Source: Isurus oxyrinchus (taxonomy: Eukaryota). Taken from it: DNA of 64,000 nt. The notes under the pieces were generated by a model. The model searched no databases and was not told the origin of the DNA. It saw only the letters and a program-made list of their open reading frames with translations. Shown here piece after piece: positions 1-64,000 of the stretch. Numbering within the stretch: position 1 is the stretch's first letter; each line of letters starts with the position of its first letter. The translations under genes were made by a program, and so were the position numbers. The stretch lies in contig JANJGN010000189.1 of the NCBI GenBank assembly GCA_026770705.1, positions 434,001-498,000 of the forward strand. The letters run 5' to 3'.

Positions 1-385
1 ATTTGTGCACAGCAAGATCCCGCAAACCACCGTGTGATAATGACCTGATAGTCGATTATTTCAGTGAGGTTGGTTGTTACATGTGTAGAGACTACATACC
101 CTTTAGGGAGGGAAGCATGTCTCGATGGGGATGTGACTCCAGTCTCAGACACCAACATGGTTAACTCTTACCTGCCCTCTGAACTGGTCTCCCAGTTTGG
201 GACAAACCAGTGGTTCAGGAGGAAGACCCCCCACCACCTTCTCAAGGGGAAACTAGGGATGGACAATAAATGTCAGCATTGCCCGAGAATGAGTATTTAA
301 ACATTGAGTGAGTGTATCGCTTCTCGAGATACATCGGAGCATCATTGTAAACCTGTAGTGCAGTAATTAATGGCTGTTTTTACAG

Positions 386-482
386 GTAGAGACTCCAGTA
401 AATGGACAGTAGGATTGTTCACGGCTGGGATCATGTTGAGTGTTTTCCTGGCTGGAATCTTCATCTTCATCTGTGTGAGAAA
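386..482 (+). CDS. Siglec-like gene 1 (inhibitory type, 5' part outside window): transmembrane exon, RDSSKWTVGLFTAGIMLSVFLAGIFIFICVRK
   Basis: ttttacag acceptor and gtaagt donor; 97 nt, phase 1 to 2; uncharged hydrophobic helix followed by a basic stop-transfer; same length as and homologous to the exon at 56922-57018. Confidence 0.88.
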
Positions 483-1360
483 GTAAGTCTGAAGATTTAA
501 CTTGATTTTAATATAAACATTTGCTTCAATGTTCTTTCCTTAAGTCGGTGATTGTTTCCCTTGGGATCAGCACCAGGTCCCTCTCTGTAAGTGATCCCTG
601 TGTCCACTCTGATCCGGAGAGAACCTTTCATTGTCCTGTATCCAGGTAAACAATCACGAGACCCAGAGATTCCTCACTCTGCACGATTACTCCGGGATAA
701 ATATTTGCTTCAATGTTCTTTCCTTAAGTCGGTGATTGTTTCCCTTGTGTTAAGCGCTAGATGCCTCTCCGTAACTGGTCTCTGTTGTCCCTTACGATCC
801 AGACAGTGTTTTTCATTGCCCGTTATCCAGATGAATAATAATCAGTTGCTGTGATCTGGAAGGTGCTGCCTGAAAGGGCGCTGGAAGCAGATTTAATAGG
901 ATCTTTCAAAAGGGGAATTGGATAAATACTTGAAGGGGGAACATTTGAAGGGCTATGGGGGGAAGAGCAGAGGTGGAGGGGGGGTCAAAGATATGGCGTG
1001 TCATTATAATGATATTATACCTTAGGCTTATTTATTGTACAAGAAACAAAGCACCAATCGCTCACAGGGATTGGGTGAGAATGTTAATGATTTGTTTATC
1101 AAGACTCGGCACGAGAACAGTTATACATATGGAGAAAGATTGAAGGCATCAGAGCTGTGAGTGTGTGCTCTGCTCAAAGCAAAAGTCAAACTAAGATTGG
1201 ATCACATGACACACTTCCATTATAGTGATGTCACGCTGATATCCCTTATTGGAACTAGAGATAGTCCAGTCGTTGGTGTAAGGTTACACTGGGCTCTGTG
1301 TCTGTGCTGCACTGACTCTCTGCTATATGATAACCACAGTGTGATATTGTGTTATTGCAG

Positions 1361-1442
1361 GAGAAAGACAGCGATGGAGGAGAGAGTTTCAGGGACCAGT
1401 GACATTGTATTGACCCCCAGTCCACTCTCTGTGAAGCACCAG
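1361..1442 (+). CDS. Siglec-like gene 1: first cytoplasmic exon, RKTAMEERVSGTSDIVLTPSPLSVKHQ
   Basis: ttattgcag acceptor and CAG|gtacag donor; 82 nt, phase 2 to 0, joins the TM exon and terminal exon in frame. Confidence 0.8.
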
Positions 1443-1654
1443 GTACAGGAGCTGTTTACACTCACTCCAAAGCTTCTATCTCAGTGTGTAGACAACACAT
1501 GTCCCAGATTCCCAGCCAGGTTACCCACAGATATCTACCTGTGGAGTCAGATATGGCTCAGTAGGTAGCATTGTCTCTCGCTCCCTCCCCCTCTTCCCTC
1601 CATCACTCGCTCTTTGACCAGAAACCTGAACGCAATAATGACAAGGCACCTGAT

Positions 1655-2035
1655 GTCAGTAGTGAGGGAGTGCTGCACTGTCCTAGGGTCTGTGCTGAGG
1701 GAGTGCTGGAGTATCAGAAGGTCAGTACTGAGGGAGTGTTGCACTGTCAGAGGGTCTGTACTGAGGGAGAGCTAGACTGTCAGAGGGTCAGTACTGAGGG
1801 AGTGCTGCGCTGTCATAGGGTCAGTACTGAGGGAGTGCTGGACTGTCGGACGGTCAGTACTGAGGGAGTGCTGCACTGTCGGAGGGTCAGTACTGAGGGA
1901 GTGCTGCACTGTCGGATGGTCAGTACTGAGGACAGTACTGAGTGAGTGCTGCACTGTCAAAGAGTCCATTTTCAAGGGGTGCTGCCCTCTTGAAGGGGCA
2001 GTTCCGAGGGAGTGCTGCACTGTCAGCAGAGAGCA
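1655..2035 (+). repeat. 33-bp minisatellite (actgagggagtgctgcactgtcggagggtcagt) derived from a DeuSINE-like SINE core
   Basis: Visible tandem units; produces the STEGVLHCRRV repeat ORFs; the same unit recurs at 8505-8795, 10860-10975, 27120-27670, 34260-34755, 39560-39968 and 62850-62950. Confidence 0.85.
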
Positions 2036-2488
2036 CTGAGAGAACATTGCAGTGTTCGAGGTGCCTCTTTCAGAATAGTTGTATAATGCTGACCATGTTT
2101 ACCATCTTATCTGGTCCCATGGCCACATTTCCAACACTGTAGCTGTGTCGCCCTTCAATAAAATTCCTTCATTGGCGTGAGGTTCTTTGTGTGTCTGTGT
2201 TTGTGAATAATGGGGCACAAATCTCATGATTGGGATGGTAACATAGGACTTCAAGACTCAGGTCTGCGATAGCGAGAGAGATTACATGATAAATAGAGAG
2301 AGAAAGCAAGAGAGAGAGAGAGAAAGAGAGACAGAGAAAGAGATTGAAAAATGAGACAGAGAAAGAGAGTGAAAAAGAGGGTTAAACCCACTGAGACACG
2401 ACTGACAGTAACGAGGCTGCAGAATAACTTAACCCTATCAGTGCCAGTAAATGATGTGAGGATGTCTTCTGTTTCTATTTCTCTGTAG

Positions 2489-2737
2489 GGTAAACAGAAC
2501 GTGCTGATTACTGAGCCCCGGAACACAACCAGAGACACAACTAGCGAGGGGGAGACCCCAGCTCCCCGGGGTCTCTCTGAAGGTCCAGTGGGAGGCGATG
2601 CTGGACATGGGAACCCCGACAAACCAGACGAGCTTTTCTACGCCAACATCAACTTTTCAAAGCTGCCCAGCAGTGACAGGACTGTGCACAGGAGCGAGGA
2701 CACGGAATACACACAGATCAGGTTCCAGAAAAACTGA
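2489..2737 (+). CDS. Siglec-like gene 1: terminal cytoplasmic exon with ITIM (LFYANI, 2633-2650) and ITSM-like motif (TEYTQI, 2702-2719)
   Basis: Polypyrimidine + tag acceptor, phase 0, ends TGA; proximal ITIM plus distal TxYxxI is the tail layout of CD33-related Siglecs. Confidence 0.9.
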   Translation, partial: GKQNVLITEPRNTTRDTTSEGETPAPRGLSEGPVGGDAGHGNPDKPDELFYANINFSKLPSSDRTVHRSEDTEYTQIRFQKN

Positions 2738-2929
2738 GTGTGAAACAGGGAGCGGGGCTGTGGGGGGTGTGCAGCCAACATGGCCAAATAGTAATGAACA
2801 CAAATATGATGTTGCTCAACTTTTTTTTATTGGTTTTAACTGAGCTTTCTGAATGCTGCACCTTTTTCCATGCTGTAAAAGATTGTGAGAAGCTTATGAA
2901 TTATGTATAATTTAACATCTGTTAATACA

Positions 2930-4670
2930 AGGTGAGGTGACAGTGACTGCCTTTGACATCAAGTCTGCATTTGACCGAGTGTGGCATCTAGGATCCCGAG
3001 CAAAACTGGAGTCAATGTGAATCAGGGGTGGTACGAAATTATAATAATTTGCTTAATATTTTCCAGGTTTGTTGTAAACTAGGTTTATGGGTGTGAGTGT
3101 AGATGGGTCTGACTGTGTAGTTTAATTACATCTGGAGACAGGTACACTGCAAGTTTGAGATTATCAAGAGAAGCTAGATGTAGAAATGTACTTGAAATGC
3201 TAATGAGAACACATGGAGGCTGCCTTAGCATGTAAGGTGTGAAGGGGCTGTTTAGATTTCAAAGGGATGTTGGTCTGTTTAGGACAAGCCCAATAAGCAA
3301 AGCTAAGGAGTTTTTTTTTTATTTTACCCAAACTTCATTGACAATATTGGCAACATGAAAGTTTATATTATGGGAAAGGTACAGTTCCAAAGAATTTACA
3401 CATCAAAGAGAGAGAAACATGTATAAAGGAGAATGAAAGGCTATGTTGGGGGCCATGTAAGATCTAACAGGAGTGTGTGAAACAGGCTTGAAGAAGCCTC
3501 CAGGCATTTGTGCATAAGTCTGTTATGTTCAGTAAATAAAGTTGGAGAAATCCATTTAGAATTCCAGTGTCAAGTGTGTGCTGTGTTAACTCGCTGGGTT
3601 TGTTTTTAATCTAAAATCTTATTTTGGACTGTTGCCTTAAACAGGCTCTGTAACTGGGAGTCAGGTTAATTAGGAATTTGAGAATATATTTTAGCTGTAA
3701 CTAACTGTGGTATTATGTCTGTGCTTGAAATCTTTTATTTCGTTAATAAATATCTTAATTGAATTTTTAAAATCTCTAAAGGTTGTGGTCAACTCATTAC
3801 TCCTGAATTCAGTGCACGCTTCTTGTAATAAATACAAATTGCAAAACTATTGTGATAGCATGACCAATTTTCCTTTGTGGATTTGGAGCACCAAGCACAC
3901 ATCATCTGCCATGTCATGTCACAGGGAAAACTCTCCACTCGTTGGATTCATACCAAGTACAAAGGAAGGTGGTTGTTGTTGTTGGAGGTCAGTCATCTCA
4001 GTTCCAGGACATCACTGCAGGAGTTGCTCAGTGTAGTGTCCTAGGCCCAACCATCTTCAGCTGCTTCATCAATGACATTCATTCTATCAGATGGTCAGAA
4101 TTATGGAAGGTCGCTGATGATTGCACAACGTTCAACATCATTCATGACTCATCAGATGCTGAAGCAGTCCATGTCCAAATGCAGCAAGACCTGGACAATA
4201 TCCAGGCTTGGCCTGACAAGTGGCAAGTAACATTCATGCCACACAAGTGCCAGGCAATGACCATTTCCAACCAGAGAGAATATATCCATCTCCCCTTAAT
4301 GTCCAATAGCATCACCATTGCTGAATCCCACACTATCAACACTCTGGGGGTTACCAATGACTAGAAACTGAACTGTACTAGCCATATAAACACTGTGACT
4401 ATAAGAGCAGGCCAGAGCCTGGGAATCCTGTGGTGAGTAACTCACCTCCTGACTCCCCAAAGCCTGTCCACCAACCTCAAGGCACAGGTCAGAAGTGATG
4501 GAATACTCTCCACTTTCCTAGATGAGTGCAGCTCCAACAACACTCAAGAAGCTCAACACCGTCCAGGACAAAACAGACCCGCTTGATTTGCGCCCCGTCC
4601 ACAAACATTCTCTCCCTCTACAACTGACGCACAGTGGCAGCAGTGTGTGTACCATCTACAAGATGCAATG
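2930..4670 (+). mobile_element. Degenerate CR1/L2-clade LINE ORF2 (RT) fragment, split by a solo LTR
   Basis: ORF 3942-4364 has RT motifs GVAQCSVLGPTIFSCFIND and VADD; colinear with the copy at 23300-24375. Confidence 0.8.
3029..3923 (+). mobile_element. Solo LTR inserted in the LINE
   Basis: TG...CA ends; the LINE sequence resumes across it (gaatcagggg / gggaaaactc); homologous to 35516-36560 and 45725-46130. Confidence 0.65.
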
Positions 4671-5914
4671 CAGGGAGTCCCTGCACACCCAATCTGGAGT
4701 CACTGGGTTCAGTTCTGAGTCCAGCAGCTTAGGAAGGATATATTGTCCTTGGAGGGGGTGCTGTGCAGTGTCACCAGGATGATCCCGGAGCTGAAAGGGT
4801 TAAATCCCGAGGACAGGTTGCACAGACCAGGCTTGTGTTCCCTCGAGTCTCGAAGATTAAGGGGTGATCTAATCGAGGGGTTTAAGATGAGCCGTCTCTG
4901 TGACCTGCTTCAACCCTGTTGGTCAGCAATGACAACATGAGTTGATGTTAGCCTGATATGTAGTGCATGGAGGGATATTACTCTCCAGGGTGTGTGTGCA
5001 TCACAGTGCTCATTCACATGTGTTCCATGTGCACCTACATCAGCTGTGTAGACATACAAGCCTCAATGCTGCATCCGGGGAATGTACCATGTCTCACACC
5101 TTAGCTGCAGCACGACCCTTCCCTTGGAGCTCTGTGTGCTCGAGACATATTTTGTTATTTTTTCCTGCCGTCTCTGTGTCCCCCGACCCGGGAGTGAAAA
5201 TCCGGCCTTAACTTCCACTTTCTAGTGTCTGAGACAAGAGGCAATGAGTGAGTGGGCTGACGGTCAGGATTAATGCTGTTAATCTGTGTTTGAGGGGCTG
5301 TGAATTCTCGGGGGACTAGTTACTCTCTGAGCAGCAGCTTCCAAATCCTTATTTGATGCCGCGCATGTGGGGTTGGAAGATTTTTTTTAAAACCACAGGC
5401 AGTTCACAGAAACCCACAGGAAACCCACAGAGAGACAGTCACTGAGAAAGTCACTCACTCCTTGTGGTTTCACCTTTTAACCACATCCTGTCTGTGTGGC
5501 TTAAATGTTAAACACACCGGCCACACTCAGGGAGGTTTCACTCTGTGANNNNNNNNNNNNNNNNNNNNNNNNNNNNNNNNNNNNNNNNNNNNNNNNNNNN
5601 NNNNNNNNNNNNNNNNNNNNNNNNNNNNNNNNNNNNNNNNNNNNNNNNNNNNNNNNNNNNNNNNNNNNNNNNNNNNNNNNNNNNNNNNNNNNNNNNNNNN
5701 NNNNNNNNNNNNNNNNNNNNNNNNNNNNNNNNNNNNNNNNNNNNNNNNNNNNNNNNNNNNNNNNNNNNNATACACACGATCACACACTTACAGACAGACA
5801 CAAACACACACATTCACACACACACACACATTCACTCACACACACACATTCACTCACACACTCACTCACACACACAAACACACACACAAAGACAATATCC
5901 CAATGACAACAAAC

Positions 5915-8103
5915 TGTGATTAAGAGCTTCCTACAACTTAACTAAGAGACCAAAGACATATTGAACTGTCTAAAAGCGACCTGTTTTTCAAAGAAATACA
6001 AGATTGTACACAGATCAAAAATGGCTGACACAAGTCACCTGATTGCTGATACTGTGAAGTTGATCACTTCTCTGGAAAGGTTCAAATGAATTGCACTGCA
6101 GACCTGTTGCATGGAAGTTCACGCCTGGGATGTGTCAGGGTCCACTTCAAATAGAGACACTCTTAAAAGGAAGGCATTAAAATGTAAAGTGCTGGACTTT
6201 GATCAGCTGTAGTTCAATCAAAACATTGGGAACTGCTCACCAAGCGGATAATCATCAACCATTCAAAACCCCCTGTGGAGGATACAATACCCCCGTCTCC
6301 TGTTGATTTATATCTTGAAATGCATCAAAGGTTTCAGAGATGCAAAGATAAAAAAATGGGAATACTTGGTCTATAACAATGAATGCAAAACATGCTGATC
6401 GAATTGACTTCAGGGATATACAGACAGGAGTTTAACAAATGGTTCTGCCAAGCAGATATAAGAGAAAGGAGGGGAAAAAGAAATATGGCAGTCTTCCACA
6501 AACACTGCTGGAAAAGAGCAGAAATGATTTCTCCCTCTCTCTCTCTCTGTCTGAAGCTAACAGAATGTCTTCAACAATGTGCAAGTCTGAGCCAGATAAA
6601 ATACAGGAATCTACAGAAAACCAACTAATTTAAAACAGCTTCAAACTTCACAGCCTACGCTGTAGTACAAGCAAACGACTCTTTTAATTTTTTATTGGAC
6701 TCCATAATTATNNNNNNNNNNNNNNNNNNNNNNNNNNNNNNNNNNNNNNNNNNNNNNNNNNNNNNNNNNNNNNNNNNNNNNNNNNNNNNNNNNNNNNNNN
6801 NNNNNNNNNNNNNNNNNNNNNNNNNNNNNNNNNNNNNNNNNNNNNNNNNNNNNNNNNNNNNNNNNNNNNNNNNNNNNNNNNNNNNNNNNNNNNNNNNNNN
6901 NNNNNNNNNNNNNNNNNNNNNNNNNNNNNNNNNNNNNNNNNNNNNNNNNNNNNNNNNNNNNNNNNNNNNNNNNNNNNNNNNNNNNNNNNNNNNNNNNNNN
7001 NNNNNNNNNNNNNNNNNNATTATTTTTCCTCCAGTTAGGTAACTAATAAACTTACTCTTTCTTTGACTCCACCAAACGTGGTTTAATTGGTTCATTCTTA
7101 ACAATCAAAGAGACTTGCTTTGGAAATTGCATTTGGGGGAAAATATATTTTAAACCCTTTTTTTCAACCAACCATAATTACCTCTTAAACATCTTAATCT
7201 CATTACTACTGAATTCAAAGCCCACATCTCAAAACATACAAGTTGGAAATTAGTTGTGACAGTTGTTTCAAGTTTCCCTCCAGGATTTGAACAGCTCAGC
7301 ATTTACCATCTGTTATGTCATAACAGAGCTTCCTTCAACTTAACCAACGAGCCAAAAACGTATTGAACTGTTTAAAGGAGACCTGTTTTTCAAAAGTACT
7401 AGATTAGGCATTGATCAAAAATGGCTGTCACGAGGCACCTGATTGCTGATACTGCAAACTTGATCACTTCTCTGGAAAGCTTCAAATGAATTGCACTACA
7501 GACATGTTGCATGAAAGTTCTCACTGAGATGTGTCAGGGTCCACCTGAAACAGGGGCTCCATTAAAAATGCAAAGCGCTGGACTCTGATCACTGTAGGTC
7601 TATCAAGCTAATGGGAACTGCTCACCATGCAGATATTCATCAGTCATTCAAAACCCCTTGTGGAGGATGAAATGCCTTCATCTCCTGTTGATTTATATCT
7701 TGAAATGCATCAAATGTTTCAGAGATGCAAAGATCAAAAAAGGGATTACTTGGTCTGCGACAATGAATGCAAGACATGCTGATCGAATTCCCTTTGGGAA
7801 TATACAGACAGGAGTTTAACAACAGGTTCTGTCAAGCAGATATAAGAGAAAGTAGGAGGAAAAAGAAAGATGGCAGTCACTCAAAAACACTGCTGGAAAA
7901 GAGCAGAAATTCTCTCTCTCTCTCTCTCTCTTTCTGAAGTTAACAGCGCATCTTCAACAAAGTGCAAATCTGAATCAAATCACCACCAGGATGCCACAGG
8001 AAACCAATTAACCTTGAACAGCTGCAAACGTCAATAATCTACACCTCAAAGACAAGCAATTGTATTAATCATATATTCTTTTAAATTTTTATTGGACTCC
8101 ATC
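5915..8103 (+). mobile_element. Two adjacent or nested copies of an LTR-like element (5915-7325 and 7326 to >8103)
   Basis: About 780 bp at 5925-6710 is repeated in diverged form at 7326-8103; first copy has TG...cataaCA ends; both are interrupted by N gaps. Confidence 0.55.
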
Positions 8104-8861
8104 NNNNNNNNNNNNNNNNNNNNNNNNNNNNNNNNNNNNNNNNNNNNNNNNNNNNNNNNNNNNNNNNNNNNNNNNNNNNNNNNNNNNNNNNNNNNNNNNN
8201 NNNNNNNNNNNNNNNNNNNNNNNNNNNNNNNNNNNNNNNNNNNNNGTGAGTGTGTGTCTGTCTATGTACCCTTGTGAGTGAGTGTGTGTGTGTGTGTGTA
8301 CATGTGTGCATGTGGATTGTTGCATCTTTATTATTAACGTTATTTAAAAATAGTGATCACACAAGCCTGGTTTCTAAGGAAATGAAACTGCAAACAATTT
8401 ACAGTAAAGTGAAACGTACAGGAATAATCTATTTATTTTGAGCTGATGATATATAATTATACATGAGGCATGTTGCTAATTTCAAATGTCATCTGAAATA
8501 TGGCAGGTCTGACAGAGCAGCATTCCCTCAGTGCCCACCCTCTGACAGTGCAGCACTCCCTCAGCATTGACCCTTTGAGAGTGCAGCACTCCTTCAGTAT
8601 TGACCCTCTGGAAGTGCAGCACTCCCTCAGCACTGACCCTCTGGGAGTGCAGCTCTCCCTCAGTACCGACCCTCTGGAAGTGCAGCACTCCCTCAGTGCT
8701 AACCCTCCAACAGTGCAGCACTCTCTCAGTCCTGACCCTCTGACAGTGCAGCACTCCCTCAGTACTGACCCTCCAACAGTGCAGCACTCCCTCACTGGGA
8801 AGAGTCCGTCCGCATTTTAAGCTGAAACCTTGAGACGGTCTCAAAATCCCAACCTTCCATC

Positions 8862-9509
8862 TCAGAGAGAGAGAGTGCGTTTATGTGAGAGAGAGAGACA
8901 ATGTATGTGTGAGAGACTGAGAGTGTGTATGTGTGAGAGAGCAAAAGAGAGGTAGAGTGTGTGTGCATGAGAGAGGGAGGTAGCTTGTGTGTGTGAGAGA
9001 GAGAGTGTGTGTGAGAGAAAGAGAACGTCTGTGAGAGTGAGAGAGAATTTATGTGTGAGAGAGAAAGATAGAGAGAATGTGCGTGTGAGATAGTGTGTGT
9101 GCAAAAGAGAGTGTGTGCCTGTGAGAGAGTGTTTGTGTATGTGAGAGTGTGTGTGTGAGATCGTGTGTGTGTGTGTGTTTGAGAAAGAGGGTGTGTGTGT
9201 TTGAGAGAGGGAGTGTGCGAGAAAGAGATGGTGTGAGTGTTTGAGGGAGGGGGAGATTGTGTGTTTGAGACAGGGAGTGAGAGAGAACATGTGTGTGAGA
9301 GAGAGAGTGTGTGTGTATGTGTGTGTGTGAAAGAGAAAGTGTTTGTGCAAAACAGTGTGTGTTTGAGAGTATGTGTGCATGTGTGAGTGTGTGTGTGCTA
9401 ATGTTTGTGTCTGTGTGTGTGTGAGGGTTTGTGTGTGAGTGAGTTTGTGCGTTTGTGTGCGTGTGTGTGTGCATGTGTGTGCGTGAAAGAGTGTTTGTGC
9501 AAAAGAGTG
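8862..9509. repeat. Compound (GA)n/(GT)n microsatellite
   Basis: Direct inspection; source of the His/Thr/Leu-rich spurious ORFs. Confidence 0.9.
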
Positions 9510-9819
9510 NNNNNNNNNNNNNNNNNNNNNNNNNNNNNNNNNNNNNNNNNNNNNNNNNNNNNNNNNNNNNNNNNNNNNNNNNNNNNNNNNNNNNNNNNNN
9601 NNNNNNNNNNNNNNNNNNNNNNNNNNNNNNNNNNNNNNNNNNNNNNNNNNNNNNNNNNNNNNNNNNNNNNNNNNNNNNNNNNNNNNNNNNNNNNNNNNNN
9701 NNNNNNNNNNNNNNNNNNNNNNNNGTTCACAGTTACACACGTTGCTAGGGACCACTTTTCCGCCTCTCTGTCAGACTGTGTGTATCTGACAGCAGGTCAG
9801 GCAGAAATAGTCCAGAATG

Positions 9820-10140
9820 CGCTGTGGTTTTGTAGCATTGAAACAACGACAGGAACTAAATGAGTGCTGCACCAAATAAAGACATGGAGTTACCACACCA
9901 AAAAACCACGTGACTTCCCCAGTTTCACATCTCCCTCAAACACAGAAAAACTGGGTTAACACTGACCCTCCTCCCAGAGCCAGTTCACCTCGTGTCCGAT
10001 GCAGTCAGGAGAGGAAGTTCATCTCTCCTCCGATCCTGGTAAACTGAACATTTCCAGAATTAGATCAGCTCCCTGAAGTGTCTCCAGTTAGACATTCATC
10101 TGACAGGATTGACTCTACAACCCTGGGGACTCATTCTCCT
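9820..10140 (+). promoter_or_regulatory. Putative promoter and non-coding first exon of the plus-strand Siglec pseudogene
   Basis: Strong donor cct|gtaagt at 10141; RUNX-like TGTGGTT/ACCACA, E-box CACGTG (9907), ETS/PU.1-like ACTTCCCC (9913) and GAGGAAGT (10011). Confidence 0.45.
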
Positions 10141-11039
10141 GTAAGTAAAACACTTGCTGCTCCTGTCAAATCTCTTCTGTACAGCATGGTCTCTGGATGT
10201 CCCAGAACACTTTACAGTTGAGTACACCCTTTTTTCGAAGTGTGGTTACTGTTGTAATGTAGGAAACGCAGCAGCCAATTAGCGCACAGCAAGCTCCCAC
10301 AAACAGAAATGTGATCACCTGTTTTTGGTGATGTTGGTTGAGGGATAAATATTGGTCCCAGGACACCGGGGAGATCTCCCCCCTGCTCTTCCTCCAAATA
10401 GTGGCTGTGGGATCTTTCACACCCGCCCGAGAGGGCAGACGGGGGACTCGGCTTAGTGTCTAATATTGGACTAATCTCCAGGCGAGGTTGGCTGGATGGA
10501 TTATTGACAAGGTCCATTCACCCTGTAAAGAGTTTCTCTGGTTTGAAATACCCGATCAAACATCGAGTTCTGTGTCTAAACCTTGTGTTGAAAAGACACC
10601 TTTCCAGCTCTTCACCTGCCATTAGCTTGTTGAGTCTTCACATGCTCCGTCTGTCCGTGGCCAACCCCTCTTAGCTCATCCTTTCCTTGTCGTACATCGA
10701 GCTGTTCATCCTGACGGGTTCCCTCCTTCCCAGTAACACTCCATCTCCGACAACAAACTAACTTCCAACACGTTGATGAATTGTATGGATTCCAGCGTCA
10801 GTTGGTTCTGTCTGAGGCTGTTCCTCTGATCGGGGACCGAGCTGTTCTGAACGGACATTGTGTTTAGTACTGATCCTCCGACAGTGCAGCACTCCCTCAG
10901 TACTTACCCTCTGACAGTGCAGCACGCCCTCAGTTCTGATCCTCTGACAGTGCAGCACTCCCTCACCACTCCCTCACTGGGGAGAATCTACCTGGGTTTT
11001 GAGCTGAAATCATGAGCAGGTCTTAAAACATTCTGTATC

Positions 11040-11945
11040 AGAGAGAGAGAGAGTGTCTGAGAGACAGAGAGAGACAGAGAGACTGTGTGAGAGAGAAAAA
11101 GAGATAGAGAGTGCGCATGTGTGAGGGAGAGTGTTAGTATATGAGGGAGAGAGTGTGCATGTGAGAATGTGTGAGAGAGAGTGTGTCGGAGAGAGCGTGT
11201 GTTTGTGACAGAGAGTGTGTGTGTGTGCGAGGGAGAGAAAGAGGGAGACAGCAGAAGATCGAGATGAAGAGAAATGTTAAATGTTTGAGAGAGAGAGAAT
11301 GTGTGTGTCTGAGAGAGAGAGTGTGTGTGTGTGAGAGAGAGTGTGTGCTTGACAGAAAGAGAGATTGTGTTAGTTTTAGGGAAAGTGTGTGAGTGTGTGA
11401 GAGAGTGTTTGTGTCTGAGAGAGAGAGAGAATGTATTTGAGGGAGGGAGACAGAGAGAATGTGTGTGTGAGAGAGAGAGAGATAGAGCAGAAGAGTGCAA
11501 TAGAGAGAGATTGTGAGTGTTAGAGAGAGAATGTGTGTGTGTGAGAGAGAGAGAGATAGAGCAGAAGAGTGTGATAGACATTGTGAGTGTTAGAGAGAGA
11601 ATGTGTGTGTGAGAGAGAGAGATAGAGCAGAAAAGTGCGATAGAGTGAGATTGCGAGTGTTAGAGAGAGAATGTGTGTGTGTGTGAGAGAGAGAGAGATA
11701 GAGCAGAAGAGTGTGATAGAGAGAGATTGTGAGTGTTAGAGAGAGAATGTGTGTGAGAGAGAGAGAGAGATAGAGCAGAAGAGTGCGATAGAGAGAGATT
11801 GTGAGTGTTAGAGAGAGAATGTGTGTGTGTGTGAGAGAGAGAGCAGAAGAGTGTGATAGAGAGAGATTGTGAGTGTTAGAGAGAGAATGTGTGTGTGTGA
11901 GAGAGAGAGATAGAGCAGTAGAGTGCGATAGAGAGAGATTGTGAG
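11040..11945. repeat. GA/GT microsatellite with a ~58-60 bp higher-order repeat (11475-11945)
   Basis: Repeated unit gatagagcagaagagtgcgatagagagagattgtgagtgttagagagagaatgtgtgtg. Confidence 0.85.
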
Positions 11946-12208
11946 GGCTAAACTCACTGAGAGAAAAAGCTGGACACCCAGCACAGGGAGTGAGGGAACA
12001 ATGAATTTTTGCCGTGTTTGGTGAATCGGTTTGCGATGTCCCTTCTCAATCTCTCCTTCCTTGTCTTGACATTAGTTATTCCCTGGGGCTGTTTAACTCA
12101 CTGAAAGGTGCCATTTAACCACAAGTTGTTGTTTGAGGAAGAAACGCTGGGGACAATTTATGAAAAAGTCTCTGTCTTTATCATTTCCATTTAGATGAGG
12201 AACTGAAG

Positions 12209-12254
12209 ATGGGAGAGGTCGGTCTGATACTGATCTTCATCAGCTTGCTGCAAG
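12209..12254 (+). pseudogene. Signal-peptide exon of a truncated Siglec gene, MGEVGLILIFISLLQ(G)
   Basis: Acceptor ttag at 12194, ATG at 12209, CAAG|gtacaa donor, phase 1 in frame with the V exon. Confidence 0.82.
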
Positions 12255-12589
12255 GTACAAATTCATTACTGATCGGAACTCAGGGAATTGGATTCTTTCC
12301 TGGAGTGAGGAAGTGAACATTTAATTTTAGAGAACAGGGTTAGTGATCACACAGAGAGTGAGTGATTAGCGAGTCAGAGAATTTAGCAAAAGAAAAAGTC
12401 TCATACGGACTCGAAACACCAACTCTGTTTCTCTCTCCACAGATGCTGTCAGACCTGCTGAGTTTTTCCAGCATTTTCTGTTTGTGCATCAGAGAGCTTG
12501 TTTCAATAGGAATGACAGTGCATTTATATAGCACCTTTAATGCAGTAAAACATCCTTATTGCTTCACAGGATTCCCCCACAAGGGGTAA

Positions 12590-13040
12590 CATCCCCTCAG
12601 CATCCACCCTGTCAAACCCCCCACCACCTCAGAATCTTATATGTTTCAATAAGATCACCTCTCATTCTTCTAAACTCCAATGGATACAGGGCCCAACCTG
12701 CTCAACATTTCCTCATAAGACAAACCCCCTTCATCCCAGGAATCAGCCCAGTGATCCTCCTCTGAGCTGCCTCCAATGCAGAGTCTATCCCTCCCTAAGT
12801 AAGGAGACCAGAACTGTACACACTGCTCCTGATACAATCTCACCAACGCCCTGTACAGTTGTAGCAAGACTCCCCTCCTTTTATACTCCATCCCTTTGCA
12901 ATAAAGGCCAACATTCCACTTGCCTTCCTCATTCCGTGCTGTTCCTGAATGCTGACTTTCTGTGATTCATGTACATGGACACCCAGATCCCTCTGTACCG
13001 CATTCTGTAGACTCTCTCCATTGAAGTAATATTCTGCTTT
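12590..13040 (-). mobile_element. CR1 LINE 3' ORF2 fragment
   Basis: LLQLYRALVRLYQEQCVQFWSPYL, typical of the CR1 C-terminal region. Confidence 0.8.
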
Positions 13041-13074
13041 TTGATGTTCAGTTCCCTCCCTTGTTGCCTTTCAG

Positions 13075-13365
13075 GAGTGACGTCAGAGGGATGGTCTATG
13101 AAGGCGCTGCCTCAGAGGGCCATCAGCAGCTCTTGTGTGGTTATTCCGTGTAGCTTTGACTTTCCTTCCCACTCTTACACAGCACTGCACGGAGCTTGGT
13201 ATAAATATTGGTATAGATGGAAATATACCGTCACATACACCAAAGATCCCAATTATGGGGTGGCCACATTCGTGGGACGTGCTAAAATAATCGGCGACTT
13301 GGAAGGGAAGAATTGTTCGGTGAGGATTCACAGTCTCAGAGCTGAAGACAGTGACGTGTATTACA
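13075..13365 (+). pseudogene. Siglec V-set exon truncated after ...EDSDVYY; the F-strand Arg and G strand are lost
   Basis: Siglec Cys pattern (SCVVIPC ... NCSV), HGAWY, GDL; the sequence switches to retroelement gag at ~13363 and stops at 13376; no downstream C2 or TM exons seen on the plus strand. Confidence 0.88.
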
Positions 13366-14430
13366 CCCAATTCTAAATCTTTTCACCAATTAGTCGTCCT
13401 CATGAAGATGTGTTTTCAGCTGAAGCCGTGGGTAATAATGAAAAGGTTTAAGTTTAACTCCAGAGTAAGGGCCCCGGGAGAGTCCATCGCAACCTATACA
13501 GTGAAGTGGAAGCAGGTGACTGAGCACTGGGACCTCGGAGACACACTCAATGACATGTTGCGGGGCCGATTGGTTTGTGTCGTTCACCCCAACGCCATTC
13601 AGAGCCGTTTACTCGCAGAAGCCGACATGGATTTGAAGCGCACCATGGAAATAGCGCCAGGCATGGAAAGTGCTGGGAGAGACTGGCGGGATTTACAGGA
13701 TGTACAACATGGCACCAGTCCTCAGGTGGGACAGGAACCAACCACCGGGCGTGAGGCTCAAACTGGAGAGAGAGAGAGAGAGAGAGAGAGACAGCCGCCA
13801 AGCGAGAGACAGTCTCTGCCGCTCCAGAAACTAAAAGGCTTCGTGGGAGTATTTCAGCAGCAACTCCAAAGTTGGCCTGTTCTCGATGTGGGGGGCATTG
13901 AGCACGTACTGGACACCTGCAGGTTCAAGGGGGCAGAATGCCATCACTGCCACAAGAAAGGGGTGGGTAATAAAGCAATGCAGGGTGAAATCGAGACAGC
14001 CCATCAGGCAGTGCACCAACATGATGGAAGTGAATAATATCACAGAGCCTGAAGCTGCTGATACCGATGTCTATTCCCTGTCCAATGTCACAGTGGTAAA
14101 AACTGAACCTATAACCATCACAACCCAAGTGAATGGGCAGCCACTAGTAATGGGGCAGATACGGGAGCCTCAGACACAGTGGTGGAAGAGCCCACATTTA
14201 AACAGCTAAATGAAGGAAACCAGACGCTGAATTTAGAGCCAACAATTGATCAGCTGAAGACACACACTGGAGAATCCATACAGGGAAAGGACCTCATCCC
14301 AGTACCTGTGTCCTACAGGCAGCAGACAGCCCAGCTTCCAGTGATCATAGCGACAGGTGAGGGCCCTAGTCTTCTGGGCCGAGACTGGTTCCAGAAAACC
14401 AAGCTCAGCTGCTCTGAAATGTTTCACTGG
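13363..14430 (+). mobile_element. Ty3/Gypsy gag-protease remnant, 5'-truncated and frameshifted
   Basis: gag-like RFKFNSRVRAPGESIATY...LNDMLRGRLVC, zinc knuckle CHHCHKKG, protease DTGAS (14158) and SLLGRDW. Confidence 0.85.
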
Positions 14431-14734
14431 AGGAGTTGCTGAGTTGCTGGGGGAATATGAGAGTGTATCTCGGAATGAGTTTGAAGAATTGAAGCATCCT
14501 CACAGGCTGCAAGTGTCCCTCAGGTCAGAGTTGGTTCCACTGGAAAATCCTGAAGAGAAAGAAAGCGAATTCTGTGCCGCTCTGAGCAAACTGAAGAAAC
14601 AGTTGGCAGGGAAGACCCAACCATGTCCAATGTTCCAGGAGGAAGGCAAGAGATACAAGGAAGAGACTGAAGAGCTGAAGATTCAGCTGAATGAAACCAA
14701 AGAGGCAGTTACAGTATCACAACAATTTTACAGA

Positions 14735-15230
14735 GCAGAAGGAGGCCATTCAGCCCCTTGAGCCTGTTACACAGGAACAGGAGGAGGCCATTCAGCCCCC
14801 TCAAGCCTGTTACACAGGAACAGGAGGAGGCCATTCAGCCCCTCGAGCCTGTTACACAGGAACAGGAAGAGGCCCATTCAGCCCCCTCGAGACTGTTACA
14901 CAGGAACAGGAAGAGGCCCATTCAGCCCCTCGAGCCTGTTACACAGGAACCAGAAGAGGCCCATTCAGCCCCCTCGAGACTGTTACACAGGAACCAGAAG
15001 AGGCCCATTCAGCCCCCTCGAGACTGTTACACAGGAACAGGAGGAGGCCATTCAGCCCCCTCAAGACTGTTACACAGAAACAGGAGGAGGCCATTCTGCC
15101 ACTTATGTCCGTTACACAGGAACAAGAGGAGGCCATTCTGCCACTTATGTCCGTTATACAGGAACAGGAGGAGGCCATTCAGCCACTGAAGCCCATTACA
15201 CAGGAACAGGAGGAGGCCATTCAGCCCCTT
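14735..15230 (+). repeat. ~42-bp minisatellite (caggaacaggaggaggccattcagcccctcgagcctgttaca), resembling a CR1/SINE tail
   Basis: Tandem units giving the QEQEEAIQPLEPVT repeat ORF; inverse-orientation array at 52450-53160. Confidence 0.85.
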
Positions 15231-15924
15231 GTAGGGTGTGGTGGTGTGTGTCAGCTTCACCTGCGACTTCTGAGCCGTCTGAATCACTCCCACTCCCTGG
15301 GTTCTAGACCTTGGACTTATTCGGGGCTTGTCACAAAGTGCAGCAGACAACTGGTTTTGGTGCAAGACAAAAACTGAGTTTATTGAAGTCACAAATGAAC
15401 TTCTAACATTAGGATGACACTGAGATTATACAGACTTACAAAGTACACTGAGTTAAGAATGGGGAACACACGGCATAACGAGGGAGAATCACGCTACTAA
15501 TGCCCTTACCCTTGTCCCACCCCCAAACCCTAACTAAATTGCACTAGGAGAGGTCAGGGGTCACGCTCACCAACCCAGGGTTCCTTGACAGTTGGAAATT
15601 TTGAGAACCCTTCAAGAGATGGGGAGGGTTACAGGGGCTGGAGGAGGTTACAGAGATAGGGAGGGTTGTAGGGGCTGGAGGAGGTTACAGAGATAGGGAG
15701 GGTTACAGGGGCTGGAGGAGGTTACAGAGATAAGGAGTGTTGTAGGGGCTGGAGGAGGTTACAAAATGTAAATCAGTTCCCCCTCGAGGCCCCTTGTCCA
15801 AAATAAAAGCAACGCACACAATTTGTAAAATAGTAAGTGTAGCAATGAGAGGAGTAAGGGGTTAGGGGGCGTGCGGTTCACCTGATTTGCCGACATAAGA
15901 ACCAGCCCCTATGTTTTTGCTATG

Positions 15925-16142
15925 TTGTGTTGCGTCAATATGAACACATATTTGCACAAGGTGAAGGGCGTTGCGGAGGGACTGATAGTTCTCGGCGCCA
16001 GACAGTCAATGTCCCAGTGACATTACTGCTGGTCCCAGGCCAGTGGGACAGGGAACATCGACACTGCAATATCCAGAAATGGGTGTGATACCACACAGCT
16101 ACCCGCCCCCGGCTGTCCCCTTCAAGTGTTTCAGGTATAAGA
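15925..16142 (+). promoter_or_regulatory. Hepcidin proximal promoter
   Basis: TATAA at 16136; GC box at 16102; GGCGCC (BMP-responsive element core) at 15994 directly followed by AGAC (Smad-binding element); C/EBP-like TTGCACAA at 15952 and TTGCGTCA at 15930. Confidence 0.7.
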
Positions 16143-16212
16143 GCAGGAAGCTCCTCTAGTTACAAACCAAAGCATCAAAGCAGAGCCAGAAGATCAGAAG
16201 AGACAGGCAGAG

Positions 16213-16305
16213 ATGGGAAGCTCCCAGATGAAATGGCGACTTGTCTTGTTCACTCTGACTTTGCTGCTCTCCCTGCAGCTGAGTCACTTCTTCTCCTTGT
16301 CGAGG
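16213..16305 (+). CDS. HAMP: Hepcidin exon 1 (signal peptide), MGSSQMKWRLVLFTLTLLLSLQLSHFFSLSR; alternative start at 16228
   Basis: Hydrophobic signal peptide downstream of a TATA box; AGG|gtaagc donor, phase 0. Confidence 0.88.
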
Positions 16306-16504
16306 GTAAGCTAAGAGATGTCCCTCTGGGTGAGGTGTTTCTTGCACATGACTCTACGTCTACCACCCAGATAGACTGGTCACTTCCGCAGTTTGATATT
16401 ATTATGTTCGTGCCTTTAATATTGTCGCCCTCTATGAATTTAACATCATTTCCTTCTGTCATTTCCCCTGAAATTCTCATTCTTGTTTTCAATCCCTCCT
16501 CAGC

Positions 16505-17470
16505 GACTCCCTATCTCTGTAACCTCCTCCAGCCCGTACAACCCTCCCTATCTCTGTAACCTCCTCCTGCCCCTACACCCCTCCCTATCTCTGTAACCTC
16601 CTCCAGCCACTACAACCCTCCCTATATCTGTAACCTCCTCCAGCCCCTACAACCCTCCCTATATCTGTAACTTCCTCCAGCCCCTACAACTGTCCCTATC
16701 TCTGTTACCTCCTCCAGCCCCTACAACACTCCCTATCTCCGTAACCTCCTCCAGCCCCTACAACCCTCCCTATCTCTGTAACCTCCTCCAGCCCCTATAA
16801 ACCTCCCTATCTCTGTAACCTCCTCCAGCCCCTACAACCCTACCTATCTCTGTAACCTCCCCCAGGCCCCACAACCCTCATGATCACTGTAACCTCCTCT
16901 AGACCCTACAACCCTCCCTATCTCTGTAACCTGCTCCAGACCCTACAACCCTCCCTATCTCTGTAACCTCCTCCAGACCCTACAACCCTCCCTATCTCTG
17001 TAACCTCCTCCAGGCCCCACGACCCTCAGAATCACTGTCACCTCCTCCAGCCCCTACAATGCTCATGAACCCTATAACGTCCTCTCCACACTATAACTCT
17101 CCCTATTTCTGTAACCTACTGTGGCCCCTACAACAGTATCTATTTTGGTAACCTCCTCCAGCCTCTACAACCCTCCCTACCTCTGTAACCTCCTCCAGCC
17201 CCCACAACCCCCCCATCTCTTTAACCTCCTACAGCCCCTACTCACCTCCCTATCTCTGTAACCTCCTACAGCCCCTACAACCCTCCCTATCTCTGTAACC
17301 TCCTACAGCCTCTAGAACCCTCCCTATCTCTGTAACCTCCTACAGCCTCTACAACCCTCCCTATCTCTGTAACTTCCTACAGCCCTTACAACCCTCCCTT
17401 TCTCTGTAACCTCCTACAGCCTCTACAGCCCTCCCTATCTCTGTAACCTCCTCCAGCCCCCACAACCCTA
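16505..17470 (+). repeat. 37-bp minisatellite (ctccctatctctgtaacctcctccagcccctacaacc) in HAMP intron 1
   Basis: Roughly 25 tandem units; opposite-orientation arrays at 15615-15765 and 37575-37880. Confidence 0.9.
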
Positions 17471-17479
17471 CCTAAATCA

Positions 17480-18090
17480 CTGGTCTGAGTCTCACTCCAG
17501 GGAATTCAGTCCCATAATGTAGATCAACGCTCCGTGCTGAGGGAGTGCTGCACTCTCAGAGGGTCAGTAGTGTGGAAGTGTTGCACTATTGGAGGGACAG
17601 TACTGAGGGAGTGCTATACTGTCAGAGGTCAGTACTGAGGGAGTGGTGCTGTGTCGAAGGGTTAGTACTGAAATAGAGCTGCACTGACGGAGGGACAGTA
17701 CTGAGAGAGCGCAGCACTATCGAAGGGTTAATACTAAGGGAGTGCTGCAGTGTCAAAGGGTTAGTACTGAGGGAGCACAACAATGTTGAATGAGACATTA
17801 AACTGAGTCCCCCGTCTGCCCTCTCGGGAGGGTGTGAAAGATCCCACAGCCACTATTTGGAGGAAGAGCAGGGGGGAGATCTCCCCGGTGTCCTGGGACC
17901 AATATTTATCCCTTACCCAACATCACCAAAAACAGATTATCTAGGCCATGATCACATTGCTATTTGTGGGATCTTGCTGTGCACAAATCAGCTGCCACAT
18001 TTCCTACAGTGTGAGTGCACTTCAAAAACATCCTTCAGTGGCTGTGAAATGCTTTGGGATGTGGTGAAAGGCGTTAGAGAAATGCAAGTC
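17480..18090 (+). mobile_element. DeuSINE/SacSINE1-like SINE with internal 33-bp expansion
   Basis: Core gagacattaaactgag...aagatccca...gaagagcaggg...aatatttatccc...gaaatgcaagtc; similar copies at 19945-20555 (+) and 10195-10455 (-). Confidence 0.7.
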
Positions 18091-18190
18091 TGTCCTCCTC
18101 CCACTCTCTCTCCTGTACCTCTCTCTCTCTCTCTCCCTCTCCCTCAATCCTCCTCTCACTTTCTCCCTGATAAATTCTTTCTTTTTGCAG

Positions 18191-18247
18191 GTTGACACTG
18201 CTTTAGGTTCTTCGACGATTGAGAAATCTGTGGATTCCCCGGACACG
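18191..18247 (+). CDS. HAMP: Hepcidin exon 2 (prodomain), VDTALGSSTIEKSVDSPDT
   Basis: Long polypyrimidine tract + gcag acceptor, ACG|gtaggt donor; 57 nt, phase 0-0; size similar to exon 2 of other vertebrate hepcidins. Confidence 0.82.
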
Positions 18248-19519
18248 GTAGGTGGAAATTCATTCCTTATTTTAAGGTTTCTCCCTGCTCGTTTCTTCCA
18301 CAGAAAGTTTTCTGATTTCAAGCTGATTTCAGTGGCAGTCTGTCTCGGTTATACTCAGGAGGCATGTTTGAAATCGAGCCCCCCCCAACTTTTTTTGCAA
18401 AGCTGGGAAGAGACAATTCCAAGGAAGTGAACATATCCCCACAGGAATTTTAAATGTAACCCACGCTGGGAATAGTGAGAGGGAGACTGATCCAGCCTGG
18501 GAGTGGGTTAAAGAGAGGCTGGGAGTCGAGAGTCGGAGAGAGGGATGGAATGGGGGAGGGAGGGATTGGAAGAGAGAGACAGAGAGTGGGACGGGGAGGG
18601 GTGAAAGGGAAAGAACATAGGTGGGAGAGAGTGACAGAGGGAGAAATTAAAGAAGAGATGCAGAGTGAGGGAAAGTGAAAAAGGAAGAGAGATTGTCCAA
18701 GAGAGAGAAATTAACAGGAAAGGGAGAGTTACAGAGTGAGCGAAAGGTACAAAAATAGTGTGAGAGAGAGGGAGAGATACAGAGTGGGAGAATGAGACAG
18801 GGGAGAGAGAGAGGGGGAGAGACAGGAAAAGGGAGAGAGGAGAGAAAGATTGGGAGAGAGGGCAATTGAGAGGAAGAGTAGGAGAGAGAGAGACAGGGAG
18901 AGGAGGAGTGGATGAGAGGAAGAGAGAGAGAGATATGGAGCAGGAGAACACCTCCTCCGGTCCCGATGTTCCTCCAAAATCTCTGAAATTCCTGCATCTC
19001 CCGGGTCCCCCTGATTCCCATCGCTCCACCATTGGTGGCCGTGCCTTCAGCTGCCTGGGGCCCTGAGCTCCGGAATACCCTCCCTTAACCTCTCTGCCTC
19101 TCTCTCTCTCTCTCCTTTAAGACGCTCCTTAAAAACTGACATCTTTGACCAAGCTTTTGGTCACCTATCCCTAATATCTCCATATGTGACTCAGTGTTAG
19201 ACTTCTCTCTGATTTACGCTCCGGTAATGTGGGCTGGGACATTTTGCAATGTCAGAGGCGCTGTGTAAATGCAAGTTGTGAGTGTTATGTGGAAGGGAGA
19301 CCCCAGGCGGCAGTCAGTGCCAGAGACTGGAGTCATTGTGCGCAGACCATATCTAATCTCTCCGAATGCACAATCGGTTTGACTGTCAGCCAAAGCACTT
19401 TTGATATTTGATCCTTCTAACTGTTTATAACCAGGCCTACATCATACACCGTGAGGCTGGTTAATCAACAGACACCTTAGAGGATCGAGTGAAAGACAAA
19501 GAGGACTTGCATTTCTCTA

Positions 19520-19668
19520 TAAAAACAAAGAAAACTGCGGATGCTGGAAATCCAAAACAAAAACAGAATTACCTGAAAAAACTCAGCAGGTCTGGCAGCA
19601 TCGGCAGAGAAGAAAAGAGTTGACGTTTCGAGTCCTCAGAAGGGTCATGAGGACTCGAAACGTCAACT
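19520..19668. mobile_element. Young Penelope-like fragment with inverted end and 14-bp target-site duplication
   Basis: TSD cttgcatttctcta at 19506-19519 and 19669-19682; perfect 24-bp inverted repeat at 19615-19638 / 19648-19671. Confidence 0.7.
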
Positions 19669-20644
19669 CTTGCATTTCTCTAGCGCCTTCCAACACATCA
19701 GGACGTCCCAAACTGTTTCGCAGACAATCAAGTGCTTTTTTTCTTTCATGTGAGGTCACTGATGTACTGTGGGAAAAGAATCAGCCATTGGCGCACTGTA
19801 AGATCCCACAGACAGCAGCATGATAATGACCAGCGCGCTCCCAGTACTTGCACTGCAAGTGTCAGTTCAGGGTGTGTGCTCGATTCTCTGCAACTCTCAG
19901 CTCTGAGTTAAAAGGACCACCAGGCGTAATTGAGAAATTACCGAGCTGTCGGAGGGTCAGTACCGGCGGGGGGGCAGGACAGTCGGAGGGTCAGTACTGA
20001 GGGGGTGCTGCATTGTCAGACGGTCAGTCTTGGAGTGCTGCACTGTCAGAGGGTCAGTCCCGGCGGGGGACTGCACAGTCGGAGGGTCAGTACTGAGGGG
20101 GTGCTGCATTGTCAGACGGTCAGTACTGAGGGAGTGCTGCACAGTCGGAGGGTCAGTACTGAGGGGGTGCTGCACTGTTGAAGGCGCTGTCTTTCAGATG
20201 AGATGTTAAACTGAGACAACATCTGCCCTCTCAGATGGATGTAGAGGATTCCATGGCCACAATTTAGATGAAGTGCGTCAGGAGTTGGGGGGTATGTGTG
20301 GAGGGGATGGTGGGGGGTGGATGGGGTGGAGTTATGTCCACTTTCCTGGGGCAAACATTTATCCCTCAACTGACATTGGTAAAAAACTGAAAATCGGGGC
20401 CATTATCACATTTCTGTTTGTGGGATCTTGCTGTGCGTGAATTGCCTGCTGCGTTTCCTACATTACAGCGGTGAGCTCACTTCAGAAAAAGTCCTTCCTT
20501 CAGCTGTGGAACACTTTGGGCCATCCTGAGGAGGGGAAAGGCGCTATAGAAATGCGCCATCCTCCTTCCAATGACGCGCCTGATTGAAATGATGCCTTCT
20601 TTCTTTCCGGAATGTTCTCACCTATTGTCCTCCTGCTTTTCCAG

Positions 20645-20761
20645 GGCTCCTTGCTGCAGCGCCAGAAGAGAATGGGCAGACAGCAGCTCTGCAGATTCTG
20701 CTGTAACTGCTGTAATTGGAGAGAACCAAATGAGACTTGTGGTCTCTGCTGTAGATATTAG
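20645..20761 (+). CDS. HAMP: Hepcidin exon 3: GSLLQRQKR / mature MGRQQLCRFCCNCCNWREPNETCGLCCRY-stop
   Basis: ttttccag acceptor; furin site RQKR; 8-Cys pattern C-x2-CC-x-CC-xn-CG-x-CC diagnostic of hepcidin; 88-aa (or 83-aa) prepropeptide; AATAAA at 21653. Confidence 0.95.
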   Translation, partial: GSLLQRQKRMGRQQLCRFCCNCCNWREPNETCGLCCRY

Positions 20762-23299
20762 ACCCTGGCCTCATTCACGCAAGGTCATCCTGCACCATGC
20801 CACAGCCTCTCCCCTCCTTATCTACTGCTTAGCAATCTATTTCACACAGGCCCTGTTCATTAATTCCAACTGAAACTTTACCTGCGTTTTACAGCAGGGA
20901 AAGAAGCCATTCGGCCCATCTGTTCCATGCTGGAGTTTCTGCTCCACACGAGTCTCCGCCCACCCCTTCTCCATCTCACCCCATCACCATATCCTTCTAT
21001 TCATTTCTCCCTCGTGTGTTTATCCAGCTTCCCCTAAAATACATAGACACTATTCACCTCACGTGACTGTGTTTGTGTCTGTCTTTATGAGCGTGCGTGT
21101 GTGACTGTCAATATGTGTGTGTCAATGTGAATGTGTGTGATTGTGTCAGCGTGTATGTGTGTATGTGTGACTGTCAGTGCGTGTCAATGTGAATGTGTGT
21201 GATTGTGTCAGCGTGTGTGTGTGTGTGTATGTGTGTGTGTGACTGTGTCAGTGTGTGTCAATGTGAATGAGTGAGTGTGTCAGTGTGTCTGTGTGCGTGT
21301 GTGTGACTGTGTCAGTGTGTGTCAATGTGAATGAGTGAGTGTGTCAGTGTGTCTGTGTGGGTGTGTGTGACTGTCACTGTGTGTCAATGTGAATGAGTGA
21401 GTGTGTCAGTGTGTCTGTGTGGGTGTGGGTGTGTGAGTGTGCAAGTGAATGTGTGAGAAATCTTATGACTAAGTCATTTGAATGGATGTTACTGGGGTTA
21501 ATGATAATTAAAATACAGAGAGATGTAAAGCGGGCTCCTGATTTTGCTGCTTTATGCTCCCGGGCACAGATTCACCCCGACAATGTGTTCATGATTCACC
21601 ATTATCTTGTCGGGACTTTAATTGTAAAGATTATGATTTGTGAAAAAAAATGAATAAACAACTTTTGTCTTCACAAAGAGTCTGGCTTGGTATTTCAGGC
21701 TACTTGTCTCCCCCTCACCCTCCCCCCCCCACCATGCCCCCCACACCAGGGAACAATTGTCCCCCCTTCCTCTGAAGTTCTGGGTAAAGATCAGCTTTGT
21801 TCAATGCAAACTGTTCCGACATCGAGAACGTTGTTACAAATATCACACAAAGGGCACACGCCATGATAGCCCACTTTCAACAGATTTTACCAGTTGACCA
21901 GGTTGAAAACCTTTTCATAAACCACAACGTAGGTGTTCAATTCTTGCTGCTGTTTGCTTAATGTTCTCATAACTGCTATAACCTCTCTAGTTCCACTACA
22001 TAACAACACCAACATAAATAAACAGAAGCAGGAGTAGGCCTTTTGGCCCCCCAAGCCAGCTTGTCCATTCAATTTGAACCTGGCTCCTGCTGAAAGTTAT
22101 TTAAGTTGAAGCGATAAAGCCATCAGGTGCAGGGATTAAAATGTAAGCAAAGGAAAAATAATACTTAGACATGAGATTTAAAATCAGTTTCTGTGAAGAA
22201 TCATACTGAGGCCATTGCTCTGGATTCCTTCTTTCCAGAGTGAAGGGTTTAAAACTAGGAGTCACATTCAGCAGCTGCGTTGTCTTCTCTAGTTGACTAT
22301 TTGGAGGTTGCCTGTAGATGTGAATCAGCAGGTCAGCAGCTTTGGGGAGTGAGTGAAGGTCCCTTTTATTTACAGGATCTGCCACAGGATGTGCAGGAAT
22401 ATTCCTGCTGAATCCCCCATCCTTGCATTCATGAAGGGGTTGAGACTGGAAGTCATATTCAGCAGCTACAATGGCCTTTGTAGTCAACTGTCTGGAGGTT
22501 GCCTGTACAGGTGGACTCAGCATGTCAACACTTTTGTTGGGTGGGGGGACACGGGTAGTGAAGGTCCCCTTTCTTTAAAGGCTCTGCCAGTGCAAAACTT
22601 GATGATCCTGGGTCAAAATCATGTATCACCCTCCCCAACAGCACTGTGGATGTGCCCTATGGAGGGTCCTTGGCTTCGACAAGCAGCCTACCAGCTCTGC
22701 TCTCAATTCCTCTTCGCACTTGCTTCCTTCCTCCTCTGGTCTTTACTTTGTTATAGTGTTAGTGTCCGCTCTGCCTTTTTTGTTGCTTTCCCAATTCTTC
22801 CCACCAACTCTCTCTGGCTTGATCCTGCTCTGTGCTCATCTCATTGGTTTGAGTTTCTATCCGTTCATTGACCTGGTGTAATCTGAAACTGGTGCAATCA
22901 GGTAGGGGTGGGGGGGTTGGCGCTGGCCGTGGGTGGTGATACACGGCTACCTTTTTACCAAAATTCTTTCACGGGATGTGGACAGCATTTGTTACCTGTT
23001 TCTGACTGACCCCTGGAGAAGGGGGTGCTGAGCTGCCTTTTCGAAGTGCTGCAGTTCGCCTGGTTTGACTGGTCTGTGGCGGGTTTTGATATAACTCAGT
23101 GGCTTGCTCGGCCATTTCAGGGGCCAGTTAAGAGTCAACCACATTGCTGTGGGTCAGGAGTCACACGTAGGCCAGAATGGGTAAGGACGGCAGGTTTCCT
23201 TCCCCAAAGGGCATTAGTGACCCAGATGGGTTTTTGCAACAATTGGCCTTAGTTTCATGGTCACCATTACTGAGACTAGCTTCGCATTCCAGATGTCAC

Positions 23300-24375
23300 A
23301 TCCAGTCGTGGACAATTAAACAACTCACTGGAGGAGGAGTCTCCACAAATATCCCCATCCTCAATGATGGAGGAGCCCAGCACACCAGTGCAAAAGACAA
23401 GACTGAAGCATGCGCAACAATCTTCAGCCAGAAGTGCTGAGTGGCTGATCCATCTCGGCCTCCTCCTGAGGTCCCCAGCATCAGAGATGCCAATCTTTAG
23501 CCAATTCGATTAATTCCACGTGATATCAAGAAAGGGCTGAAGGCACTGGATATTGCAAATGCTCCAGGCCCTGACAATATTCTGGCAATAGTACTGAAGA
23601 CTTGTGCTCCAGAACTTGCTGCGCCCCTAGCCAAGCTTTTCTGGAATTTTCTAGTACAGCTGCAACACTGGCAACTACCCGGCTATGGGGTACGTCATGT
23701 ACACAAAAAGCAGGACAAATCCAACCCAGCCAATTACCCAGCAGTCTATTCTTGATCATTACTACAGTGATGGAAGGGGTCATCAACAGCGCTTGCAAGC
23801 AGCACCTGCTTAGCAAGAACCTGCTCACTGACGCTCAGTTTGTGTTCCACCAGGATCATTCAGCTCCTGGCCTCATTACAGCCTTGGTTCAAACATGCAC
23901 AAATGAGCTGAACTCCAGAGGTGAGAGGGACTGCCCTTGACATCAAGGCAGCATTTGACTGAATGTGGCAAAACAAGGAGCCCGAGCAAAACTGGAGTCA
24001 ATGGGAATCGGGGGAAAACTCTCTGCTGCTTGGAGTCATACCCAGCACAAAGGACGATGGTTGTGATTGTTGGGGGTCAATCATCTCAGTTCCAGGACGT
24101 CACTGCAGGAGTTGCTCAGGGTAGTGTCCTAGGCTCAACCATCTTCAGCTGCTTCATCAATGTCCTTCCTTCCATCATAAGGTCAGAAGTGGGGATGTTT
24201 GCTGATGTTTGCACAATGTTCAGCACCATTCACGGCTCCTCAGATACTGAAGCAAGTTATGTCCAAATGCAGCAAGACCTGGACAACATCCAGGCTTGGG
24301 CTGACAGGTGATAAGTAACATTCATGCCACACAAGTGCCAGGCAATGACCAGCTCCAACAAGAGAGAATCTCACT
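23300..24375 (+). mobile_element. Degenerate CR1/L2-clade LINE RT fragment
   Basis: GVAQGSVLGSTIFSCFIN and MFADV RT motifs, with frameshifts. Confidence 0.8.
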
Positions 24376-24859
24376 GAAGGTGCAGAAAATTTGGATTTAT
24401 TTTAAAGAGCCAGCCAGGACCAGCAGCTAGGGTGACAAAGCGTACACAGACAATCACATCCTTACGTGAAAGCTAAAAACCTGTACAAAGGGCTCAGCTG
24501 TAAATTTGCAATGAGGAAATGGGAGACACACACACAAGGACACAGGGTGACTCAATCAAGAAATGGGGAAGGTTATTTCACACCCTCCGATGGCCTTGAA
24601 CCACATCCAGTCAGCCTCCGGAAACCTTTTGTAGCGAACAAACATAGATTCTTTGCTGTCTCAAAAGGACAATAGCCAGTCTCTGCCCTGTAATTACTGT
24701 ACAAGAACACAATTATCAGCCCACCGGAGGGTCATTGTGCTGTGGCCTTTGTCTAACTAATACCATTACCTTGTAACTGAGAGTAAAAAATATATAAACT
24801 GTGCTCATTTGAACCTCGGTGGAGAAGCACCTGGACTGCCCAGGAATGGCGGCTAAATG

Positions 24860-25775
24860 AGCTGCTGACACAAAGATAGGTTGGAAAGTAAATTGTGAAG
24901 AGGATGTAAGGTGGTTAGAAAGTGACATCGATAGGTTAAGTGAGTGGGCAAAGATCTGACAAATGGTGTATAATGTGGGCGCATGTGAAATTGTTCATTT
25001 TGTCAGAAAGAACAAGAAGGAAGCTTATTATCTAAAAGGTGAGAGATTGCAGAGCTCTGAGATGCAGAGGGATCTGGGTGTCCTCGTGCATGAATCACAA
25101 AAGGCTGGTTTGCAGATACAGCAGGTCAATCGGAAAGCTAATGGGATGTTATAATTTACTGTGGGGGAATTGAATAGAAAAGTAGGGAGGTTACGTTCAG
25201 TTGGACAGGGCACTGGTGAGACGACATCTGGAGTACTCTGTGCAGTAAGGTCACCTTACTTAATGAAAAATGTAAATGCATTAGAAGCAGTTCAGAGAAG
25301 GTTTACTAGACTAATACCAGGATTGGGCGGGTTGTCTTATGAGGTCAGGTTGGACAGGTTAGGCTTGTATCCACTGGAGTTTAGAAGAGTAAGAGGCAAC
25401 TTAATTAAAACTTTTAAGATCCAGGTGAGTCTTGACAGGCTGGATATGGAGAGGATGTTCCCTCTTGTGTGAGAATCTAGAACTAGGCGGTCATGGTTTA
25501 AAAATAAGGGGTCGCTCATTTAAGATAGAGATGAGGCGAAATGTTTTCTCTCAGAGGGTAGTGAGTCTTTGGAACACTCTGCCTCAAAAGGCAGTGGAAA
25601 CAGGGTCTTTGAATATTTTTAAGGCAGAGCTAGATAGATTCTTGATTAACAAGGGGGTGAAAGGTCATTGGGGGTAGACAGGAATGTGAGGTTGAGGTGA
25701 CAATCAGATCAGCCATGATCTTACTGAATGGCGGAGCAGGTTCGAGGGGCTGAGTGACCTACTCCTGATCCTAAC
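24860..25775 (+). mobile_element. CR1 LINE 3' end
   Basis: QRDLGVLVHES, LEAVQRRFTRLIPGL, FSQRVVSLWNTLP, followed by a CR1-type 3' UTR. Confidence 0.85.
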
Positions 25776-28226
25776 TCAGATATCCATATGTTCTCAAAGG
25801 CAATTGGGGATGGGCAACAAATACTGGCCTAGTCAGCGACACCAACATCCCTGAAATGAATAAGAAAAAAATGTATCAATCAATTAAATTTATTGATTAA
25901 TCGAATTGAAATTCCTCCAGCTGCCGTGGTGGGATTTGAACCCGTGCCTTCAAAGTATTCACCTGGGCCTCTGGATCACTGGCCTAGTGCCATTCCCATT
26001 GTGCGACTGTCTGCTATCATCATGGCTCTTTCACATCGATGTGGAAGTCCTGATAACAGAAGCATTGGACGAGGTACAGAAAGGTGACAAATCAGGAGCT
26101 CCATTGCTCAATATGAACGGATAATAAAGATAAATGAACATAAACCTTCCAGTCGCTAATTAGGGAGTCACTGTGGAGCCCATGAGTCCCTCGCAGCGCT
26201 ATTGCAACCTTCTGGATCCCCAGTAGGGGACTCGGGGTGCTGCTGTGTCTTCCTCATCATTTGGAAAAGCCGGAATTGTTCGGGTGCCCCTTCAAACAGG
26301 CCGAAGATGCAGTGGGTGATGTCTCCCACAGGCCCTGGGAGACCTCCCCTGCCAATTTGTTTTGTAGCTTATTCTTCAACTGCGACATTGGATCAGCTTG
26401 AAAAAGGGTGGGTCTGAGGCAATACCACCAGGTAAGCGTCTATCCCCTCACACGTCACCCCCCCCCACCCCCGTAACCATCACAGTCCCTCCCATCGTGC
26501 TGGAGGAGCATAATGTGCACATTCCCCTCCTTCCAATCAGTCTCCTCCCTTCCTCTCTAATCCTTGATCTTATTGTGTTGGGGGTTGACATCCCAGTCCT
26601 CCTCCCTAGACTGTCTGATGTTGACATCCCAATGCCCCATGTAGACCTGACCTCTCTCCAACTAGAGGCCCATTGTACTGTGACTTACAGAGACCAACGG
26701 CCCCCCTCGATTCCCACCCCCACCCCTACTCTCTATATTACCTGCTCCCCACTGACAGGCTGCAGATGCCTCCTCTGACTGGGATTGTGCCACCTGTGGC
26801 CTAGTATCAAGCCACCCACCCCCAGGATGGACGTGTGTGAGGGACTGACCACGTCCTGCACACCATGCTGGGCACCACCAACCCAGGACTGCCAGGCTGT
26901 CCCCACCACACTGGACTGGGACTAGAATAGGCGTGCCAAGCACAGCTCTCTAAATCGTGGCGCAGACCCACAGCACTCGCAATGTTTTGTGGCCCGAATC
27001 CTTGCTGAGGAACTGCCCAGCACTAAAAGCAAAAAAACTGCGGATGCTGGAAATTCAAAACAGAAACAGAAACAGAAATACCTGGAAAAACTCAGCAGGT
27101 CTGGCAGCATCGGCGGAGAAGTACTGAGGTAGTGCGGCACTGTCGGAGGTTCAGTACTGAGGGAGTGCTGCACTGTCGGAGGGTCTGAGCTGAGGGAGTG
27201 CTGCACTGTCGGAGGCTCTGAACTGAGGGAGAGCTGCACTGTTGGAGGGTTTGAACTGAGGGAGTGCTGCACTGTCGGATGGTTTGAACTGAGGGAGTGC
27301 TGCACTGTCGGAGGGTCTGAACTGAAGGAGTGCTGCACTGTCGGAGGCCTGAACTGAGGGAGTGCTGCACTGTCGGAGGGTCTGAAATGAGGGAGGGCTG
27401 CACTGTCGGAGGGTCTGAACTGAGAGAGTGCTGCACTGTCGGAGGTTCTGAACTGAGGGAGTGCTGTACTGTCTGAGGGTTTGAACTGAGGGAGTGCTGC
27501 AAAGTCGGAGGGTCTGAACTGAGGGAGTGCTGCACTGTCGGAGGGTTTGAACTGAGGGAGTGCTGCATTGTCGGAGGGTCTGATCTGAGGGAGTGCTGCA
27601 CTGTAGGAGGGTCTGAACTGAGGGAGTGCAGCACTGTTGGAGGGTCAGTACTGAGGGAGTGCTCCGCTGTCTAAAGAACATTGTACAAATTGCACAAAAT
27701 TGTATCTGATGCCTGTGTCTCATGCTAACATGAAGTTCATGCACACAACAGGAATATTTCTCGCTGTTTCTCGACAGCAAGACAGCTTTGATATCACACC
27801 AGCCACTGGCAAGTGTGTGCAGCTACAATGTGACATGTTTACATTGGAAATTTCTATTATAAAGATGGACAGAGGAATTCATCTGATTGGAAAACGTGAC
27901 AACATGAAGTAATGTCTTTGAGCCAAGAATTTTGCAGCAAAATAAGAATTTTAATCTTTAAATATCTACAGAACAGGCTGAGCATTTTAATCACTTGAGT
28001 TAATCAATGTAATTTTATTCATAAGCCAAATGCTTCTTACAATCTATCGCAGCATGAAAAAGGTGCAGCATTCAGAAAGCACATTCCAATCAGAGAACAG
28101 AGTTTAGCAACGTCACATTTCTGTTCATTCCTATTCGACCATATTGGCTGCACACAGCCAGACAATGCCGTGGTTATGATGTGTCCACACAGCAGGACTG
28201 GGGAGCACCAGGTATAAGGAAAAGTT

Positions 28227-28861
28227 TCAGCTTGCTGAGGAGAAGAAGGAGAATCTCTCGTTCCAGGTTTCTCTCCGTACATTAAGAAGCAGACATGCCG
28301 ATGTTTCATTACACTCTGTCTGCTGATGGGAGTCCGCTTGGAAATTGCTGTTTGTGCTGATGGAAAGAATAAGCTTTTCATAAATCGAGGGATTGAGTAC
28401 AAACACAGGGAGGTTGCCATTAGCTGATGGGACAAGGACTGGGGGACACAGATTGAAGGTTTTGGGCAGAGGGGGGATTTGAGGAGGAACTTTTTTACAC
28501 AGCGAGTGGTAATGAGCTGGAACTCGCTGCCTACGAGGATGGTGGAAGCGGAGACGATGAACGATTTCAAAAGGAAATTGGATGGACACTTGAGGGGAAA
28601 TAACCTTGCAGGGATACGGGGATAGAGCGGGGGAATGGGACTGACTGGATTGCTTTACAGAGAGACAGCATGGAGTCGATGGGCCGAATGCCGTTCTTCT
28701 GTTCCATGATGAGATTGTTGCTGTGCAAAGCTTTAAACTTCCTTTCACTGTTTGCCTCTCCCAGACACAGACTCCAGTGATAGTGATAACCACAGCCACA
28801 AGGAATATCACAGCTCGTATTCCCAGGATCAGGATCACGTGCAGAATCTCTCCTCCACTGT
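28227..28861 (-). pseudogene. Unit A: Arg-containing TM exon with read-through tail, SGGEILHVILILGIRAVIFLVAVVITITGVCVWERQTVKGS...
   Basis: ttctctag acceptor; near-identical to 41384-41523, but an 11-nt deletion takes the stop out of frame and extends the ORF to 28227. Confidence 0.75.
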
Positions 28862-30530
28862 CTAGAGAACACACAGAAAGAAATCATCACTGACTCTCCG
28901 CTTTCAATCTCTCACTCTGGCTGAACAATCAAGCTTCATATCACTGCAACATTTGCTGTAATATTGACCCATCCACTGGGATTCAATGTGGAATGAATGT
29001 TTTCATTGTAAACACTCTAAGAGTGGACAATCGGAACTTTCCCCTTAGCGTGGAACATTGGTGAGAATGGATCATTGTGCTGTTGGACTCCCTGTCCAAT
29101 GTTTCTCTCCATCGCTGTGTACAGGATTGTGCTGTAGAAAATTCTGGAAACGTTTAGTGCAGGGTGGAAATCCATCTCGGACGCGTGTGCGAATCGGGCA
29201 GGATCAAGATGGACTCGCCTTCGGACTTACACCCCCCGCTTAATAAACAGTTCCAATCTTTACCCAGAGAGAGGGGAGAATGTGGAACTCGCTCCCACTG
29301 GGAGTGTGTGATGTGAACAGTATCGATGTATTTAAGGGGCAGGAGGGTCGGTAACCAGAGGGACACAGATTGATGAACCGGAGGGGGAGATGAGGAGAAT
29401 TTGTTTTGACAGAGCGAGTTGTTGTGATCTGGAAGGTGCTGCCTGAAAGGGCAGTGGAAGCAGATTCAATAGGAACTTTCAAAAGGGAAATTGGATAAAC
29501 ACTTGAAGGAGGAAGATGGGGGCAAAGTGGAGTGGTCGTTAGTGGATCTGATGGGATAGAACATTGAAATACCTGGCACAGGCTCAATGGGCTGAATGGC
29601 CTCCTCCTGTGCTGTATCATTCTCCACTTCCATGATCTCTCCCCCAGTCAGTAACCACTCCAGATCCCTCTTGAAGGTGACAGAGAAACAGCAACCACCA
29701 CACCCACTGACAGCACATTCCCGAGGATCACTACTCTCTGGGAAAAGATGAACTCCCCAACATCCAGCCTATTCCTGCTTCCCGGAGAGTGTAAACCCTT
29801 CAGGGATGCGCTGAGGAAGTTTTCAATAAAATGACATCAAATCTACCGTTGGAGAAATAATTGAATTCCGATGAACTCACAGCTTGTGTAGCAAACTGGG
29901 AAGTAGAGTTGCTGGGAAAGCTGGGAAACACAAGGATGAAGGGCTACAATGCCACCACTGATTGGAGGCTGTAACTACAGCGTGACGTTTACATAGGCAG
30001 TCATCAGTATAAACAGGGGCATTGCACATAATGGGAATTATGTGCACGGAAATAGTGAGAACATTATTTAAGCTTTTCACCAGCAGGAATTCTCTTCCTA
30101 AACCTCTCCAACTCTCTCTTACTCTCAGATACACAAAGAAAATCACACAGAATCAGATAAGGAAGAATTAGGTTGGTGATTCGTCAAAGGGTTAGGTTTC
30201 AGGAAGCTTCTTAAAGGGAGAGAGAGAGTTGGAGATGCAGAGAGTATCTGTGAGTGTCTCTATGCATCTGAGTGTCTGTAATAGTAATTTCCATATTCTT
30301 CCATAAATATGAATGGGAACACAAATCCCAGAATTCAGGCCAACTCTCCAGTGCAGTACTGAGGGAGGTCAGGTAACCCATGAGGGAGTGAGTGTTATTG
30401 TTTGTGTGTGAGTGTGTCTTTGTGTGTGGTCATATATGTGTGTCTGCACGTGTCTATTTAGGTGTGTATGTTCGATGGTGTTTGTGTAGTGTTCAAATCT
30501 GAGAGAGATGTTGAAGTCTGTGTAACTCAC

Positions 30531-30684
30531 GTTCCACAGTGATGGTTATGAACCCATCCACTGCTCCATGTTCTTTCTCTGCCACACACTGATAGTCTCC
30601 AGTGTCCCTGGATGTAACATGAGGAGTCACCAACCACAGCTCATTGTTGGAACTTGTTCTGTTCATTTGGACATTCAGATGTCA
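30531..30684 (-). pseudogene. Unit A: 3' half of a C2-set (type b) exon, acceptor lost
   Basis: NRTSSNNELWLV...GDYQCVAE homology; donor intact; 5' half replaced by unrelated sequence. Confidence 0.8.
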
Positions 30685-31006
30685 TGGCAGGAATCAAGAA
30701 GCCCGTTCACAGGATTACCAACAGAAAGTGAACAACAGTTTATACTTAATGGGAAGAGAGTGCTGATTGGTTGGCAAGTGGTCTCTGATAGGTGGAGGTG
30801 TTGCCATGGAGAATGGTGTGTGTGAGATGTAAAGTTTAGACAGCTTGTCTCTTCATTCAGCAATAATCAAATAAAGATCAATTAACTTCTATCGACATTG
30901 AAGCACTTAGAGAGGCCTTAGAATGTGGATACTGAGAACGGGCTGCACTGTCAGAGGGTCAGCGCTGAGGGAGTGCTGATGTAGAATGAAGGGTGTATGT
31001 AATTAC

Positions 31007-31303
31007 CTTGCACAGTTAGTACGAGGGTCCGCTCCGATGAAACAGATGGATATCTCACTCTGCAGCTGAGAGTGTGTCCGTGGTGTTTGAGTGATGGGAT
31101 CAGGGTCAGAACAGAAGTATAGGTCAGAGTGACACCATGCTGAGATACAGTGTTTGAGACTGATCCAGGTACGTCAGTGGGAGTGTCCCAGGTTAAGACA
31201 GGTGCTGCTGTTCCATTGCATGTTGTGTTGAAGGTGCAGCTTACATCCACACGCTTTCCTGCAATAATTTCAGCAGGGAATATCGTGGGTTTATCTGTGA
31301 AAT
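31007..31303 (-). pseudogene. Unit A: C2-set (type a) exon, open reading frame
   Basis: 297 nt, phase 1-1, FTDKPTIFPAE...SCTFNTTC...LSCRVRYP...LTVQ; extra Cys typical of Siglec domain 2. Confidence 0.88.
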
Positions 31304-32160
31304 CTAACAGACAGAGAATGGATCCTTTTAGAGAAATATAACGTGAAGCATCAGTTCAAATAGAAATCACAGTCCCACAAGAGAAAGCACTTTTACAAGG
31401 ATGATATCAGAACTGAGAGGTTACAATGATCAGGAAAGATTTTCTTGCTCTTTGGCAGTAGTGTTTCTGTCTCTCAGCTTAATACACGTTCACTCCGAGA
31501 CATGTGAATTGAGAACACTGGATGAGAGAAGAGGCTCAGACCAGAAATTGGAGTTAAAAGCAGAATACTGCGGATGCTGGAAATCTGAAACCAAAAGAAA
31601 AATTGCTGGAAAGACTCAGCAGGTCTGACAGTATCAGTGGAGAGGAAGACAGGGTTAACGTTTCGAGTCCGTATGACTCTTCATCAGACCAGAGGTTTGA
31701 GTTCACTGGCTTCTCATTTCCTCAATGATCTAGGTGATTTATTACATTGCGTTTGTTGGATCTTGCTGTGCACAAACTGCCTGCTGTGTTTTACATCTGT
31801 GACTACAATTCAGGAATAATTTCATTGGCTGTGAAGGGATTTGGATCCTCCTGAGGTGGTAAATTGCGCTGCAGAAATGCACATCTTTCTTTTATCGATA
31901 AGTCAGACTTTTAAACAGGACAGGAGAGATTGATGGGTGTGGATAACCTGATAATGCTGTTAATGCTTTTCATCATCGATATAAAGTGAGTATTAGACGT
32001 TGCTTTAGGACTGAACTGGAAACGATCACCAGGTTATTGAGAATCAGACAGTGTGTTATAATAAGCTGTGTTTTGTGTTAATATGTAAACGTCACAGTTT
32101 GTGTTATTTCCCATTGATTGTTGAATGTGAATTGTTGAGTAATTATAACACAGCACTTAC

Positions 32161-32527
32161 CACAAAAGTGAAGCTGGTTTACATGGTAATAGTTATGGCT
32201 CGACCATTGTCAAATTCTATTCTTATAAATAAGGTCCTGCATCTTCCCGTCTGATGTTGTTTATCATCAGGGAACAGTCGCCATCTTTCAGGTCTCCAGA
32301 CAGCCGGGTCCGATGGTGGAACCGTGGTAACTCGTGACTGTGATCCTTGGAGTGAAAGGCAATGGGAGCCCAGGGAATCTGTTTCTCATTATTAAACCAG
32401 ACTCCACCTCGCAGTTGGCTTTCCAAATGTGATGGATAACTGTAATGACATGGAATCTGTGCACAGAAACCTTCCTGCGCTGCCACCTCTCGTGGAGTGT
32501 CACCTTTCCACTCTTGTGACATTCCAA
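32161..32527 (-). pseudogene. Unit A: V-set exon with two 1-nt deletions and a premature TAA just before the essential Arg
   Basis: 367 nt versus 369 nt in unit C; reads GPYL-stop where paralogs read GPYFFR / GFFFFR. Confidence 0.9.
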
Positions 32528-33388
32528 CTGGGGAGAGAAATATCAATATTTAACTCTGGATGGTTTGTAGATCCAATAGACTCGATATCCACCCCCTCCA
32601 TCACTGGGGCACAGTGGCTGCAGTGTGGACCATCTACAGGACACACAGGGATCTCCTCAAGGTTTCACAATGGATGGAAGAGAATCCTGGTCACAGGAGT
32701 GGACAAGTTCATTCTACATTGGCTCATGGTCCTCAGGACCCTGTTTAGTGAAGCCAGTCTTCCACCCAACACAGTGTCTACAAGATACACAGGGAAACTG
32801 TGTAAATATCTCATCTCTCTACACCGACTGGTTTGTCTTCGGTTTAACTTTCAGTTATTTTACTTCCTTATTGTGGTTGCTATGGTGAAACTGTGCAGGA
32901 AGTGCGAGGGCTGGACTCTCTGTCTATTCTGACTGCAGCTGTGATGTGGTCGTGGTGATTCTCAGTAAAATGAAACCCTCTGATCTCCCCCATCCCCGAG
33001 GTTTAGGGAGTGAATTCCAGAGCTCAGGCCCCAGGCAGCAGAAGGCCCGGCCGCCAGTATTGGAGTGATGGGAATCGGGGGATGGTCAAGAGGCCGGACT
33101 TGGAGTAACACAGAGATCTGGGACTTTGGTTGGGAGAGTTGCAGGAGGTTACAGAGATAAGGACGCAGTGTGAGGCAATGGATGCATTTGAACAAAGAGA
33201 TGTGACTTTTAAGTTTGAGATGTTGTAGGACCAGGAGACAGATAGTTTAGGGGTGATGGGTGAATGGGACTTGGTGTGAGCTTGTACACTGGCTCACTGC
33301 TGAATCGGTTCCCAATAACAGCTCAATAAGAATGATCTTTTACAAAGGCTATTAACCATAAATCTGTCCGAGCTGACGATGATATTAC

Positions 33389-33428
33389 CTTGGAGAAGTG
33401 ACAGGAGGAAGTAAGATTTTCCAATCAT
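33389..33428 (-). pseudogene. Unit A: leader exon MIGKSYFLLSLLQ (intact)
   Basis: ATG at 33428, CAAG|gtaata donor, phase 1. Confidence 0.85.
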
Positions 33429-33881
33429 TATCCACTCCCAGATATTTCATCAGCTTCTCACTCTGAAACTCTGAAAGGGAAAGGAGTTAATGAGACCTCA
33501 CCTCTTGTCCAACAGCTCTCGAGAGATCAGAACTGCTTTTAGACAATGTCTTCACAGAATAATTCACAGAATTATCATCCCTGTGGGATGATAGGTGTTC
33601 TGCAGAGAGTTACAAGGCTTTAAGAATGAAAAACAACAAAGGACTTGCATTTCTATAGCACCTTTCACCACATCAGGACACCCCAAAATATCTACAGTTC
33701 CCTCATCCCTTGAGCTAGAAAGATGTTCTGTACAACAGACTTGAGTCTCACACCCAGATCTCAATCATCAGTGGAAATCTTTCAAAGGCATCAATCATTG
33801 GAATCTGTCTTTATAAAGTCACAACATCAACAAAGGACGGTGTTGGTGGTGGAAGTGAATTCCAATCGTTCCGTTACTTAC

Positions 33882-34022
33882 CCAGGACCTGTCCGACTGC
33901 TCGCCTGGGGAGGAACTGCCCACACGCTCTGCTTGGGCTGAATGACCTCTTCCTGTGCTGCTCCCTCTGTGTGTTTAATGAGAAAGGGTGGATGTGTCAC
34001 TTTGAGACAAAATGAGGAAGTT
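33882..34022 (-). promoter_or_regulatory. Unit A: non-coding exon 1 and promoter with PU.1/ETS-like box
   Basis: TGG|gtaagt donor; block conserved at 39230, 52194 and 56079; AAAATGAGGAAGT motif upstream. Confidence 0.6.
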
Positions 34023-34975
34023 GGTTCAAAGTGACAGAGCAGCTCATGTTTTGAGATGTTGGTGAACTGTTAACCCTTTGTGTCCTGACCCTGTGTTGAT
34101 ATTTCTGCTCACAGGTGCACAGTCATTGACCAGGAGTTTCTCCTGTGGGTCAGTGGGTTTCACACCCGAACTCAGGGAGTCAGTATGTTTTAGAATTTTG
34201 TGGGGTTCAAGACCCCATTCAGCAGATGCCTGCCCCACAGAGTAGACTGAAATTCCCCAGTGTCAGTACTGAGGGAGTGCTGCACTGTCAGTGGGTCAGT
34301 ACTGAGGGAGTGCTACACTGTCAGAGGAACAGTACTGAGGGAGTGCAGCACTGTCGGAGGGTCAGTACTGAGGGAGTGCTACACTGTCAGAGGGACAGTA
34401 CTGAGGGAGTGCTGCACTGTCAGAGGGACAGTATCGAGGGAGTGCTAATCTGTCGGAGAGACAGTTTTGAGGGAGTGTTGCATTGTCAGAGGGACAGTAC
34501 TGAGGAATTGTTGCGCTGTTGGAGCGTCAGTACTGATGGAGTGCTGCACTGTCGGTGGGACAGTCCTCAGGGAGTGCCGCACTGTCGGAGGGTCAGTACT
34601 GAGGGAATGTTGTACTGTTGGAGGTTCAGTACTGAAAGTGCGCTGCACTGTCGGAGGGTCAGTACTGAGGGAGTGTTGTACTGTCAGAGGTTCAGTATTG
34701 AGTGAGTGCTGCACTGTCAGAGGGTCAGTACTGAGGGAGTGCTGCACTGTCAGGGGGTGAGTACATTGAGATTCCTGCTCTGCTCTATCAGCCCCTTGGC
34801 TGGACATAAAAGCCGCTGTGTTAATGTTCAGAAACGGTTATTAATTGTATTCTGGTCACCATTTTCCCTCAAAGACAGATTATCTGATTGTCATCAGAAT
34901 ACCTTTCTATGGGATCCTGCTGAGCGTAATCTTGACTGTTCCAGCGAATGTATAATGAAGGGTGTCCGTTCTTAC

Positions 34976-35272
34976 CTTGCACAGTTAGTATGAGGGTCTG
35001 CTCCGATGAAACAGATGGATATCTCACTCTGCAGCAGAGAGTGTGTCCGTGGTGTTTGAGTGATGGGATCAGGGTCAGAACAGAAGTATAGGTCAGAGTG
35101 ACACCATGCTGAGTTACAGTGTTTGAGACTGATCCAGGTACGTCAGTGGGAATGTCCCAGGATAAGACAGGTGCTGCTGTTCCATTGCACGTTGTGTCGA
35201 AGGTGCAGCTTACATCCACAGGCTTTCCTGCAATAATTTCAGCAGGGAATATCGTGGGTTTATCTGTGAAAT
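34976..35272 (-). pseudogene. Unit B: C2-set (type a) exon; no TM exon follows in this unit
   Basis: 297 nt, canonical splice sites, several substitutions (e.g. LCCRV). Confidence 0.85.
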
Positions 35273-35515
35273 CTAACAGACAGAGAATGGATCCTTTTAG
35301 AGAAATATAACGTGAAGCATCAGTTCAAATAGAAATCACAGCCCTAAGATTAGAGATAGATGGGAGTGGATGACCTGATAACATTGATGGACACAGTGAA
35401 TACATTTAATCATTGATATTAAAGTGAGTATTAGAGGTTGCTTTAGGACTGAACGGATGCTATCACCCGGTTATTGAGAATCAGACTCTGCGTTATACTA
35501 AACTGTGTTTTATGT

Positions 35516-36560
35516 TGTGATGAAACTATGATATTTTTCAGAATAATATTGTCGGCTTATGGGAATGAATGTAGATGGTTCCGTCTGCGGGTCTGATTTA
35601 ATTGAATTCGAGTCAGATCAACTGTGAGGTTAAAACTATCAATAGAGTTTGGTGCAAAGCAGACTTCTGAAATGGGGATGGACAAGCTAGGATGAGGGTT
35701 CCACAGAAAAGCTGTAAATGAAATTTTAGATCAGTAAAGAGAATGTTTGATTGTCAAAGGGTAGTTGGGTGTTTATAATTAACAAGATAACCAGGGCAAG
35801 GTTATTATGTGTATTCTTCCCAAAAGGAATGGGCCATATTGACAACATGAAAGATTTTTATACTATGGGAAAAGTGTATTTCCCAAGACAGGTGCAACAA
35901 TGGGATTTTATACATTGGAGAGAGAGAAACCAACATAAAGAAGGATGGAATGTTATGTGGGAGGGGGACATGAATTTCTTGAAAGGTACAGTAGGTGAAG
36001 ACAGGTGCTGCTGTTCCATTGCACGTTGTGTTGAAGGTGCAGCTTACATCTACACGCTTGCCTGCAATAATTTCAGCAGGGAATATCGTGGGTTGATCTG
36101 TGAAATCTAACAGACAGGGAATGGATCCTTTTAGGTAAAACGTTTCTGTTCACTTTTGCTGCTCCAGTGCTTATAGGTGTGTTAAAAGACTTTGGAATTA
36201 TACTGTCAAGTGGGTGCTGCAGTAACCTTGCCGGATTCCCATTTCCATTTAAGATTTATTGGGATTGTTGCCTTCAAGGGGGTGTGTAGTTGGAAATTAG
36301 GTTAATGAGAAATTTTGGAATTTGTTCTAATATCAAGTAACTGTAATCTTCTGTATGTGTTTGAATGTTTCTTCTTTTGTTAATACATTTCTTAATATAA
36401 TTTTAAAATATCTAAAGGTGTTAGTGGACTCAATTCTTATGCATTCACATCATAAGCCTTCTCTCAACAAATGTAAATGGCAAAACCATTGTGGTAGCTT
36501 GGCCAAGTTCCCTTTGTGGATTCTCTCCACCTGGCACACATCACCTGCCATGTCATAACA
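35516..36560 (+). mobile_element. Solo LTR in the unit B V-C2 intron, containing a Siglec C2 exon fragment
   Basis: TGTGATGA...TCATAACA termini, 4-bp TSD atgt/gtgt, empty site in unit A (~32070). Confidence 0.75.
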
Positions 36561-36645
36561 GTGTTATTATGTAAACGTCAGAGTTTGTGTTCATTCCCAT
36601 TGAGTGTTGAATGTGAATGTTGAGTAATTATAACACCGCACATAC

Positions 36646-37010
36646 CAGAAACTTGAAGCTGGGTTACAGGGTAATAGTTATGGCTTGGACCATTGTCAAA
36701 TTTTATTCTGAAAAAATAAGGTCCTGCATCTTCCCATCTGATGTTGTTTATAATCAGTGAACAGTCACCATCTTTCAGGTCTCCAGACAGCCGGGTCCGA
36801 TGCCGGAACAGTGGTAACTCGTGACTGTGATCCTTGGAGTGAAAGGCTATAAAGAATCTTATCAGGACTTTGTCATTAAACCAGATTCCAATTTGTGGTT
36901 GGTTTTCCAGACACGATGGATAACTGTAATGACATGGAATCTGTACACACGAATATTCCTGCGCTGTCACCTCTCATGGAGTGTCACCTTCCACTCTTGT
37001 GACAGTCCAA
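36646..37010 (-). pseudogene. Unit B: V-set exon with an early 1-nt deletion and CGA>TGA
   Basis: SCVQIPC...GDCSL...GPYFFRIK retained, but the 5' end is out of frame relative to units A and C. Confidence 0.9.
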
Positions 37011-38106
37011 CTGGGGAGAGAAATATCAATATTTAACTCTGGATGGTTTGTAGATCCACTAGACTCGATATCCACCCCCTCCATCACTGGGGCACAGTGG
37101 CTGCAGTGTGGACCATCTACAGGACACACAGGGATCTCCCCAATGTATCACAATGGATAGAAGAGAATCCTGGACACAGGAGTGGACAAGTTCATTCTAC
37201 ATTGGCTCATAGTCCTCAGGACCCTGTTTAGTGAAGCCAGTCTTCCACCCAACACAGTGTCTACAAGATACACAGGGAAACTGTGTAAATATCTCATCTC
37301 TCTACACTGACGGTTTACCTTTCAGTTAATTCATTTCGTTATGGTGAAACTGTGCAAGAAGTGTGAGGGCTGGACCCTCTGTCTATTCTGAATGCTGCTG
37401 TGATGTAATCATGGCCTCTCAGGGAATGGACTTTTGGAGTTAATTCATCCCTGAATTTTGATTTTGAATTCCAGAGCTCGGGGCCCAGGCAGCTGAAGGC
37501 ACGGCCGCCAATAATGGAATGATGGGAATCGGGGGATGGTCAAGATGCTGGAATTGGAGGAGTGCAGAGATCTCGGAGGGTTGTAGGTACTGGAGGAGAT
37601 TACAGAAATAGGGAGGGTTGTAATGGTGGACGAGGTTACAGAGAAAGGGAGGTTTGTAGGGGCTGGAGAAATTAACAGAGATAGCGAAGGATATAGGGGC
37701 TGGAGTTGGTTAAAGAGTTAGGGAGAGTGGTAGGGGCTGGAGGAGGTTACTGAAATAGGGAGGATTGTAGGAGCAGGGCAAGGTTACAGAGGTAGGGAGT
37801 AATATATGTGCTGGAAGATGTTACAGAGATAGGGAGGTTGGTATGGGCTGGAGGAGGTAACATGGATAGGGAGAGTTGCAAAATTTTGGAGGGATTTCTA
37901 CAGGATGACCTGGATTTTAATTTTCTGTTGCTGTCAGACAGGGAGTCAGTGAATATCAGTGATCACAGGGGTGATGGGTGAATGGGACTTGGTGTGAGTT
38001 TGTACACTGGCTCACTGCTGAATCGGTTCCCAATCACAGCTCAATAAGAATGATCTTTTACAAAGACTATTAACCATAAATCTGTCCGAGCTGACGATGA
38101 TATTAG

Positions 38107-38138
38107 CTTGGAGAACTGACAGGAGGAAGTAAGATCAT
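38107..38138 (-). pseudogene. Unit B: dead leader exon
   Basis: 8-nt deletion and donor GT>CT relative to 51704-51743. Confidence 0.85.
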
Positions 38139-38257
38139 TGTCCATTCCCAGATATTTCATCAGCTTCTCACTCTCAAGCTGTGAAAGAGAAAGGAGTTAA
38201 TGAGACCTCACCTCTTGTCCGACAGCTCTCCAGAGATCAGAACTGCTTTTAGACAAT

Positions 38258-38895
38258 GGGCAGAGTTTCGCTGTCGGTGAGCAGGGGGCAGGGGTGCAGT
38301 GAATTCAGCTGAGGGCCCGCCGACCTGTCAATGGCCAATTGAAGCCATTGACAGGAACATTTAAACAATGAACCGACCTGCCGGTCCAACCTTAAGGCTG
38401 GTGGGCAGGGCAGGAGCTCCAGCGACAACTAGAGAAAACATGAAACCTCATCCACCGGCGGGACGAGGATTCATGTCGGTTTTAAAAGAGTTTATTAAAG
38501 TTTTGGTGCAGTTTATTAACATGTCCCATCTTGAGTGACACTGTCACGTGAGGGGGACATGTTGAGGATTTTTTTATTTTTCTATTTTGATTGTTTGAAA
38601 ACCTTTCAGCGATCTCCCTGAGGCAGCACTTAGCCTCAGGGTGATGTGGGCTTTATCATGCGCATGTGTGACAGAGCGCACTCTCGCATTTGGGGAATGT
38701 CCCCACCACCCACCCCCCACCCCCGGCCCACACAGGAAGGGCATAGCGCTTCCCGCTGGACATCACGCTGGGTGGGCCTTAATTGGCACGCCCACTTAAA
38801 ATGGCGGCGGGGCCCGCTTCTCCGGTGGGGATTGGCTCCCCGCCCGCTGGAGATTGGGTCAGGCCCACCCGCTCGACAGGCTGGAAATTCAGCCC
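38258..38895. mobile_element. Non-autonomous DNA transposon (PIF/Harbinger-like)
   Basis: Imperfect TIRs gggcagagtttc / gaaattcagccc, 3-bp TSD AAT, empty sites (agacaatgtc) in units A and C. Confidence 0.75.
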
Positions 38896-39229
38896 AATGT
38901 CTTCACAGACTAATTTGATTCTCTGTGGGATGATAGGTGCTCTGCAGAGAGTTACAAGGCTTGAAAAAGAAAAACAATGAAAGACTTGCATTTCTATAGC
39001 ACCTTTCACCACCTCAGGACGCCCCCAAATCTCATGTCTCTGCACTTCCCTCATCCCTTGAGCTAGAAAGATGTTCTGTACAACAGACTTGAGCCTCACA
39101 CCCAGATCTCAATAATCAGTAGAAATCTTTCAAAGGCATCAATCATTGGAATCTGTCTTTATAAAGTCACAACATCAACAAAGGACGGTGTTGGTGGTGG
39201 AAGTGAATTCCAATCGTTCCGTTACTTAC

Positions 39230-39372
39230 CCAGGACCTGTCCGACTGCTCGCCTGGGGAGGAACTGCCCACACGCTCTGCTTGGGCTGAATGACCTCTTC
39301 CTGTGCTGGCCCCTCTGTGTGTTTAATGAGAAAGGGTTGATGTGTCTCTGTGAGACAAAATGGGGAAGTAGT
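39230..39372 (-). promoter_or_regulatory. Unit B: non-coding exon 1 and promoter
   Basis: Paralog of 33882-34022; AAAATGGGGAAGT motif. Confidence 0.55.
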
Positions 39373-40679
39373 AAAGGAGTGAGTAAACAGGCATTAGGAA
39401 TGAGTGCGTAATTTCACAATGCGTTACAACAGAATCAAACTGTTGGCAATTCATCATGACTCTGTGATCTTTCTGTTTGCTGTTTGTTAACTTCAAATTT
39501 CTACCATGTCTCTGAGGGTTTATATTTAAAAATGCTGTTGGAGGATAAATACTAAGCATGTTCTGCACTGTCGGAGGGTCAGTATTGTTGGAGTGCTACC
39601 CTGTTAGAGGGTCAGTACTGAGGCAGTGCTGCACTGTTGGCGCGTCAGTATTGAGGTATGCTGCACTGATGGAGGATAAGCAGCGAGGGAGTGCTGCTCT
39701 GTTTGAGGGACAGCTCTGAGGGAGTTCTGCACTGTCAGAGTGTTGGCACTGAGGGAGTGCTGCACTGTCGGCCGGTCAGAACTGAGGGAGTGCTGCAGTG
39801 TTGGAGGGTCTGAACTGAGGGAGTGCTGCACTGTTGGAAGGTATAAACTGAGGGATTGCTGCACTGTAGGAGGGTCTAAACTGACGGAGTGCTGCACTGT
39901 CGGAGGGTCTGAACTGAGGGAGTGCTGCACTGTCGGAGGGTCTAAACTGAGGGAGTGCTGCACTGTCTAAAATACATTGCACAAATTGCCCAAAATTGCA
40001 TCTGATGCCTGTGTCTGATGCACACATGAAGTTCATGCATTTATCAGGAATATTTCTCTCTCTTTGTGAGCAGCAAGACAGCTTTGATATCACACCACCC
40101 ACTGGCAATTGTGTGCAGCTGCAATGTGACGTGTTTACATTGAAAATTTCCATTATAAAGATGGGCACAGGAATTCATCTGACTGGAAAAAGTAACAACA
40201 TGAAGTAATGTCTTTGAGCCAAGAATCTGGAAGCAAAATAAGAATTTTCATCCATAAGTATCTACAGAACAGGCTGAGCATTTTAATCACTTGTGTTAAT
40301 CAATGTAATTTTATTCATAACCCAAATGCTTCTTACAATCTATCGCAGCATGAAAAAGGTGCAGCATTCAGAAAGCTCATTCCAATCAAAGAACAGAGTT
40401 TAGCAACGTCACATTTCTGTTCATTCCTATTCGCCCATGTTGGCTGCACACAGCCAGATAATGCCGTGGTTATGATGTGTCCACACAGCAGGACTGGGGA
40501 GCACCAGGTATAAGGAAAAGTTTCAGCTTGCTGAGGAGAAGAAGGACAATCTCTCGTTCCAGGTTTCTCTCCGTACATTAAGAAGCAGGCATGCCGATGT
40601 TTCATTGCACTCTGTCTGCTGATGGGAGTCCGCTTGGAAATTGCTGTTTGTGCTGATGGAAAGAATAAGCTTTTCATAA

Positions 40680-41260
40680 ATCGAGGGACTGAGTACAAAC
40701 ACAGGGAGGTTATGCTGAACATGTATAAAGCTCTGGTTAGGACACAACTAGAGTATTGTGTCCAGTTCTGGTCTCCTCACTTTGGGAAGGAAGTGATGGT
40801 CCTTGAGAGGGTGGGGAGGAGATTGAGCAGAATGGGTCCAGGGATGAGGGATTTTAGCTACAGGGTTGGGTTGGAGAAGCTGGGGTTGTTCTCCTTGGAG
40901 CAAAGGAGATTGAGGGGGGATCTGATCGAGGTGTACAAGATGATGATGGGTTTAGATACGGTAGACAAAGAGAAGCTGTTGCCATTAGCTGATGGTACAA
41001 GGACTGGGGGACACAGATTGAAGGTTTTGGGCAGAGGGGGATGTGAGGAGGAACTTTTTTACACAGCGAGTGGTAATGAGCTGGAACTCGCTGCCTACGA
41101 GGATGGTGGAAGTTGAGACGATGAACGATATCAAATGGAAATTGGATGGATACTTGAGGGGAAATAAACTTGCAGAGATATGGGGATAGAGCGGGGAAAT
41201 GGGACTGACTGGATTGCTCTACAGAGAGGCAGCATGGACTCAATGGGCTGAATGGGCTCC
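40680..41260 (+). mobile_element. CR1 LINE 3' fragment, antisense within the unit C 3' UTR
   Basis: LVRTQLEYCVQFWSPH...RRLRGDLIEVYK; internally deleted copy at 28385-28700. Confidence 0.85.
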
Positions 41261-41383
41261 CACTGTGCTGGAATGCCTCTCTGATACGAAGGTGATTCTA
41301 ACCAGGACACTGACCCACAACTTAACCCAACATCACACGTTATTTGTCCGCACTGACTGACCAGATTGTTGCTGTACAAAGCT

Positions 41384-41523
41384 TCAAACAGTCTGTCGAC
41401 TTCCTTTCACTGTTTGTCTCTCCCAGACACAGACTCCAGCGATAGTGATAACCACAGCCACAAGGAATATCACAGCTCGTATTCCCAGGATCAGGATCAC
41501 GTGCAGAATCTCTCCTCCACTGT
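41384..41523 (-). CDS. Unit C: TM and short tail, (D)SGGEILHVILILGIRAVIFLVAVVITIAGVCVWERQTVKGSRQTV-stop; activating-type
   Basis: Canonical acceptor, phase 1, Arg codon at 41477-41479 inside the hydrophobic helix, 12-residue tail without Tyr. Confidence 0.85.
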
Positions 41524-42642
41524 CTAGAGAACACACAGAAAGAAATCATCACTGACTCTCCGCTTTCAATCTCTCACTCTGGCTGAACAATCAAGCTTCA
41601 TATCACTGCAACATTTGCTGTAATATTGACCCATCCACTGGGATTCAATGTGGAATGAATGTTTTCATTGTAAACACTCTAAGAGTGGACAATCGGAACT
41701 TTCCCCTTAGCGTGGAACATTGGTGAGAATGGATCATTGTGCTGTTGGACTCCCTGTCCAATGTTTCTCTCCGTCGCTGTGTACAGGATTGTGCTGTAGA
41801 AAATTCTGGAAACGTTTAGTGCAGGGTGGAAATCCATCTCGGATGCGTGTGCGAATCGGGCAGGATCGAGATGGACTCCCTCATGGACTTACAACCCCGC
41901 TTAATAAACAGTTACAATCTTTACCCAGAGAGAGGGGAGAATGTGGAACTCGTTCCCACAGGGAGTGGTTGAGGTGAATAGTAGCAAATTAGGAAGGGAA
42001 ATTGCTTGAAAAGCTGGGAGATGCAAGGGTTAAGTGCTACCGTGCCACCACTGGTGGCAAAGTGTAACTACAGCGTGACGTTTACATAGGCAATCCCCAT
42101 TATGAACAAGGACATTGGACATCATGTGAAAAATGGGCACTGGAAAGCTGAGAACTTGATGTAAGCTTTTCAACAACAGGAATTCCCTTCCTAAACCTCT
42201 CCACCTCTCTCTTACTCTCAGATACTCAAACAAAATTTCACACAAAATCACGTAAGAGGAGTTGGGACAGGTGACTGGTCAAAGGATTAGGTTTCAGGAA
42301 ACTTCTTAAAGGAGGATAGAGAGTTGGAGAGGCAGAGTGTATCTGTGAGTATCCCTGTGCATCTGAGTGTCTGTAATAGACCTTGCAATTTCCATATTCT
42401 TCCATAAATATGAAAGGGAACACAAAACCCAGAATCTAGGTCAATACTCTGGTGCAGCACTGAGGGAGGTCAGGTAACCCACAGGGCAGTATGTGATAGG
42501 GTGTTTGTTTGTGAGTGTGTCTTTGTGTGTGCTCATACATTTGGGATTGTGTGTCTGCAGGTGTCTGCTTAGGTCTGTATATTAGTGTGTATTTGTGTAG
42601 TGTTTGAACCTGAGAGTGATGTTGAAGTCTGTGCACACTCAC

Positions 42643-42796
42643 GTTCCACAGTGATGGTTATGGACACCTCCACTGCTCCATGTTCATTCTCTGCCACACA
42701 CTGATAGTCTCCAGTGTCCCTGGATGTAACGTGAGGAATCACCAACCACAGCTCATTGTTGGAACTTGTTCTGTTCATTGTGACATTGAGATGTCA
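42643..42796 (-). pseudogene. Unit C: 5'-truncated C2-set (type b) exon remnant, presumably skipped
   Basis: Same breakpoint as 30531-30684; no acceptor. Confidence 0.8.
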
Positions 42797-43118
42797 GGGC
42801 AGGACTCAACATGACAGCTCGCAGGTTTACCAACAGAAAATGAACAACAATTTATATTTAAAGGGAAGAGAGTGCTGATTGGTTGGCAAGTGGTCTCTGA
42901 TTAGAGGAGGTGTTGCCATGGAAAATAACGTGTGCAAGCTGTACAGTTTAGACAGCTTGTCACTTCATTCAGCAACAATCAAATAAAGATCAGTTAACTT
43001 CTATCGACTGTGAAGCACTTTGAGTGGCCTGAGAATATGGACACTGAGAACGGGCTGCATTGTCAGAGGGTCAGCGCTGAGGGAATTCTGATGTAGAATG
43101 AAGGGTGTCCGTACTTAC

Positions 43119-43415
43119 CTTGCACAGTTAGTACGAGGGTCCGCTCCGATGAAACAGATGGATATCTCACTCTGCAGCTGAGATTGTGTCCGTGGTGTTT
43201 GAGTGATGGGATCAGGGTCAGAACAGAAGTATAGGTCAGAGTGACACCATGCTGAGTTACAGTGTTTGAGACTGATCCAGGTACGTCAGTGGGAGTGTCC
43301 CAGGTTAAGACAGGTGCTGCTGTTCCATTGCACGTTGTGTTGAAGGTGCAGCTTACATCCACACGCTTTCCTGCAATAATTTCAGCAGGGAATATCGTGG
43401 GTTTATCTGTGAAAT
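43119..43415 (-). CDS. Unit C: C2-set exon
   Basis: 297 nt, cag acceptor and gtaagt donor, open, phase 1-1. Confidence 0.9.
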
Positions 43416-45137
43416 CTGACACACAGAGAATGGATCCTTTTAGAGAAATATAACGTGAAGCATCAGTTCAAATAGAAACCACAGTCCCACAAGAGAAAGC
43501 ACTTTTACAAGGATGATATCAGATCTGAGATGTTACAATGATCAGGAGAGCATTTCCTGTTTTGAGACTTTGGTGTTTCTGTCTCTCAGCTTAATATACG
43601 TTCACTCCGAGACACTTGAACTGATAATAGTGGGTGAGGGTGGAGGAGCAGACCAGAGTTTGGAGTGCACTACCCCATCAGTCCCTCAGCGATCTAGGTC
43701 ATTTGTTACTTGTCAATTTGTGGGAGTTTGCTGTGCGCAAATTGGTTGTTGTGTTTCCCACATTACAACAGTAACTACAATTCAGGAATCAGCGCATTGG
43801 CTGTGAAGTGATTTGGTCCGTGCTGAGGTTGTGAAAGGTGCTACATAAATGTGAATCTTTATTCTAACGATATGTCAGACTTCGAGACAGGATTAGAGAG
43901 ATCGATGGGAGTGGATAACCTGATAACATTGATGGACACAGTCAATATATTTAATCATTGATATTAAAGTGAGTATTAGAGGTTGCTTTCGGACTGAACT
44001 GGAAGCTATCACCAGGTTACCAGGTTGCATGTTAACTCGAAATTAAGAATCTAAATGGTCTAGAGGAGCATAGAACAATGGATTATATTTATATAGTGCC
44101 TATATTGTAATATAATATGCCAAGGTGCTCCACAGGAGCATTATAATAGAAAGTATGGTCCCACGCCATATAAGGAGATATTAGGTCAGATAATCGGAAC
44201 TTTGGTTGAAGAGGTGGGTTTAAAGGAGCACCTTAAAGGAGGAGATAGAAAGATGAAAGGATTTAAGTCTCAGGACCCAGGCTACTGAAGGCTTGGCCGT
44301 CCATGCTGGAGCGATGGAAATCAGGGATGCTGAATAGTCCAGAGGTAGAGGAGTGCAGAAATCTGGGAAGGCTGTAGCACAGGAGGAGATTACAGAGATA
44401 GGGAGGAAGCAAGGACAAGCATTTTAAAATCAAGACATTGCTTGTCCAGGAGCCATTCAAGGTCAGAGAGTCGAGGGGGGGATAAGGGAACGGGAGTTAC
44501 TGTTCTTTAAGACAGGGGCAGCTGAGTTTTAGATGACCCCAAGTTTACATAGGGTAGAATGTGCGAGACCAGCCAGGAGTGAGTTGGAATAACCGAGCGG
44601 GATGAGATGAGATGGAGATTGAGATCTCCGAGGATGGGAATTCAGTCGGTGCAGAGACTGAGGGAGGAAAGCAGTGAAGATATCCCGGGGAGAAGATGTT
44701 TATCATTCCTGGAGTGATCGGCGATAGAGAACGAGAATTTAGAAGGAGAGATGAGAGGGGTGGAACACGGTGAGATATTCAAAGGAGGAGAAAGTGCCAG
44801 AGGAGGTGGGGGTGGGGGTCAGGCCAAGGTGTGATTTGGTGATAAGCTCCGCACTGTCACCAGGTCAGACCTGACGGTGTGAGGGGTGGAAGGTGTAGTG
44901 GGGAGGAGACACTTCACTCAGGGGGGAGGTGTCATCACCCCTCAGCTCGGTTTACGTTACAGCTATGATGTGGATTCAATCACACACAATAAGCTCATGG
45001 ATCTGGGAGCAGAAATAGACAAATCATTAAAAATAGTGACGCTGGTTAACACGGCCAAAAAACAAGCAAATCAAACACTATTATTTCCCATTGAGTGTTG
45101 GATGTGAATTGTTGAGTAATTATAACACAGCACTTAC

Positions 45138-45506
45138 CAGAAACGTGAAGCTGGGTTACAGGGTAATAGTTGTGGCTCCGACCATTGTCAAATTCTATTC
45201 TGAAAAAAAAAAATCCTGCATCTCCCCATCTGATGTTGTTTATAATCAGGGAACAGTCGCCATCTTTCAGGTCTCCAGACAGCCGGGTCCGATGGTGGAA
45301 CCGTGGTAAATCGTGACTGTGATCCTTGGAGTGAAAGGCTATAGACGATGTATTCCATTTGTCCCTCCTCATATTCCAGATTCCGACACGTGCTTTCTCT
45401 AACAAATGTGATGGGTAATTGTAATGACATGGAATCTGTACACATGAACCTTTCTGTGCTGTCACCTCTCGTGGAGTGTTACTTTCCCATTCTTGTGACA
45501 GTCCAA
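45138..45506 (-). CDS. Unit C: intact Siglec V-set exon with essential Arg (FFFRIE, codon 45199-45201)
   Basis: 369 nt, open, phase 1-1; A-strand Trp, SCVQIPC, GDCSL, no F-strand Cys. Confidence 0.92.
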
Positions 45507-45724
45507 CTGGGGAGAGAAATATCAATATTTAAATCTTGATAATTTGTAGATCCACTAGACTCGATATCCACCCCCTCCATCACTGGGGCACAGCGGCTGC
45601 AGTGTGGACCATCTACAGGACACACAAGGAACTCCACAAGGTATCACAATGGTTAGAAGAGAATCCTGGACACAGGAGTTGACAAGATCATTCTACATTG
45701 GCTGATGGTCCTCAGGACCCTGTT

Positions 45725-48700
45725 TGTGCACAAGCCTGCTATCCAACAGAACTGAAGTTGGGGAAAATCCATTTGGAATTCCACTGTCCAGGGCATTGGG
45801 TTAACTTGCTGAGTTTGTTTTAAATCTAACATCTATTTTTGGACTGTTGCCTTAACGGGAGTGTAACTGGGAGTCAGGTTAATTAGGAATTTTAGGAGTT
45901 ATTATAGCTGTCATTGTAGTCTTATGTATGTGCTTGAAATCTTTTATTTTGATGACAAATATTTTAATTTATTTTTTTAATTCTCTAAATTTCTTGGTGG
46001 ACTTATTGCTTCTGAATTCAGTGCACACATCTCATAATAAATACAAATTGCAAAATCATTATGATAGTGTGACCACCTTTCTCTCATCGACTTTGTCTGC
46101 CTGGCACACATCACCTGCCAAGTGATAACACTGCTGTAATATGTCTTTCAGGGACAGCAGCATGACATCACTCGAGGGGAAGTGTGTCATGTGATCTATA
46201 GGAACGGCGGTTGGCTTAAGTCAGTTCTATGTGTCTATTTGTGTGTTAGGCATAAGGTCTATCTTTAAGTTCAAGTTTAGTTTGCATTTTTGTGTTTAGG
46301 TGTTTTGAAAAGATAGAATTTGACTTTAAAAGAAGCCAGCGTTCCTTTGAGGTTTTATGACTGTCAAAACAAATACAACGTGTAAGAAACTGTGCTGTTG
46401 CCTAGCAACAGTGATCCAGAGGGAGGGAACCACAGAGACAGAGAAAAACAGAAAAGGACTTTCAGTTCTGTTGAAAGGAGTTGCCAGGAGAAGCAGCAAA
46501 GGAGCGGGACAGATAGTCAGTCCCAAAGTAAAGATGAAGCCAAAACCATCGAGTGGAACAGGAGAAAGGGCCCAAGAAAACCTTCTAGTCAAATCTGGAA
46601 AAGGCCCTGTTAAGTGAAGTTAAGAGTGAGGAGCAGAAGAAGGCTTCAAGCATAAAGGGAGAAAGCAGCAGGACACAGACCTAAAGCAAAATAGGCTTGT
46701 GAGAAGCCAGAAGATCCTAGGAGACACCACAGGTTGGTGACTCATTACTACGGCCATGTGAAGCCATGGTGTTCCATTGACACGGCTGAGCATTGGAGAG
46801 ACAGGGCGTGGAAGGAAGGCTGAATGCACATGGCGATCCAGGGGGCAGGAACATGGGAAGGAGAGTTTGAAATAGTGAAAGTGGAGCCTTGTGGAAGGTG
46901 TCTGAGTGAAAGTGTCATGTTGGAGAAGATCCCAAAGAGAATTCTTGGAGAGTGGAGATTGGAAACCCTCATGTGGATATCTCAGTTCAGTGAGACTGGT
47001 TGGCTCACAGTGTAACAAGCGTCTGGGGTCAGATGAGGAGGGAGACATAGCATTTGTTTCAAGTGGGTTCTGTCACTTGATTTTAGAATGTGGTGTCCCT
47101 GACCACAGGTCGTCTATTGGTTTACATGGACTGTGTACTTAGTTTGAACATGAGAGTATAAGATAGCTATTGTAACTTGCGTTATCTTTATGAATCTGTA
47201 TATATCTGTAAATGTATAGGTCTGGGTGATGGAGTAATGTAATATAGTTTGTCTTTCCTTGTTTAATAAATGTTTTATTCTTTTGTTAGAAGTTCATCAG
47301 ATGACTCCTGTGACTCTGTTCAGTAGCTGCTCTCCACATTCCTAAATAAAAAATAAAAGTTAGGACCTATCAAGCTGAGTTCCACCCTGGGATCTGACTT
47401 GCCCAGTAGTAACATCAGCTGGGATGATAACACCATCCAGTCCAAGTTTCACTTTGGCCTGTGAGCAGAACACAGCTCACACAGTTTGGCTGCAGGTGTC
47501 TCCCAGTTTCTATCCTTGTGTATCTGTTCTCATGTCACTATTCTAAATAAATGAATCCACAATGTATTTACCTAATTCCGTATCAGTGGCTGGTGCCTTT
47601 ATATCATTATAAAAACACAACATGGTGATCAGCGGTGGCCAAACATTCTGGCAGCAAGATTCAGTACAGGTATGACGTGGTGAACAGCCTGAGATCGAGC
47701 TACATGACATGAGACGACCCTCAACGCTTTGGTCAGACCATAACAGAGACACAGCATCAGAGAGGGTTGAAATCGCAGTGTACTGACTGCTCAGGAAACC
47801 TTTGAAGACACAGTGACGGGAAAGAGCTCAAGTAAAGAGCTGGGGAGCAAACGGATCCCTCGTGGTGAGATCTGCTAGATAAGACCAAAACCTATAGCAT
47901 TGAAGAGCTACTCAAGGATCGACATAAATACGAAGTGATCCTCGCAGGTCAACAAAGCTTACAGGTCCTCAGTACAACATCAATTGTTGACACACTGACT
48001 AGAACATCCAAACCTAGTGAGACATGTGGAAGGTGTGGCCTTCTGCAGGCACCAAGGAAATGCCCAGCTTTCCACCAATCCTGCAAGGCTTGTGGCAGAA
48101 AGGGCCATTGACAGCGGCAGGGCACTAGAGCAAAGGCTCATGCAGCTACAAAGAGCCGTGCACTGATCCAAACAGACCCTACACAACGGGGAACCTTCAA
48201 GCAATAAGAATGACCATCCGCTATTCCATCAGGAACATATACATGTGGTGACTGACAAACCAGGAAATGGCGATGATGTACACGGTGAGACGAGGAGCGC
48301 TGATCGATATTCCACCTCTCACACATATCCTGGCGTGGCTTGCCAATAAATTGTGGATTGTTGTCTTTAAAGATCTCTCTGGGCACATCAAATAAACTGA
48401 AAATGTCCCATAGGGGTGGGATTTTCTGGCCCCACCCACTGCCAGGATTGTCCGGTCCAGCCGAAAGCCAATGTTTGTCCAATCTCCCACGGCAGGTCCC
48501 ATCATGACTGTGCCGGAAAACCCCAACCTAGAGTTTGTGCAACAGTTGTGCTCAACGTATTGTACAATTGTTGAACAATTTCAAACCTTTTACACCATCA
48601 ATCTCACGGAGAACAGATGCTGTCACATCACCTGCACTATTGGCCAAGATTCCAATTTTCTGCCCTGAGAAAGTTGCAACCTCCCCTTTATTGACCAAGA

Positions 48701-50700
48701 TTGACACAGGGGCAAGTGCCAACATTCCCCTCCCACAGCCCACCCCAGCAAATTTTCAAAGACATGTATCCAAGGACATGGGAGGCCATGGGGAAACCTA
48801 CTGCTGTGTACAACACTTCAACTCCATGTGCAGAATCCATAGTCCTGGGGTGCAAATACAATCAATCCTCCTGGGTGTCACAGATGTTCTACATCGTGGA
48901 GACTAAAGGCTGAGCAATTGCAAGTCTACCGGCATGCAGTGACCTCACACTAGTGACAATGCATGGAATCTGTCAGACTTCACATGGGTCAAATGCAGAA
49001 ACTACCCCATCAACTCAGTTCATGGACATAACATTGAAATATGCAGAAAGTTTCAACAGTATTGTCAGTTTCAAGGGAGCTGCTACATTACACCTGCAGG
49101 AGAATGCAAGTCTGTCAATTGATCCAGTACATTTAGCACAACAGAAATGCCAGCAGCTACAAGAGGGAACAGTGAAAAATTCTGCAGGAACTGTGGAAAT
49201 ATCATTGAAAGGGTGGCCTGATTCAACTTGACCTCATCGAGATAAGCGAGGCATCTCCCAGGGAGTCATTTTTAATGGCAGGCAGGGCATCATACCGGCA
49301 CATTTGTGATCCTATATTCTTCAACAACTTCATCCCTCACACATGGGCACAGATCACACAAGGAGACTCACAAGAGATACAGTCCCTGGCCGGGTATGAA
49401 CAATGACCTTGAAGTTGTTGTAGGGAAGTACGAGGCTTGTCAAGAGAATGAGCCAAGTCAACACAAAGAAACATTGATTCCACAGGAAATTCCTGCCTAT
49501 TCTTAGTCCAAAATCACATCTGAATCCTTTCATGTCCATGTCACTGACTTCATCGTCATCGTCGACAGCTTTACCAGATATCCCATTATTCAAAAATAGC
49601 ACAACACACCGAGCACAACTGGTGCACACACTCTAAGCACTATTTTCAGTTTATTTGGTGAACCTAGGTTCATGATTACAGATAATCTGGAATATCAATC
49701 ACACTACTTCTTCTCCTCATTACCCCAGATCTAACAGCCTAGCTGAATGAATGATTCACACAGTGAAATCCCTAATTCTCAAATGTAGACAGACCAAGCA
49801 AGATCCACACATTGCAATGTTACATCTGAGATCAACACCTACAACTGCAACTTTGTTAAATTCATTCATGGGATGTGGGAGTCACTGGTCAGGCCAGGAT
49901 TTATTACCCATCCCTAATGTAAGAGTCAACCACATTGACGTGGAGTCTGGAGTCACATGTCCACCAGACAATTTTGTTCCCTAAATGGCACTGGTGAACC
50001 AGGTGGGATTTCCAACAATGGTTTTGTGGTCATCACTAGACTTTGAATTTCATCTTTTTATTAAATTCAAATTTCATCATCTATTATGGTCGGATTTGAA
50101 CCCATATTCTCAGGACATTACCCTGGGTGTCTGAATTACTCATCTAGCAACAATACCACTACACCATCACCTCACCTTATTCCATCACTGACAGAGAACA
50201 TGTTTGGTGGGCCAGTAGTGACCAATTTCGCTACTCTTACCCATTCTACTCTCTCAGAAACCAGAGGGCAACTTTTAAAACTACAAGAGAAGATAAGGAA
50301 TGTTCATGATAAAAATGGAGGTGCAGAGTTGCCAAGTTTACAGTTGGGACAAGTTCACATCCAGGATCCCACAGAAGGTTCATGACCACCAGCCGAGGTG
50401 ACAAGGATTTGTTCAGAACCAAGGGCCTATGGAGTCAAACACACAAAGGCACAGCGGTGAGGTGGAACCGAGGATAAATCAGATCCATTCCCGCTCCTAT
50501 TTCATCGAGGAGAAGATCCCACATGAAATCAGGAACAACATCCAAGGGTGACAATCCCACAGATCACTGTGAGCAGTTAAAGACACCTCCAGACAAGGTA
50601 ACCAGCACAAGATCTGGGTGGACCAGAAGGTTAAATCCACACTTTAGAGAGTCAAATATTCAACAGTTCCGTACACTTATGTAATTGTCAATAAATATGA
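45725..50700 (+). mobile_element. Nested LTR fragments and a degenerate Ty3/Gypsy element in the unit C leader-V intron
   Basis: LTR-like ends at 46130, 47432 and ~47622 followed by PBS-like TGGTGATCAGCGG; protease DTGAS (48703); integrase remnants (WPGMNNDLE...CQE; SPHYPRSN); right boundary approximate. Confidence 0.75.
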
Positions 50701-51703
50701 ACATGATATGAGAAACCGCTTGTTCCCTGCCCTTCTGAAAGATCCATTCCTGCAGCAGGAGCCTGAAGAGTTACTGATAAGAGATTTAATTTATCGGATT
50801 GTAGAATGATCCAGAACTGAAGGAAGCCATTTGGCCCATCGAGCCTGTGCTGCGCCTTTGAAAGATCTGTCCAATTCGTCCCACTCTCACCTCTGCTCTC
50901 TCCCCCACAGCCCTGCAAAATGTCCCCTTCAAGTATTTATCCAGTTCCCCTTCTGAAAGTTCCTGTTGAATCTGCTTCCACCGGCCTTTCAGGCAGTGAG
51001 TCAATGGTCTCTCTCTGAACTGCAAAGTGATAAGTTTCAATGAAATATAAACTCTGCAGCAGATCAGAAACAATCATGATAACTCGGAATATTTGACAGT
51101 TTTACACACAGACAGCTTTGCCTCCCTTCTCTCTATCAGTTATCTTGCTCCCTTATTGAGGTATCTAGCATGGTGAGAAGGGACAGGAAGTGTGACGCTG
51201 AACAGCCTGTCTAATCTAAGAGCTTCTGTGTTGTCTTCATGGGAAGTTCTGATGAAAATCAGCAAGAGAGAAAAATTTCAGGGCATTGATATCGGAGTGC
51301 TTGCATCAGGATAGACTTCATCCCCCAGTTTTTATCCCTGCTTCTCTATTCAGCCGATTGCTCCCCTGTCACTCGCTGACCTACGCTGGCTCCCAGTCCA
51401 GCAATGACTCAATTTTCAAAATCTCTTCATTGATTCCTTATCCCTCCATCCTCCCTCTCTAATCCCTATCACTGTCACCTCCTCCAGCCCTGAAACCCTT
51501 TGAGGTCTCTGCTGTCCTGCAGTTCTGCTGTCAGACAGGGAGTCAGTGTATATCAGTGAGCACAGGGGTGATGGGTGAATGGGACTTGGTGTGAGTTTGT
51601 ACACTGGCTCACTGCTGAATCGGTTCCCTATCAGAGCTCAATAAGAATGTTCTTTTACAAAGACTATTAGCCATAAGTCTGTCCAAGCTGACGATGATAT
51701 TAC

Positions 51704-51743
51704 CTTGGAGAAGTGACAGGAGGAAGTAAGATTTCCCGATCAT
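51704..51743 (-). CDS. Unit C: leader exon MIGKSYFLLSLLQ
   Basis: ATG at 51743, gtaata donor, phase 1; acceptor at 51786-51787. Confidence 0.87.
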
Positions 51744-52193
51744 TGTCCACTCCCAGATATTCCTTTAGCTTCTGACTCTTAAACTCTGAAAGAGAAAGGA
51801 GTTAATGAGACCTCACCTCTTGTCCGACAGCTCTCGAGAGATCAGAACTGCTTTTAGACAATGTCTTCACAGACTAATTTGGTTCTCTGTGGGATGATAG
51901 GTGCTCTGCAGAGAGTGAAAAAGCTTTAAAAAAATAAATCAATGAAGGACTTGCATTTCTATAGCACCTTTCACCACCTCAGGATGTCCCAAAGCTCATA
52001 CCCCTGATATTCCCTCATCCTTTGAGCTAGAAAGATGTTCTGTACAACAGAACTGAGCCTCACACCCAGATCTCAATGATCAGTAGAAATCTTTCAAAGG
52101 CATCAATCATTGGAATCTGTCTTTATAAAGTCACAACATCAACAAAGGACGGTGTTGGTGGTGGAAGTGAATTCCAATCGTTCCGTTACTTAC

Positions 52194-52336
52194 CCAGGAC
52201 CTGTCCGACTGCTCGCCTGGGGAGGAACTGCCCACACGCTCTGCTTGGGCTGAATGACCTCTTCCTGTGCTGCTCCCTCTGTGTGTTTAAATAGAAAGGG
52301 TTGATGTGTCACTGTGAGACAAAATGAGGAAGTGGT
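52194..52336 (-). promoter_or_regulatory. Unit C: non-coding exon 1, TATA-like TATTTAAA and PU.1-like box AAAATGAGGAAGTG
   Basis: gtaagt donor at 52193; block conserved in four copies. Confidence 0.62.
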
Positions 52337-52449
52337 TAGTCCCAAGTTAGAAAGCATCTCTTTGCCTCGCACAGTTAGAAAACTGTTAACCCTTTGTGTG
52401 CCAAGAATGTGGCTGAAGGGCCATCGACTGTTCACATGCTTTAAGCTCG

Positions 52450-53160
52450 AGGTGGTTGAACGGACCTCCTCCTGTTCCTGTGTAACAGGCTTGAGGGGCT
52501 GAATGGACCTCCTCGTGTTCCTGTGCAAGAGGCTTGTGTGGCTGAATGGGCCTCCTCCTGCTCCTGTAAAACTGCCTCGAGGGACTGAATGAACCTCCTC
52601 CTCTGCTTCTTGTGTAACAGCCTTGAGGGGCTGTTTGGGCCCCCTCATGTTCTTATATAAGATGCTCGTGTGGCTGAATGAGACTTCTCCTGTTCCTATG
52701 TAACTGACTTGAGGGGCTTAATGGACCTCCTCCTGTTCCTGTTCATCAAGCTCATGGGGCTGAAATGACCTCATTCCGTTCTGGTGTTAGAGGCTTGAAG
52801 GTCTGAATGGGCCTCCTCCTGTTGCTGTGTAACAGGCTCGAGGGGCTGAATGGGCCTCCTCCTGTTCCTGTGTAACAGGCTCGAGGGGCTGAATGGGCAT
52901 CCTCCTGTTCCTGTGTAACAGGCTCGAGGGGGCTGAATGGGCTTCCTCCTGTTCCTGTGTAACAGGCTTGAGGGGCTGAATGGGCTTCCTCCTGTTCCTG
53001 TGTAACAGGCTTGAGGGGCTGAAAGGCCTCCTCCTTTTCCTGTATAACAGGCTCATGGGGCTGAATGGCCTCCTCCTGTTCCTGTGTAACAGGCTCGAGG
53101 GGGCTGAATGGCCTCCTCCTGTTCCTGTGTAACAGGGTCGCGGGGCTGAATGTCCTCCTC
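52450..53160 (-). repeat. ~42-bp minisatellite (same family as 14735-15230)
   Basis: Tandem ggctgaatggcctcctcctgttcctgtgtaacaggctcgaggg units. Confidence 0.85.
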
Positions 53161-54496
53161 TCATTAAAAATAAATACTGCAGATGTTGTAAATCTTCAAT
53201 AAAAATGAAAAATGTTGCCTTAACTCAGCAGGTCTGGCAGCAGCTGTGGAGAGAGAAACAGAGTTTTTGCTTATAGACTCTGAAGAAGGGTCATACGGAC
53301 TCGAAATGTTAATTCTGTTTATCTCTCCTCAGATGCTGCCAGACCTACTCAGTTTCTCCAGCATTTTCTGTTTTTATTTCAGGTGCTCTCTTGTTCCTGT
53401 GTAGCAGGTTCGAGGGGGCTGAATGGCCTCCTCCTGTTCCTATTCAATGGGCAGTCAAAGTATGCATCTGATTTTGGACCTCAAACCCAATTCTCTCCTC
53501 AGGACATTGACAGATGGAGAGACCAGTTACAGATCAATGCAGGAGGATTATTTATTTTCCCAATCTTTTATCCAAGAATGTCATCAAACATAGAGCAGAA
53601 CCAGGATCAAGGATGTTGGTCTCTGTGATCTGAAACACATCGCACAGTCCACCCATCCACTCAGCCTTCAGAATGGATGCTAATTGTACTCTCCAAGTGT
53701 GAAAGACTAAAATTGAGGTTTATTGCAGCTATATCTCATTCTGTTATCAAAGCTGTCTCATCCATCCATGAACTTCTGAAGAAGGTAAACCTGCAACCAA
53801 TTTTTCACATCATAATTTCCTATGTTCACTGGCAACATCAATGTAAACATGTCACGCTGAAATGATGTCCTCCCACCAGTGGTGGCACTGTAGCACATCT
53901 GTTCTCCTCTGAGCTGCAGAGAATTTCTCAAACCTCCAAACAAATTGTTTCCCTGTTTCCCAGATTGCTGTTAGTTTTGCTGATAACGATGAAGTGTAAA
54001 ATCCAAATATATATCTGAAAATACATTTGATTACAAAATGCTGAGTAAATTTTGCCTATCTCCTCTGCTCCAATTATCCACCGATCCTGCATTTCCTGAA
54101 GTCTACACTGGCTGATGAATATTCTGTAAACACTGACTGACAGGAAGGTGAATAACAGAATGAAAATTAACTCATAATCATGGACACGGGATTGAATTTG
54201 TCCGTTCTGTCCTGGTACATCATCGAACGATATCCAAAGACATTTACAATCAGAATGGAGAGAAGGATGTTTCCAACAGGGAGGGACAATTCTGAAGGAG
54301 GATGTTCGAATTGAAACCCACAGACAATCATCCTGGATAGATCATTCCGAAGAAATTCCATCAGATTGTAACAAGAGGTTTAAATCTATTTCCTGGGAGT
54401 GAGTTCCTGTGGATATTAGGAAGGTAAGTTAGAGTTTTGAATGATTCTCCCGTTCTGTATTCTCCCTACACTGTGTGTGTCTCATTCTTGCTCAGT

Positions 54497-54613
54497 TTAT
54501 AAATTCCCATAAACAGAATCCTTGGCAAATTCACAGTTTGCGTAAAGATCATCATCTGTATCAGGATTGACTCCGCGGTTAGATTTCATTTCCAGATCCT
54601 TCTCATCTTTCTT
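54497..54613 (-). CDS. Unit D: putative terminal cytoplasmic exon, KKDEKDLEMKSNRGVNPDTDDDLYANCEFAKDSVYGNL-stop
   Basis: tttctattacag acceptor, phase 0, two Tyr motifs preceded by acidic residues, TAA stop. Confidence 0.75.
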   Translation of the reverse strand, partial: KKDEKDLEMKSNRGVNPDTDDDLYANCEFAKDSVYGNL

Positions 54614-54711
54614 CTGTAATAGAAACAGAAATGATCAGAGTGACAATCAGAGTGATCAGTGTTTAGTATTATTGATCCAAATCGAAAATTCCACCCACAA
54701 TGGATACATTA

Positions 54712-55330
54712 ATTATTGATACTGAACAGGGTTTGATTATTGATACTGAACGGGGTTTGATTATTGATTCTGAACGGGGTTTGATTATTGATTCTGAACG
54801 GGATTTGATTATTGATACTGAACGAGGTTTGATTATTGATTCTGAACAGGGTTTGATTATTGATTCTGAACGGGGTTTGATAATTGATACTGAACGGGGT
54901 TTGATTATTGATTCTGAACAGGGTTTGATTATTGATTCTGAACGGGGTTTGATAATTGATACTGAACGGGGTTTGATTATTGATTCTGAACGGGGTTTGA
55001 TTATTGATACTGAACGGGGTTTGTTTATTGATACTGATCGGGGTTTGATTATTGATACTGAACGGGGTTTGATTATTGATACTGAACGGGGTTTGCTTAT
55101 TGATATTGAATGGGGTTTGATTATTGATACTGAATGGGGTTTGATTATTGATTCTGAACGGGGTTTGATTATTGATACTGAATGGGGTTTGATTATTGAT
55201 TCTGAACGGGGTTTGATTATTGATACTGAACGGGGTTTGATTATTGATACTGAACGAGGTTTGATTATTGATTCTGAACGGGGTTTGATTATTGATTCTG
55301 ATCGGGGTTTGATTATTGATTCTGAACGGT
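54712..55330. repeat. 24-bp minisatellite (gattattgatactgaacggggttt), about 26 copies, intronic
   Basis: Highly homogeneous tandem units; explains the GLIIDTER and SIIKPRSE ORFs. Confidence 0.95.
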
Positions 55331-55491
55331 GTTGGGTGTGAGTTTGGTTGGGTTTGGGAGTGACTGTATAAAACATTGCAGATACAGGACTGGAGCAGCC
55401 ATATCAATAACCAGGCTACTGGAGCAGCTGAGAGGCTGGGGATCCTGTGGTGTGTGAGTCACCCGATTCCTCAAAGCCCAACCACGCTCAC

Positions 55492-55567
55492 AGTTTTCAT
55501 AAACAGGACCTCGATATTCATCAACACGGTGGTTCGATTTGATTCCTGCTTTCCCCTCGCCTCTCTT
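55492..55567 (-). CDS. Unit D: putative cytoplasmic exon (76 nt), paralog of the 5' part of the terminal exon; frame ambiguous
   Basis: tctattacag acceptor and gtgagc donor; phase-0 reading KRGEGKAGIKSNHRVDEYRGPVYEN; phase-2 reading REARGKQESNRTTVLMNIEVLFMKT is also open. Confidence 0.6.
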
Positions 55568-55914
55568 CTGTAATAGAGATGGAAATGGACAGAGTGACAA
55601 TCAACATGATGTGTATTCGGTGTTGGGTTTGATTATTGGGGAGAGAGTTCCAGATTTCCACTCCCCTTTGTGTGAAGAAGTGCTTCCTGACATCACCCCT
55701 GAACGGCCTGGCTCCAATCTGAAGTTCCGGCCCCCTTGTTCTGGACTCCACCCGACCCCCACCACCCACCCCCACCCGAGGGAATAGCTTCTCTCTATCG
55801 ACCCTATCGAGTGTTTAATCAGTTTGAACCCCTCAATTAGATCACTCCTTAATCTTCTAGGCCCGAGGGAATATAATCGTAGACTGTGTGTAACCTGTCT
55901 GCATAATTTAACCA

Positions 55915-56310
55915 GAAAGATGTTCTGTACAACAGACTTGAGCCTCACACCCAGATCTCAATAATCAGTAGAAATCTTTCAAAGGCATCAATCATTGGAA
56001 TCTGTCTTTATAAAGTCACAACATCAACAAAGGACGGTGTTGGTCATGGAAGTGAATTCCAATCGTTCCGTTACTTACCCAGGACCTGTCCGACTGCTCG
56101 CCTGGGGAGGAACTGCCCACACGCTCTGCTTGGGCTGAATGACCTCTTCCTGTGCTGCTCCCTCTGTGTATTTAATGAGAAAGGGTTGATGTGTCTCTGT
56201 GAGACAAAATGAGGAATTGGGGAACAATTGTGAAAACCCTTTCATTGAAACGTAGGGCCTTAGTGTTGTGCTGTAAACAAACTGTTAACCCTTTGTGTCC
56301 TGACTCTGTG
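55915..56310 (-). promoter_or_regulatory. Orphan copy of the Siglec promoter/exon-1 module inside a unit D intron
   Basis: Near-identical to 39065-39370 and 52030-52330; donor at 56078; no leader exon directly follows. Confidence 0.65.
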
Positions 56311-56921
56311 ACGTGATTCCTGTGTAAAGCTGAGCAGTCGGTGAGCGAGTTTCAATTCACTGCTCACTCCAGGTGTTGAGGTGGATCTTCTGAAGGAGCA
56401 GATGTTGCTCAGCGCTCCTTAAAAACGTGAGAGACTGAACAACGTGTAAGAGGACGAGAGAGAGAATGAGAAGGAGAGCATTAGTGGAGATAAGAGAGAG
56501 AGTGAATGAGAGAGAGAGAGAATGAGAAGGTTAGCATTAGTGGAGATAAGAGAGAGTAAATGAGAGAGTGTATGAGAAGAGAGCATTAGTGGAGGTAAGA
56601 GAGAGTGAATGAAACATGGAAAAAGGAAAGAGATTGTATTCACTAACAAAAGAAAGGTTTTCATTTATATAGCACCTTTCACAAACTCAGGAGGTCACAA
56701 GGTATCTTATGGTCCGGGTCAACACTGCCTGTTACAGGACTGAGTTGTGAAACAGTGAGTGTTGGATGAGATGTTAAACAGTAGGTGAACATCAAAACTC
56801 TTCAGGGGCTGTGAAGCGTTTTGGATTGTAAAAGGTGCTATAGAAATGCAAGTTCTTTCTATAAGGAGAGAAGGTTGAAGAAAACATGTTCAAAAACAAC
56901 CAATTAAACCTTCACACTTAC

Positions 56922-57018
56922 TTTCTCACACACTTGAAGATGAAGAATCCACTCAGTCCAACACTCAAACAGATTCCAGCTCCAAACAATCCTGCTTTCC
57001 ATTCATTGGAATCTCGCC
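56922..57018 (-). CDS. Unit D: TM exon, RDSNEWKAGLFGAGICLSVGLSGFFIFKCVRK (uncharged core)
   Basis: ttttacag / gtaagt; 97 nt, phase 1 to 2; clear paralog of 386-482. Confidence 0.87.
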
Positions 57019-57219
57019 CTGTAAAATCAGCCAATGAATGACTCCGGTACAGTTTGAGAATGGTTCCCTATGTACATGTAGTAATTCTGAACTTGTGAAG
57101 TGATATTGTCTATGCATGAAAGGTCTATACAAATAACATTTATCTATGTAATATTTATTGATAATATCCATGTACATGCAGGTTTCTATAAGGAGGATTC
57201 ACATATAACAGAGGTGCCA

Positions 57220-58240
57220 AGCTGCTGAGGTGACACACTGGACTACATACACACCAAACAGCGGAAACAACATGCTATAGACAGAGCAAAGCGATCCCAC
57301 AACCAACGGGTCAGATCTAAGCTCTGCAGTCCTGCCACATCCAGTCATGAATGGTGATGGACAACTAAAGATCTAACAGGAGGAGGATGTTCCACAAATA
57401 TCCCCATCCTTAATGATGGGGGAGCTCAGCACATCAGTGCAAACGACAAGGCTGAAGCATTGGCAACCATGTTCAGCCAGAAGTGCTGAGTGGATGATCC
57501 ATCTTGGCCTCCTCCAGAGGGTCCCAGCATCACAGATGTCAGCTTTCAGACAATTCGATTGACTCCACGTGACATCAGGAATCAGCTGATGATACTGGAT
57601 ACAGCAAAGACTATTGGCCCTGGCAACAACCCAGCAACTGGAAATAGTGTGGCTACAAATGCGGGTGAGAGGCTGGGAACTCTGTGGTGAATAATTCAAC
57701 TCCTGACTCTCCAAAGCCTGTCCACCGTTGACAAGGCACAAGTCAGGAGTGTGATGGAATAATCTGCAATTGCCTGAATAAGTGCAGCTCCAACAACACT
57801 CAAGAAGCTCGACACCATCCAGGAGCAGCTTGTTTGATCGACAGCCCATCCACCAGCATAAACATTCATACCCTCCACCACTGGCACACAATGGCAGCAG
57901 TGTGCACCATCTACAAGATGCACTGCAGCAACTCACCAAGGCTCCTTCGACAGCACCTTCCAAACTCTTAACCTCTTCCACCAAGACAGTTCCAAGTCAG
58001 TGAGGTGTGTGACTTGGAAGCGAACTTGAGGTGGTGGTCTGCCCTGGGACTTGGAAATATATCGGCCGTTCCTTCACCATCACTGGGACAAAATCCTGGA
58101 ACTCCCTCCCTAACAGCACTGTGGGTGCGCCTACCCCACATGGACTGCAGTGGTTAAAGAAGGCAGCTCACCACCACCTTCTCAAGGGGCAGTTACAGAT
58201 GGGCAATAATTTCTGGTCTTGTCAACAATGCCCACATCCC
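57220..58240 (+). mobile_element. Internally deleted CR1/L2-clade LINE fragment
   Basis: Colinear with 23310-23590 and 4410-4670. Confidence 0.75.
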
Positions 58241-58282
58241 ATGAGCTAATAACACGAGAACGTTCAATTCTGTGTAACTCAT

Positions 58283-58564
58283 GTTCCACAGTGATGGTTA
58301 TAAATCCCTCCACTGCTCCATGTTCATTCTCTGCCGCACACTGATAGTGTCCCGTGTCCCTGGATGTAACGTGAGGAATCACCAACCACAGCTCATTGTT
58401 GGAACTTGTTCTGTTCATTGGGACATTAAGATGTCACCACATCAGGTTAGAAGCTGGGAAGCTTTCGACAGAGCAGATTATCACTGCAGCATTTCCCTCA
58501 ATTATATTGATCGATGAAGCGTTAATCATATCAAGAGAAGTAATTGATGGGTTCCGTGGTGCAT
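58283..58564 (-). pseudogene. Unit D: inactivated membrane-proximal C2-set (type b) exon
   Basis: 282 nt; CGA>TGA at 58434-58436 and donor GT>AT at 58281-58282. Confidence 0.88.
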
Positions 58565-59622
58565 CTAAATACAAATAAAGGTTTCATTGTCAGCAAACAC
58601 AGTGCACAGCAAGACTCCATGATACATCTCTCTCTATTTGGTGTCTATGTGCATTTCAAGAGTTCTTTCCTGTTTTAAGTTCCTATGTCAACTTTTATAA
58701 TGGTCACTGCCGGTGTTTTTCTTTTTGCACATTCATGGGAAGTGGATGTATCTATCTAGACCAGCATTTATTACCCATCCCTAATTGCCCTTGAGGAGGT
58801 GGTGGTGATTTTTCACACCCACAGAATTCCCAGCCTCTGACCTGCTCCTGTAGCCACAGTATTTATGGCCGGTCCAGTTAGTAGTTTGGTTAACATCCCC
58901 CAGGATGTTGATTGTGGGGGATTCAGTGATAGTAAACTCACTGAACATCAAGGGGAGATGGTTAGATTCTCTCTTGTTGGACATGATCACTGCCTGGTAA
59001 TTGTGATGCATTAATTGTCTCAGCCCAAGCTGAGTGTTATTCAGCTCTTGCTGCATGTGGATATGTAAACTGTCATGCTGTAATTACAGCCATCTACCAG
59101 AGGAGACACTGTCGGTCTAGAAGAAAAGAAAATGTCTTTCACATCATCAGGATGTTCACAGGGATTTGACAGTGGAGGAATTGCTTTAGAATAATGGGGT
59201 ATTGAGTGATAAACCTACAATTCTCTGTGCAGGGGGCTGCTCGTCCAATACAGGGTCTTGTTCAGCTGATGTCGTCAGTGTTTCAGAGCAGAATCTGGAG
59301 CAACACTCCAGTGCAGCACAGGGAGAACAGACAACTCACACATGTCTGTGTGTGTGTGAGCAAGCACACGTGTGATTCTGTGTATGTTTCCTTCTGTGTG
59401 TGTGCATGCAGGTGTACACACCTGTGCACATGTGGGATTGCGNNNNNNNNNNNNNNNNNNNNNNNNNNNNNNNNNNNNNNNNNNNNNNNNNNNNNNNNNN
59501 NNNNNNNNNNNNNNNNNNNNNNNNNNNNNNNNNNNNNNNNNNNNNNNNNNNNNNNNNNNNNNNNNNNNNNNNNNNNNNNNNNNNNNNNNNNNNNNNNNNN
59601 NNNNNNNNNNNNNNNNNNNNAC

Positions 59623-59904
59623 ATTCCACAGTGATGGTTCTGAATCCCTCCACTGCTCCATGTTCATTCTCTGCCACACACTGATAGTCTCCAGTGTCCC
59701 TGGATGTAACGTGAGGAATCACCAACCACAGCTCATTGTTGGAACTTGTTCTGTTCATTGGGACATTAAGATGTCGCCACGTCAGGTTAGAAGCTGGGAA
59801 GCTCTCGACAGAGCAGATTATCACTGCAGAATTCTCCTCAATTATATTGATCGATGAAGCATTAATCATTTCAAGAGAAGTAAATGAGAGATCCTGTGGT
59901 GAAT
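59623..59904 (-). CDS. Unit D: C2-set (type b) exon
   Basis: 282 nt, open, phase 1-1, SPQDLSF...IICSVESFPASNLTW...GDYQCVAENEHG. Confidence 0.88.
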
Positions 59905-60736
59905 CTAAGAACAAATCAAGTGTTTAAAAGTGAGCAAGCTAAGTGCACAGCAAGACTTCATGCATCATCTCTCTGTATCTGATGTCCGAATGCATTTCCA
60001 GATAACTTCCCTCAGTATAAGGTCTTATGGCACATTTATAATTGACACTGCTTATGTAAACTGTCACACTGCAGTTGCATTCTCCCACCAGTAGAGGTGT
60101 TGCCCATCTAGAATGAAAGAAGTTTGCTTTCACATCCTCAGGATTTCGCAAAGGGCTTGACAGGCAATGTTTGATTGAGGGAGCACTGAGGGGTAAATCT
60201 ACAATTCTCTGTTCAGGAGGTTGCTCATCCAATTCAGGGTCTTGCTGATCTGGAGTTTACCGTCCTTCAACACAGAATCGGAGCTGATACCGAGACTCCA
60301 GTGCAGCACTGAGAACTCTCGCGTGTGTATGTGTGTGTTTGTGTTACTGCACATGTGAGTGTGTTTGTGTGTGTATGCACACATGTAGCTGTGTGTGCGC
60401 ATGCACGCGTGTCTGTGTGTCTACGTCTGTACATGAGTGAGAGTACGTGTATGTGTGTGTCTATGTGTGGGCATGAATATGTGTGTGTGTTTGAGATGGG
60501 TGTGTATTTTCCTGTGTATGTGTTTGTATGTATATGACTGTCTGTGTATACTTANNNNNNNNNNNNNNNNNNNNNNNNNNNNNNNNNNNNNNNNNNNNNN
60601 NNNNNNNNNNNNNNNNNNNNNNNNNNNNNNNNNNNNNNNNNNNNNNNNNNNNNNNNNNNNNNNNNNNNNNNNNNNNNNNNNNNNNNNNNNNNNNNNNNNN
60701 NNNNNNNNNNNNNNNNNNNNNNNNNNNNNNNNNNAC

Positions 60737-61018
60737 ATTCCACAGTGATGGTTATGAACCCCTCCACTGCTCCATGTTCATTCTCTGCCACACACTGATA
60801 GTCTCCAGTGTCCCTGGATGTAACGTGAGGAATCACCAACCACAGCTCATTGCTGGAACTTGTTCTGTTCATTGGGACATTAAGATGTCGCCACGTCAGG
60901 TTAGAAGCTGGGAAGCTCTCGACAGAGCAGATTATCACTGCAGAATTCCCCTCAATTATATTGATCGATGAAGCATTAATCATATCAAGAGAAGTAATTG
61001 AGAGATTCTGTGGAGCAT
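60737..61018 (-). CDS. Unit D: C2-set (type b) exon
   Basis: 282 nt, open, canonical acceptor, GT donor abutting an N gap. Confidence 0.88.
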
Positions 61019-61766
61019 CTAAAAATAAATAAAGATTTTAATGTGAGCAAGCATAGTGCACAGCAAGCCTCCATGCATCATCTCTCTGTATCTGATGTTG
61101 GAATGCATTTCCAGGTACCTTCCCTCAGGAAAAAGTACTGTCACATTTATAATGGGCACTTCCTATGTAAACTGTCACACTGCAGTGGCATTCTCCCACC
61201 AGTGGAGTTGCTGTCCATCTAGAATGAAAGAAACATCCTTTAACACTCTCAAGATGCCCCCAAGAGATTGAAAGCCCGTGAATTGTATTTGATTGATGGA
61301 GCACTGAGGGGTAAATCTACAATTCTCCGTTCAGGAAGTTGCTCATCCAATTCAGGGTCTTGCTGATCTGGAGTTTACCTTCCTTCAACACAGAAACAGA
61401 GCTGATACCAAGACTCCAGTGCAGCACTGAGAGAGGAGAGGGATCTCACACTTGTGTGTGTGTGTGTGTATTTCTGCACAAGTGAGTTTGTATTTGTGTG
61501 TATGCGCGTGTCTGTCTGCGCATGTGTGGGCACGCGTGTGTATGTGGGTCTTGTGTGTACATCTGTGCTTGAGTGAGTGTGTGTGTATACGTGTGTCTAC
61601 GTGTGCGCATGAATGATTGTATGTGTGAGTTGAGTTTGTGTGTGTTTCTGTGTATGTGTTTGAACGTATGTTTGTGTGTAAGCGTGCTTGTTTGTGTCTA
61701 CACATGAGTGTTTTTGCATGTGTGTGTGTGTTTGTGTGTGTGATGTTGAAGTCTGTGTACACTCAC

Positions 61767-62048
61767 ATTCCACAGTGATGGTTATGAACCCTTCCACTGC
61801 TCCATGTTCATTCTCTGCCACACACTGATAGTCTCCAGTGTCCCTGGATGTAACGTGAGGAATCACCAACCACAGCTCATTGTTGGAACTTGTTCTTTTC
61901 ATTGGGACATTAAGATGTCGCCACGTCAGGTTAGAAGCTGGGAAGCTCTCGACAGAGCAGATTATCACTGCAGAATTCCCCTCAATTATATTGATCGATG
62001 AAGCATAAATCATACCAAGAGAAATAATTGAGACATTCTGTGGAGCAT
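61767..62048 (-). CDS. Unit D: C2-set (type b) exon
   Basis: 282 nt, open, tag acceptor and gtgagt donor. Confidence 0.9.
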
Positions 62049-62724
62049 CTAAAAACATATAAAGATTTTAATGTGAGCAAATATAGTGCACAGCAAGACT
62101 CCATGCATCATGTCTCTGTATCTGATGTCTGAATGCATTTCCAGATACCTTCTCTCAGGATAAGAACTTATTTCACATTTACAATGGGCACTGCCTATGT
62201 AAACTGTCACACTGCAGTTACATTCTCCCACCAGTGGAGGTGTCCATCTAGAATGCAGGAAACTCCCTTTCAGATCCTCAGGATGTCCCCAAGGGCTTCA
62301 AAGGCAATGAATTGTATTTGACCAATGGCGCACTGAGGGGTAAATCTACAATTCACTGTTCAGGAGGTTGCTCCAGCCAGTTCAGTGTCTTGATGATCGG
62401 GAGTTTACCTTTCATCAACAAAGATTCGGAGCTGATACTGAGACTCCAGTGCAGCACTGGGAGAGGAGAGGGAACCCACATGTTTTTGTGTGTGTATGTG
62501 TGTGTTGGCTTGTGTGTGTATGTTTCTGTAAAATAAGGATCTGTGTGTGTGCACGCACTCATGTGTGTTTGTTTGTGTGNNNNNNNNNNNNNNNNNNNNN
62601 NNNNNNNNNNNNNNNNNNNNNNNNNNNNNNNNNNNNNNNNNNNNNNNNNNNNNNNNNNNNNNNNNNNNNNNNNNNNNNNNNNNNNNNNNNNNNNNNNNNN
62701 NNNNNNNNNNNNNNNNNNNNNNAC

Positions 62725-62817
62725 ATTCCACAGTGATGGTTATGAACCCCTCAATTATATTGATCGATGAAGCATTAATCATATCAAGCGAAGTAAATGA
62801 GAGATTCTGTGGTGCAT
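62725..62817 (-). CDS. Unit D: internally deleted C2b exon (93 nt), APQNLSFTSLDMINASSINIIEGFITITVE, a putative linker
   Basis: In-frame 189-nt deletion between two GAGGGG repeats; splice sites retained. Confidence 0.7.
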
Positions 62818-63069
62818 CTAAGAACAATTAAAGATTTCATTGTGAACAAGACTCAGTACTGAGGGAGTGCTGCACTGTCAGAGGATCAGTACTGAGGGAG
62901 TGCTGCAGTGTTGGAGAGTCAGTGTTCAGGGACTGCTGCAGTGTCAGAGGTGAATTTGTATCAGTTAAAGACTATTGATTTGTTGCTAAACACAATGCAG
63001 TTGTGGGATCTTGCAATATACTATGTAGAGCTTTCTAGCTAATGTAGATGGAAGGGTGTCCGTTCTTAC

Positions 63070-63366
63070 CTTGCACAGTTAGTACGAGGGTCCGCTCCGA
63101 TGAAACAGATGCATATCTCACTCTGCAGCTGAGAGTGTGTCCGTGGTGTTTGAGTGATGGGATCAGGGTCAGAACAGAAGTATAGGTCAGAGTGACACCA
63201 TGCTGAGTTACAGTGTTTGAGACTGATCCACGTACGTCAGTGGGAGTGTCCCAGGTTAAGACAGGTGCTGCTGTTCCATTGCACGTTGTGTTGAAGGTGC
63301 AGCTTACATCCACACGCTTTCCTGCAATAATTTCAGCAGGGAATATCGTGGGTTTATCTGTGAAAT
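63070..63366 (-). CDS. Unit D: C2-set (type a) exon; V exon lies beyond the window end
   Basis: 297 nt, open; nearly identical to 31007-31303 and 43119-43415. Confidence 0.9.
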
Positions 63367-64000
63367 CTAACAGACAGAGAATGGATCCTTTTAGAGAAAT
63401 ATAACGTGAAGCATCAGTTCAAATAGAAATCACAGTCCCACAAGAGAAAGCACTTTTACAAGGATGATATCAGAACTGAGAGGTTACAATGATCAGGAAA
63501 GATTTTCTTGCTCTTTGGCAGTAGTGTTTCTGTCTCTCAGCTAAATACACGTTCACTCCGAGACATGTGAATTGAGAACACTGGATGAGAGAAGAGGCTC
63601 AGACCAGAGATTGGAGTTAAAAGCAGAATACTGTGGATGCTGGAAATCTGAAACAAAAACAAAAATTGCTGGAAAGACTCAGCAGGTCTGACAGTATCAG
63701 TGGAGAGGAAGACAGGGTTAACGTTTCGAGTCCGTATGACTCTTCATCAGACCAGAGGTTTGAGTTCACTGGCTTCTCATTTCCTCAGTGATCTGGGTGA
63801 TTTATTACATTGTGGTTTGTTGAATCTTGCTGTGCACAAACTGCCTGCTGTGTTTAACATCTGTGACTACAATTCAGGAATAATTTCGTTGGCTGTGAAG
63901 GGATTTGGATCCTCCTGAGGTGGTAAATTGCGCTGCAGAAATGCACATCTTTCTTTTATCGATACGTCAGACTTTTAAACAGGACAGGAGAGATTGATGG

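What the first reader, a model, noticed from the sequence alone, without database searches (positions are those of the whole stretch)
16213..20761. Hidden three-exon hepcidin gene with an atypical mature peptide (long loop, N-glycan sequon, no His-containing N-terminus)
Seen: three short exons, not assembled by the ORF track, splice in phase 0/0 into signal peptide + prodomain + RQKR + MGRQQLCRFCCNCCNWREPNETCGLCCRY. Established: hepcidins have this gene structure and 8-Cys pattern. Human [25 protein letters not shown] has a 4-residue Cys5-Cys6 loop and an N-terminal (D/Q)(T/S)H(F/L) segment needed for ferroportin regulation. Here the loop has 8 residues (NWREPNET) including an N-E-T sequon, and the N-terminus is MGRQQL. 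Inference: a divergent, possibly antimicrobial or neofunctionalised hepcidin paralog (analogous to teleost HAMP2), potentially glycosylated.
Basis: partly seen in the sequence, partly recalled or inferred. Interest (0 to 1): 0.9.

Follow-up and report, generated by a model that had tools for sequence, protein, structure and literature searches.

The report
Intact hepcidin gene, unusual mature peptide
This is a real-looking, intact three-exon hepcidin gene sitting among Siglec immune-receptor genes; its 29-residue peptide has a doubled hairpin loop and lacks the N-terminal motif that lets other hepcidins control iron export, but the same odd form appears to be the common one in this genome and I found no proof that it is expressed.

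Summary
Exons 16213-16305, 18191-18247 and 20645-20761 have consensus GT/AG borders, all in phase 0. They encode a hydrophobic leader, a pro-segment, RQKR and a 29-aa, 8-Cys peptide. Exon 3 alone passes Pfam's Hepcidin threshold (31.6 bits against 27). A TATA box and good Kozak context precede the ATG. The flanking genes are Siglec (CD22-like V-set) genes, as at the human HAMP-MAG-CD22 locus.

The atypical features are real: an 8-residue Cys5-Cys6 loop, an N-E-T sequon, and MGRQQL in place of the (Q/D)(S/T)H(L/F) start.

The "lone divergent paralog" reading is only partly supported. Unchecked scan notes report the same 29-aa form in many other copies in this genome, some with broken exon 1. 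So this is one unit of an amplified hepcidin-Siglec family. The scan found this before on other DNA.

The window's only GGCGCC (the BMP-response motif of human HAMP) lies 142 nt upstream of the TATA box, hinting at retained iron/BMP control.

Splicing and expression could not be shown: the laid runs covered only intronic repeats. Function stays open: about 0.5 host-defence or other role, 0.3 iron hormone, 0.15 silent duplicate. Interest is moderate.

The parts
15994..16003 (+). GGCGCCAGAC: BMP-response-element-like GC-rich Smad site with an adjacent AGAC Smad-binding element. It lies 142 nt upstream of the TATA box.
   Evidence: It is the only GGCGCC in the 64-kb window (1.96 expected per window from shuffles). 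The motif is identical to BRE1/BRE2 of the human hepcidin promoter (PMC3879105, PMC3203580). Function is inferred, not tested.
16136..16141 (+). TATA box (TATAAG), 77 nt upstream of the ATG
   Evidence: It is the only TATAA[AG] between 15800 and 16300. No upstream ATG lies between it and 16213.
16213..16305 (+). Exon 1 coding part: 31 codons with the start codon (G at -3, G at +4) and the signal-peptide-like leader
   Evidence: The hydrophobic core LVLFTLTLLL has Kyte-Doolittle 2.7. The donor is AGG|GTAAGC.
16306..18190 (+). Intron 1 (1885 nt), mostly minisatellites: 37-nt unit x26 at 16507-17474 and 33-nt unit at 17537-17776
   Evidence: Very high contig depth shows these are high-copy repeats.
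18191..18247 (+). Exon 2: 19 codons of the pro-segment (VDTALGSSTIEKSVDSPDT)
   Evidence: It has a strong polypyrimidine acceptor and the donor ACG|GTAGGT.
18248..20644 (+). Intron 2 (2397 nt), with GA-rich low complexity and a 33-nt minisatellite at 19946-20178
20645..20671 (+). Exon 3, end of the pro-segment (GSLLQRQKR); the RQKR convertase site is at 20660-20671
   Evidence: R-X-K-R is the furin-type consensus (established knowledge).
20672..20761 (+). Mature 29-aa, 8-Cys peptide plus TAG. The loop NWREPNET is at 20714-20737 and the N-E-T sequon at 20729-20737.
   Evidence: Pfam Hepcidin 31.6 bits, above the cutoff of 27; bass hepcidin 1S6W; pI 8.2, charge +1.4
21038..21043 (+). Candidate weak poly(A) signal AATACA, 277 nt after the stop. 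The next signals are ATTAAA at 21507 and AATAAA at 21653, beyond a TG-rich repeat.
   Evidence: The 3' end is not determined.

Best explanation
This is a genuine, structurally intact hepcidin-family gene (P about 0.9). It is one copy of a lineage-specific amplified family that lies interleaved with Siglec genes at the locus that corresponds to HAMP-MAG-CD22. Shown by sequence: TATA box, good start context, a hydrophobic leader in exon 1, a pro-segment in exons 2-3, an RQKR convertase site and an 8-Cys C-terminal peptide, all joined by consensus phase-0 splice sites. Inferred mechanism: the 88-residue precursor enters the ER and the leader is removed. A furin-type convertase then cuts after RQKR and releases a 29-aa, mildly cationic peptide. 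The peptide folds into the four-disulfide hepcidin hairpin, whose tip is enlarged by 4 residues and may carry an N-glycan at N20. It lacks the (Q/D)(S/T)H(L/F) N-terminal motif tied to ferroportin regulation. Its core (CRFCCNCC...PN..CG.CCR) is closest to the bass type-2 hepcidin. According to unchecked scan notes it is multi-copy. My best guess is therefore that it acts as a host-defence or immune peptide, like teleost type-2 hepcidins, and not as the ferroportin-degrading iron hormone (P about 0.5 for this functional part).
For: Gene model. Family: Pfam Hepcidin above its gathering score on exon 3 alone. The only PDB sequence hit is bass hepcidin 1S6W, and no human hepcidin chain reached E 10. 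The pattern is unique in the window. Locus: flanking exons hit V-set and the CD22-like first Ig domain, and C2-set. N-terminus: MGRQQL, against sea bass Hamp1 QSHLSL and Hamp2 HSSPGG (sequences in PMC5665920). Type 1 is defined by Q-S/I-H-L/I-S/A-L, and types lacking it are diverse and antimicrobial (PMC8502971). Hamp2 does not regulate ferroportin (PMC5665920). Multi-copy status, with some copies broken in exon 1: first-stage notes, unchecked.
Against: There is no transcript evidence. The four runs laid gave zero depth on exon 1 and only repeat-derived contigs in the introns. The promoter carries the window's single GGCGCC, the BMP-response motif of human HAMP (PMC3879105), which fits an iron-regulated hormone better than a pure defence peptide. 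The peptide keeps six residues before Cys1, a hydrophobic residue at position 6 and Phe9, as ferroportin-active hepcidins do. No canonical copy is known in this genome, so this form might have to serve as the iron hormone. Net charge is only about +1.4, which is weak for a membrane-active peptide. No orthologs could be retrieved. Teleost type 2 arose within teleosts (my own knowledge), so any likeness is parallel and not shared descent.
Confidence: 0.5

Rival explanations
1. It is the ordinary iron-regulatory hepcidin of this lineage. The peptide binds the species' ferroportin through a lineage-specific N-terminus and the gene is driven by BMP/SMAD signalling. The extra copies are passengers of Siglec-cluster amplification.
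For: Its position next to Siglec genes matches the HAMP-MAG-CD22 block. The single GGCGCC(AGAC) of the window lies 142 nt upstream of the TATA box (PMC3879105, PMC3203580). There are six residues before Cys1, and the LCRFCC core is shared with ferroportin-active fish hepcidins (PMC5665920). Cartilaginous-fish ferroportin already has the C326 equivalent (PMC8235187). No canonical copy is recorded in the scan notes.
Against: His3 and Phe/Leu4 of the iron-regulatory motif are replaced by Arg and Gln (PMC8502971). The hairpin tip is doubled in length and carries a sequon. Dozens of copies of a dose-sensitive hormone gene would be unusual. The taxon is unverified.
Confidence: 0.3
2. It is a young, transcriptionally silent or decaying duplicate. 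The reading frame is intact only because the segmental duplication is recent.
For: No exon coverage appeared in the four runs laid. There is no canonical AATAAA or ATTAAA within 745 nt of the stop. Scan notes report sister copies with a stop or a one-base frame error in exon 1, which is birth-and-death turnover. Minisatellites fill the introns and flank the promoter.
Against: All signals are intact: TATA box, Kozak context, four consensus splice sites, the convertase site and all 8 Cys. The laid runs were picked up through repeats and are not shown to be RNA from a hepcidin-expressing tissue, so the lack of coverage says little.
Confidence: 0.15
3. It is a chance arrangement of open frames and not a gene.
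For: None beyond the missing transcript evidence.
Against: The Pfam Hepcidin match has E 2e-7 on 38 residues. The 8-Cys pattern is unique in six frames of 64 kb. It has a convertase site directly before it, and three phase-0 exons with consensus splice sites, a leader and a TATA box.
Confidence: 0.02

Closest known systems
Vertebrate hepcidin (HAMP; Pfam PF06446), type 1 / human hepcidin-25 and fish Hamp1
   Same: Both have a three-exon gene, with signal peptide, propeptide and RX(K/R)R site, and the mature peptide in the last exon. Both have 8 Cys in the C-x2-CC-x-CC-xn-C-x2-CC pattern and six residues before Cys1. Both are linked to Siglec (MAG/CD22-type) genes. Both have GGCGCC in the proximal promoter.
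   Different: The N-terminus is MGRQQL, not DTHFPI or QSHLSL: no His3 and no Phe/Leu4. The Cys5-Cys6 loop has 8 residues, against 4 in human (sequence quoted in the finding) and 5 in sea bass Hamp1 (PMC5665920). It has an N-E-T sequon and is 29 aa long, against 25-26. It is apparently present in many copies.
Teleost type-2 hepcidins (sea bass Hamp2; hybrid striped bass hepcidin, PDB 1S6W)
   Same: Both lack the iron-regulatory N-terminal motif. Both have the CRFCCNCC core, a Pro-Asn in the loop and a CG.CCR(F/Y) end (PMC5665920). Both are multi-copy families. The teleost type-2 forms are linked to host defence (PMC8502971).
   Different: Teleost type 2 has a 5-residue loop and no sequon. It arose by duplication within teleosts (my own knowledge), so this gene cannot be a member of that clade and any likeness is parallel. 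The position inside a Siglec cluster and the co-amplification with Siglec genes are not described for Hamp2.

Membership tests
Hepcidin family (Pfam PF06446) | Sequence match to the family profile above the curated threshold | tested here: met
   Exon 3 alone: 31.6 bits against a cutoff of 27, E 2e-7, profile positions 24-52 of 53
Hepcidin family (Pfam PF06446) | Eight cysteines in the pattern C-x2-CC-x-CC-xn-C-x2-CC at the C-terminus | tested here: met
   Cys at 7, 10, 11, 13, 14, 23, 26, 27 of the 29-mer. It is the only such pattern in six frames of the window.
Hepcidin family (Pfam PF06446) | Prepropeptide layout: signal peptide, pro-segment, RX(K/R)R convertase site directly before the mature peptide | tested here: met
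   A hydrophobic leader and RQKR at 20660-20671. No formal signal-peptide predictor was available, so the cleavage point (residues 24-30) is not fixed.
Hepcidin family (Pfam PF06446) | Three-exon gene with the mature peptide in exon 3 | tested here: met
   Consensus GT/AG borders, all phase 0. The splicing itself is not shown by RNA.
Hepcidin family (Pfam PF06446) | Beta-hairpin fold with four disulfides | tested here: inconclusive
   The single-sequence AlphaFold2 model was helical, with pLDDT 71 and pTM 0.38. It is unreliable for a disulfide-rich mini-protein without an alignment.
Hepcidin family (Pfam PF06446) | Conserved genomic neighbourhood (USF2-HAMP-MAG/CD22) | tested here: met
   Siglec-type V-set, Ig_CD22 and C2-set exons lie on both sides. 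USF2 is not in this window. The human gene order is from my own knowledge.
Hepcidin family (Pfam PF06446) | Expressed, spliced transcript | tested here: inconclusive
   Four runs were laid. They gave only intronic repeats, zero depth on exon 1 and no exon-exon joint. The run type and tissue are unknown.
Iron-regulatory (type 1) hepcidin | N-terminal motif Q-S/I-H-L/I-S/A-L (fish) or DTHFPI (human) | tested here: not met
   The N-terminus is MGRQQL, and only the hydrophobic residue at position 6 is kept (motif from PMC8502971, PMC5665920)
Iron-regulatory (type 1) hepcidin | BMP/SMAD-responsive promoter (GGCGCC elements) | tested here: inconclusive
   One GGCGCC at 15994, the only one in 64 kb, lies about 142 nt upstream of the TATA box. 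I estimate a chance of about 0.01 that a site at this density falls in the 300 nt upstream of the TATA box. Binding and response are not tested. No TTCnnnGAA STAT site was found in the 900 nt upstream.
Iron-regulatory (type 1) hepcidin | Binds ferroportin and causes its internalisation or occlusion | not testable with these tools
   Complex prediction accepts only session sequences or bacterial, archaeal and phage references. No ferroportin of this species was available.
Teleost type-2 (antimicrobial) hepcidin | Lacks the iron-regulatory motif; diverse, multi-copy | tested here: met
   The motif is absent. Multi-copy status is known only from unchecked scan notes.
Teleost type-2 (antimicrobial) hepcidin | Descent from the teleost-specific hamp2 duplication | not tested
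   No homologues could be retrieved for a tree. If the host is not a teleost, membership is excluded by descent.

The most novel reading that the evidence does not exclude
The 29-aa long-loop form without His3/Phe4 is the only hepcidin type in this genome, presumed to be a cartilaginous fish, and it has been amplified to dozens of copies together with Siglec genes. Under this reading there are two possibilities. Either ferroportin in this lineage is controlled through a quite different, possibly N-glycosylated, hepcidin interface. Or the ancestral hepcidin was an immune peptide and the iron-hormone role arose later, in bony vertebrates.
Probability: 0.2. Interest if true: 0.8.

Novelty: new variant of a known kind. 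Interest (0 to 1): 0.5.

Why it matters
Hepcidin is the master iron hormone of vertebrates, and its origin is unresolved. A review places the first hepcidin-compatible ferroportin (C326) in cartilaginous fish (PMC8235187). I found no paper in the searchable library that describes a cartilaginous-fish hepcidin sequence. An intact hepcidin keeps the gene layout, the genomic address and a BMP-RE-like promoter motif. Yet it has lost, or never had, the ferroportin-linked N-terminus and carries an enlarged, possibly glycosylated hairpin tip. That gives a direct handle on whether iron regulation or host defence came first. The co-amplification with Siglec receptor genes would also be an unusual mode of expansion for this family. 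Against this, a single copy of a multi-copy family without expression data is a modest finding. Routine genome annotation may already list it as "hepcidin-like".

Tried and rejected
1. RNA evidence. The look-up of sequencing runs gave only coded runs of uncertain type. I laid X5, X7, X8 and X10 because their small word shares could have been a spliced mRNA. They matched only the intronic minisatellites and interspersed repeats, with zero depth on 16000-16353. The trace depths in X5 over the exon 2 and exon 3 bins had no joint listed. This is uninformative and is not evidence of silence.

2. The search for homologous proteins with the stop-free frame 20588-20758, scoring residues 18-57: no candidate shared three 5-residue words. 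It says nothing about relatives of such a short Cys-rich peptide.

3. The search of protein representatives with exon 3: the only hit at E 0.001 or better was P0001, a 577-aa translated repeat with WREP/CC-like periodic matches, which is spurious. A 38-aa query cannot reach significance against 1.8 billion proteins unless the match is nearly identical.

4. ESM Atlas: best score 0.76 to an unnamed plant cluster, which is meaningless.

5. The AlphaFold2 single-sequence model of exon 3 was a low-confidence helical hairpin, so I did not use it or search with it.

6. A self-BLAST of promoter plus exon 1, exon 2 and exon 3 against the window found no second copy or orphan exon here.

7. Rfam on 12-24 kb: nothing.

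8. The search of earlier findings by sequence was blank.

9. The supplement of the nurse-shark plasma proteome paper holds no hepcidin sequence.

So I could not check whether the 88-aa precursor is already in a public protein set.

11. I did not try to name the organism. The tools return coded names.
Full report
**What is there**

- Exon 1 (16213-16305) encodes MGSSQMKWRLVLFTLTLLLSLQLSHFFSLSR.
- Exon 2 (18191-18247) encodes VDTALGSSTIEKSVDSPDT.
- Exon 3 (20645-20761) encodes GSLLQRQKR, then MGRQQLCRFCCNCCNWREPNETCGLCCRY, then TAG.

The splice signals are near consensus, and every junction is phase 0:
- donor 1: AGG|GTAAGC
- acceptor 1: TTCTTTCTTTTTGCAG|G
- donor 2: ACG|GTAGGT
- acceptor 2: CTCCTGCTTTTCCAG|G

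A TATAAG box lies at 16136, 77 nt before the ATG. No upstream ATG lies between them, and the start has G at -3 and +4. Exon 1 has a basic n-region and a 14-residue hydrophobic core with Kyte-Doolittle up to 2.7. That is a signal-peptide-like leader, but no formal predictor was available. All searches and the fold used single exons or a contiguous stop-free frame, by reference.

**Is it more than chance**

Exon 3 alone scores 31.6 bits against Pfam Hepcidin (PF06446), above the curated cutoff of 27, with E 2e-7. A six-frame scan of all 64 kb for the 8-Cys pattern finds this one place only. Against all PDB sequences the only hit is the hybrid striped bass hepcidin 1S6W, sharing CRFCCNCC, PN and CG.CCR(F/Y). 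Together with a convertase site directly before the peptide, three phase-0 exons and a promoter, a chance origin can be dismissed.

**The atypical features**

Mature peptide:
- 29 aa, with Cys at 7, 10, 11, 13, 14, 23, 26 and 27
- pI 8.2 and net charge about +1.4
- the Cys5-Cys6 loop is NWREPNET, 8 residues

The Pfam alignment puts 33 residues on 29 profile positions, a 4-residue insertion. The 1S6W alignment opens a 4-residue gap there. Sea bass Hamp1 (QSHLSLCRWCCNCCRGNKGCGFCCKF) and Hamp2 (HSSPGGCRFCCNCCPNMSGCGVCCRF), as printed in PMC5665920, both have 5-residue loops. The human peptide quoted in the finding has 4.

N20-E21-T22 is a formal N-glycosylation sequon. Whether it is occupied is unknown.

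The six residues before Cys1 are MGRQQL. Type-1 fish hepcidins are defined by Q-S/I-H-L/I-S/A-L (PMC8502971). Only the hydrophobic sixth position is kept. His3 is Arg and Leu/Phe4 is Gln. Hamp2, which also lacks the motif, does not regulate ferroportin (PMC5665920).

**Surroundings**

The gene lies among Siglec-type genes.
- An exon at 45049-45525 (-) hits V-set (40.5 bits) and the CD22-like first Ig domain (28.7 bits, above its cutoff of 27).
- An exon at 43066-43422 (-) hits C2-set_2.
- An exon at 13041-13373 (+) hits V-set just under its cutoff (25.5 bits against 26).
- Several V exons carry the YFFR/FFFR sialic-acid-arginine motif.

This matches the USF2-HAMP-MAG-CD22 order known from human (my own knowledge). 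It argues that this is the ancestral hepcidin address and not a retro-copy. USF2 is not in the window. No second hepcidin exon or promoter copy lies in this window.

The introns are mostly minisatellites. These, and not the exons, are what public runs shared with the stretch.

**Promoter**

GGCGCC occurs exactly once in the 64-kb window, at 15994. It is followed at once by AGAC, and lies 142 nt upstream of the TATA box (1.96 sites expected per window). Both BMP-response elements of the human hepcidin promoter are GGCGCC (PMC3879105). A GGCGCC-to-GGTGCC patient mutation in HAMP impairs the BMP response (PMC3203580).

At this density I estimate a chance of about 0.01 that a site falls within 300 nt upstream of the TATA box. 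This is suggestive, not proof. No TTCnnnGAA STAT site lies in the 900 nt upstream.

The 3' end is unclear. The only signal within about 300 nt of the stop is the weak variant AATACA at 21038. ATTAAA and AATAAA follow at 21507 and 21653, beyond a TG-rich repeat.

**Family context from the scan**

The scan's own notes are first-stage AI notes that I could not check by sequence.
- 88 notes in this genome mention hepcidin.
- Many notes, on other pieces, describe the same "29-aa, extended loop, sequon, no DTHF/QSHL" peptide.
- Further copies are noted at about -18 kb, -10 kb and +94 kb on this same piece.
- Three notes report sister copies with a stop or a one-base frame error in exon 1.
- Two notes record the same HAMP-Siglec linkage.
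- No note mentions a canonical copy, which is a weak negative.

If these notes hold, this gene is not a lone divergent paralog. It is one unit of an amplified hepcidin-Siglec family undergoing birth-and-death turnover, and the odd peptide is the norm in this genome.

**Expression**

This could not be shown. The four runs I laid gave no depth on exon 1 and no exon-exon joint. They covered only high-copy intronic repeats. Their type and tissue are unknown, so this is no evidence of silence.

Protein-database routes to orthologs also failed, for technical reasons of query length. The single-sequence structure model was unreliable.

The searchable literature holds no description of a cartilaginous-fish hepcidin sequence. 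One proteome paper detected hepcidin in nurse shark plasma from a transcriptome, and it had no annotated whale shark ortholog (PMC9207270). I could not verify that the window comes from a shark.

**Most likely mechanism**

Shown by sequence: an intact precursor with a leader, a pro-segment, RQKR and an 8-Cys C-terminal peptide.

Inferred: ER entry, leader removal, furin-type cleavage after RQKR, and secretion of a four-disulfide hairpin with an enlarged, possibly glycosylated tip.

Function is the open part.
- For a host-defence or other non-ferroportin role (about 0.5): the loss of His3 and Phe/Leu4, the type-2-like core, the multi-copy state and the immune-receptor neighbourhood.
- For the iron hormone (about 0.3): the ancestral locus, the BMP-RE-like site, the retained six-residue N-terminal arm with Leu6 and Phe9, the presence of the C326 equivalent in cartilaginous-fish ferroportin (PMC8235187), and the lack of any known canonical copy.
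- For a silent young duplicate (about 0.15).

**Verdict**

It is a hepcidin by every sequence test available, and a new variant of that known kind in its loop, sequon and N-terminus. It is probably the common form of an expanded family in this genome, and its activity is unproven. Interest is moderate (0.5). It would be high only if the long-loop form proves to be the lineage's sole hepcidin.

Noticed in passing
window 15615-15763 and 16507-17474: The same 37-nt minisatellite stands in opposite orientation on the two sides of the hepcidin promoter and exon 1. Upstream there are 4 copies of the unit AGAGATAGGGAGGGTTACAGGGGCTGGAGGAGGTTAC. In intron 1 there are 26 copies of its reverse complement. 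The result is a large inverted repeat around the transcription start. Contig depth shows it is very high-copy in the genome.
   Followed up: partly
window 17537-17776, 19946-20178; also 1571-1945, 8457-8844, 26922-27780, 34145-34993, 39604-40168: A 33-nt minisatellite (CTGAGGGAGTGCTGCACTGTCGGAGGGTCAGTA) recurs in both hepcidin introns and all over the Siglec cluster. It gives long spurious ORFs of the STEGVLHCQRV type on both strands.
   Followed up: partly
window 13041-13376 (+) and 13351-15377 (+): A plus-strand Siglec-like V-set exon lies 3 kb upstream of the hepcidin gene. It appears to lack the YFFR arginine motif (it ends ...SDVYYTQF). It runs straight into ORFs without any Pfam match and a 42-nt repeat array (15000-15230). 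It is possibly an orphan or disrupted V exon.
   Followed up: partly
window 2501-2737 (+): An ORF with tyrosine motifs of ITIM/ITSM style (LFYANI, TEYTQI), as in a Siglec cytoplasmic tail exon. It is on the plus strand, far from any plus-strand Ig exon seen here. It has no Pfam hit.
   Followed up: no
window 15930-15962: TTGCGTCAAT and TTGCACAA lie about 40-65 nt upstream of the GGCGCC site. They are C/EBP- or CREB/ATF-like half sites of the kind known in mammalian hepcidin promoters (my own knowledge). This was seen by eye only, with no statistics.
   Followed up: no
window 5549-5769, 6712-7018, 8104-8245, 9510-9724, 59443-59620, 60555-60734, 62580-62722: Seven N runs of 142-307 nt, most next to CA/TG-rich low-complexity sequence.
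   Followed up: no
window 59336-62827 (-): Three to four near-identical Ig C2-like exons (…NLTWRHLNVPMNRTSS.NELWLVIPHVTSRDTGDYQCVAENEHGAVEGF.TITVE…) are repeated about every 1-1.3 kb, each abutting an N run. This is a tandem exon duplication or an assembly artefact.
   Followed up: no

What the first reader, a model, noticed from the sequence alone, without database searches (positions are those of the whole stretch)
28227..64000. Paired activating/inhibitory Siglec-like receptor system
Seen: near-identical C2a ectodomain exons (31007, 34976, 43119, 63070) are linked to two unrelated membrane modules. Units A and C use an Arg-containing TM with a Tyr-free 12-aa tail (stop intact in C). Unit D uses an uncharged TM with Tyr-motif exons, and that TM is paralogous to the TM of the ITIM/ITSM gene at 386-2737. 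Established: this is the logic of the human Siglec-5/14 and Siglec-11/16 pairs, where a basic TM residue recruits an ITAM adaptor. Inference: an independently evolved or very ancient paired-Siglec system in a probable cartilaginous fish.
Basis: partly seen in the sequence, partly recalled or inferred. Interest (0 to 1): 0.88.

Follow-up and report, generated by a model that had tools for sequence, protein, structure and literature searches.

The report
Shark Siglec-like receptor cluster, one intact activator
This stretch of a shark genome holds a cluster of Siglec-type immune receptor genes in which the same outer-domain exon is joined to different signalling ends, but only one 'activating' copy is intact and transcribed, two copies are dead, and the family is already predicted in public shark annotations.

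Summary
On the minus strand lies a tandem cluster of Siglec-family genes from an elasmobranch. The nearest proteins are great white shark RefSeq models.

- **Shared exon:** the four C2a exons are 97-99% identical, inside a homogenised block of about 400 bp.
- **Unit C:** an intact four-exon, 281-codon gene (leader, V with the Siglec arginine, C2a, Arg-TM plus a 12-aa Tyr-free tail).
- **Units A and B:** both are pseudogenes. A has two frameshifts in V and an 11-nt deletion that removes the stop. B has a broken leader, a frameshifted V and no TM.
- **Unit D:** incomplete, since its V lies beyond the window. Its three N gaps are all intronic. Its tail (DLYANC...SVYGNL-stop) differs from the ITIM+ITSM tail of the plus-strand gene at 386-2737.
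- **Pairing:** V exons are only 84-87% alike, so same-ligand pairing is not shown.

The family, including Arg-TM forms, is already in RefSeq for many sharks and rays. This scan found it before on other pieces of this genome. I found no paper on it. The hepcidin neighbour matches the human HAMP-MAG-CD22 order.

The parts
51704..51743 (-). Unit C leader exon (MIGKSYFLLSLLQ, phase-1 donor)
   Evidence: It is homologous to the leaders of A and B. It is the same N-terminus as the shark RefSeq models P0003, P0008 and P0012. Its splice to the V exon was not tested with reads.
45138..45506 (-). Unit C V-set exon (369 nt), Siglec type with FFFRIE arginine
   Evidence: Pfam V-set and Ig_CD22. Best PDB sequence hits are sialoadhesin, Siglec-5 and MAG. 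AlphaFold2 model has pLDDT 92, and nearly all of the 40 highest-ranked Foldseek rows shown are Siglec V domains. RNA joint 45138>43415.
43119..43415 (-). Unit C C2a exon (297 nt) with CTFNTTC motif
   Evidence: Pfam C2-set_2. PDB hits are domain 2 of MAG, CD33, Siglec-10 and Siglec-5. Canonical splice sites. RNA joints on both sides.
42643..42793 (-). Unit C remnant: 3' half of a C2b-type exon, no usable acceptor, donor intact
   Evidence: In run X5 the donor at 42643 is joined to the TM acceptor at 41523.
41384..41523 (-). Unit C Arg-TM exon with 12-aa tail and stop; closes a 281-codon frame
   Evidence: RNA joint 43119>41523 in runs X1, X2 and X6. It is 91-96% identical to great white shark models P0180 and P0183.
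33389..33428 (-). Unit A leader exon (intact)
32161..32527 (-). Unit A V exon, two 1-nt deletions (reads ...DAGPYL-stop)
31007..31303 (-). Unit A C2a exon
30531..30681 (-). Unit A half C2b remnant
28730..28861 (-). Unit A Arg-TM exon; an 11-nt deletion removes the stop
36646..37010 (-). Unit B V exon, 1-nt deletion near its 5' end
   Evidence: The B leader (about 38043-38195) has a 9-nt deletion and a GT>CT donor.
34976..35272 (-). Unit B C2a exon; no TM exon follows; an extra C2a fragment lies at 35985-36116
63070..63366 (-). Unit D C2a exon; the upstream intron is 96-100% identical to that of A up to the window end
58283..62817 (-). Unit D tandem array of C2b-type exons: r1 62725-62817 (93-nt remnant); r2 61767-62048, r3 60737-61018 and r4 59623-59904 (282 nt each, intact); r5 58283-58564 (stop codon, donor GT>AT). 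The three N gaps lie in its introns.
   Evidence: Pfam Ig_3/I-set.
56922..57018 (-). Unit D uncharged TM exon (97 nt, same length as exon 386-482)
   Evidence: It is 93% identical to P0012.
56079..56163 (-). Unit D cytoplasmic exon 2
54497..54613 (-). Unit D last exon: ...NPDTDDDLYANCEFAKDSVYGNL-stop
   Evidence: Homologous tails are found in P0007 and P0012.
386..2737 (+). 3' end of a plus-strand family member: TM exon 386-482, cytoplasmic exon 1361-1442, last exon 2489-2737 with LFYANI (ITIM) and TEYTQI (ITSM)
   Evidence: It matches the tail of P0003.

Best explanation
This is a birth-and-death cluster of elasmobranch Siglec-family receptor genes in the hepcidin neighbourhood. The genes are built from exchangeable exon cassettes. 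A Siglec-type V exon and a C2a exon (plus 0-5 C2b exons) are joined to one of three membrane/tail modules:
1. An Arg-containing TM with a 12-aa tail.
2. An uncharged TM with an ITIM+ITSM tail (the plus-strand gene).
3. A paralogous uncharged TM with a Y-x-N / ITIM-like tail (unit D).

Shown:
- Unit C is an intact, transcribed V-C2a-ArgTM gene.
- A and B are decayed copies of the same tandem unit.
- A block of about 400 bp around the C2a exon is homogenised among all four units.
- Unit A is a mosaic. It is like D upstream of C2a and like C downstream.

Inferred:
- The V domain binds sialylated glycans through the conserved arginine.
- The TM arginine pairs with an acidic residue of an ITAM adaptor (DAP12- or FcR-gamma-type) and gives an activating signal.
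- The ITIM/ITSM tail recruits SHP-type phosphatases.
- The tail of D may recruit SHP and/or Grb2.
- Recombination and gene conversion next to the C2a exon move heads between signalling ends.
For: - Siglec identity of V and C2a.
- Unit C frame of 846 nt (281 codons) over four exons with canonical splice sites.
- Splice joints 45138>43415 and 43119>41523 with GT..AG ends in runs X1, X2 and X6, with depth peaking on exons.
- The same V-C2a-'VQ D SGGE...'-ArgTM architecture appears in RefSeq models of Scyliorhinus torazame, S. canicula and Carcharodon carcharias.
- Three tail modules across the family.
- Lesions in A and B.
- Mosaic and homogenised block.
- Hepcidin exon. Human order USF2-HAMP-MAG-CD22: (PMC3847609).
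Against: - No binding or signalling was tested. No adaptor sequence was examined.
- The runs are only guessed to be RNA. The joint-bearing contigs have short sides (18-31 nt) and could come from close paralogues rather than from unit C itself.
- V exons are diversified (84-87% identical in DNA), so opposite signalling from the same ligand is not shown.
- The V exon of D and the Ig exons of the plus-strand gene are outside the window.
- The leader-to-V splice of unit C spans 6.2 kb and was not tested.
- The two 1-nt deletions in the V exon of A could in principle be assembly errors.
Confidence: 0.72

Rival explanations
1. The span holds no true activating/inhibitory pair. Unit D is not inhibitory: its tail is a Grb2-type (pY-x-N) or endocytic tail. 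The family is then better described as one head family with several signalling outputs, with the canonical inhibitory form only outside the finding's span (386-2737).
For: The D-type tail conserves Y-x-N in three species (YGN, YVN, YGN). The ITIM -2 position varies (S, P, A). The upstream motif has C/W at Y+3. No ITIM/ITSM exon homologue lies downstream of D.
Against: In unit D itself SVYGNL fits the ITIM consensus [SIVL]xYxx[IVL]. Many ray relatives end in S-I-Y-x-N-[IV]. Motifs that bind both kinds of partner may exist (my recollection, not checked here).
Confidence: 0.3
2. The Arg-TM forms do not signal. They are tailless decoys or decaying by-products of exon shuffling, as the loss of A and B suggests.
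For: Two of the three Arg-type units here are broken. A cryptic half exon is still spliced in some transcripts (run X5).
Against: The cassette, with its arginine and its exact tail end, is conserved between catsharks, bamboo shark and great white shark. Unit C is intact and its spliced form is abundant in contigs.
Confidence: 0.1
3. The repeated units are assembly artefacts (collapsed or falsely duplicated copies).
For: Three gaps lie in the tandem C2b exon array of D. r1 is an odd in-frame remnant next to a gap.
Against: A, B and C differ by 6-16% outside the homogenised block and carry different lesions and insertions. Contigs from independent runs cover unit C with few differences.
Confidence: 0.05

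Closest known systems
Predicted shark Siglec-like proteins in RefSeq, such as Carcharodon carcharias XP_041037180.1 (P0012), P0180 and P0183, and Scyliorhinus torazame XP_072325011.1 (P0083)
   Same: They have the same exons and the same exon junctions. C2a is 88-95% identical and the Arg-TM 91-96% identical. The D-type TM is 93% identical, and the tails are the same.
   Different: They are automatic models named by best hit (Siglec-12, -13, -14, CD33-like). I found no published analysis of them. None of those I saw is identical to a unit of this window.
Human paired Siglecs: Siglec-5/Siglec-14 and Siglec-11/Siglec-16
   Same: These are Siglec heads on either an ITIM/ITSM tail or a TM with a basic residue and a short tail. 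Ectodomain exons are kept alike by gene conversion. The activating partner is often lost. All of this is my knowledge of the human pairs.
   Different: Here the homogenised piece is the C2a exon and its borders, not V plus C2. V exons are only 84-87% alike. The Arg-TM cassette was not compared with the human TMs. There are three tail modules, not two.
CD33 (Siglec-3) and other CD33-related Siglecs
   Same: Unit C has the two-domain V-C2 head. The plus-strand gene ends with an ITIM, then an ITSM-like motif near the C-terminus (LFYANINF...TEYTQIRF). This recalls the LxYAxLxF...TEYSEI tails of that group; the mammalian model P0039 ends ELHYASFIF...TEYSEIKIRR.
   Different: The neighbour is hepcidin, as for MAG/CD22 in human, not the 19q13.4 cluster. 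Orthology was not tested. Bony fish are reported to lack this subgroup (PMC7226832).
MAG (Siglec-4) and CD22 (Siglec-2)
   Same: They are linked to hepcidin (human order USF2-HAMP-MAG-CD22). Like unit D, they have several C2-type domains. MAG is among the best sequence and fold matches for V, C2a and the r-type exons.
   Different: Identity is only 24-40%. There are many recent paralogues here, with Arg-TM variants. The tails differ.
Other paired receptor families (KIR, LILR/PIR, teleost NITR/LITR)
   Same: They show birth-and-death tandem clusters, exon shuffling between inhibitory tails and charged-TM short-tail forms, and frequent pseudogenes.
   Different: They use different Ig domain types and different ligands. 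They have no Siglec-type V domain.

Membership tests
Siglec family (I-type lectins) | N-terminal V-set domain of the Siglec fold | tested here: met
   Unit C V exon: best PDB sequence hits are sialoadhesin, Siglec-5, MAG, Siglec-8 and CD33 (E 4e-10 to 5e-8). The AlphaFold2 model has pLDDT 92.2. Nearly all of the 40 highest-ranked Foldseek rows shown are Siglec V domains, TM-score about 0.8-0.88.
Siglec family (I-type lectins) | Conserved arginine on strand F that binds the sialic acid carboxylate | tested here: met
   FFFRIE in unit C aligns with YNFRFE of sialoadhesin and YFFRVE of Siglec-5. In unit B's V exon the motif reads YFFRIK, downstream of that exon's frameshift. In A the motif is frameshifted. 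The arginine is present in nearly all family V domains.
Siglec family (I-type lectins) | Unusual cysteine pattern: C..(I/V)PC in strand B, DCSL in strand E, and an extra cysteine in domain 2 for an interdomain bond | tested here: met
   SCVQIPC and GDCSLII in V, and CTFNTTC in C2a, aligned with the VSCMVPDNC motif of MAG domain 2. Only the sequence pattern was seen. The bonds themselves are not shown.
Siglec family (I-type lectins) | Sialic-acid-dependent ligand binding | not testable with these tools
   This needs Fc fusions, glycan arrays and an arginine mutant.
CD33-related Siglec subgroup | Membrane-proximal ITIM plus membrane-distal ITSM-like motif | tested here: inconclusive
   Met by the plus-strand gene (LFYANI, TEYTQI). 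Not met by unit D (DLYANC, SVYGNL). Units A and C have no Tyr.
CD33-related Siglec subgroup | Orthology or synteny with the mammalian CD33-related cluster | tested here: inconclusive
   The only informative neighbour is hepcidin, which in human lies beside MAG and CD22. No phylogeny was made.
Paired activating/inhibitory receptors (Siglec-5/14 type) | Basic residue inside the TM, with a short tail without signalling motifs | tested here: met
   ...ILILGIRAVIFLV... plus ERQTVKGSRQTV-stop in unit C. The same is found in P0006, P0083, P0180 and P0183.
Paired activating/inhibitory receptors (Siglec-5/14 type) | The charged-TM exon is really spliced to the Ig exons | tested here: met
   Joint 43119>41523 with GT..AG ends in runs X1, X2 and X6 (two studies). 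Joint 45138>43415 in the same runs. Caveat: these are contigs with short sides, and paralogues are possible.
Paired activating/inhibitory receptors (Siglec-5/14 type) | Partner genes share a nearly identical ligand-binding domain | tested here: inconclusive
   C2a is 97-99% identical in all units, but the V exons of A, B and C are 84-87% identical. The V of D is outside the window. The A-D identity of 96-100% runs to within about 225 bp of where the V exon of A lies, so an A/D pair is possible. The great white shark models P0012 and P0183 are about 64% identical in V (my count from the alignment).
Paired activating/inhibitory receptors (Siglec-5/14 type) | Association of the charged TM with an ITAM adaptor | not testable with these tools
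It needs co-immunoprecipitation.

The most novel reading that the evidence does not exclude
The shark cluster sits at the ancestral Siglec locus (the hepcidin-MAG-CD22 neighbourhood). It already combines CD33-type ITIM/ITSM tails with charged-TM partners. If so, CD33-related-type Siglecs and the paired activating/inhibitory logic date back to the jawed-vertebrate ancestor and were lost in teleosts, rather than being a tetrapod or mammalian invention.
Probability: 0.25. Interest if true: 0.75.

Novelty: new member of a known kind. Interest (0 to 1): 0.5.

Why it matters
Published work on fish Siglecs states that fish genomes lack CD33-related, ITIM-bearing Siglecs (PMC7226832). Sharks and rays carry a large, recently shuffled Siglec-type family with ITIM/ITSM tails, Y-x-N tails and charged-TM versions. 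This locus shows that the charged-TM form is spliced and expressed.

This gives a second, very distant vertebrate lineage in which to ask two questions. How are paired lectin receptors made? Here the answer appears to be recombination and conversion beside the C2a exon. Are they driven by pathogens that exploit inhibitory Siglecs?

The hepcidin linkage gives a concrete synteny anchor for dating the family. The claim is tempered. The genes are already in automatic annotations. The scan met the family before on other pieces of this genome. In this window only one activating copy is alive.

Tried and rejected
1. I looked for a homologue of the ITIM/ITSM last exon downstream of unit D with tblastn. 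None was found. A motif scan then found the different D tail.
2. I tried to read the C2b-like piece of A and C as a coding exon. Its 5' half is unrelated sequence with stops, and no AG lies between the last stop and the conserved half. It is a remnant.
3. I checked whether the N gaps interrupt exons. They do not.
4. A Pfam scan of long ORFs in the 6.2-kb first intron of unit C, and of other ORFs, found nothing except a LINE reverse-transcriptase fragment at 3864-4361.
5. Literature searches for shark or elasmobranch Siglecs and for shark DAP12 found no relevant paper.
6. I considered a V-domain tree to decide 'ancient or independent' and did not make one. The references at hand lacked named CD22, Siglec-15 and human CD33-related sequences, and 120 residues would not resolve it.
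8. I did not send a joined spliced protein of unit C to any search. Exons were searched one by one by reference, and the 281-codon length was obtained by adding exon lengths.
9. Reads were laid only on 40800-46600. Unit D, unit A and the leader-to-V splice of unit C were therefore not tested with reads.


Full report
**Layout.** The window has seven runs of N. Three of them lie in the finding's span. The genes of the finding are all on the minus strand. ORF listing, repeat finding and a self-comparison show four related units:
- A: about 28.7-33.4 kb.
- B: 34.9-38.2 kb.
- C: 41.4-51.7 kb.
- D: from 54.5 kb to beyond the window end.

The 3' end of a fifth family member lies on the plus strand at 386-2737.

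**The gaps, tested first.** Unit D holds a tandem array, with a period of 1.0-1.3 kb, of five C2-type exons (r1-r5).
- Aligned on each other, the gaps at 62580-62722, 60555-60734 and 59443-59620 all begin at the same homologous place. That place is the third base of the intron, right after the GT that follows exons r1, r3 and r4.
- On their far side the sequence resumes in the same CA-rich low-complexity intron that the ungapped copy r2 shows in full.
- So no exon and no reading frame crosses a gap.
- What stays unknown is the rest of three donor sites and the true number of repeats in the array.

**The observation.**
- They are 97.0-99.0% identical.
- The Arg-containing TM exon occurs only in A and C. 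It has no similarity to the uncharged TM exon of D.
- The TM exon of D (56922-57018) has the same length (97 nt) as exon 386-482 of the plus-strand gene. It is 68% identical to it in protein (tblastn E 1e-13) and 76% in DNA.
- The plus-strand gene ends with LFYANI and TEYTQI, an ITIM and an ITSM.
- Unit D has no copy of that exon. Instead two in-frame exons follow its TM, and the last ends ...DLYANCEFAKDSVYGNL-stop.
- The same three-exon tail is found in models from great white shark and bamboo shark.

**State of the units.** Unit C is intact.
- Its exons are leader (ATG at 51743), V (45138-45506), C2a (43119-43415) and Arg-TM (41384-41523).
- All four have canonical splice sites. Their lengths add up to 846 nt, or 281 codons.

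Unit A is broken.
- Its V exon has two separate 1-nt deletions. The first falls in the YFFR motif and gives a stop.
- An 11-nt deletion in its TM exon removes the stop codon.

Unit B is also broken.
- Its leader has a 9-nt deletion and a GT>CT donor.
- Its V exon has a 1-nt deletion near the start.
- It has a stray C2a fragment and no TM exon at all.

A and C keep only the 3' half of a C2b-type exon. The 5' half is replaced by unrelated sequence with stops, but the donor is intact.

In unit D:
- r2, r3 and r4 are intact 282-nt phase-1 exons.
- r1 is a 93-nt in-frame remnant.
- r5 has an in-frame stop and a GT>AT donor.
- The V exon of D lies beyond base 64000.

**Transcription.** One read-laying run was allowed, and I spent it on unit C (40800-46600).
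- Contigs of runs X1 and X2 (one sample) and X6 (another study, another organism label) carry the joint 43119>41523. That is C2a straight onto the Arg-TM exon.
- The same runs carry the joint 45138>43415, V onto C2a.
- Both joints have GT..AG ends on the minus strand and sit at exactly the predicted exon borders.
- Summed contig depth peaks on the exons.
- Run X5 shows the half-C2b donor (42643) joined to the same TM acceptor.
- Contigs run through the stop codon of unit C into the 3' flank.

Caveats:
- The runs are only guessed to be RNA, although spliced joints argue that they are.
- The shorter side of the joint contigs is 18-31 nt.
- At 95% likeness, close paralogues elsewhere in the genome could be the source.

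**What the exons are.**
- The V exon matches Pfam V-set and Ig_CD22.
- Its best solved relatives by sequence are sialoadhesin, Siglec-5, MAG, Siglec-8 and CD33. The F-strand arginine is aligned with theirs.
- An AlphaFold2 model has pLDDT 92. Nearly all of the 40 highest-ranked Foldseek rows shown are Siglec V domains.
- C2a matches domain 2 of MAG, CD33, Siglec-10 and Siglec-5, including the extra cysteine.
- The r exons are generic I-set domains, with MAG domain 4 among the best hits.
- The arginine and the cysteine pattern are kept across the family.

**Relatives.** A full HMMER search with the V exon gave 926 hits.
- The closest are RefSeq models from many sharks and rays. They are named Siglec-8, -10, -12, -13, -14, CD33-like or MAG-like.
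- They show three C-terminal modules: ITIM+ITSM, Arg-TM with the same ...TVKGSRQTV end, and the D-type tail.
- A search with the Arg-TM part alone found two-domain Arg-TM models in Scyliorhinus torazame, S. canicula and Carcharodon carcharias. They have the very junction predicted for unit C (...TVQ-D-SGGE...). They are 91-96% identical to unit C in the TM and 88-95% in C2a.
- The window therefore comes from a shark close to, or the same as, the great white shark.
- The architecture is already present in automatic annotation.
- This scan also met the family before on other pieces of this genome (s1-300785, s1-300793).

**How the units relate.** A sliding comparison shows the following:
- A block of about 400 bp (the C2a exon, about 75 bp of intron before it and about 30 bp after) is 97-100% identical in all four units.
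- Upstream of it, A equals D (96-100%, up to the window end) but not C (41-86%).
- Downstream of it, A equals C (86-94%) but not D.
- So A is a mosaic with a breakpoint just 3' of C2a.
- The few differences inside the exon are mostly amino-acid changing, while the adjoining intron is identical. This fits recent conversion or recombination better than selection on the protein alone.
- This agrees with note s1-869098.

In contrast, the V exons of A, B and C are only 84-87% identical. A great white shark D-type model and an Arg-TM model, on a contig of equal recorded length, are about 64% identical in V and about 88% in C2a (my counts from the alignment). The defining feature of a strict receptor pair, a shared ligand-binding domain, is therefore not shown here. 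The best candidate pair is D with the dead unit A.

**Context.** A hepcidin last exon lies at 20588-20758 on the plus strand (Pfam E 4e-7). In human the gene order is USF2, HAMP, MAG, CD22 (gene list in PMC3847609). A paper on fish Siglecs states that fish genomes lack CD33-related Siglecs (PMC7226832). I found no paper on shark Siglec pairs.

**Mechanism.**
- Shown: the exon anatomy, the splicing of the Arg-TM form, the decay of A and B, and the mosaic.
- Inferred from established knowledge of Siglecs and paired receptors: sialoglycan binding through the arginine; pairing of the TM arginine with an acidic residue of an ITAM adaptor; and phosphatase recruitment by ITIM/ITSM.
- The tail of D is ambiguous. 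SVYGNL fits the ITIM consensus, but the feature conserved across species is Y-x-N, which is also a Grb2-type motif.

**Verdict.** This is a real, expressed member of a shark Siglec-type family with activating-type and Tyr-tail versions, found here in a locus that is largely decayed. It is a new member of a known kind, not a new kind.

Noticed in passing
window 20588-20758 (+), gene about 16.2-20.8 kb: Hepcidin-like last exon: RQKR cleavage site, then an 8-Cys peptide (Pfam Hepcidin, E 4e-7). Hepcidin next to Siglec-type genes mirrors the human order USF2-HAMP-MAG-CD22.
   Followed up: partly
window 52194-52274, 39230-39310, 33882-33962 (-): Three orphan, apparently intact copies (with splice sites) of cytoplasmic exon 2 of unit D. 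Each lies roughly 0.45-1.1 kb upstream of the leader exon of C, B or A. The tandem unit seems to have been cut out of a D-type gene tail.
   Followed up: partly
window 13011-13373 (+): A divergent V-set exon (CVVIPCSF, NCSV motifs; Pfam V-set E 2e-5, just below the cut-off). It is 30-35% identical to the family V exons. The open frame ends where the arginine motif should be.
   Followed up: no
window 42643-42906 (-), run X5: A 674-nt contig joins the donor of the dead half-C2b exon to the Arg-TM acceptor and carries the stop-rich sequence upstream of it. This is a cryptic-exon or intron-retaining isoform, or a paralogue about 95% alike.
   Followed up: no
window 43119-43120 (-), runs X2 and X6: Loose ends show C2a-like exons spliced to an exon that is not in this window. 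Paralogues elsewhere use yet another exon after C2a.
   Followed up: partly
window 1572-2036, 27001-27794, 34146-34782, 39535-39967; also 54569-55468, 16365-17588, 37562-37936, 14733-15229, 52432-53160: Several minisatellite arrays (33-, 24-, 37- and 43-nt units) recur between the genes. The 33-mer array follows the Arg-TM exon in A and C, and follows C2a directly in B. This marks the deletion that removed the TM of B.
   Followed up: partly
window 45100-45500, 36650-37010, 32160-32530 (-): Differences between the three V exons are concentrated in one stretch (HLLEKARVGIWNMRRDKWNTSS in unit C), with indels there. The rest of the exon is conserved.
   Followed up: no
window 3864-4361 (+) and 24012-24369: LINE-type reverse transcriptase fragment (Pfam RVT_1, E 1e-6) with an 87% identical copy 20 kb away.
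   Followed up: no
window 45507-51703: The first intron of unit C is 6.2 kb, against about 0.9-1.1 kb in A and B. The extra DNA holds long ORFs without a Pfam match.
   Followed up: partly

Follow-up and report, generated by a model that had tools for sequence, protein, structure and literature searches.

The paired-receptor concept and coupling to DAP12 are set out for primate Siglecs in the accessible part of one source (PMC6288428); the case for paired Siglec receptors has up to now been made chiefly with primates. In the pairs Siglec-5/Siglec-14 and Siglec-11/Siglec-16, an activating member with a positively charged residue in its transmembrane (TM) segment adjoins an ITIM-bearing member, and part of the ectodomain is near-identical between the two. 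The charged residue is an arginine in Siglec-14 and a lysine in Siglec-15; human CD33 (Siglec-3) is inhibitory and carries an ITIM tail. The hallmark of the family is a set of three cysteines in the V-set domain, none of them in the F strand, with three further cysteines in the first C2-set domain, a pattern that serves intra-sheet and inter-domain disulfides. Among the papers listed by a literature search, with subscription journals outside its reach, none deals with shark Siglec receptors by title and abstract, and in the accessible part of the whale shark genome paper Siglecs are named once, in a list of immunoglobulin (Ig) families.

Here we describe a locus in a window of 64,000 nucleotides (the whole stretch of DNA analysed) from the shark Isurus oxyrinchus, with four units named A to D. 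Unit C is an intact-looking four-exon gene for a two-domain Siglec-type receptor, and the layout drawn for it in an earlier note, made from the letters alone, is confirmed. We propose, with a little more confidence than doubt, that unit C encodes an intact activating Siglec-family receptor belonging to a shark-specific expansion and paired with the ITIM gene D. The interpretation given in the earlier note is, as a whole, partly supported.

Gene model and intron insertion of unit C

The features of unit C are as follows.

51743-51704, minus strand: leader exon, 40 nt, ATG...CAAG followed by gt; encodes MIGKSYFLLSLLQ plus 1 nt
45506-45138, minus strand: V-set exon, 369 nt, from ag/TT to CTG/gt, phase 1-1
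43415-43119, minus strand: C2-set exon, 297 nt, from ag/AT to AAG/gt
41523-41384, minus strand: TM/tail exon, 140 nt, from ag/AC to TGA; encodes SGGEILHVILILGIRAVIFLVAVVITIAGVCVWERQTVKGSRQTV, then stop
42643-42796, minus strand: C2b (I-set type) exon remnant, 3' half; TGA at the 5' edge
45749-51563, strand not given: extra leader-V intron sequence relative to unit A, apparently degraded retroelement debris and other repeats

Translated exon by exon, the 846 nt (40 + 369 + 297 + 140) run in frame through 281 codons and a stop, all exon junctions are in phase 1, and every splice site of unit C is canonical, as had been claimed. Protein searches were run one exon at a time, the joined 281-residue model not serving as a query. 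An exact second copy of the 13-residue leader lies at 33428-33390, the same leader stands at the start of the annotated shark proteins P0001, P0002, P0003, P0006, P0013 and P0014, and flank homology places it, together with about 450 nt upstream, among the sequences conserved across units A, B and C. Past the stop codon, the first AATAAA on the minus strand occurs at 40310-40315, about 1.07 kb downstream.

The leader-V intron had been described as holding a Gypsy element of about 5 kb. Its homologous flanks are 5816 nt apart in unit C and 478 nt apart in unit A, so that the extra sequence, some 5.3 kb, is real, but its identity as Gypsy is unconfirmed. One of ten stop-free intron pieces (49276-49503, plus strand) gave a sub-threshold match to Pfam Integrase_H2C2 (E 7e-4; score 20.1 bits, cutoff 25.5); the other nine had no Pfam match, and none of the ten contained a reverse transcriptase. 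The insertion has no LTR-like direct repeat of at least 60 nt and no open reading frame above 150 residues. It may be degraded retroelement debris, for which the Gypsy label is a weak one. By eye, a DTGAS string and a CCHC-like string can be picked out on its plus strand and an integrase-core-like string on its minus strand.

Siglec-type domains and a charged membrane segment

Profile and structure searches support a Siglec-type assignment of the predicted V and C2 domains. The V exon matches Pfam V-set (1.5e-10) and Ig_CD22 (9.6e-7), and a phmmer comparison with the PDB places sialoadhesin on top (2.8e-10), with Siglec-5 and MAG also among the best matches and Siglecs in 19 of the 29 best PDB rows. 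The C2 exon matches Pfam C2-set_2 (3.3e-9), and its PDB matches are to domain 2 of MAG and CD33. The Siglec cysteine pattern noted earlier is present: the V domain has C21, C26 and C84, in the motifs GSCVQIPC and DGDCSL, with F101 at the place of the canonical cysteine, and the C2 domain has three cysteines, in VSCTFNTTC and LSCRV. The essential F-strand arginine is equally in place as Arg102 (AGA at 45201-45199), within FFFFRIE; in the PDB alignments it is matched by the arginine of FRFE in sialoadhesin and of FFRVE in Siglec-5, and the A-strand Trp6 is matched by Trp2 of sialoadhesin. Across a family alignment of 36 rows including the query, the F-strand arginine is found in 29, Trp6 in 27 and Cys84 in all. 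Position 113 is tyrosine or phenylalanine in 32 of these rows, and Tyr113 of unit C is probably the G-strand aromatic partner, at the end of PDB alignments that stop at residues 107-113. An 11-T homopolymer (45203-45213) lies inside the V reading frame, with an equally long run in unit B; no indel is listed there in the contig alignments described below, from contigs that may not span the place.

The closest V matches are from Carcharodon carcharias (75%) and Cetorhinus maximus (71%). The word search with the 122-residue V query covered proteins of 67-213 residues, and the library of relatives is a representative one, in which proteins within 50% identity of a listed protein are not shown.

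What does the V domain recognize? We propose that Arg102, assisted by Trp6 and the presumed G-strand aromatic, would let it bind a sialylated ligand. It is rather improbable, in our estimate, that the gene is expressed with a V domain that has lost, or never had, the ability to read sialic acid, and that meets another ligand, for example of a pathogen, through its variable loops. Units A, B and C diverge strongly in the C-C' loop of an otherwise conserved V exon, FF stands at positions 98-99 in place of the PY usual in the family (F in 1 and in 5 of the 36 rows, respectively), and two of the three relatives sharing the TM segment lack the F-strand arginine, having serine (P0085) or lysine (P0020); against such a change of ligand, unit C retains Arg102, Trp6, the three-cysteine pattern and Tyr113.

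The membrane segment was correctly recognized as containing ILGI-R-AVIF. Its arginine, a CGA codon at 41479-41477, is residue 11 of a hydrophobic stretch of about 28 residues, ILHVILILGIRAVIFLVAVVITIAGVCVW, and the tail that follows, ERQTVKGSRQTV, has 13 residues and no tyrosine, a combination that supports an activating-type TM. Retention of the CGA codon in both copies had been stressed in the earlier note; the codon is indeed the same in unit A, but this says little, because the TM exons of A and C differ at 2 letters before the 11-nt deletion in A. A better argument for conservation comes from two other shark species, in three of whose proteins ILILGIRA is kept. The TM exon matched 3 of 152 relatives at E < 1e-16, namely P0085, P0009 and P0020 (two from Scyliorhinus torazame and one from Chiloscyllium punctatum), with ILILGIRA invariant, and in these proteins the TM exon is 80-84% and the V domain 55-62% identical to that of unit C. 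P0085 runs from C2 straight into the Arg-TM, and the two others, which are longer, have two or four C2b domains before the same TM exon. The Arg-TM build is thus conserved in sharks and already present in automatic annotation, without comment there. At about 40% of the helix depth, the arginine is compatible with either adaptor class, DAP12 or FcR-gamma. We propose that it would pair with an aspartate in the TM segment of an ITAM adaptor of one of these types, so that ligand binding would activate the cell and not inhibit it.

Loss of the C2b exon and the RNA contigs

The two-Ig layout had been taken to be secondary, and this is supported by the truncated C2b exon in the C2-TM intron, since the remnant holds the 3' half of a C2b exon and no more. 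It matches Pfam I-set (2.3e-8) over profile positions 50-90 of 90, its similarity to the complete C2b exons in unit D breaks off at 42795/6, and it retains an intact gt donor after 42643, with the TGA at 42796-42794. The window contains six C2b copies: unit D has four complete exons, and A and C each have a truncated one, cut at an identical point. As read from the alignment of these copies, the comparison shows that the compact layout arose when the 5' half of the last C2b exon was deleted, and that the deletion predates the A/C duplication. Candidate cryptic in-phase acceptors within the remnant (AG before GAC, GAG, GCA and GTG, by eye) were rejected, because they lack a pyrimidine tract and no such joint is present in the contigs.

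These contigs come from the public sequencing runs X1, X5, X6 and X7, which are guessed to be RNA; in the DNA runs only 0.35 of the words are present, so that none of them looks like the source individual. The joint 43119>41523 (CT..AC ends), proposed in the earlier note as the junction to check, appears in contigs of X1, X6 and X7, that is, in three of four runs and in three studies, with sides of 31, 28 and 58 letters, respectively, and depths of 146-400; these contigs are not specific to unit C. The V-to-C2 joint appears in three of the four runs with sides of 18-23 letters, below the 31-letter rule.

The earlier note had named transcripts that include the remnant as grounds against its reading, and one contig, in one of four runs and about 95-96% like unit C, is of this kind. 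In X5, where the skip form is absent, a 674-nt contig joins 42643 to 41523 and extends upstream to 42906. This contig, together with the canonical donor that the remnant has kept, could mean that the main product of unit C includes the remnant or the preceding intron and stops at the TGA, yielding a secreted V-C2 protein or a target of nonsense-mediated decay. We consider such an outcome very improbable: the X5 contig has mismatches to unit C at 12 of 264 and 8 of 324 letters, plus 9 gap letters and a 1-nt loss within the TM exon, the skip form is seen in the three other runs at the depths given above, and no in-phase acceptor was found by reading ahead of the remnant.

Which copy gave rise to the contigs bears on a second alternative. 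All contigs over 43184 or 45310 carry the paralogue letter and none that of unit C, and the C-C' loop (45343-45409) is replaced in the X6 and X7 contigs, and an X1 contig diverges at 45359. Contigs without the private letters and the C-C' loop of unit C may come from paralogues or relatives. Unit C might be silent or dying, its frame open only through youth, with the contigs derived from paralogues elsewhere in the genome or from related species, a situation that we regard as possible but doubtful. The adjacent units A and B both have V exons broken by a frameshift, and the 5.3-kb insertion sits in the first intron of C. On the other side stand the four open exons with canonical sites and the leader and upstream sequence conserved with A and B. 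Moreover, the C2 contigs side with unit C at the letters distinguishing it from A (43333 and 43257) and from D (43280 and 43161), and the X7 TM contig shows 3 mismatches and 1 gap relative to C over 162 letters, with unit A, which has its 11-nt deletion and more, further off.

The paired arrangement and comparison with known systems

Our preferred reading, an intact activating receptor paired with an ITIM gene, draws on the neighbourhood as well. Unit D, directly upstream of C, is an ITIM-type, multi-Ig gene whose TM (57010-56921) is uncharged and whose last exon (54613-54500) contains SVYGNL. In protein, its C2 domain is 97% identical to that of C; in a four-way alignment, the DNA of the C2 exon is about 99% identical across A, B, C and D; and the C2 exon together with some 250 nt of intron resembles unit D at 93%, against 74% for the adjoining flank, a sign of homogenisation. 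With a near-identical C2 exon common to C and D, the sequence gives a paired-receptor arrangement, in which unit C is the activating-type counterpart of unit D.

The array is flanked by a hepcidin exon (Pfam Hepcidin 4e-7), and mammalian HAMP lies near MAG and USF2, according to the accessible part of PMC4453067. NCBI names the predicted shark relatives automatically as 'CD33-like' or 'Siglec-12/13/14-like'; the locus itself lies beside hepcidin, and its V domain scores about equally against sialoadhesin, Siglec-5 and MAG. We speculate, at somewhat less than even confidence, that sharks run their own pairing of activating and inhibitory Siglecs in a hepcidin/MAG-type neighbourhood and not in the CD33-related cluster, where gene conversion holds C2 and perhaps V similar between Arg-TM and ITIM genes, the C-C' loop diversifies, and activating copies arise again and again through C2b deletion and disappear, as in A and B. 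In that case, the 'counter-trap' logic put forward for primate Siglec-5/14 would be as old as jawed vertebrates or would have been reinvented in cartilaginous fish. If unit C is expressed, cartilaginous fish would have charge-coupled activating Siglec-type receptors beside inhibitory twins, in copies still undergoing birth, homogenisation and death. Being compact, the receptor of unit C also lends itself to two questions: did the ancestor of all jawed vertebrates already recognize sialic acid with the F-strand arginine, and with which adaptor does an Arg-TM receptor of sharks work? Its practical value is limited by the presence of the same build in the annotation of other sharks.

The closest protein among these automatically named predictions is XP_072325011.1 (P0085) of Scyliorhinus torazame, in which C2 is joined to the Arg-TM and the tail ends KGSRQTV, with 84% identity to unit C in the TM exon and 89% in C2. 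It differs from unit C in being a 219-residue model with a shortened V domain and serine for the F-strand arginine, and it belongs to another shark order; its two-Ig Arg-TM layout means that this layout is not peculiar to unit C. Among mammalian receptors, CD33 shares the V-C2-TM layout, and its structure matches the V (4.9e-8) and C2 (1.9e-5) domains; the tyrosine-free tail of unit C contrasts with the ITIM tail of CD33. Siglec-15 resembles unit C: it too has a V domain followed by a single C2 and a charged residue in its TM, and it signals through an adaptor, as is presumed for unit C. Its structure (PDB 7zoz) matches the V domain at E 3.9e-6, well below sialoadhesin, Siglec-5 and MAG, and unlike it, unit C has reached the two-Ig layout secondarily.

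The primate pairs provide the nearest parallel in arrangement. As in Siglec-5/Siglec-14 and Siglec-11/Siglec-16, the putative activating member in the shark adjoins an ITIM member, here with a likeness that refers to C2 alone, the V domain of unit D lying outside the window. The shark pair differs from the primate pairs in its separate origin and in its position, beside hepcidin and not in the CD33-related cluster.

Gene model and domains of unit C

Unit C, a predicted two-Ig Siglec-type receptor gene, is read from the minus strand as four exons.

51743-51704, minus: leader exon, 40 nt, encoding MIGKSYFLLSLLQ plus one base
45506-45138, minus: V exon, 369 nt
43415-43119, minus: C2 exon, 297 nt
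41523-41384, minus: TM/tail exon, 140 nt, with TGA at its end

An open frame of 846 nt with canonical splice sites had been claimed in the earlier note, and reading and translating the exons bears it out: across 41384-51743 all borders are canonical ag/gt, all introns are in phase 1, the exons sum to 846 nt, and each is open when translated singly. Family searches were likewise run exon by exon.

In Pfam the V exon hits V-set at 1.5e-10 and, at 9.6e-7, the first Ig domain of CD22 type. Its best matches among solved structures are sialoadhesin (2.8e-10), Siglec-5 (4.3e-10) and MAG (5e-9), followed at lower rank by Siglec-8, CD33, Siglec-7, Siglec-10, Siglec-15 and CD22. The C2 exon matches Pfam C2-set_2 (3.3e-9) and domain 2 of MAG and CD33. 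The Siglec cysteine pattern and F-strand arginine noted earlier are both confirmed, with three cysteines in each domain and with Arg102 of FFFFRIE aligned, in the structure-database alignments, with the essential arginine that FRFE and FFRVE contain; Trp6 aligns with Trp2 of sialoadhesin, and a Phe occupies the canonical F-strand Cys position of the V domain. In a family alignment of the query and 35 relatives (36 rows), Cys84 is invariant (36/36), the F-strand Arg stands in 29 rows and Trp6 in 27, and position 113 is Tyr or Phe in 32. That the V domain no longer reads sialic acid, a reading that overlaps with the one we favour below, strikes us as rather improbable. A protein-library search with the V exon returned 926 proteins at E <= 1e-3, 27 of them at <= 1e-30. 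All ten top matches whose names were checked are from sharks or rays and have been named automatically, for instance 'CD33-like' or 'Siglec-12/13/14', and remoter matches in bony fish and a turtle are named sialoadhesin-like, CD22-like, MAG-like or Siglec-6/10/14.

The product of the last exon is SGGEILHVILILGIRAVIFLVAVVITIAGVCVWERQTVKGSRQTV, a hydrophobic helix with a single Arg (CGA, 41479-41477) and a tyrosine-free tail. It recurs at the C-terminus of 3 of 152 relatives (E < 1e-16), namely P0085 (XP_072325011.1) and P0009 from Scyliorhinus torazame, at 84% and 80% identity, and P0020 from Chiloscyllium punctatum, at 83% over 41 residues. The motif ILILGIRA is unchanged in all three, and the Arg-TM build is already present in the automatic annotation of other sharks. 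Since the V domains of these relatives share merely 55-62% identity with that of unit C, as against 80-84% for the TM exon, the anchor is better preserved than the binding domain, a difference that we take as the real evidence for constraint on the transmembrane arginine. The survival of the mutable CGA codon in both copies, to which the earlier note had pointed, is a weak argument: ahead of an 11-nt deletion in A, the TM exons of the two units are alike but for two letters.

Neighbouring units and the loss of C2b

The minus-strand array runs in the order D, C, B, A. Unit C probably has a dead twin in unit A, whose V exon (32163-32525, minus) goes out of frame a single codon ahead of the F-strand Arg and whose TM/tail exon (within 28680-28900, minus) has lost its stop to the 11-nt deletion. 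The V exon of unit B (36646-37008, minus) has lost 1 nt and stops after 13 codons; a half copy of the C2 exon (36104-35973, minus) precedes its full C2 exon. The C-C' loop of the V exon (45343-45409) is strongly divergent among A, B and C, the remaining exon being about 90% alike. Unit D spans 52194-57019 and 58281-63367 on the minus strand, with a C2 exon followed by a tandem series of no fewer than four C2b exons, spaced at about 1.1 kb, and by three further exons.

57010-56921, minus: TM exon of unit D, uncharged
56171-56079, minus: tail exon of unit D
54613-54500, minus: last exon of unit D, containing SVYGNL, a match to the ITIM consensus

Unit D is a gene of the inhibitory, multi-Ig type. 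A second copy of its tail exon (52274-52194) lies directly upstream of the unit C leader, and runs of N (59443-59620, 60555-60734 and 62580-62722) sit directly behind its C2b exons, at the intron starts. The C2 domains of C and D are 96.9% identical in protein; likeness is 93% over the C2 exon and some 250 nt of the intron upstream, versus 74% in the next flank, a contrast that fits gene conversion.

How did unit C come to its compact V-C2-TM layout? The C2b piece occurs in six copies in the window, four of them full exons of about 280 nt each in unit D. The remnant in the C2-TM intron of unit C (42643-42796) corresponds to only the C-terminal half of an I-set domain (positions 50-90 of the 90 in the Pfam profile). 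In units A and C homology to C2b ends at one common point, 42795/6, where a TGA stands, so that the deletion is real and older than the A/C duplication; the same codon is also TGA in the fourth C2b copy of unit D. P0020 has V, C2 and four C2b domains ahead of its Arg-TM, P0009 has two C2b domains there, and P0085 joins C2 directly to the Arg-TM. The half-exon remnant and the longer shark relatives therefore uphold the earlier proposal that the compact layout arose secondarily through loss of C2b, and this layout, annotated also in P0085, is not unique to unit C.

In the leader-V intron, homologous flanks lie 5816 nt apart in unit C versus 478 nt in A. The insert is retroelement debris, in which no long ORF and no repeat of >= 60 nt was found. 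Of the earlier claim of a Gypsy insertion of about 5 kb, the insert itself holds; the name Gypsy is no more than plausible. The sole Pfam match, in one of ten insert pieces, is a sub-threshold integrase zinc domain.

RNA contigs and the status of unit C

The run search returned 22 sequencing runs kept as contigs, one recorded as RNA; four, one per study (X1, X5, X6 and X7, guessed to be RNA), were aligned to 41200-46900. The C2-to-TM joint (41523-43119, with CT..AC ends), proposed earlier for unit C, is present in contigs of X1, X6 and X7 with sides of 31, 28 and 58 letters, but it is not copy-specific. The joint 43415-45138 occurs in contigs of the same runs with sides of 18, 23 and 23 letters, below the 31-letter rule. 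All contigs covering 43184 and 45310 carry the letter of units A, B and D rather than that of unit C; in the V-exon contigs of X6 and X7, 45343-45409 is replaced by other letters, and one X1 contig departs from unit C at 45359, with letters resembling the unit A loop.

A 674-nt contig of X5 joins the remnant donor at 42643 to the TM exon and extends upstream to 42906. It differs from unit C at 12 and 8 letters and has lost 1 nt in the TM exon. The skip form was not seen in X5, and its depth is zero across the greater part of the V exon (45211-45592). We regard it as very unlikely that the main form is a truncated product including the remnant; the X5 joint is the form that such a product would show, and contigs of three other runs carry the C2-to-TM joint.

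In sharks near the source, genes built in this way are transcribed, with C2 spliced to TM. The foreign letters at 43184, at 45310 and in the loop, together with the X5 form, speak against copy-specific expression of unit C; the contigs are not evidence for transcription of unit C itself, which stands as a predicted gene. That it is a silent young copy is conceivable, though we hold it to be the lesser prospect. Directly observed are the open frame, the types of domain, the conservation of the Arg-TM, the half-exon remnant and a neighbour with an ITIM, and on balance we lean towards unit C being intact, of activating type and paired with D. By extension from what is established for Siglecs and charge-coupled immunoreceptors (PMC6288428), sialic acid would be bound via Arg102, the transmembrane Arg would pair with an Asp of an adaptor, and the activating output may oppose that of gene D.

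The locus and known systems

On the opposite, plus strand lie a distant V-like exon (13074-13364; 29% to the unit C V) and TM and Tyr-tail exons (367-2734) resembling P0026, another annotated relative. These exons suggest that a further member of the family lies next door, head-to-head or tail-to-tail. A hepcidin mature-peptide exon (20588-20758, plus; Pfam Hepcidin 4e-7, beyond cutoff), with eight Cys in its final 23 residues, sits among the Siglec-like genes. In mammals, CD22 is adjacent in the neighbourhood of HAMP. The same neighbourhood holds USF2, MAG and FFAR genes, according to PMC4453067.

A literature search returned no paper treating shark Siglec receptors among the matches listed. 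The most interesting aspect of the locus is, in our view, the putative pairing of an activating and an inhibitory gene in a cartilaginous fish, with homogenisation of their C2 exon. The F-strand Arg is missing from two of the three relatives that share the Arg-TM exon, P0085 having YHFSIEF and P0020 having YYFKVEF. In this loss of the essential arginine they are alike to primate Siglecs, in which it has been lost repeatedly (PMC6288428).
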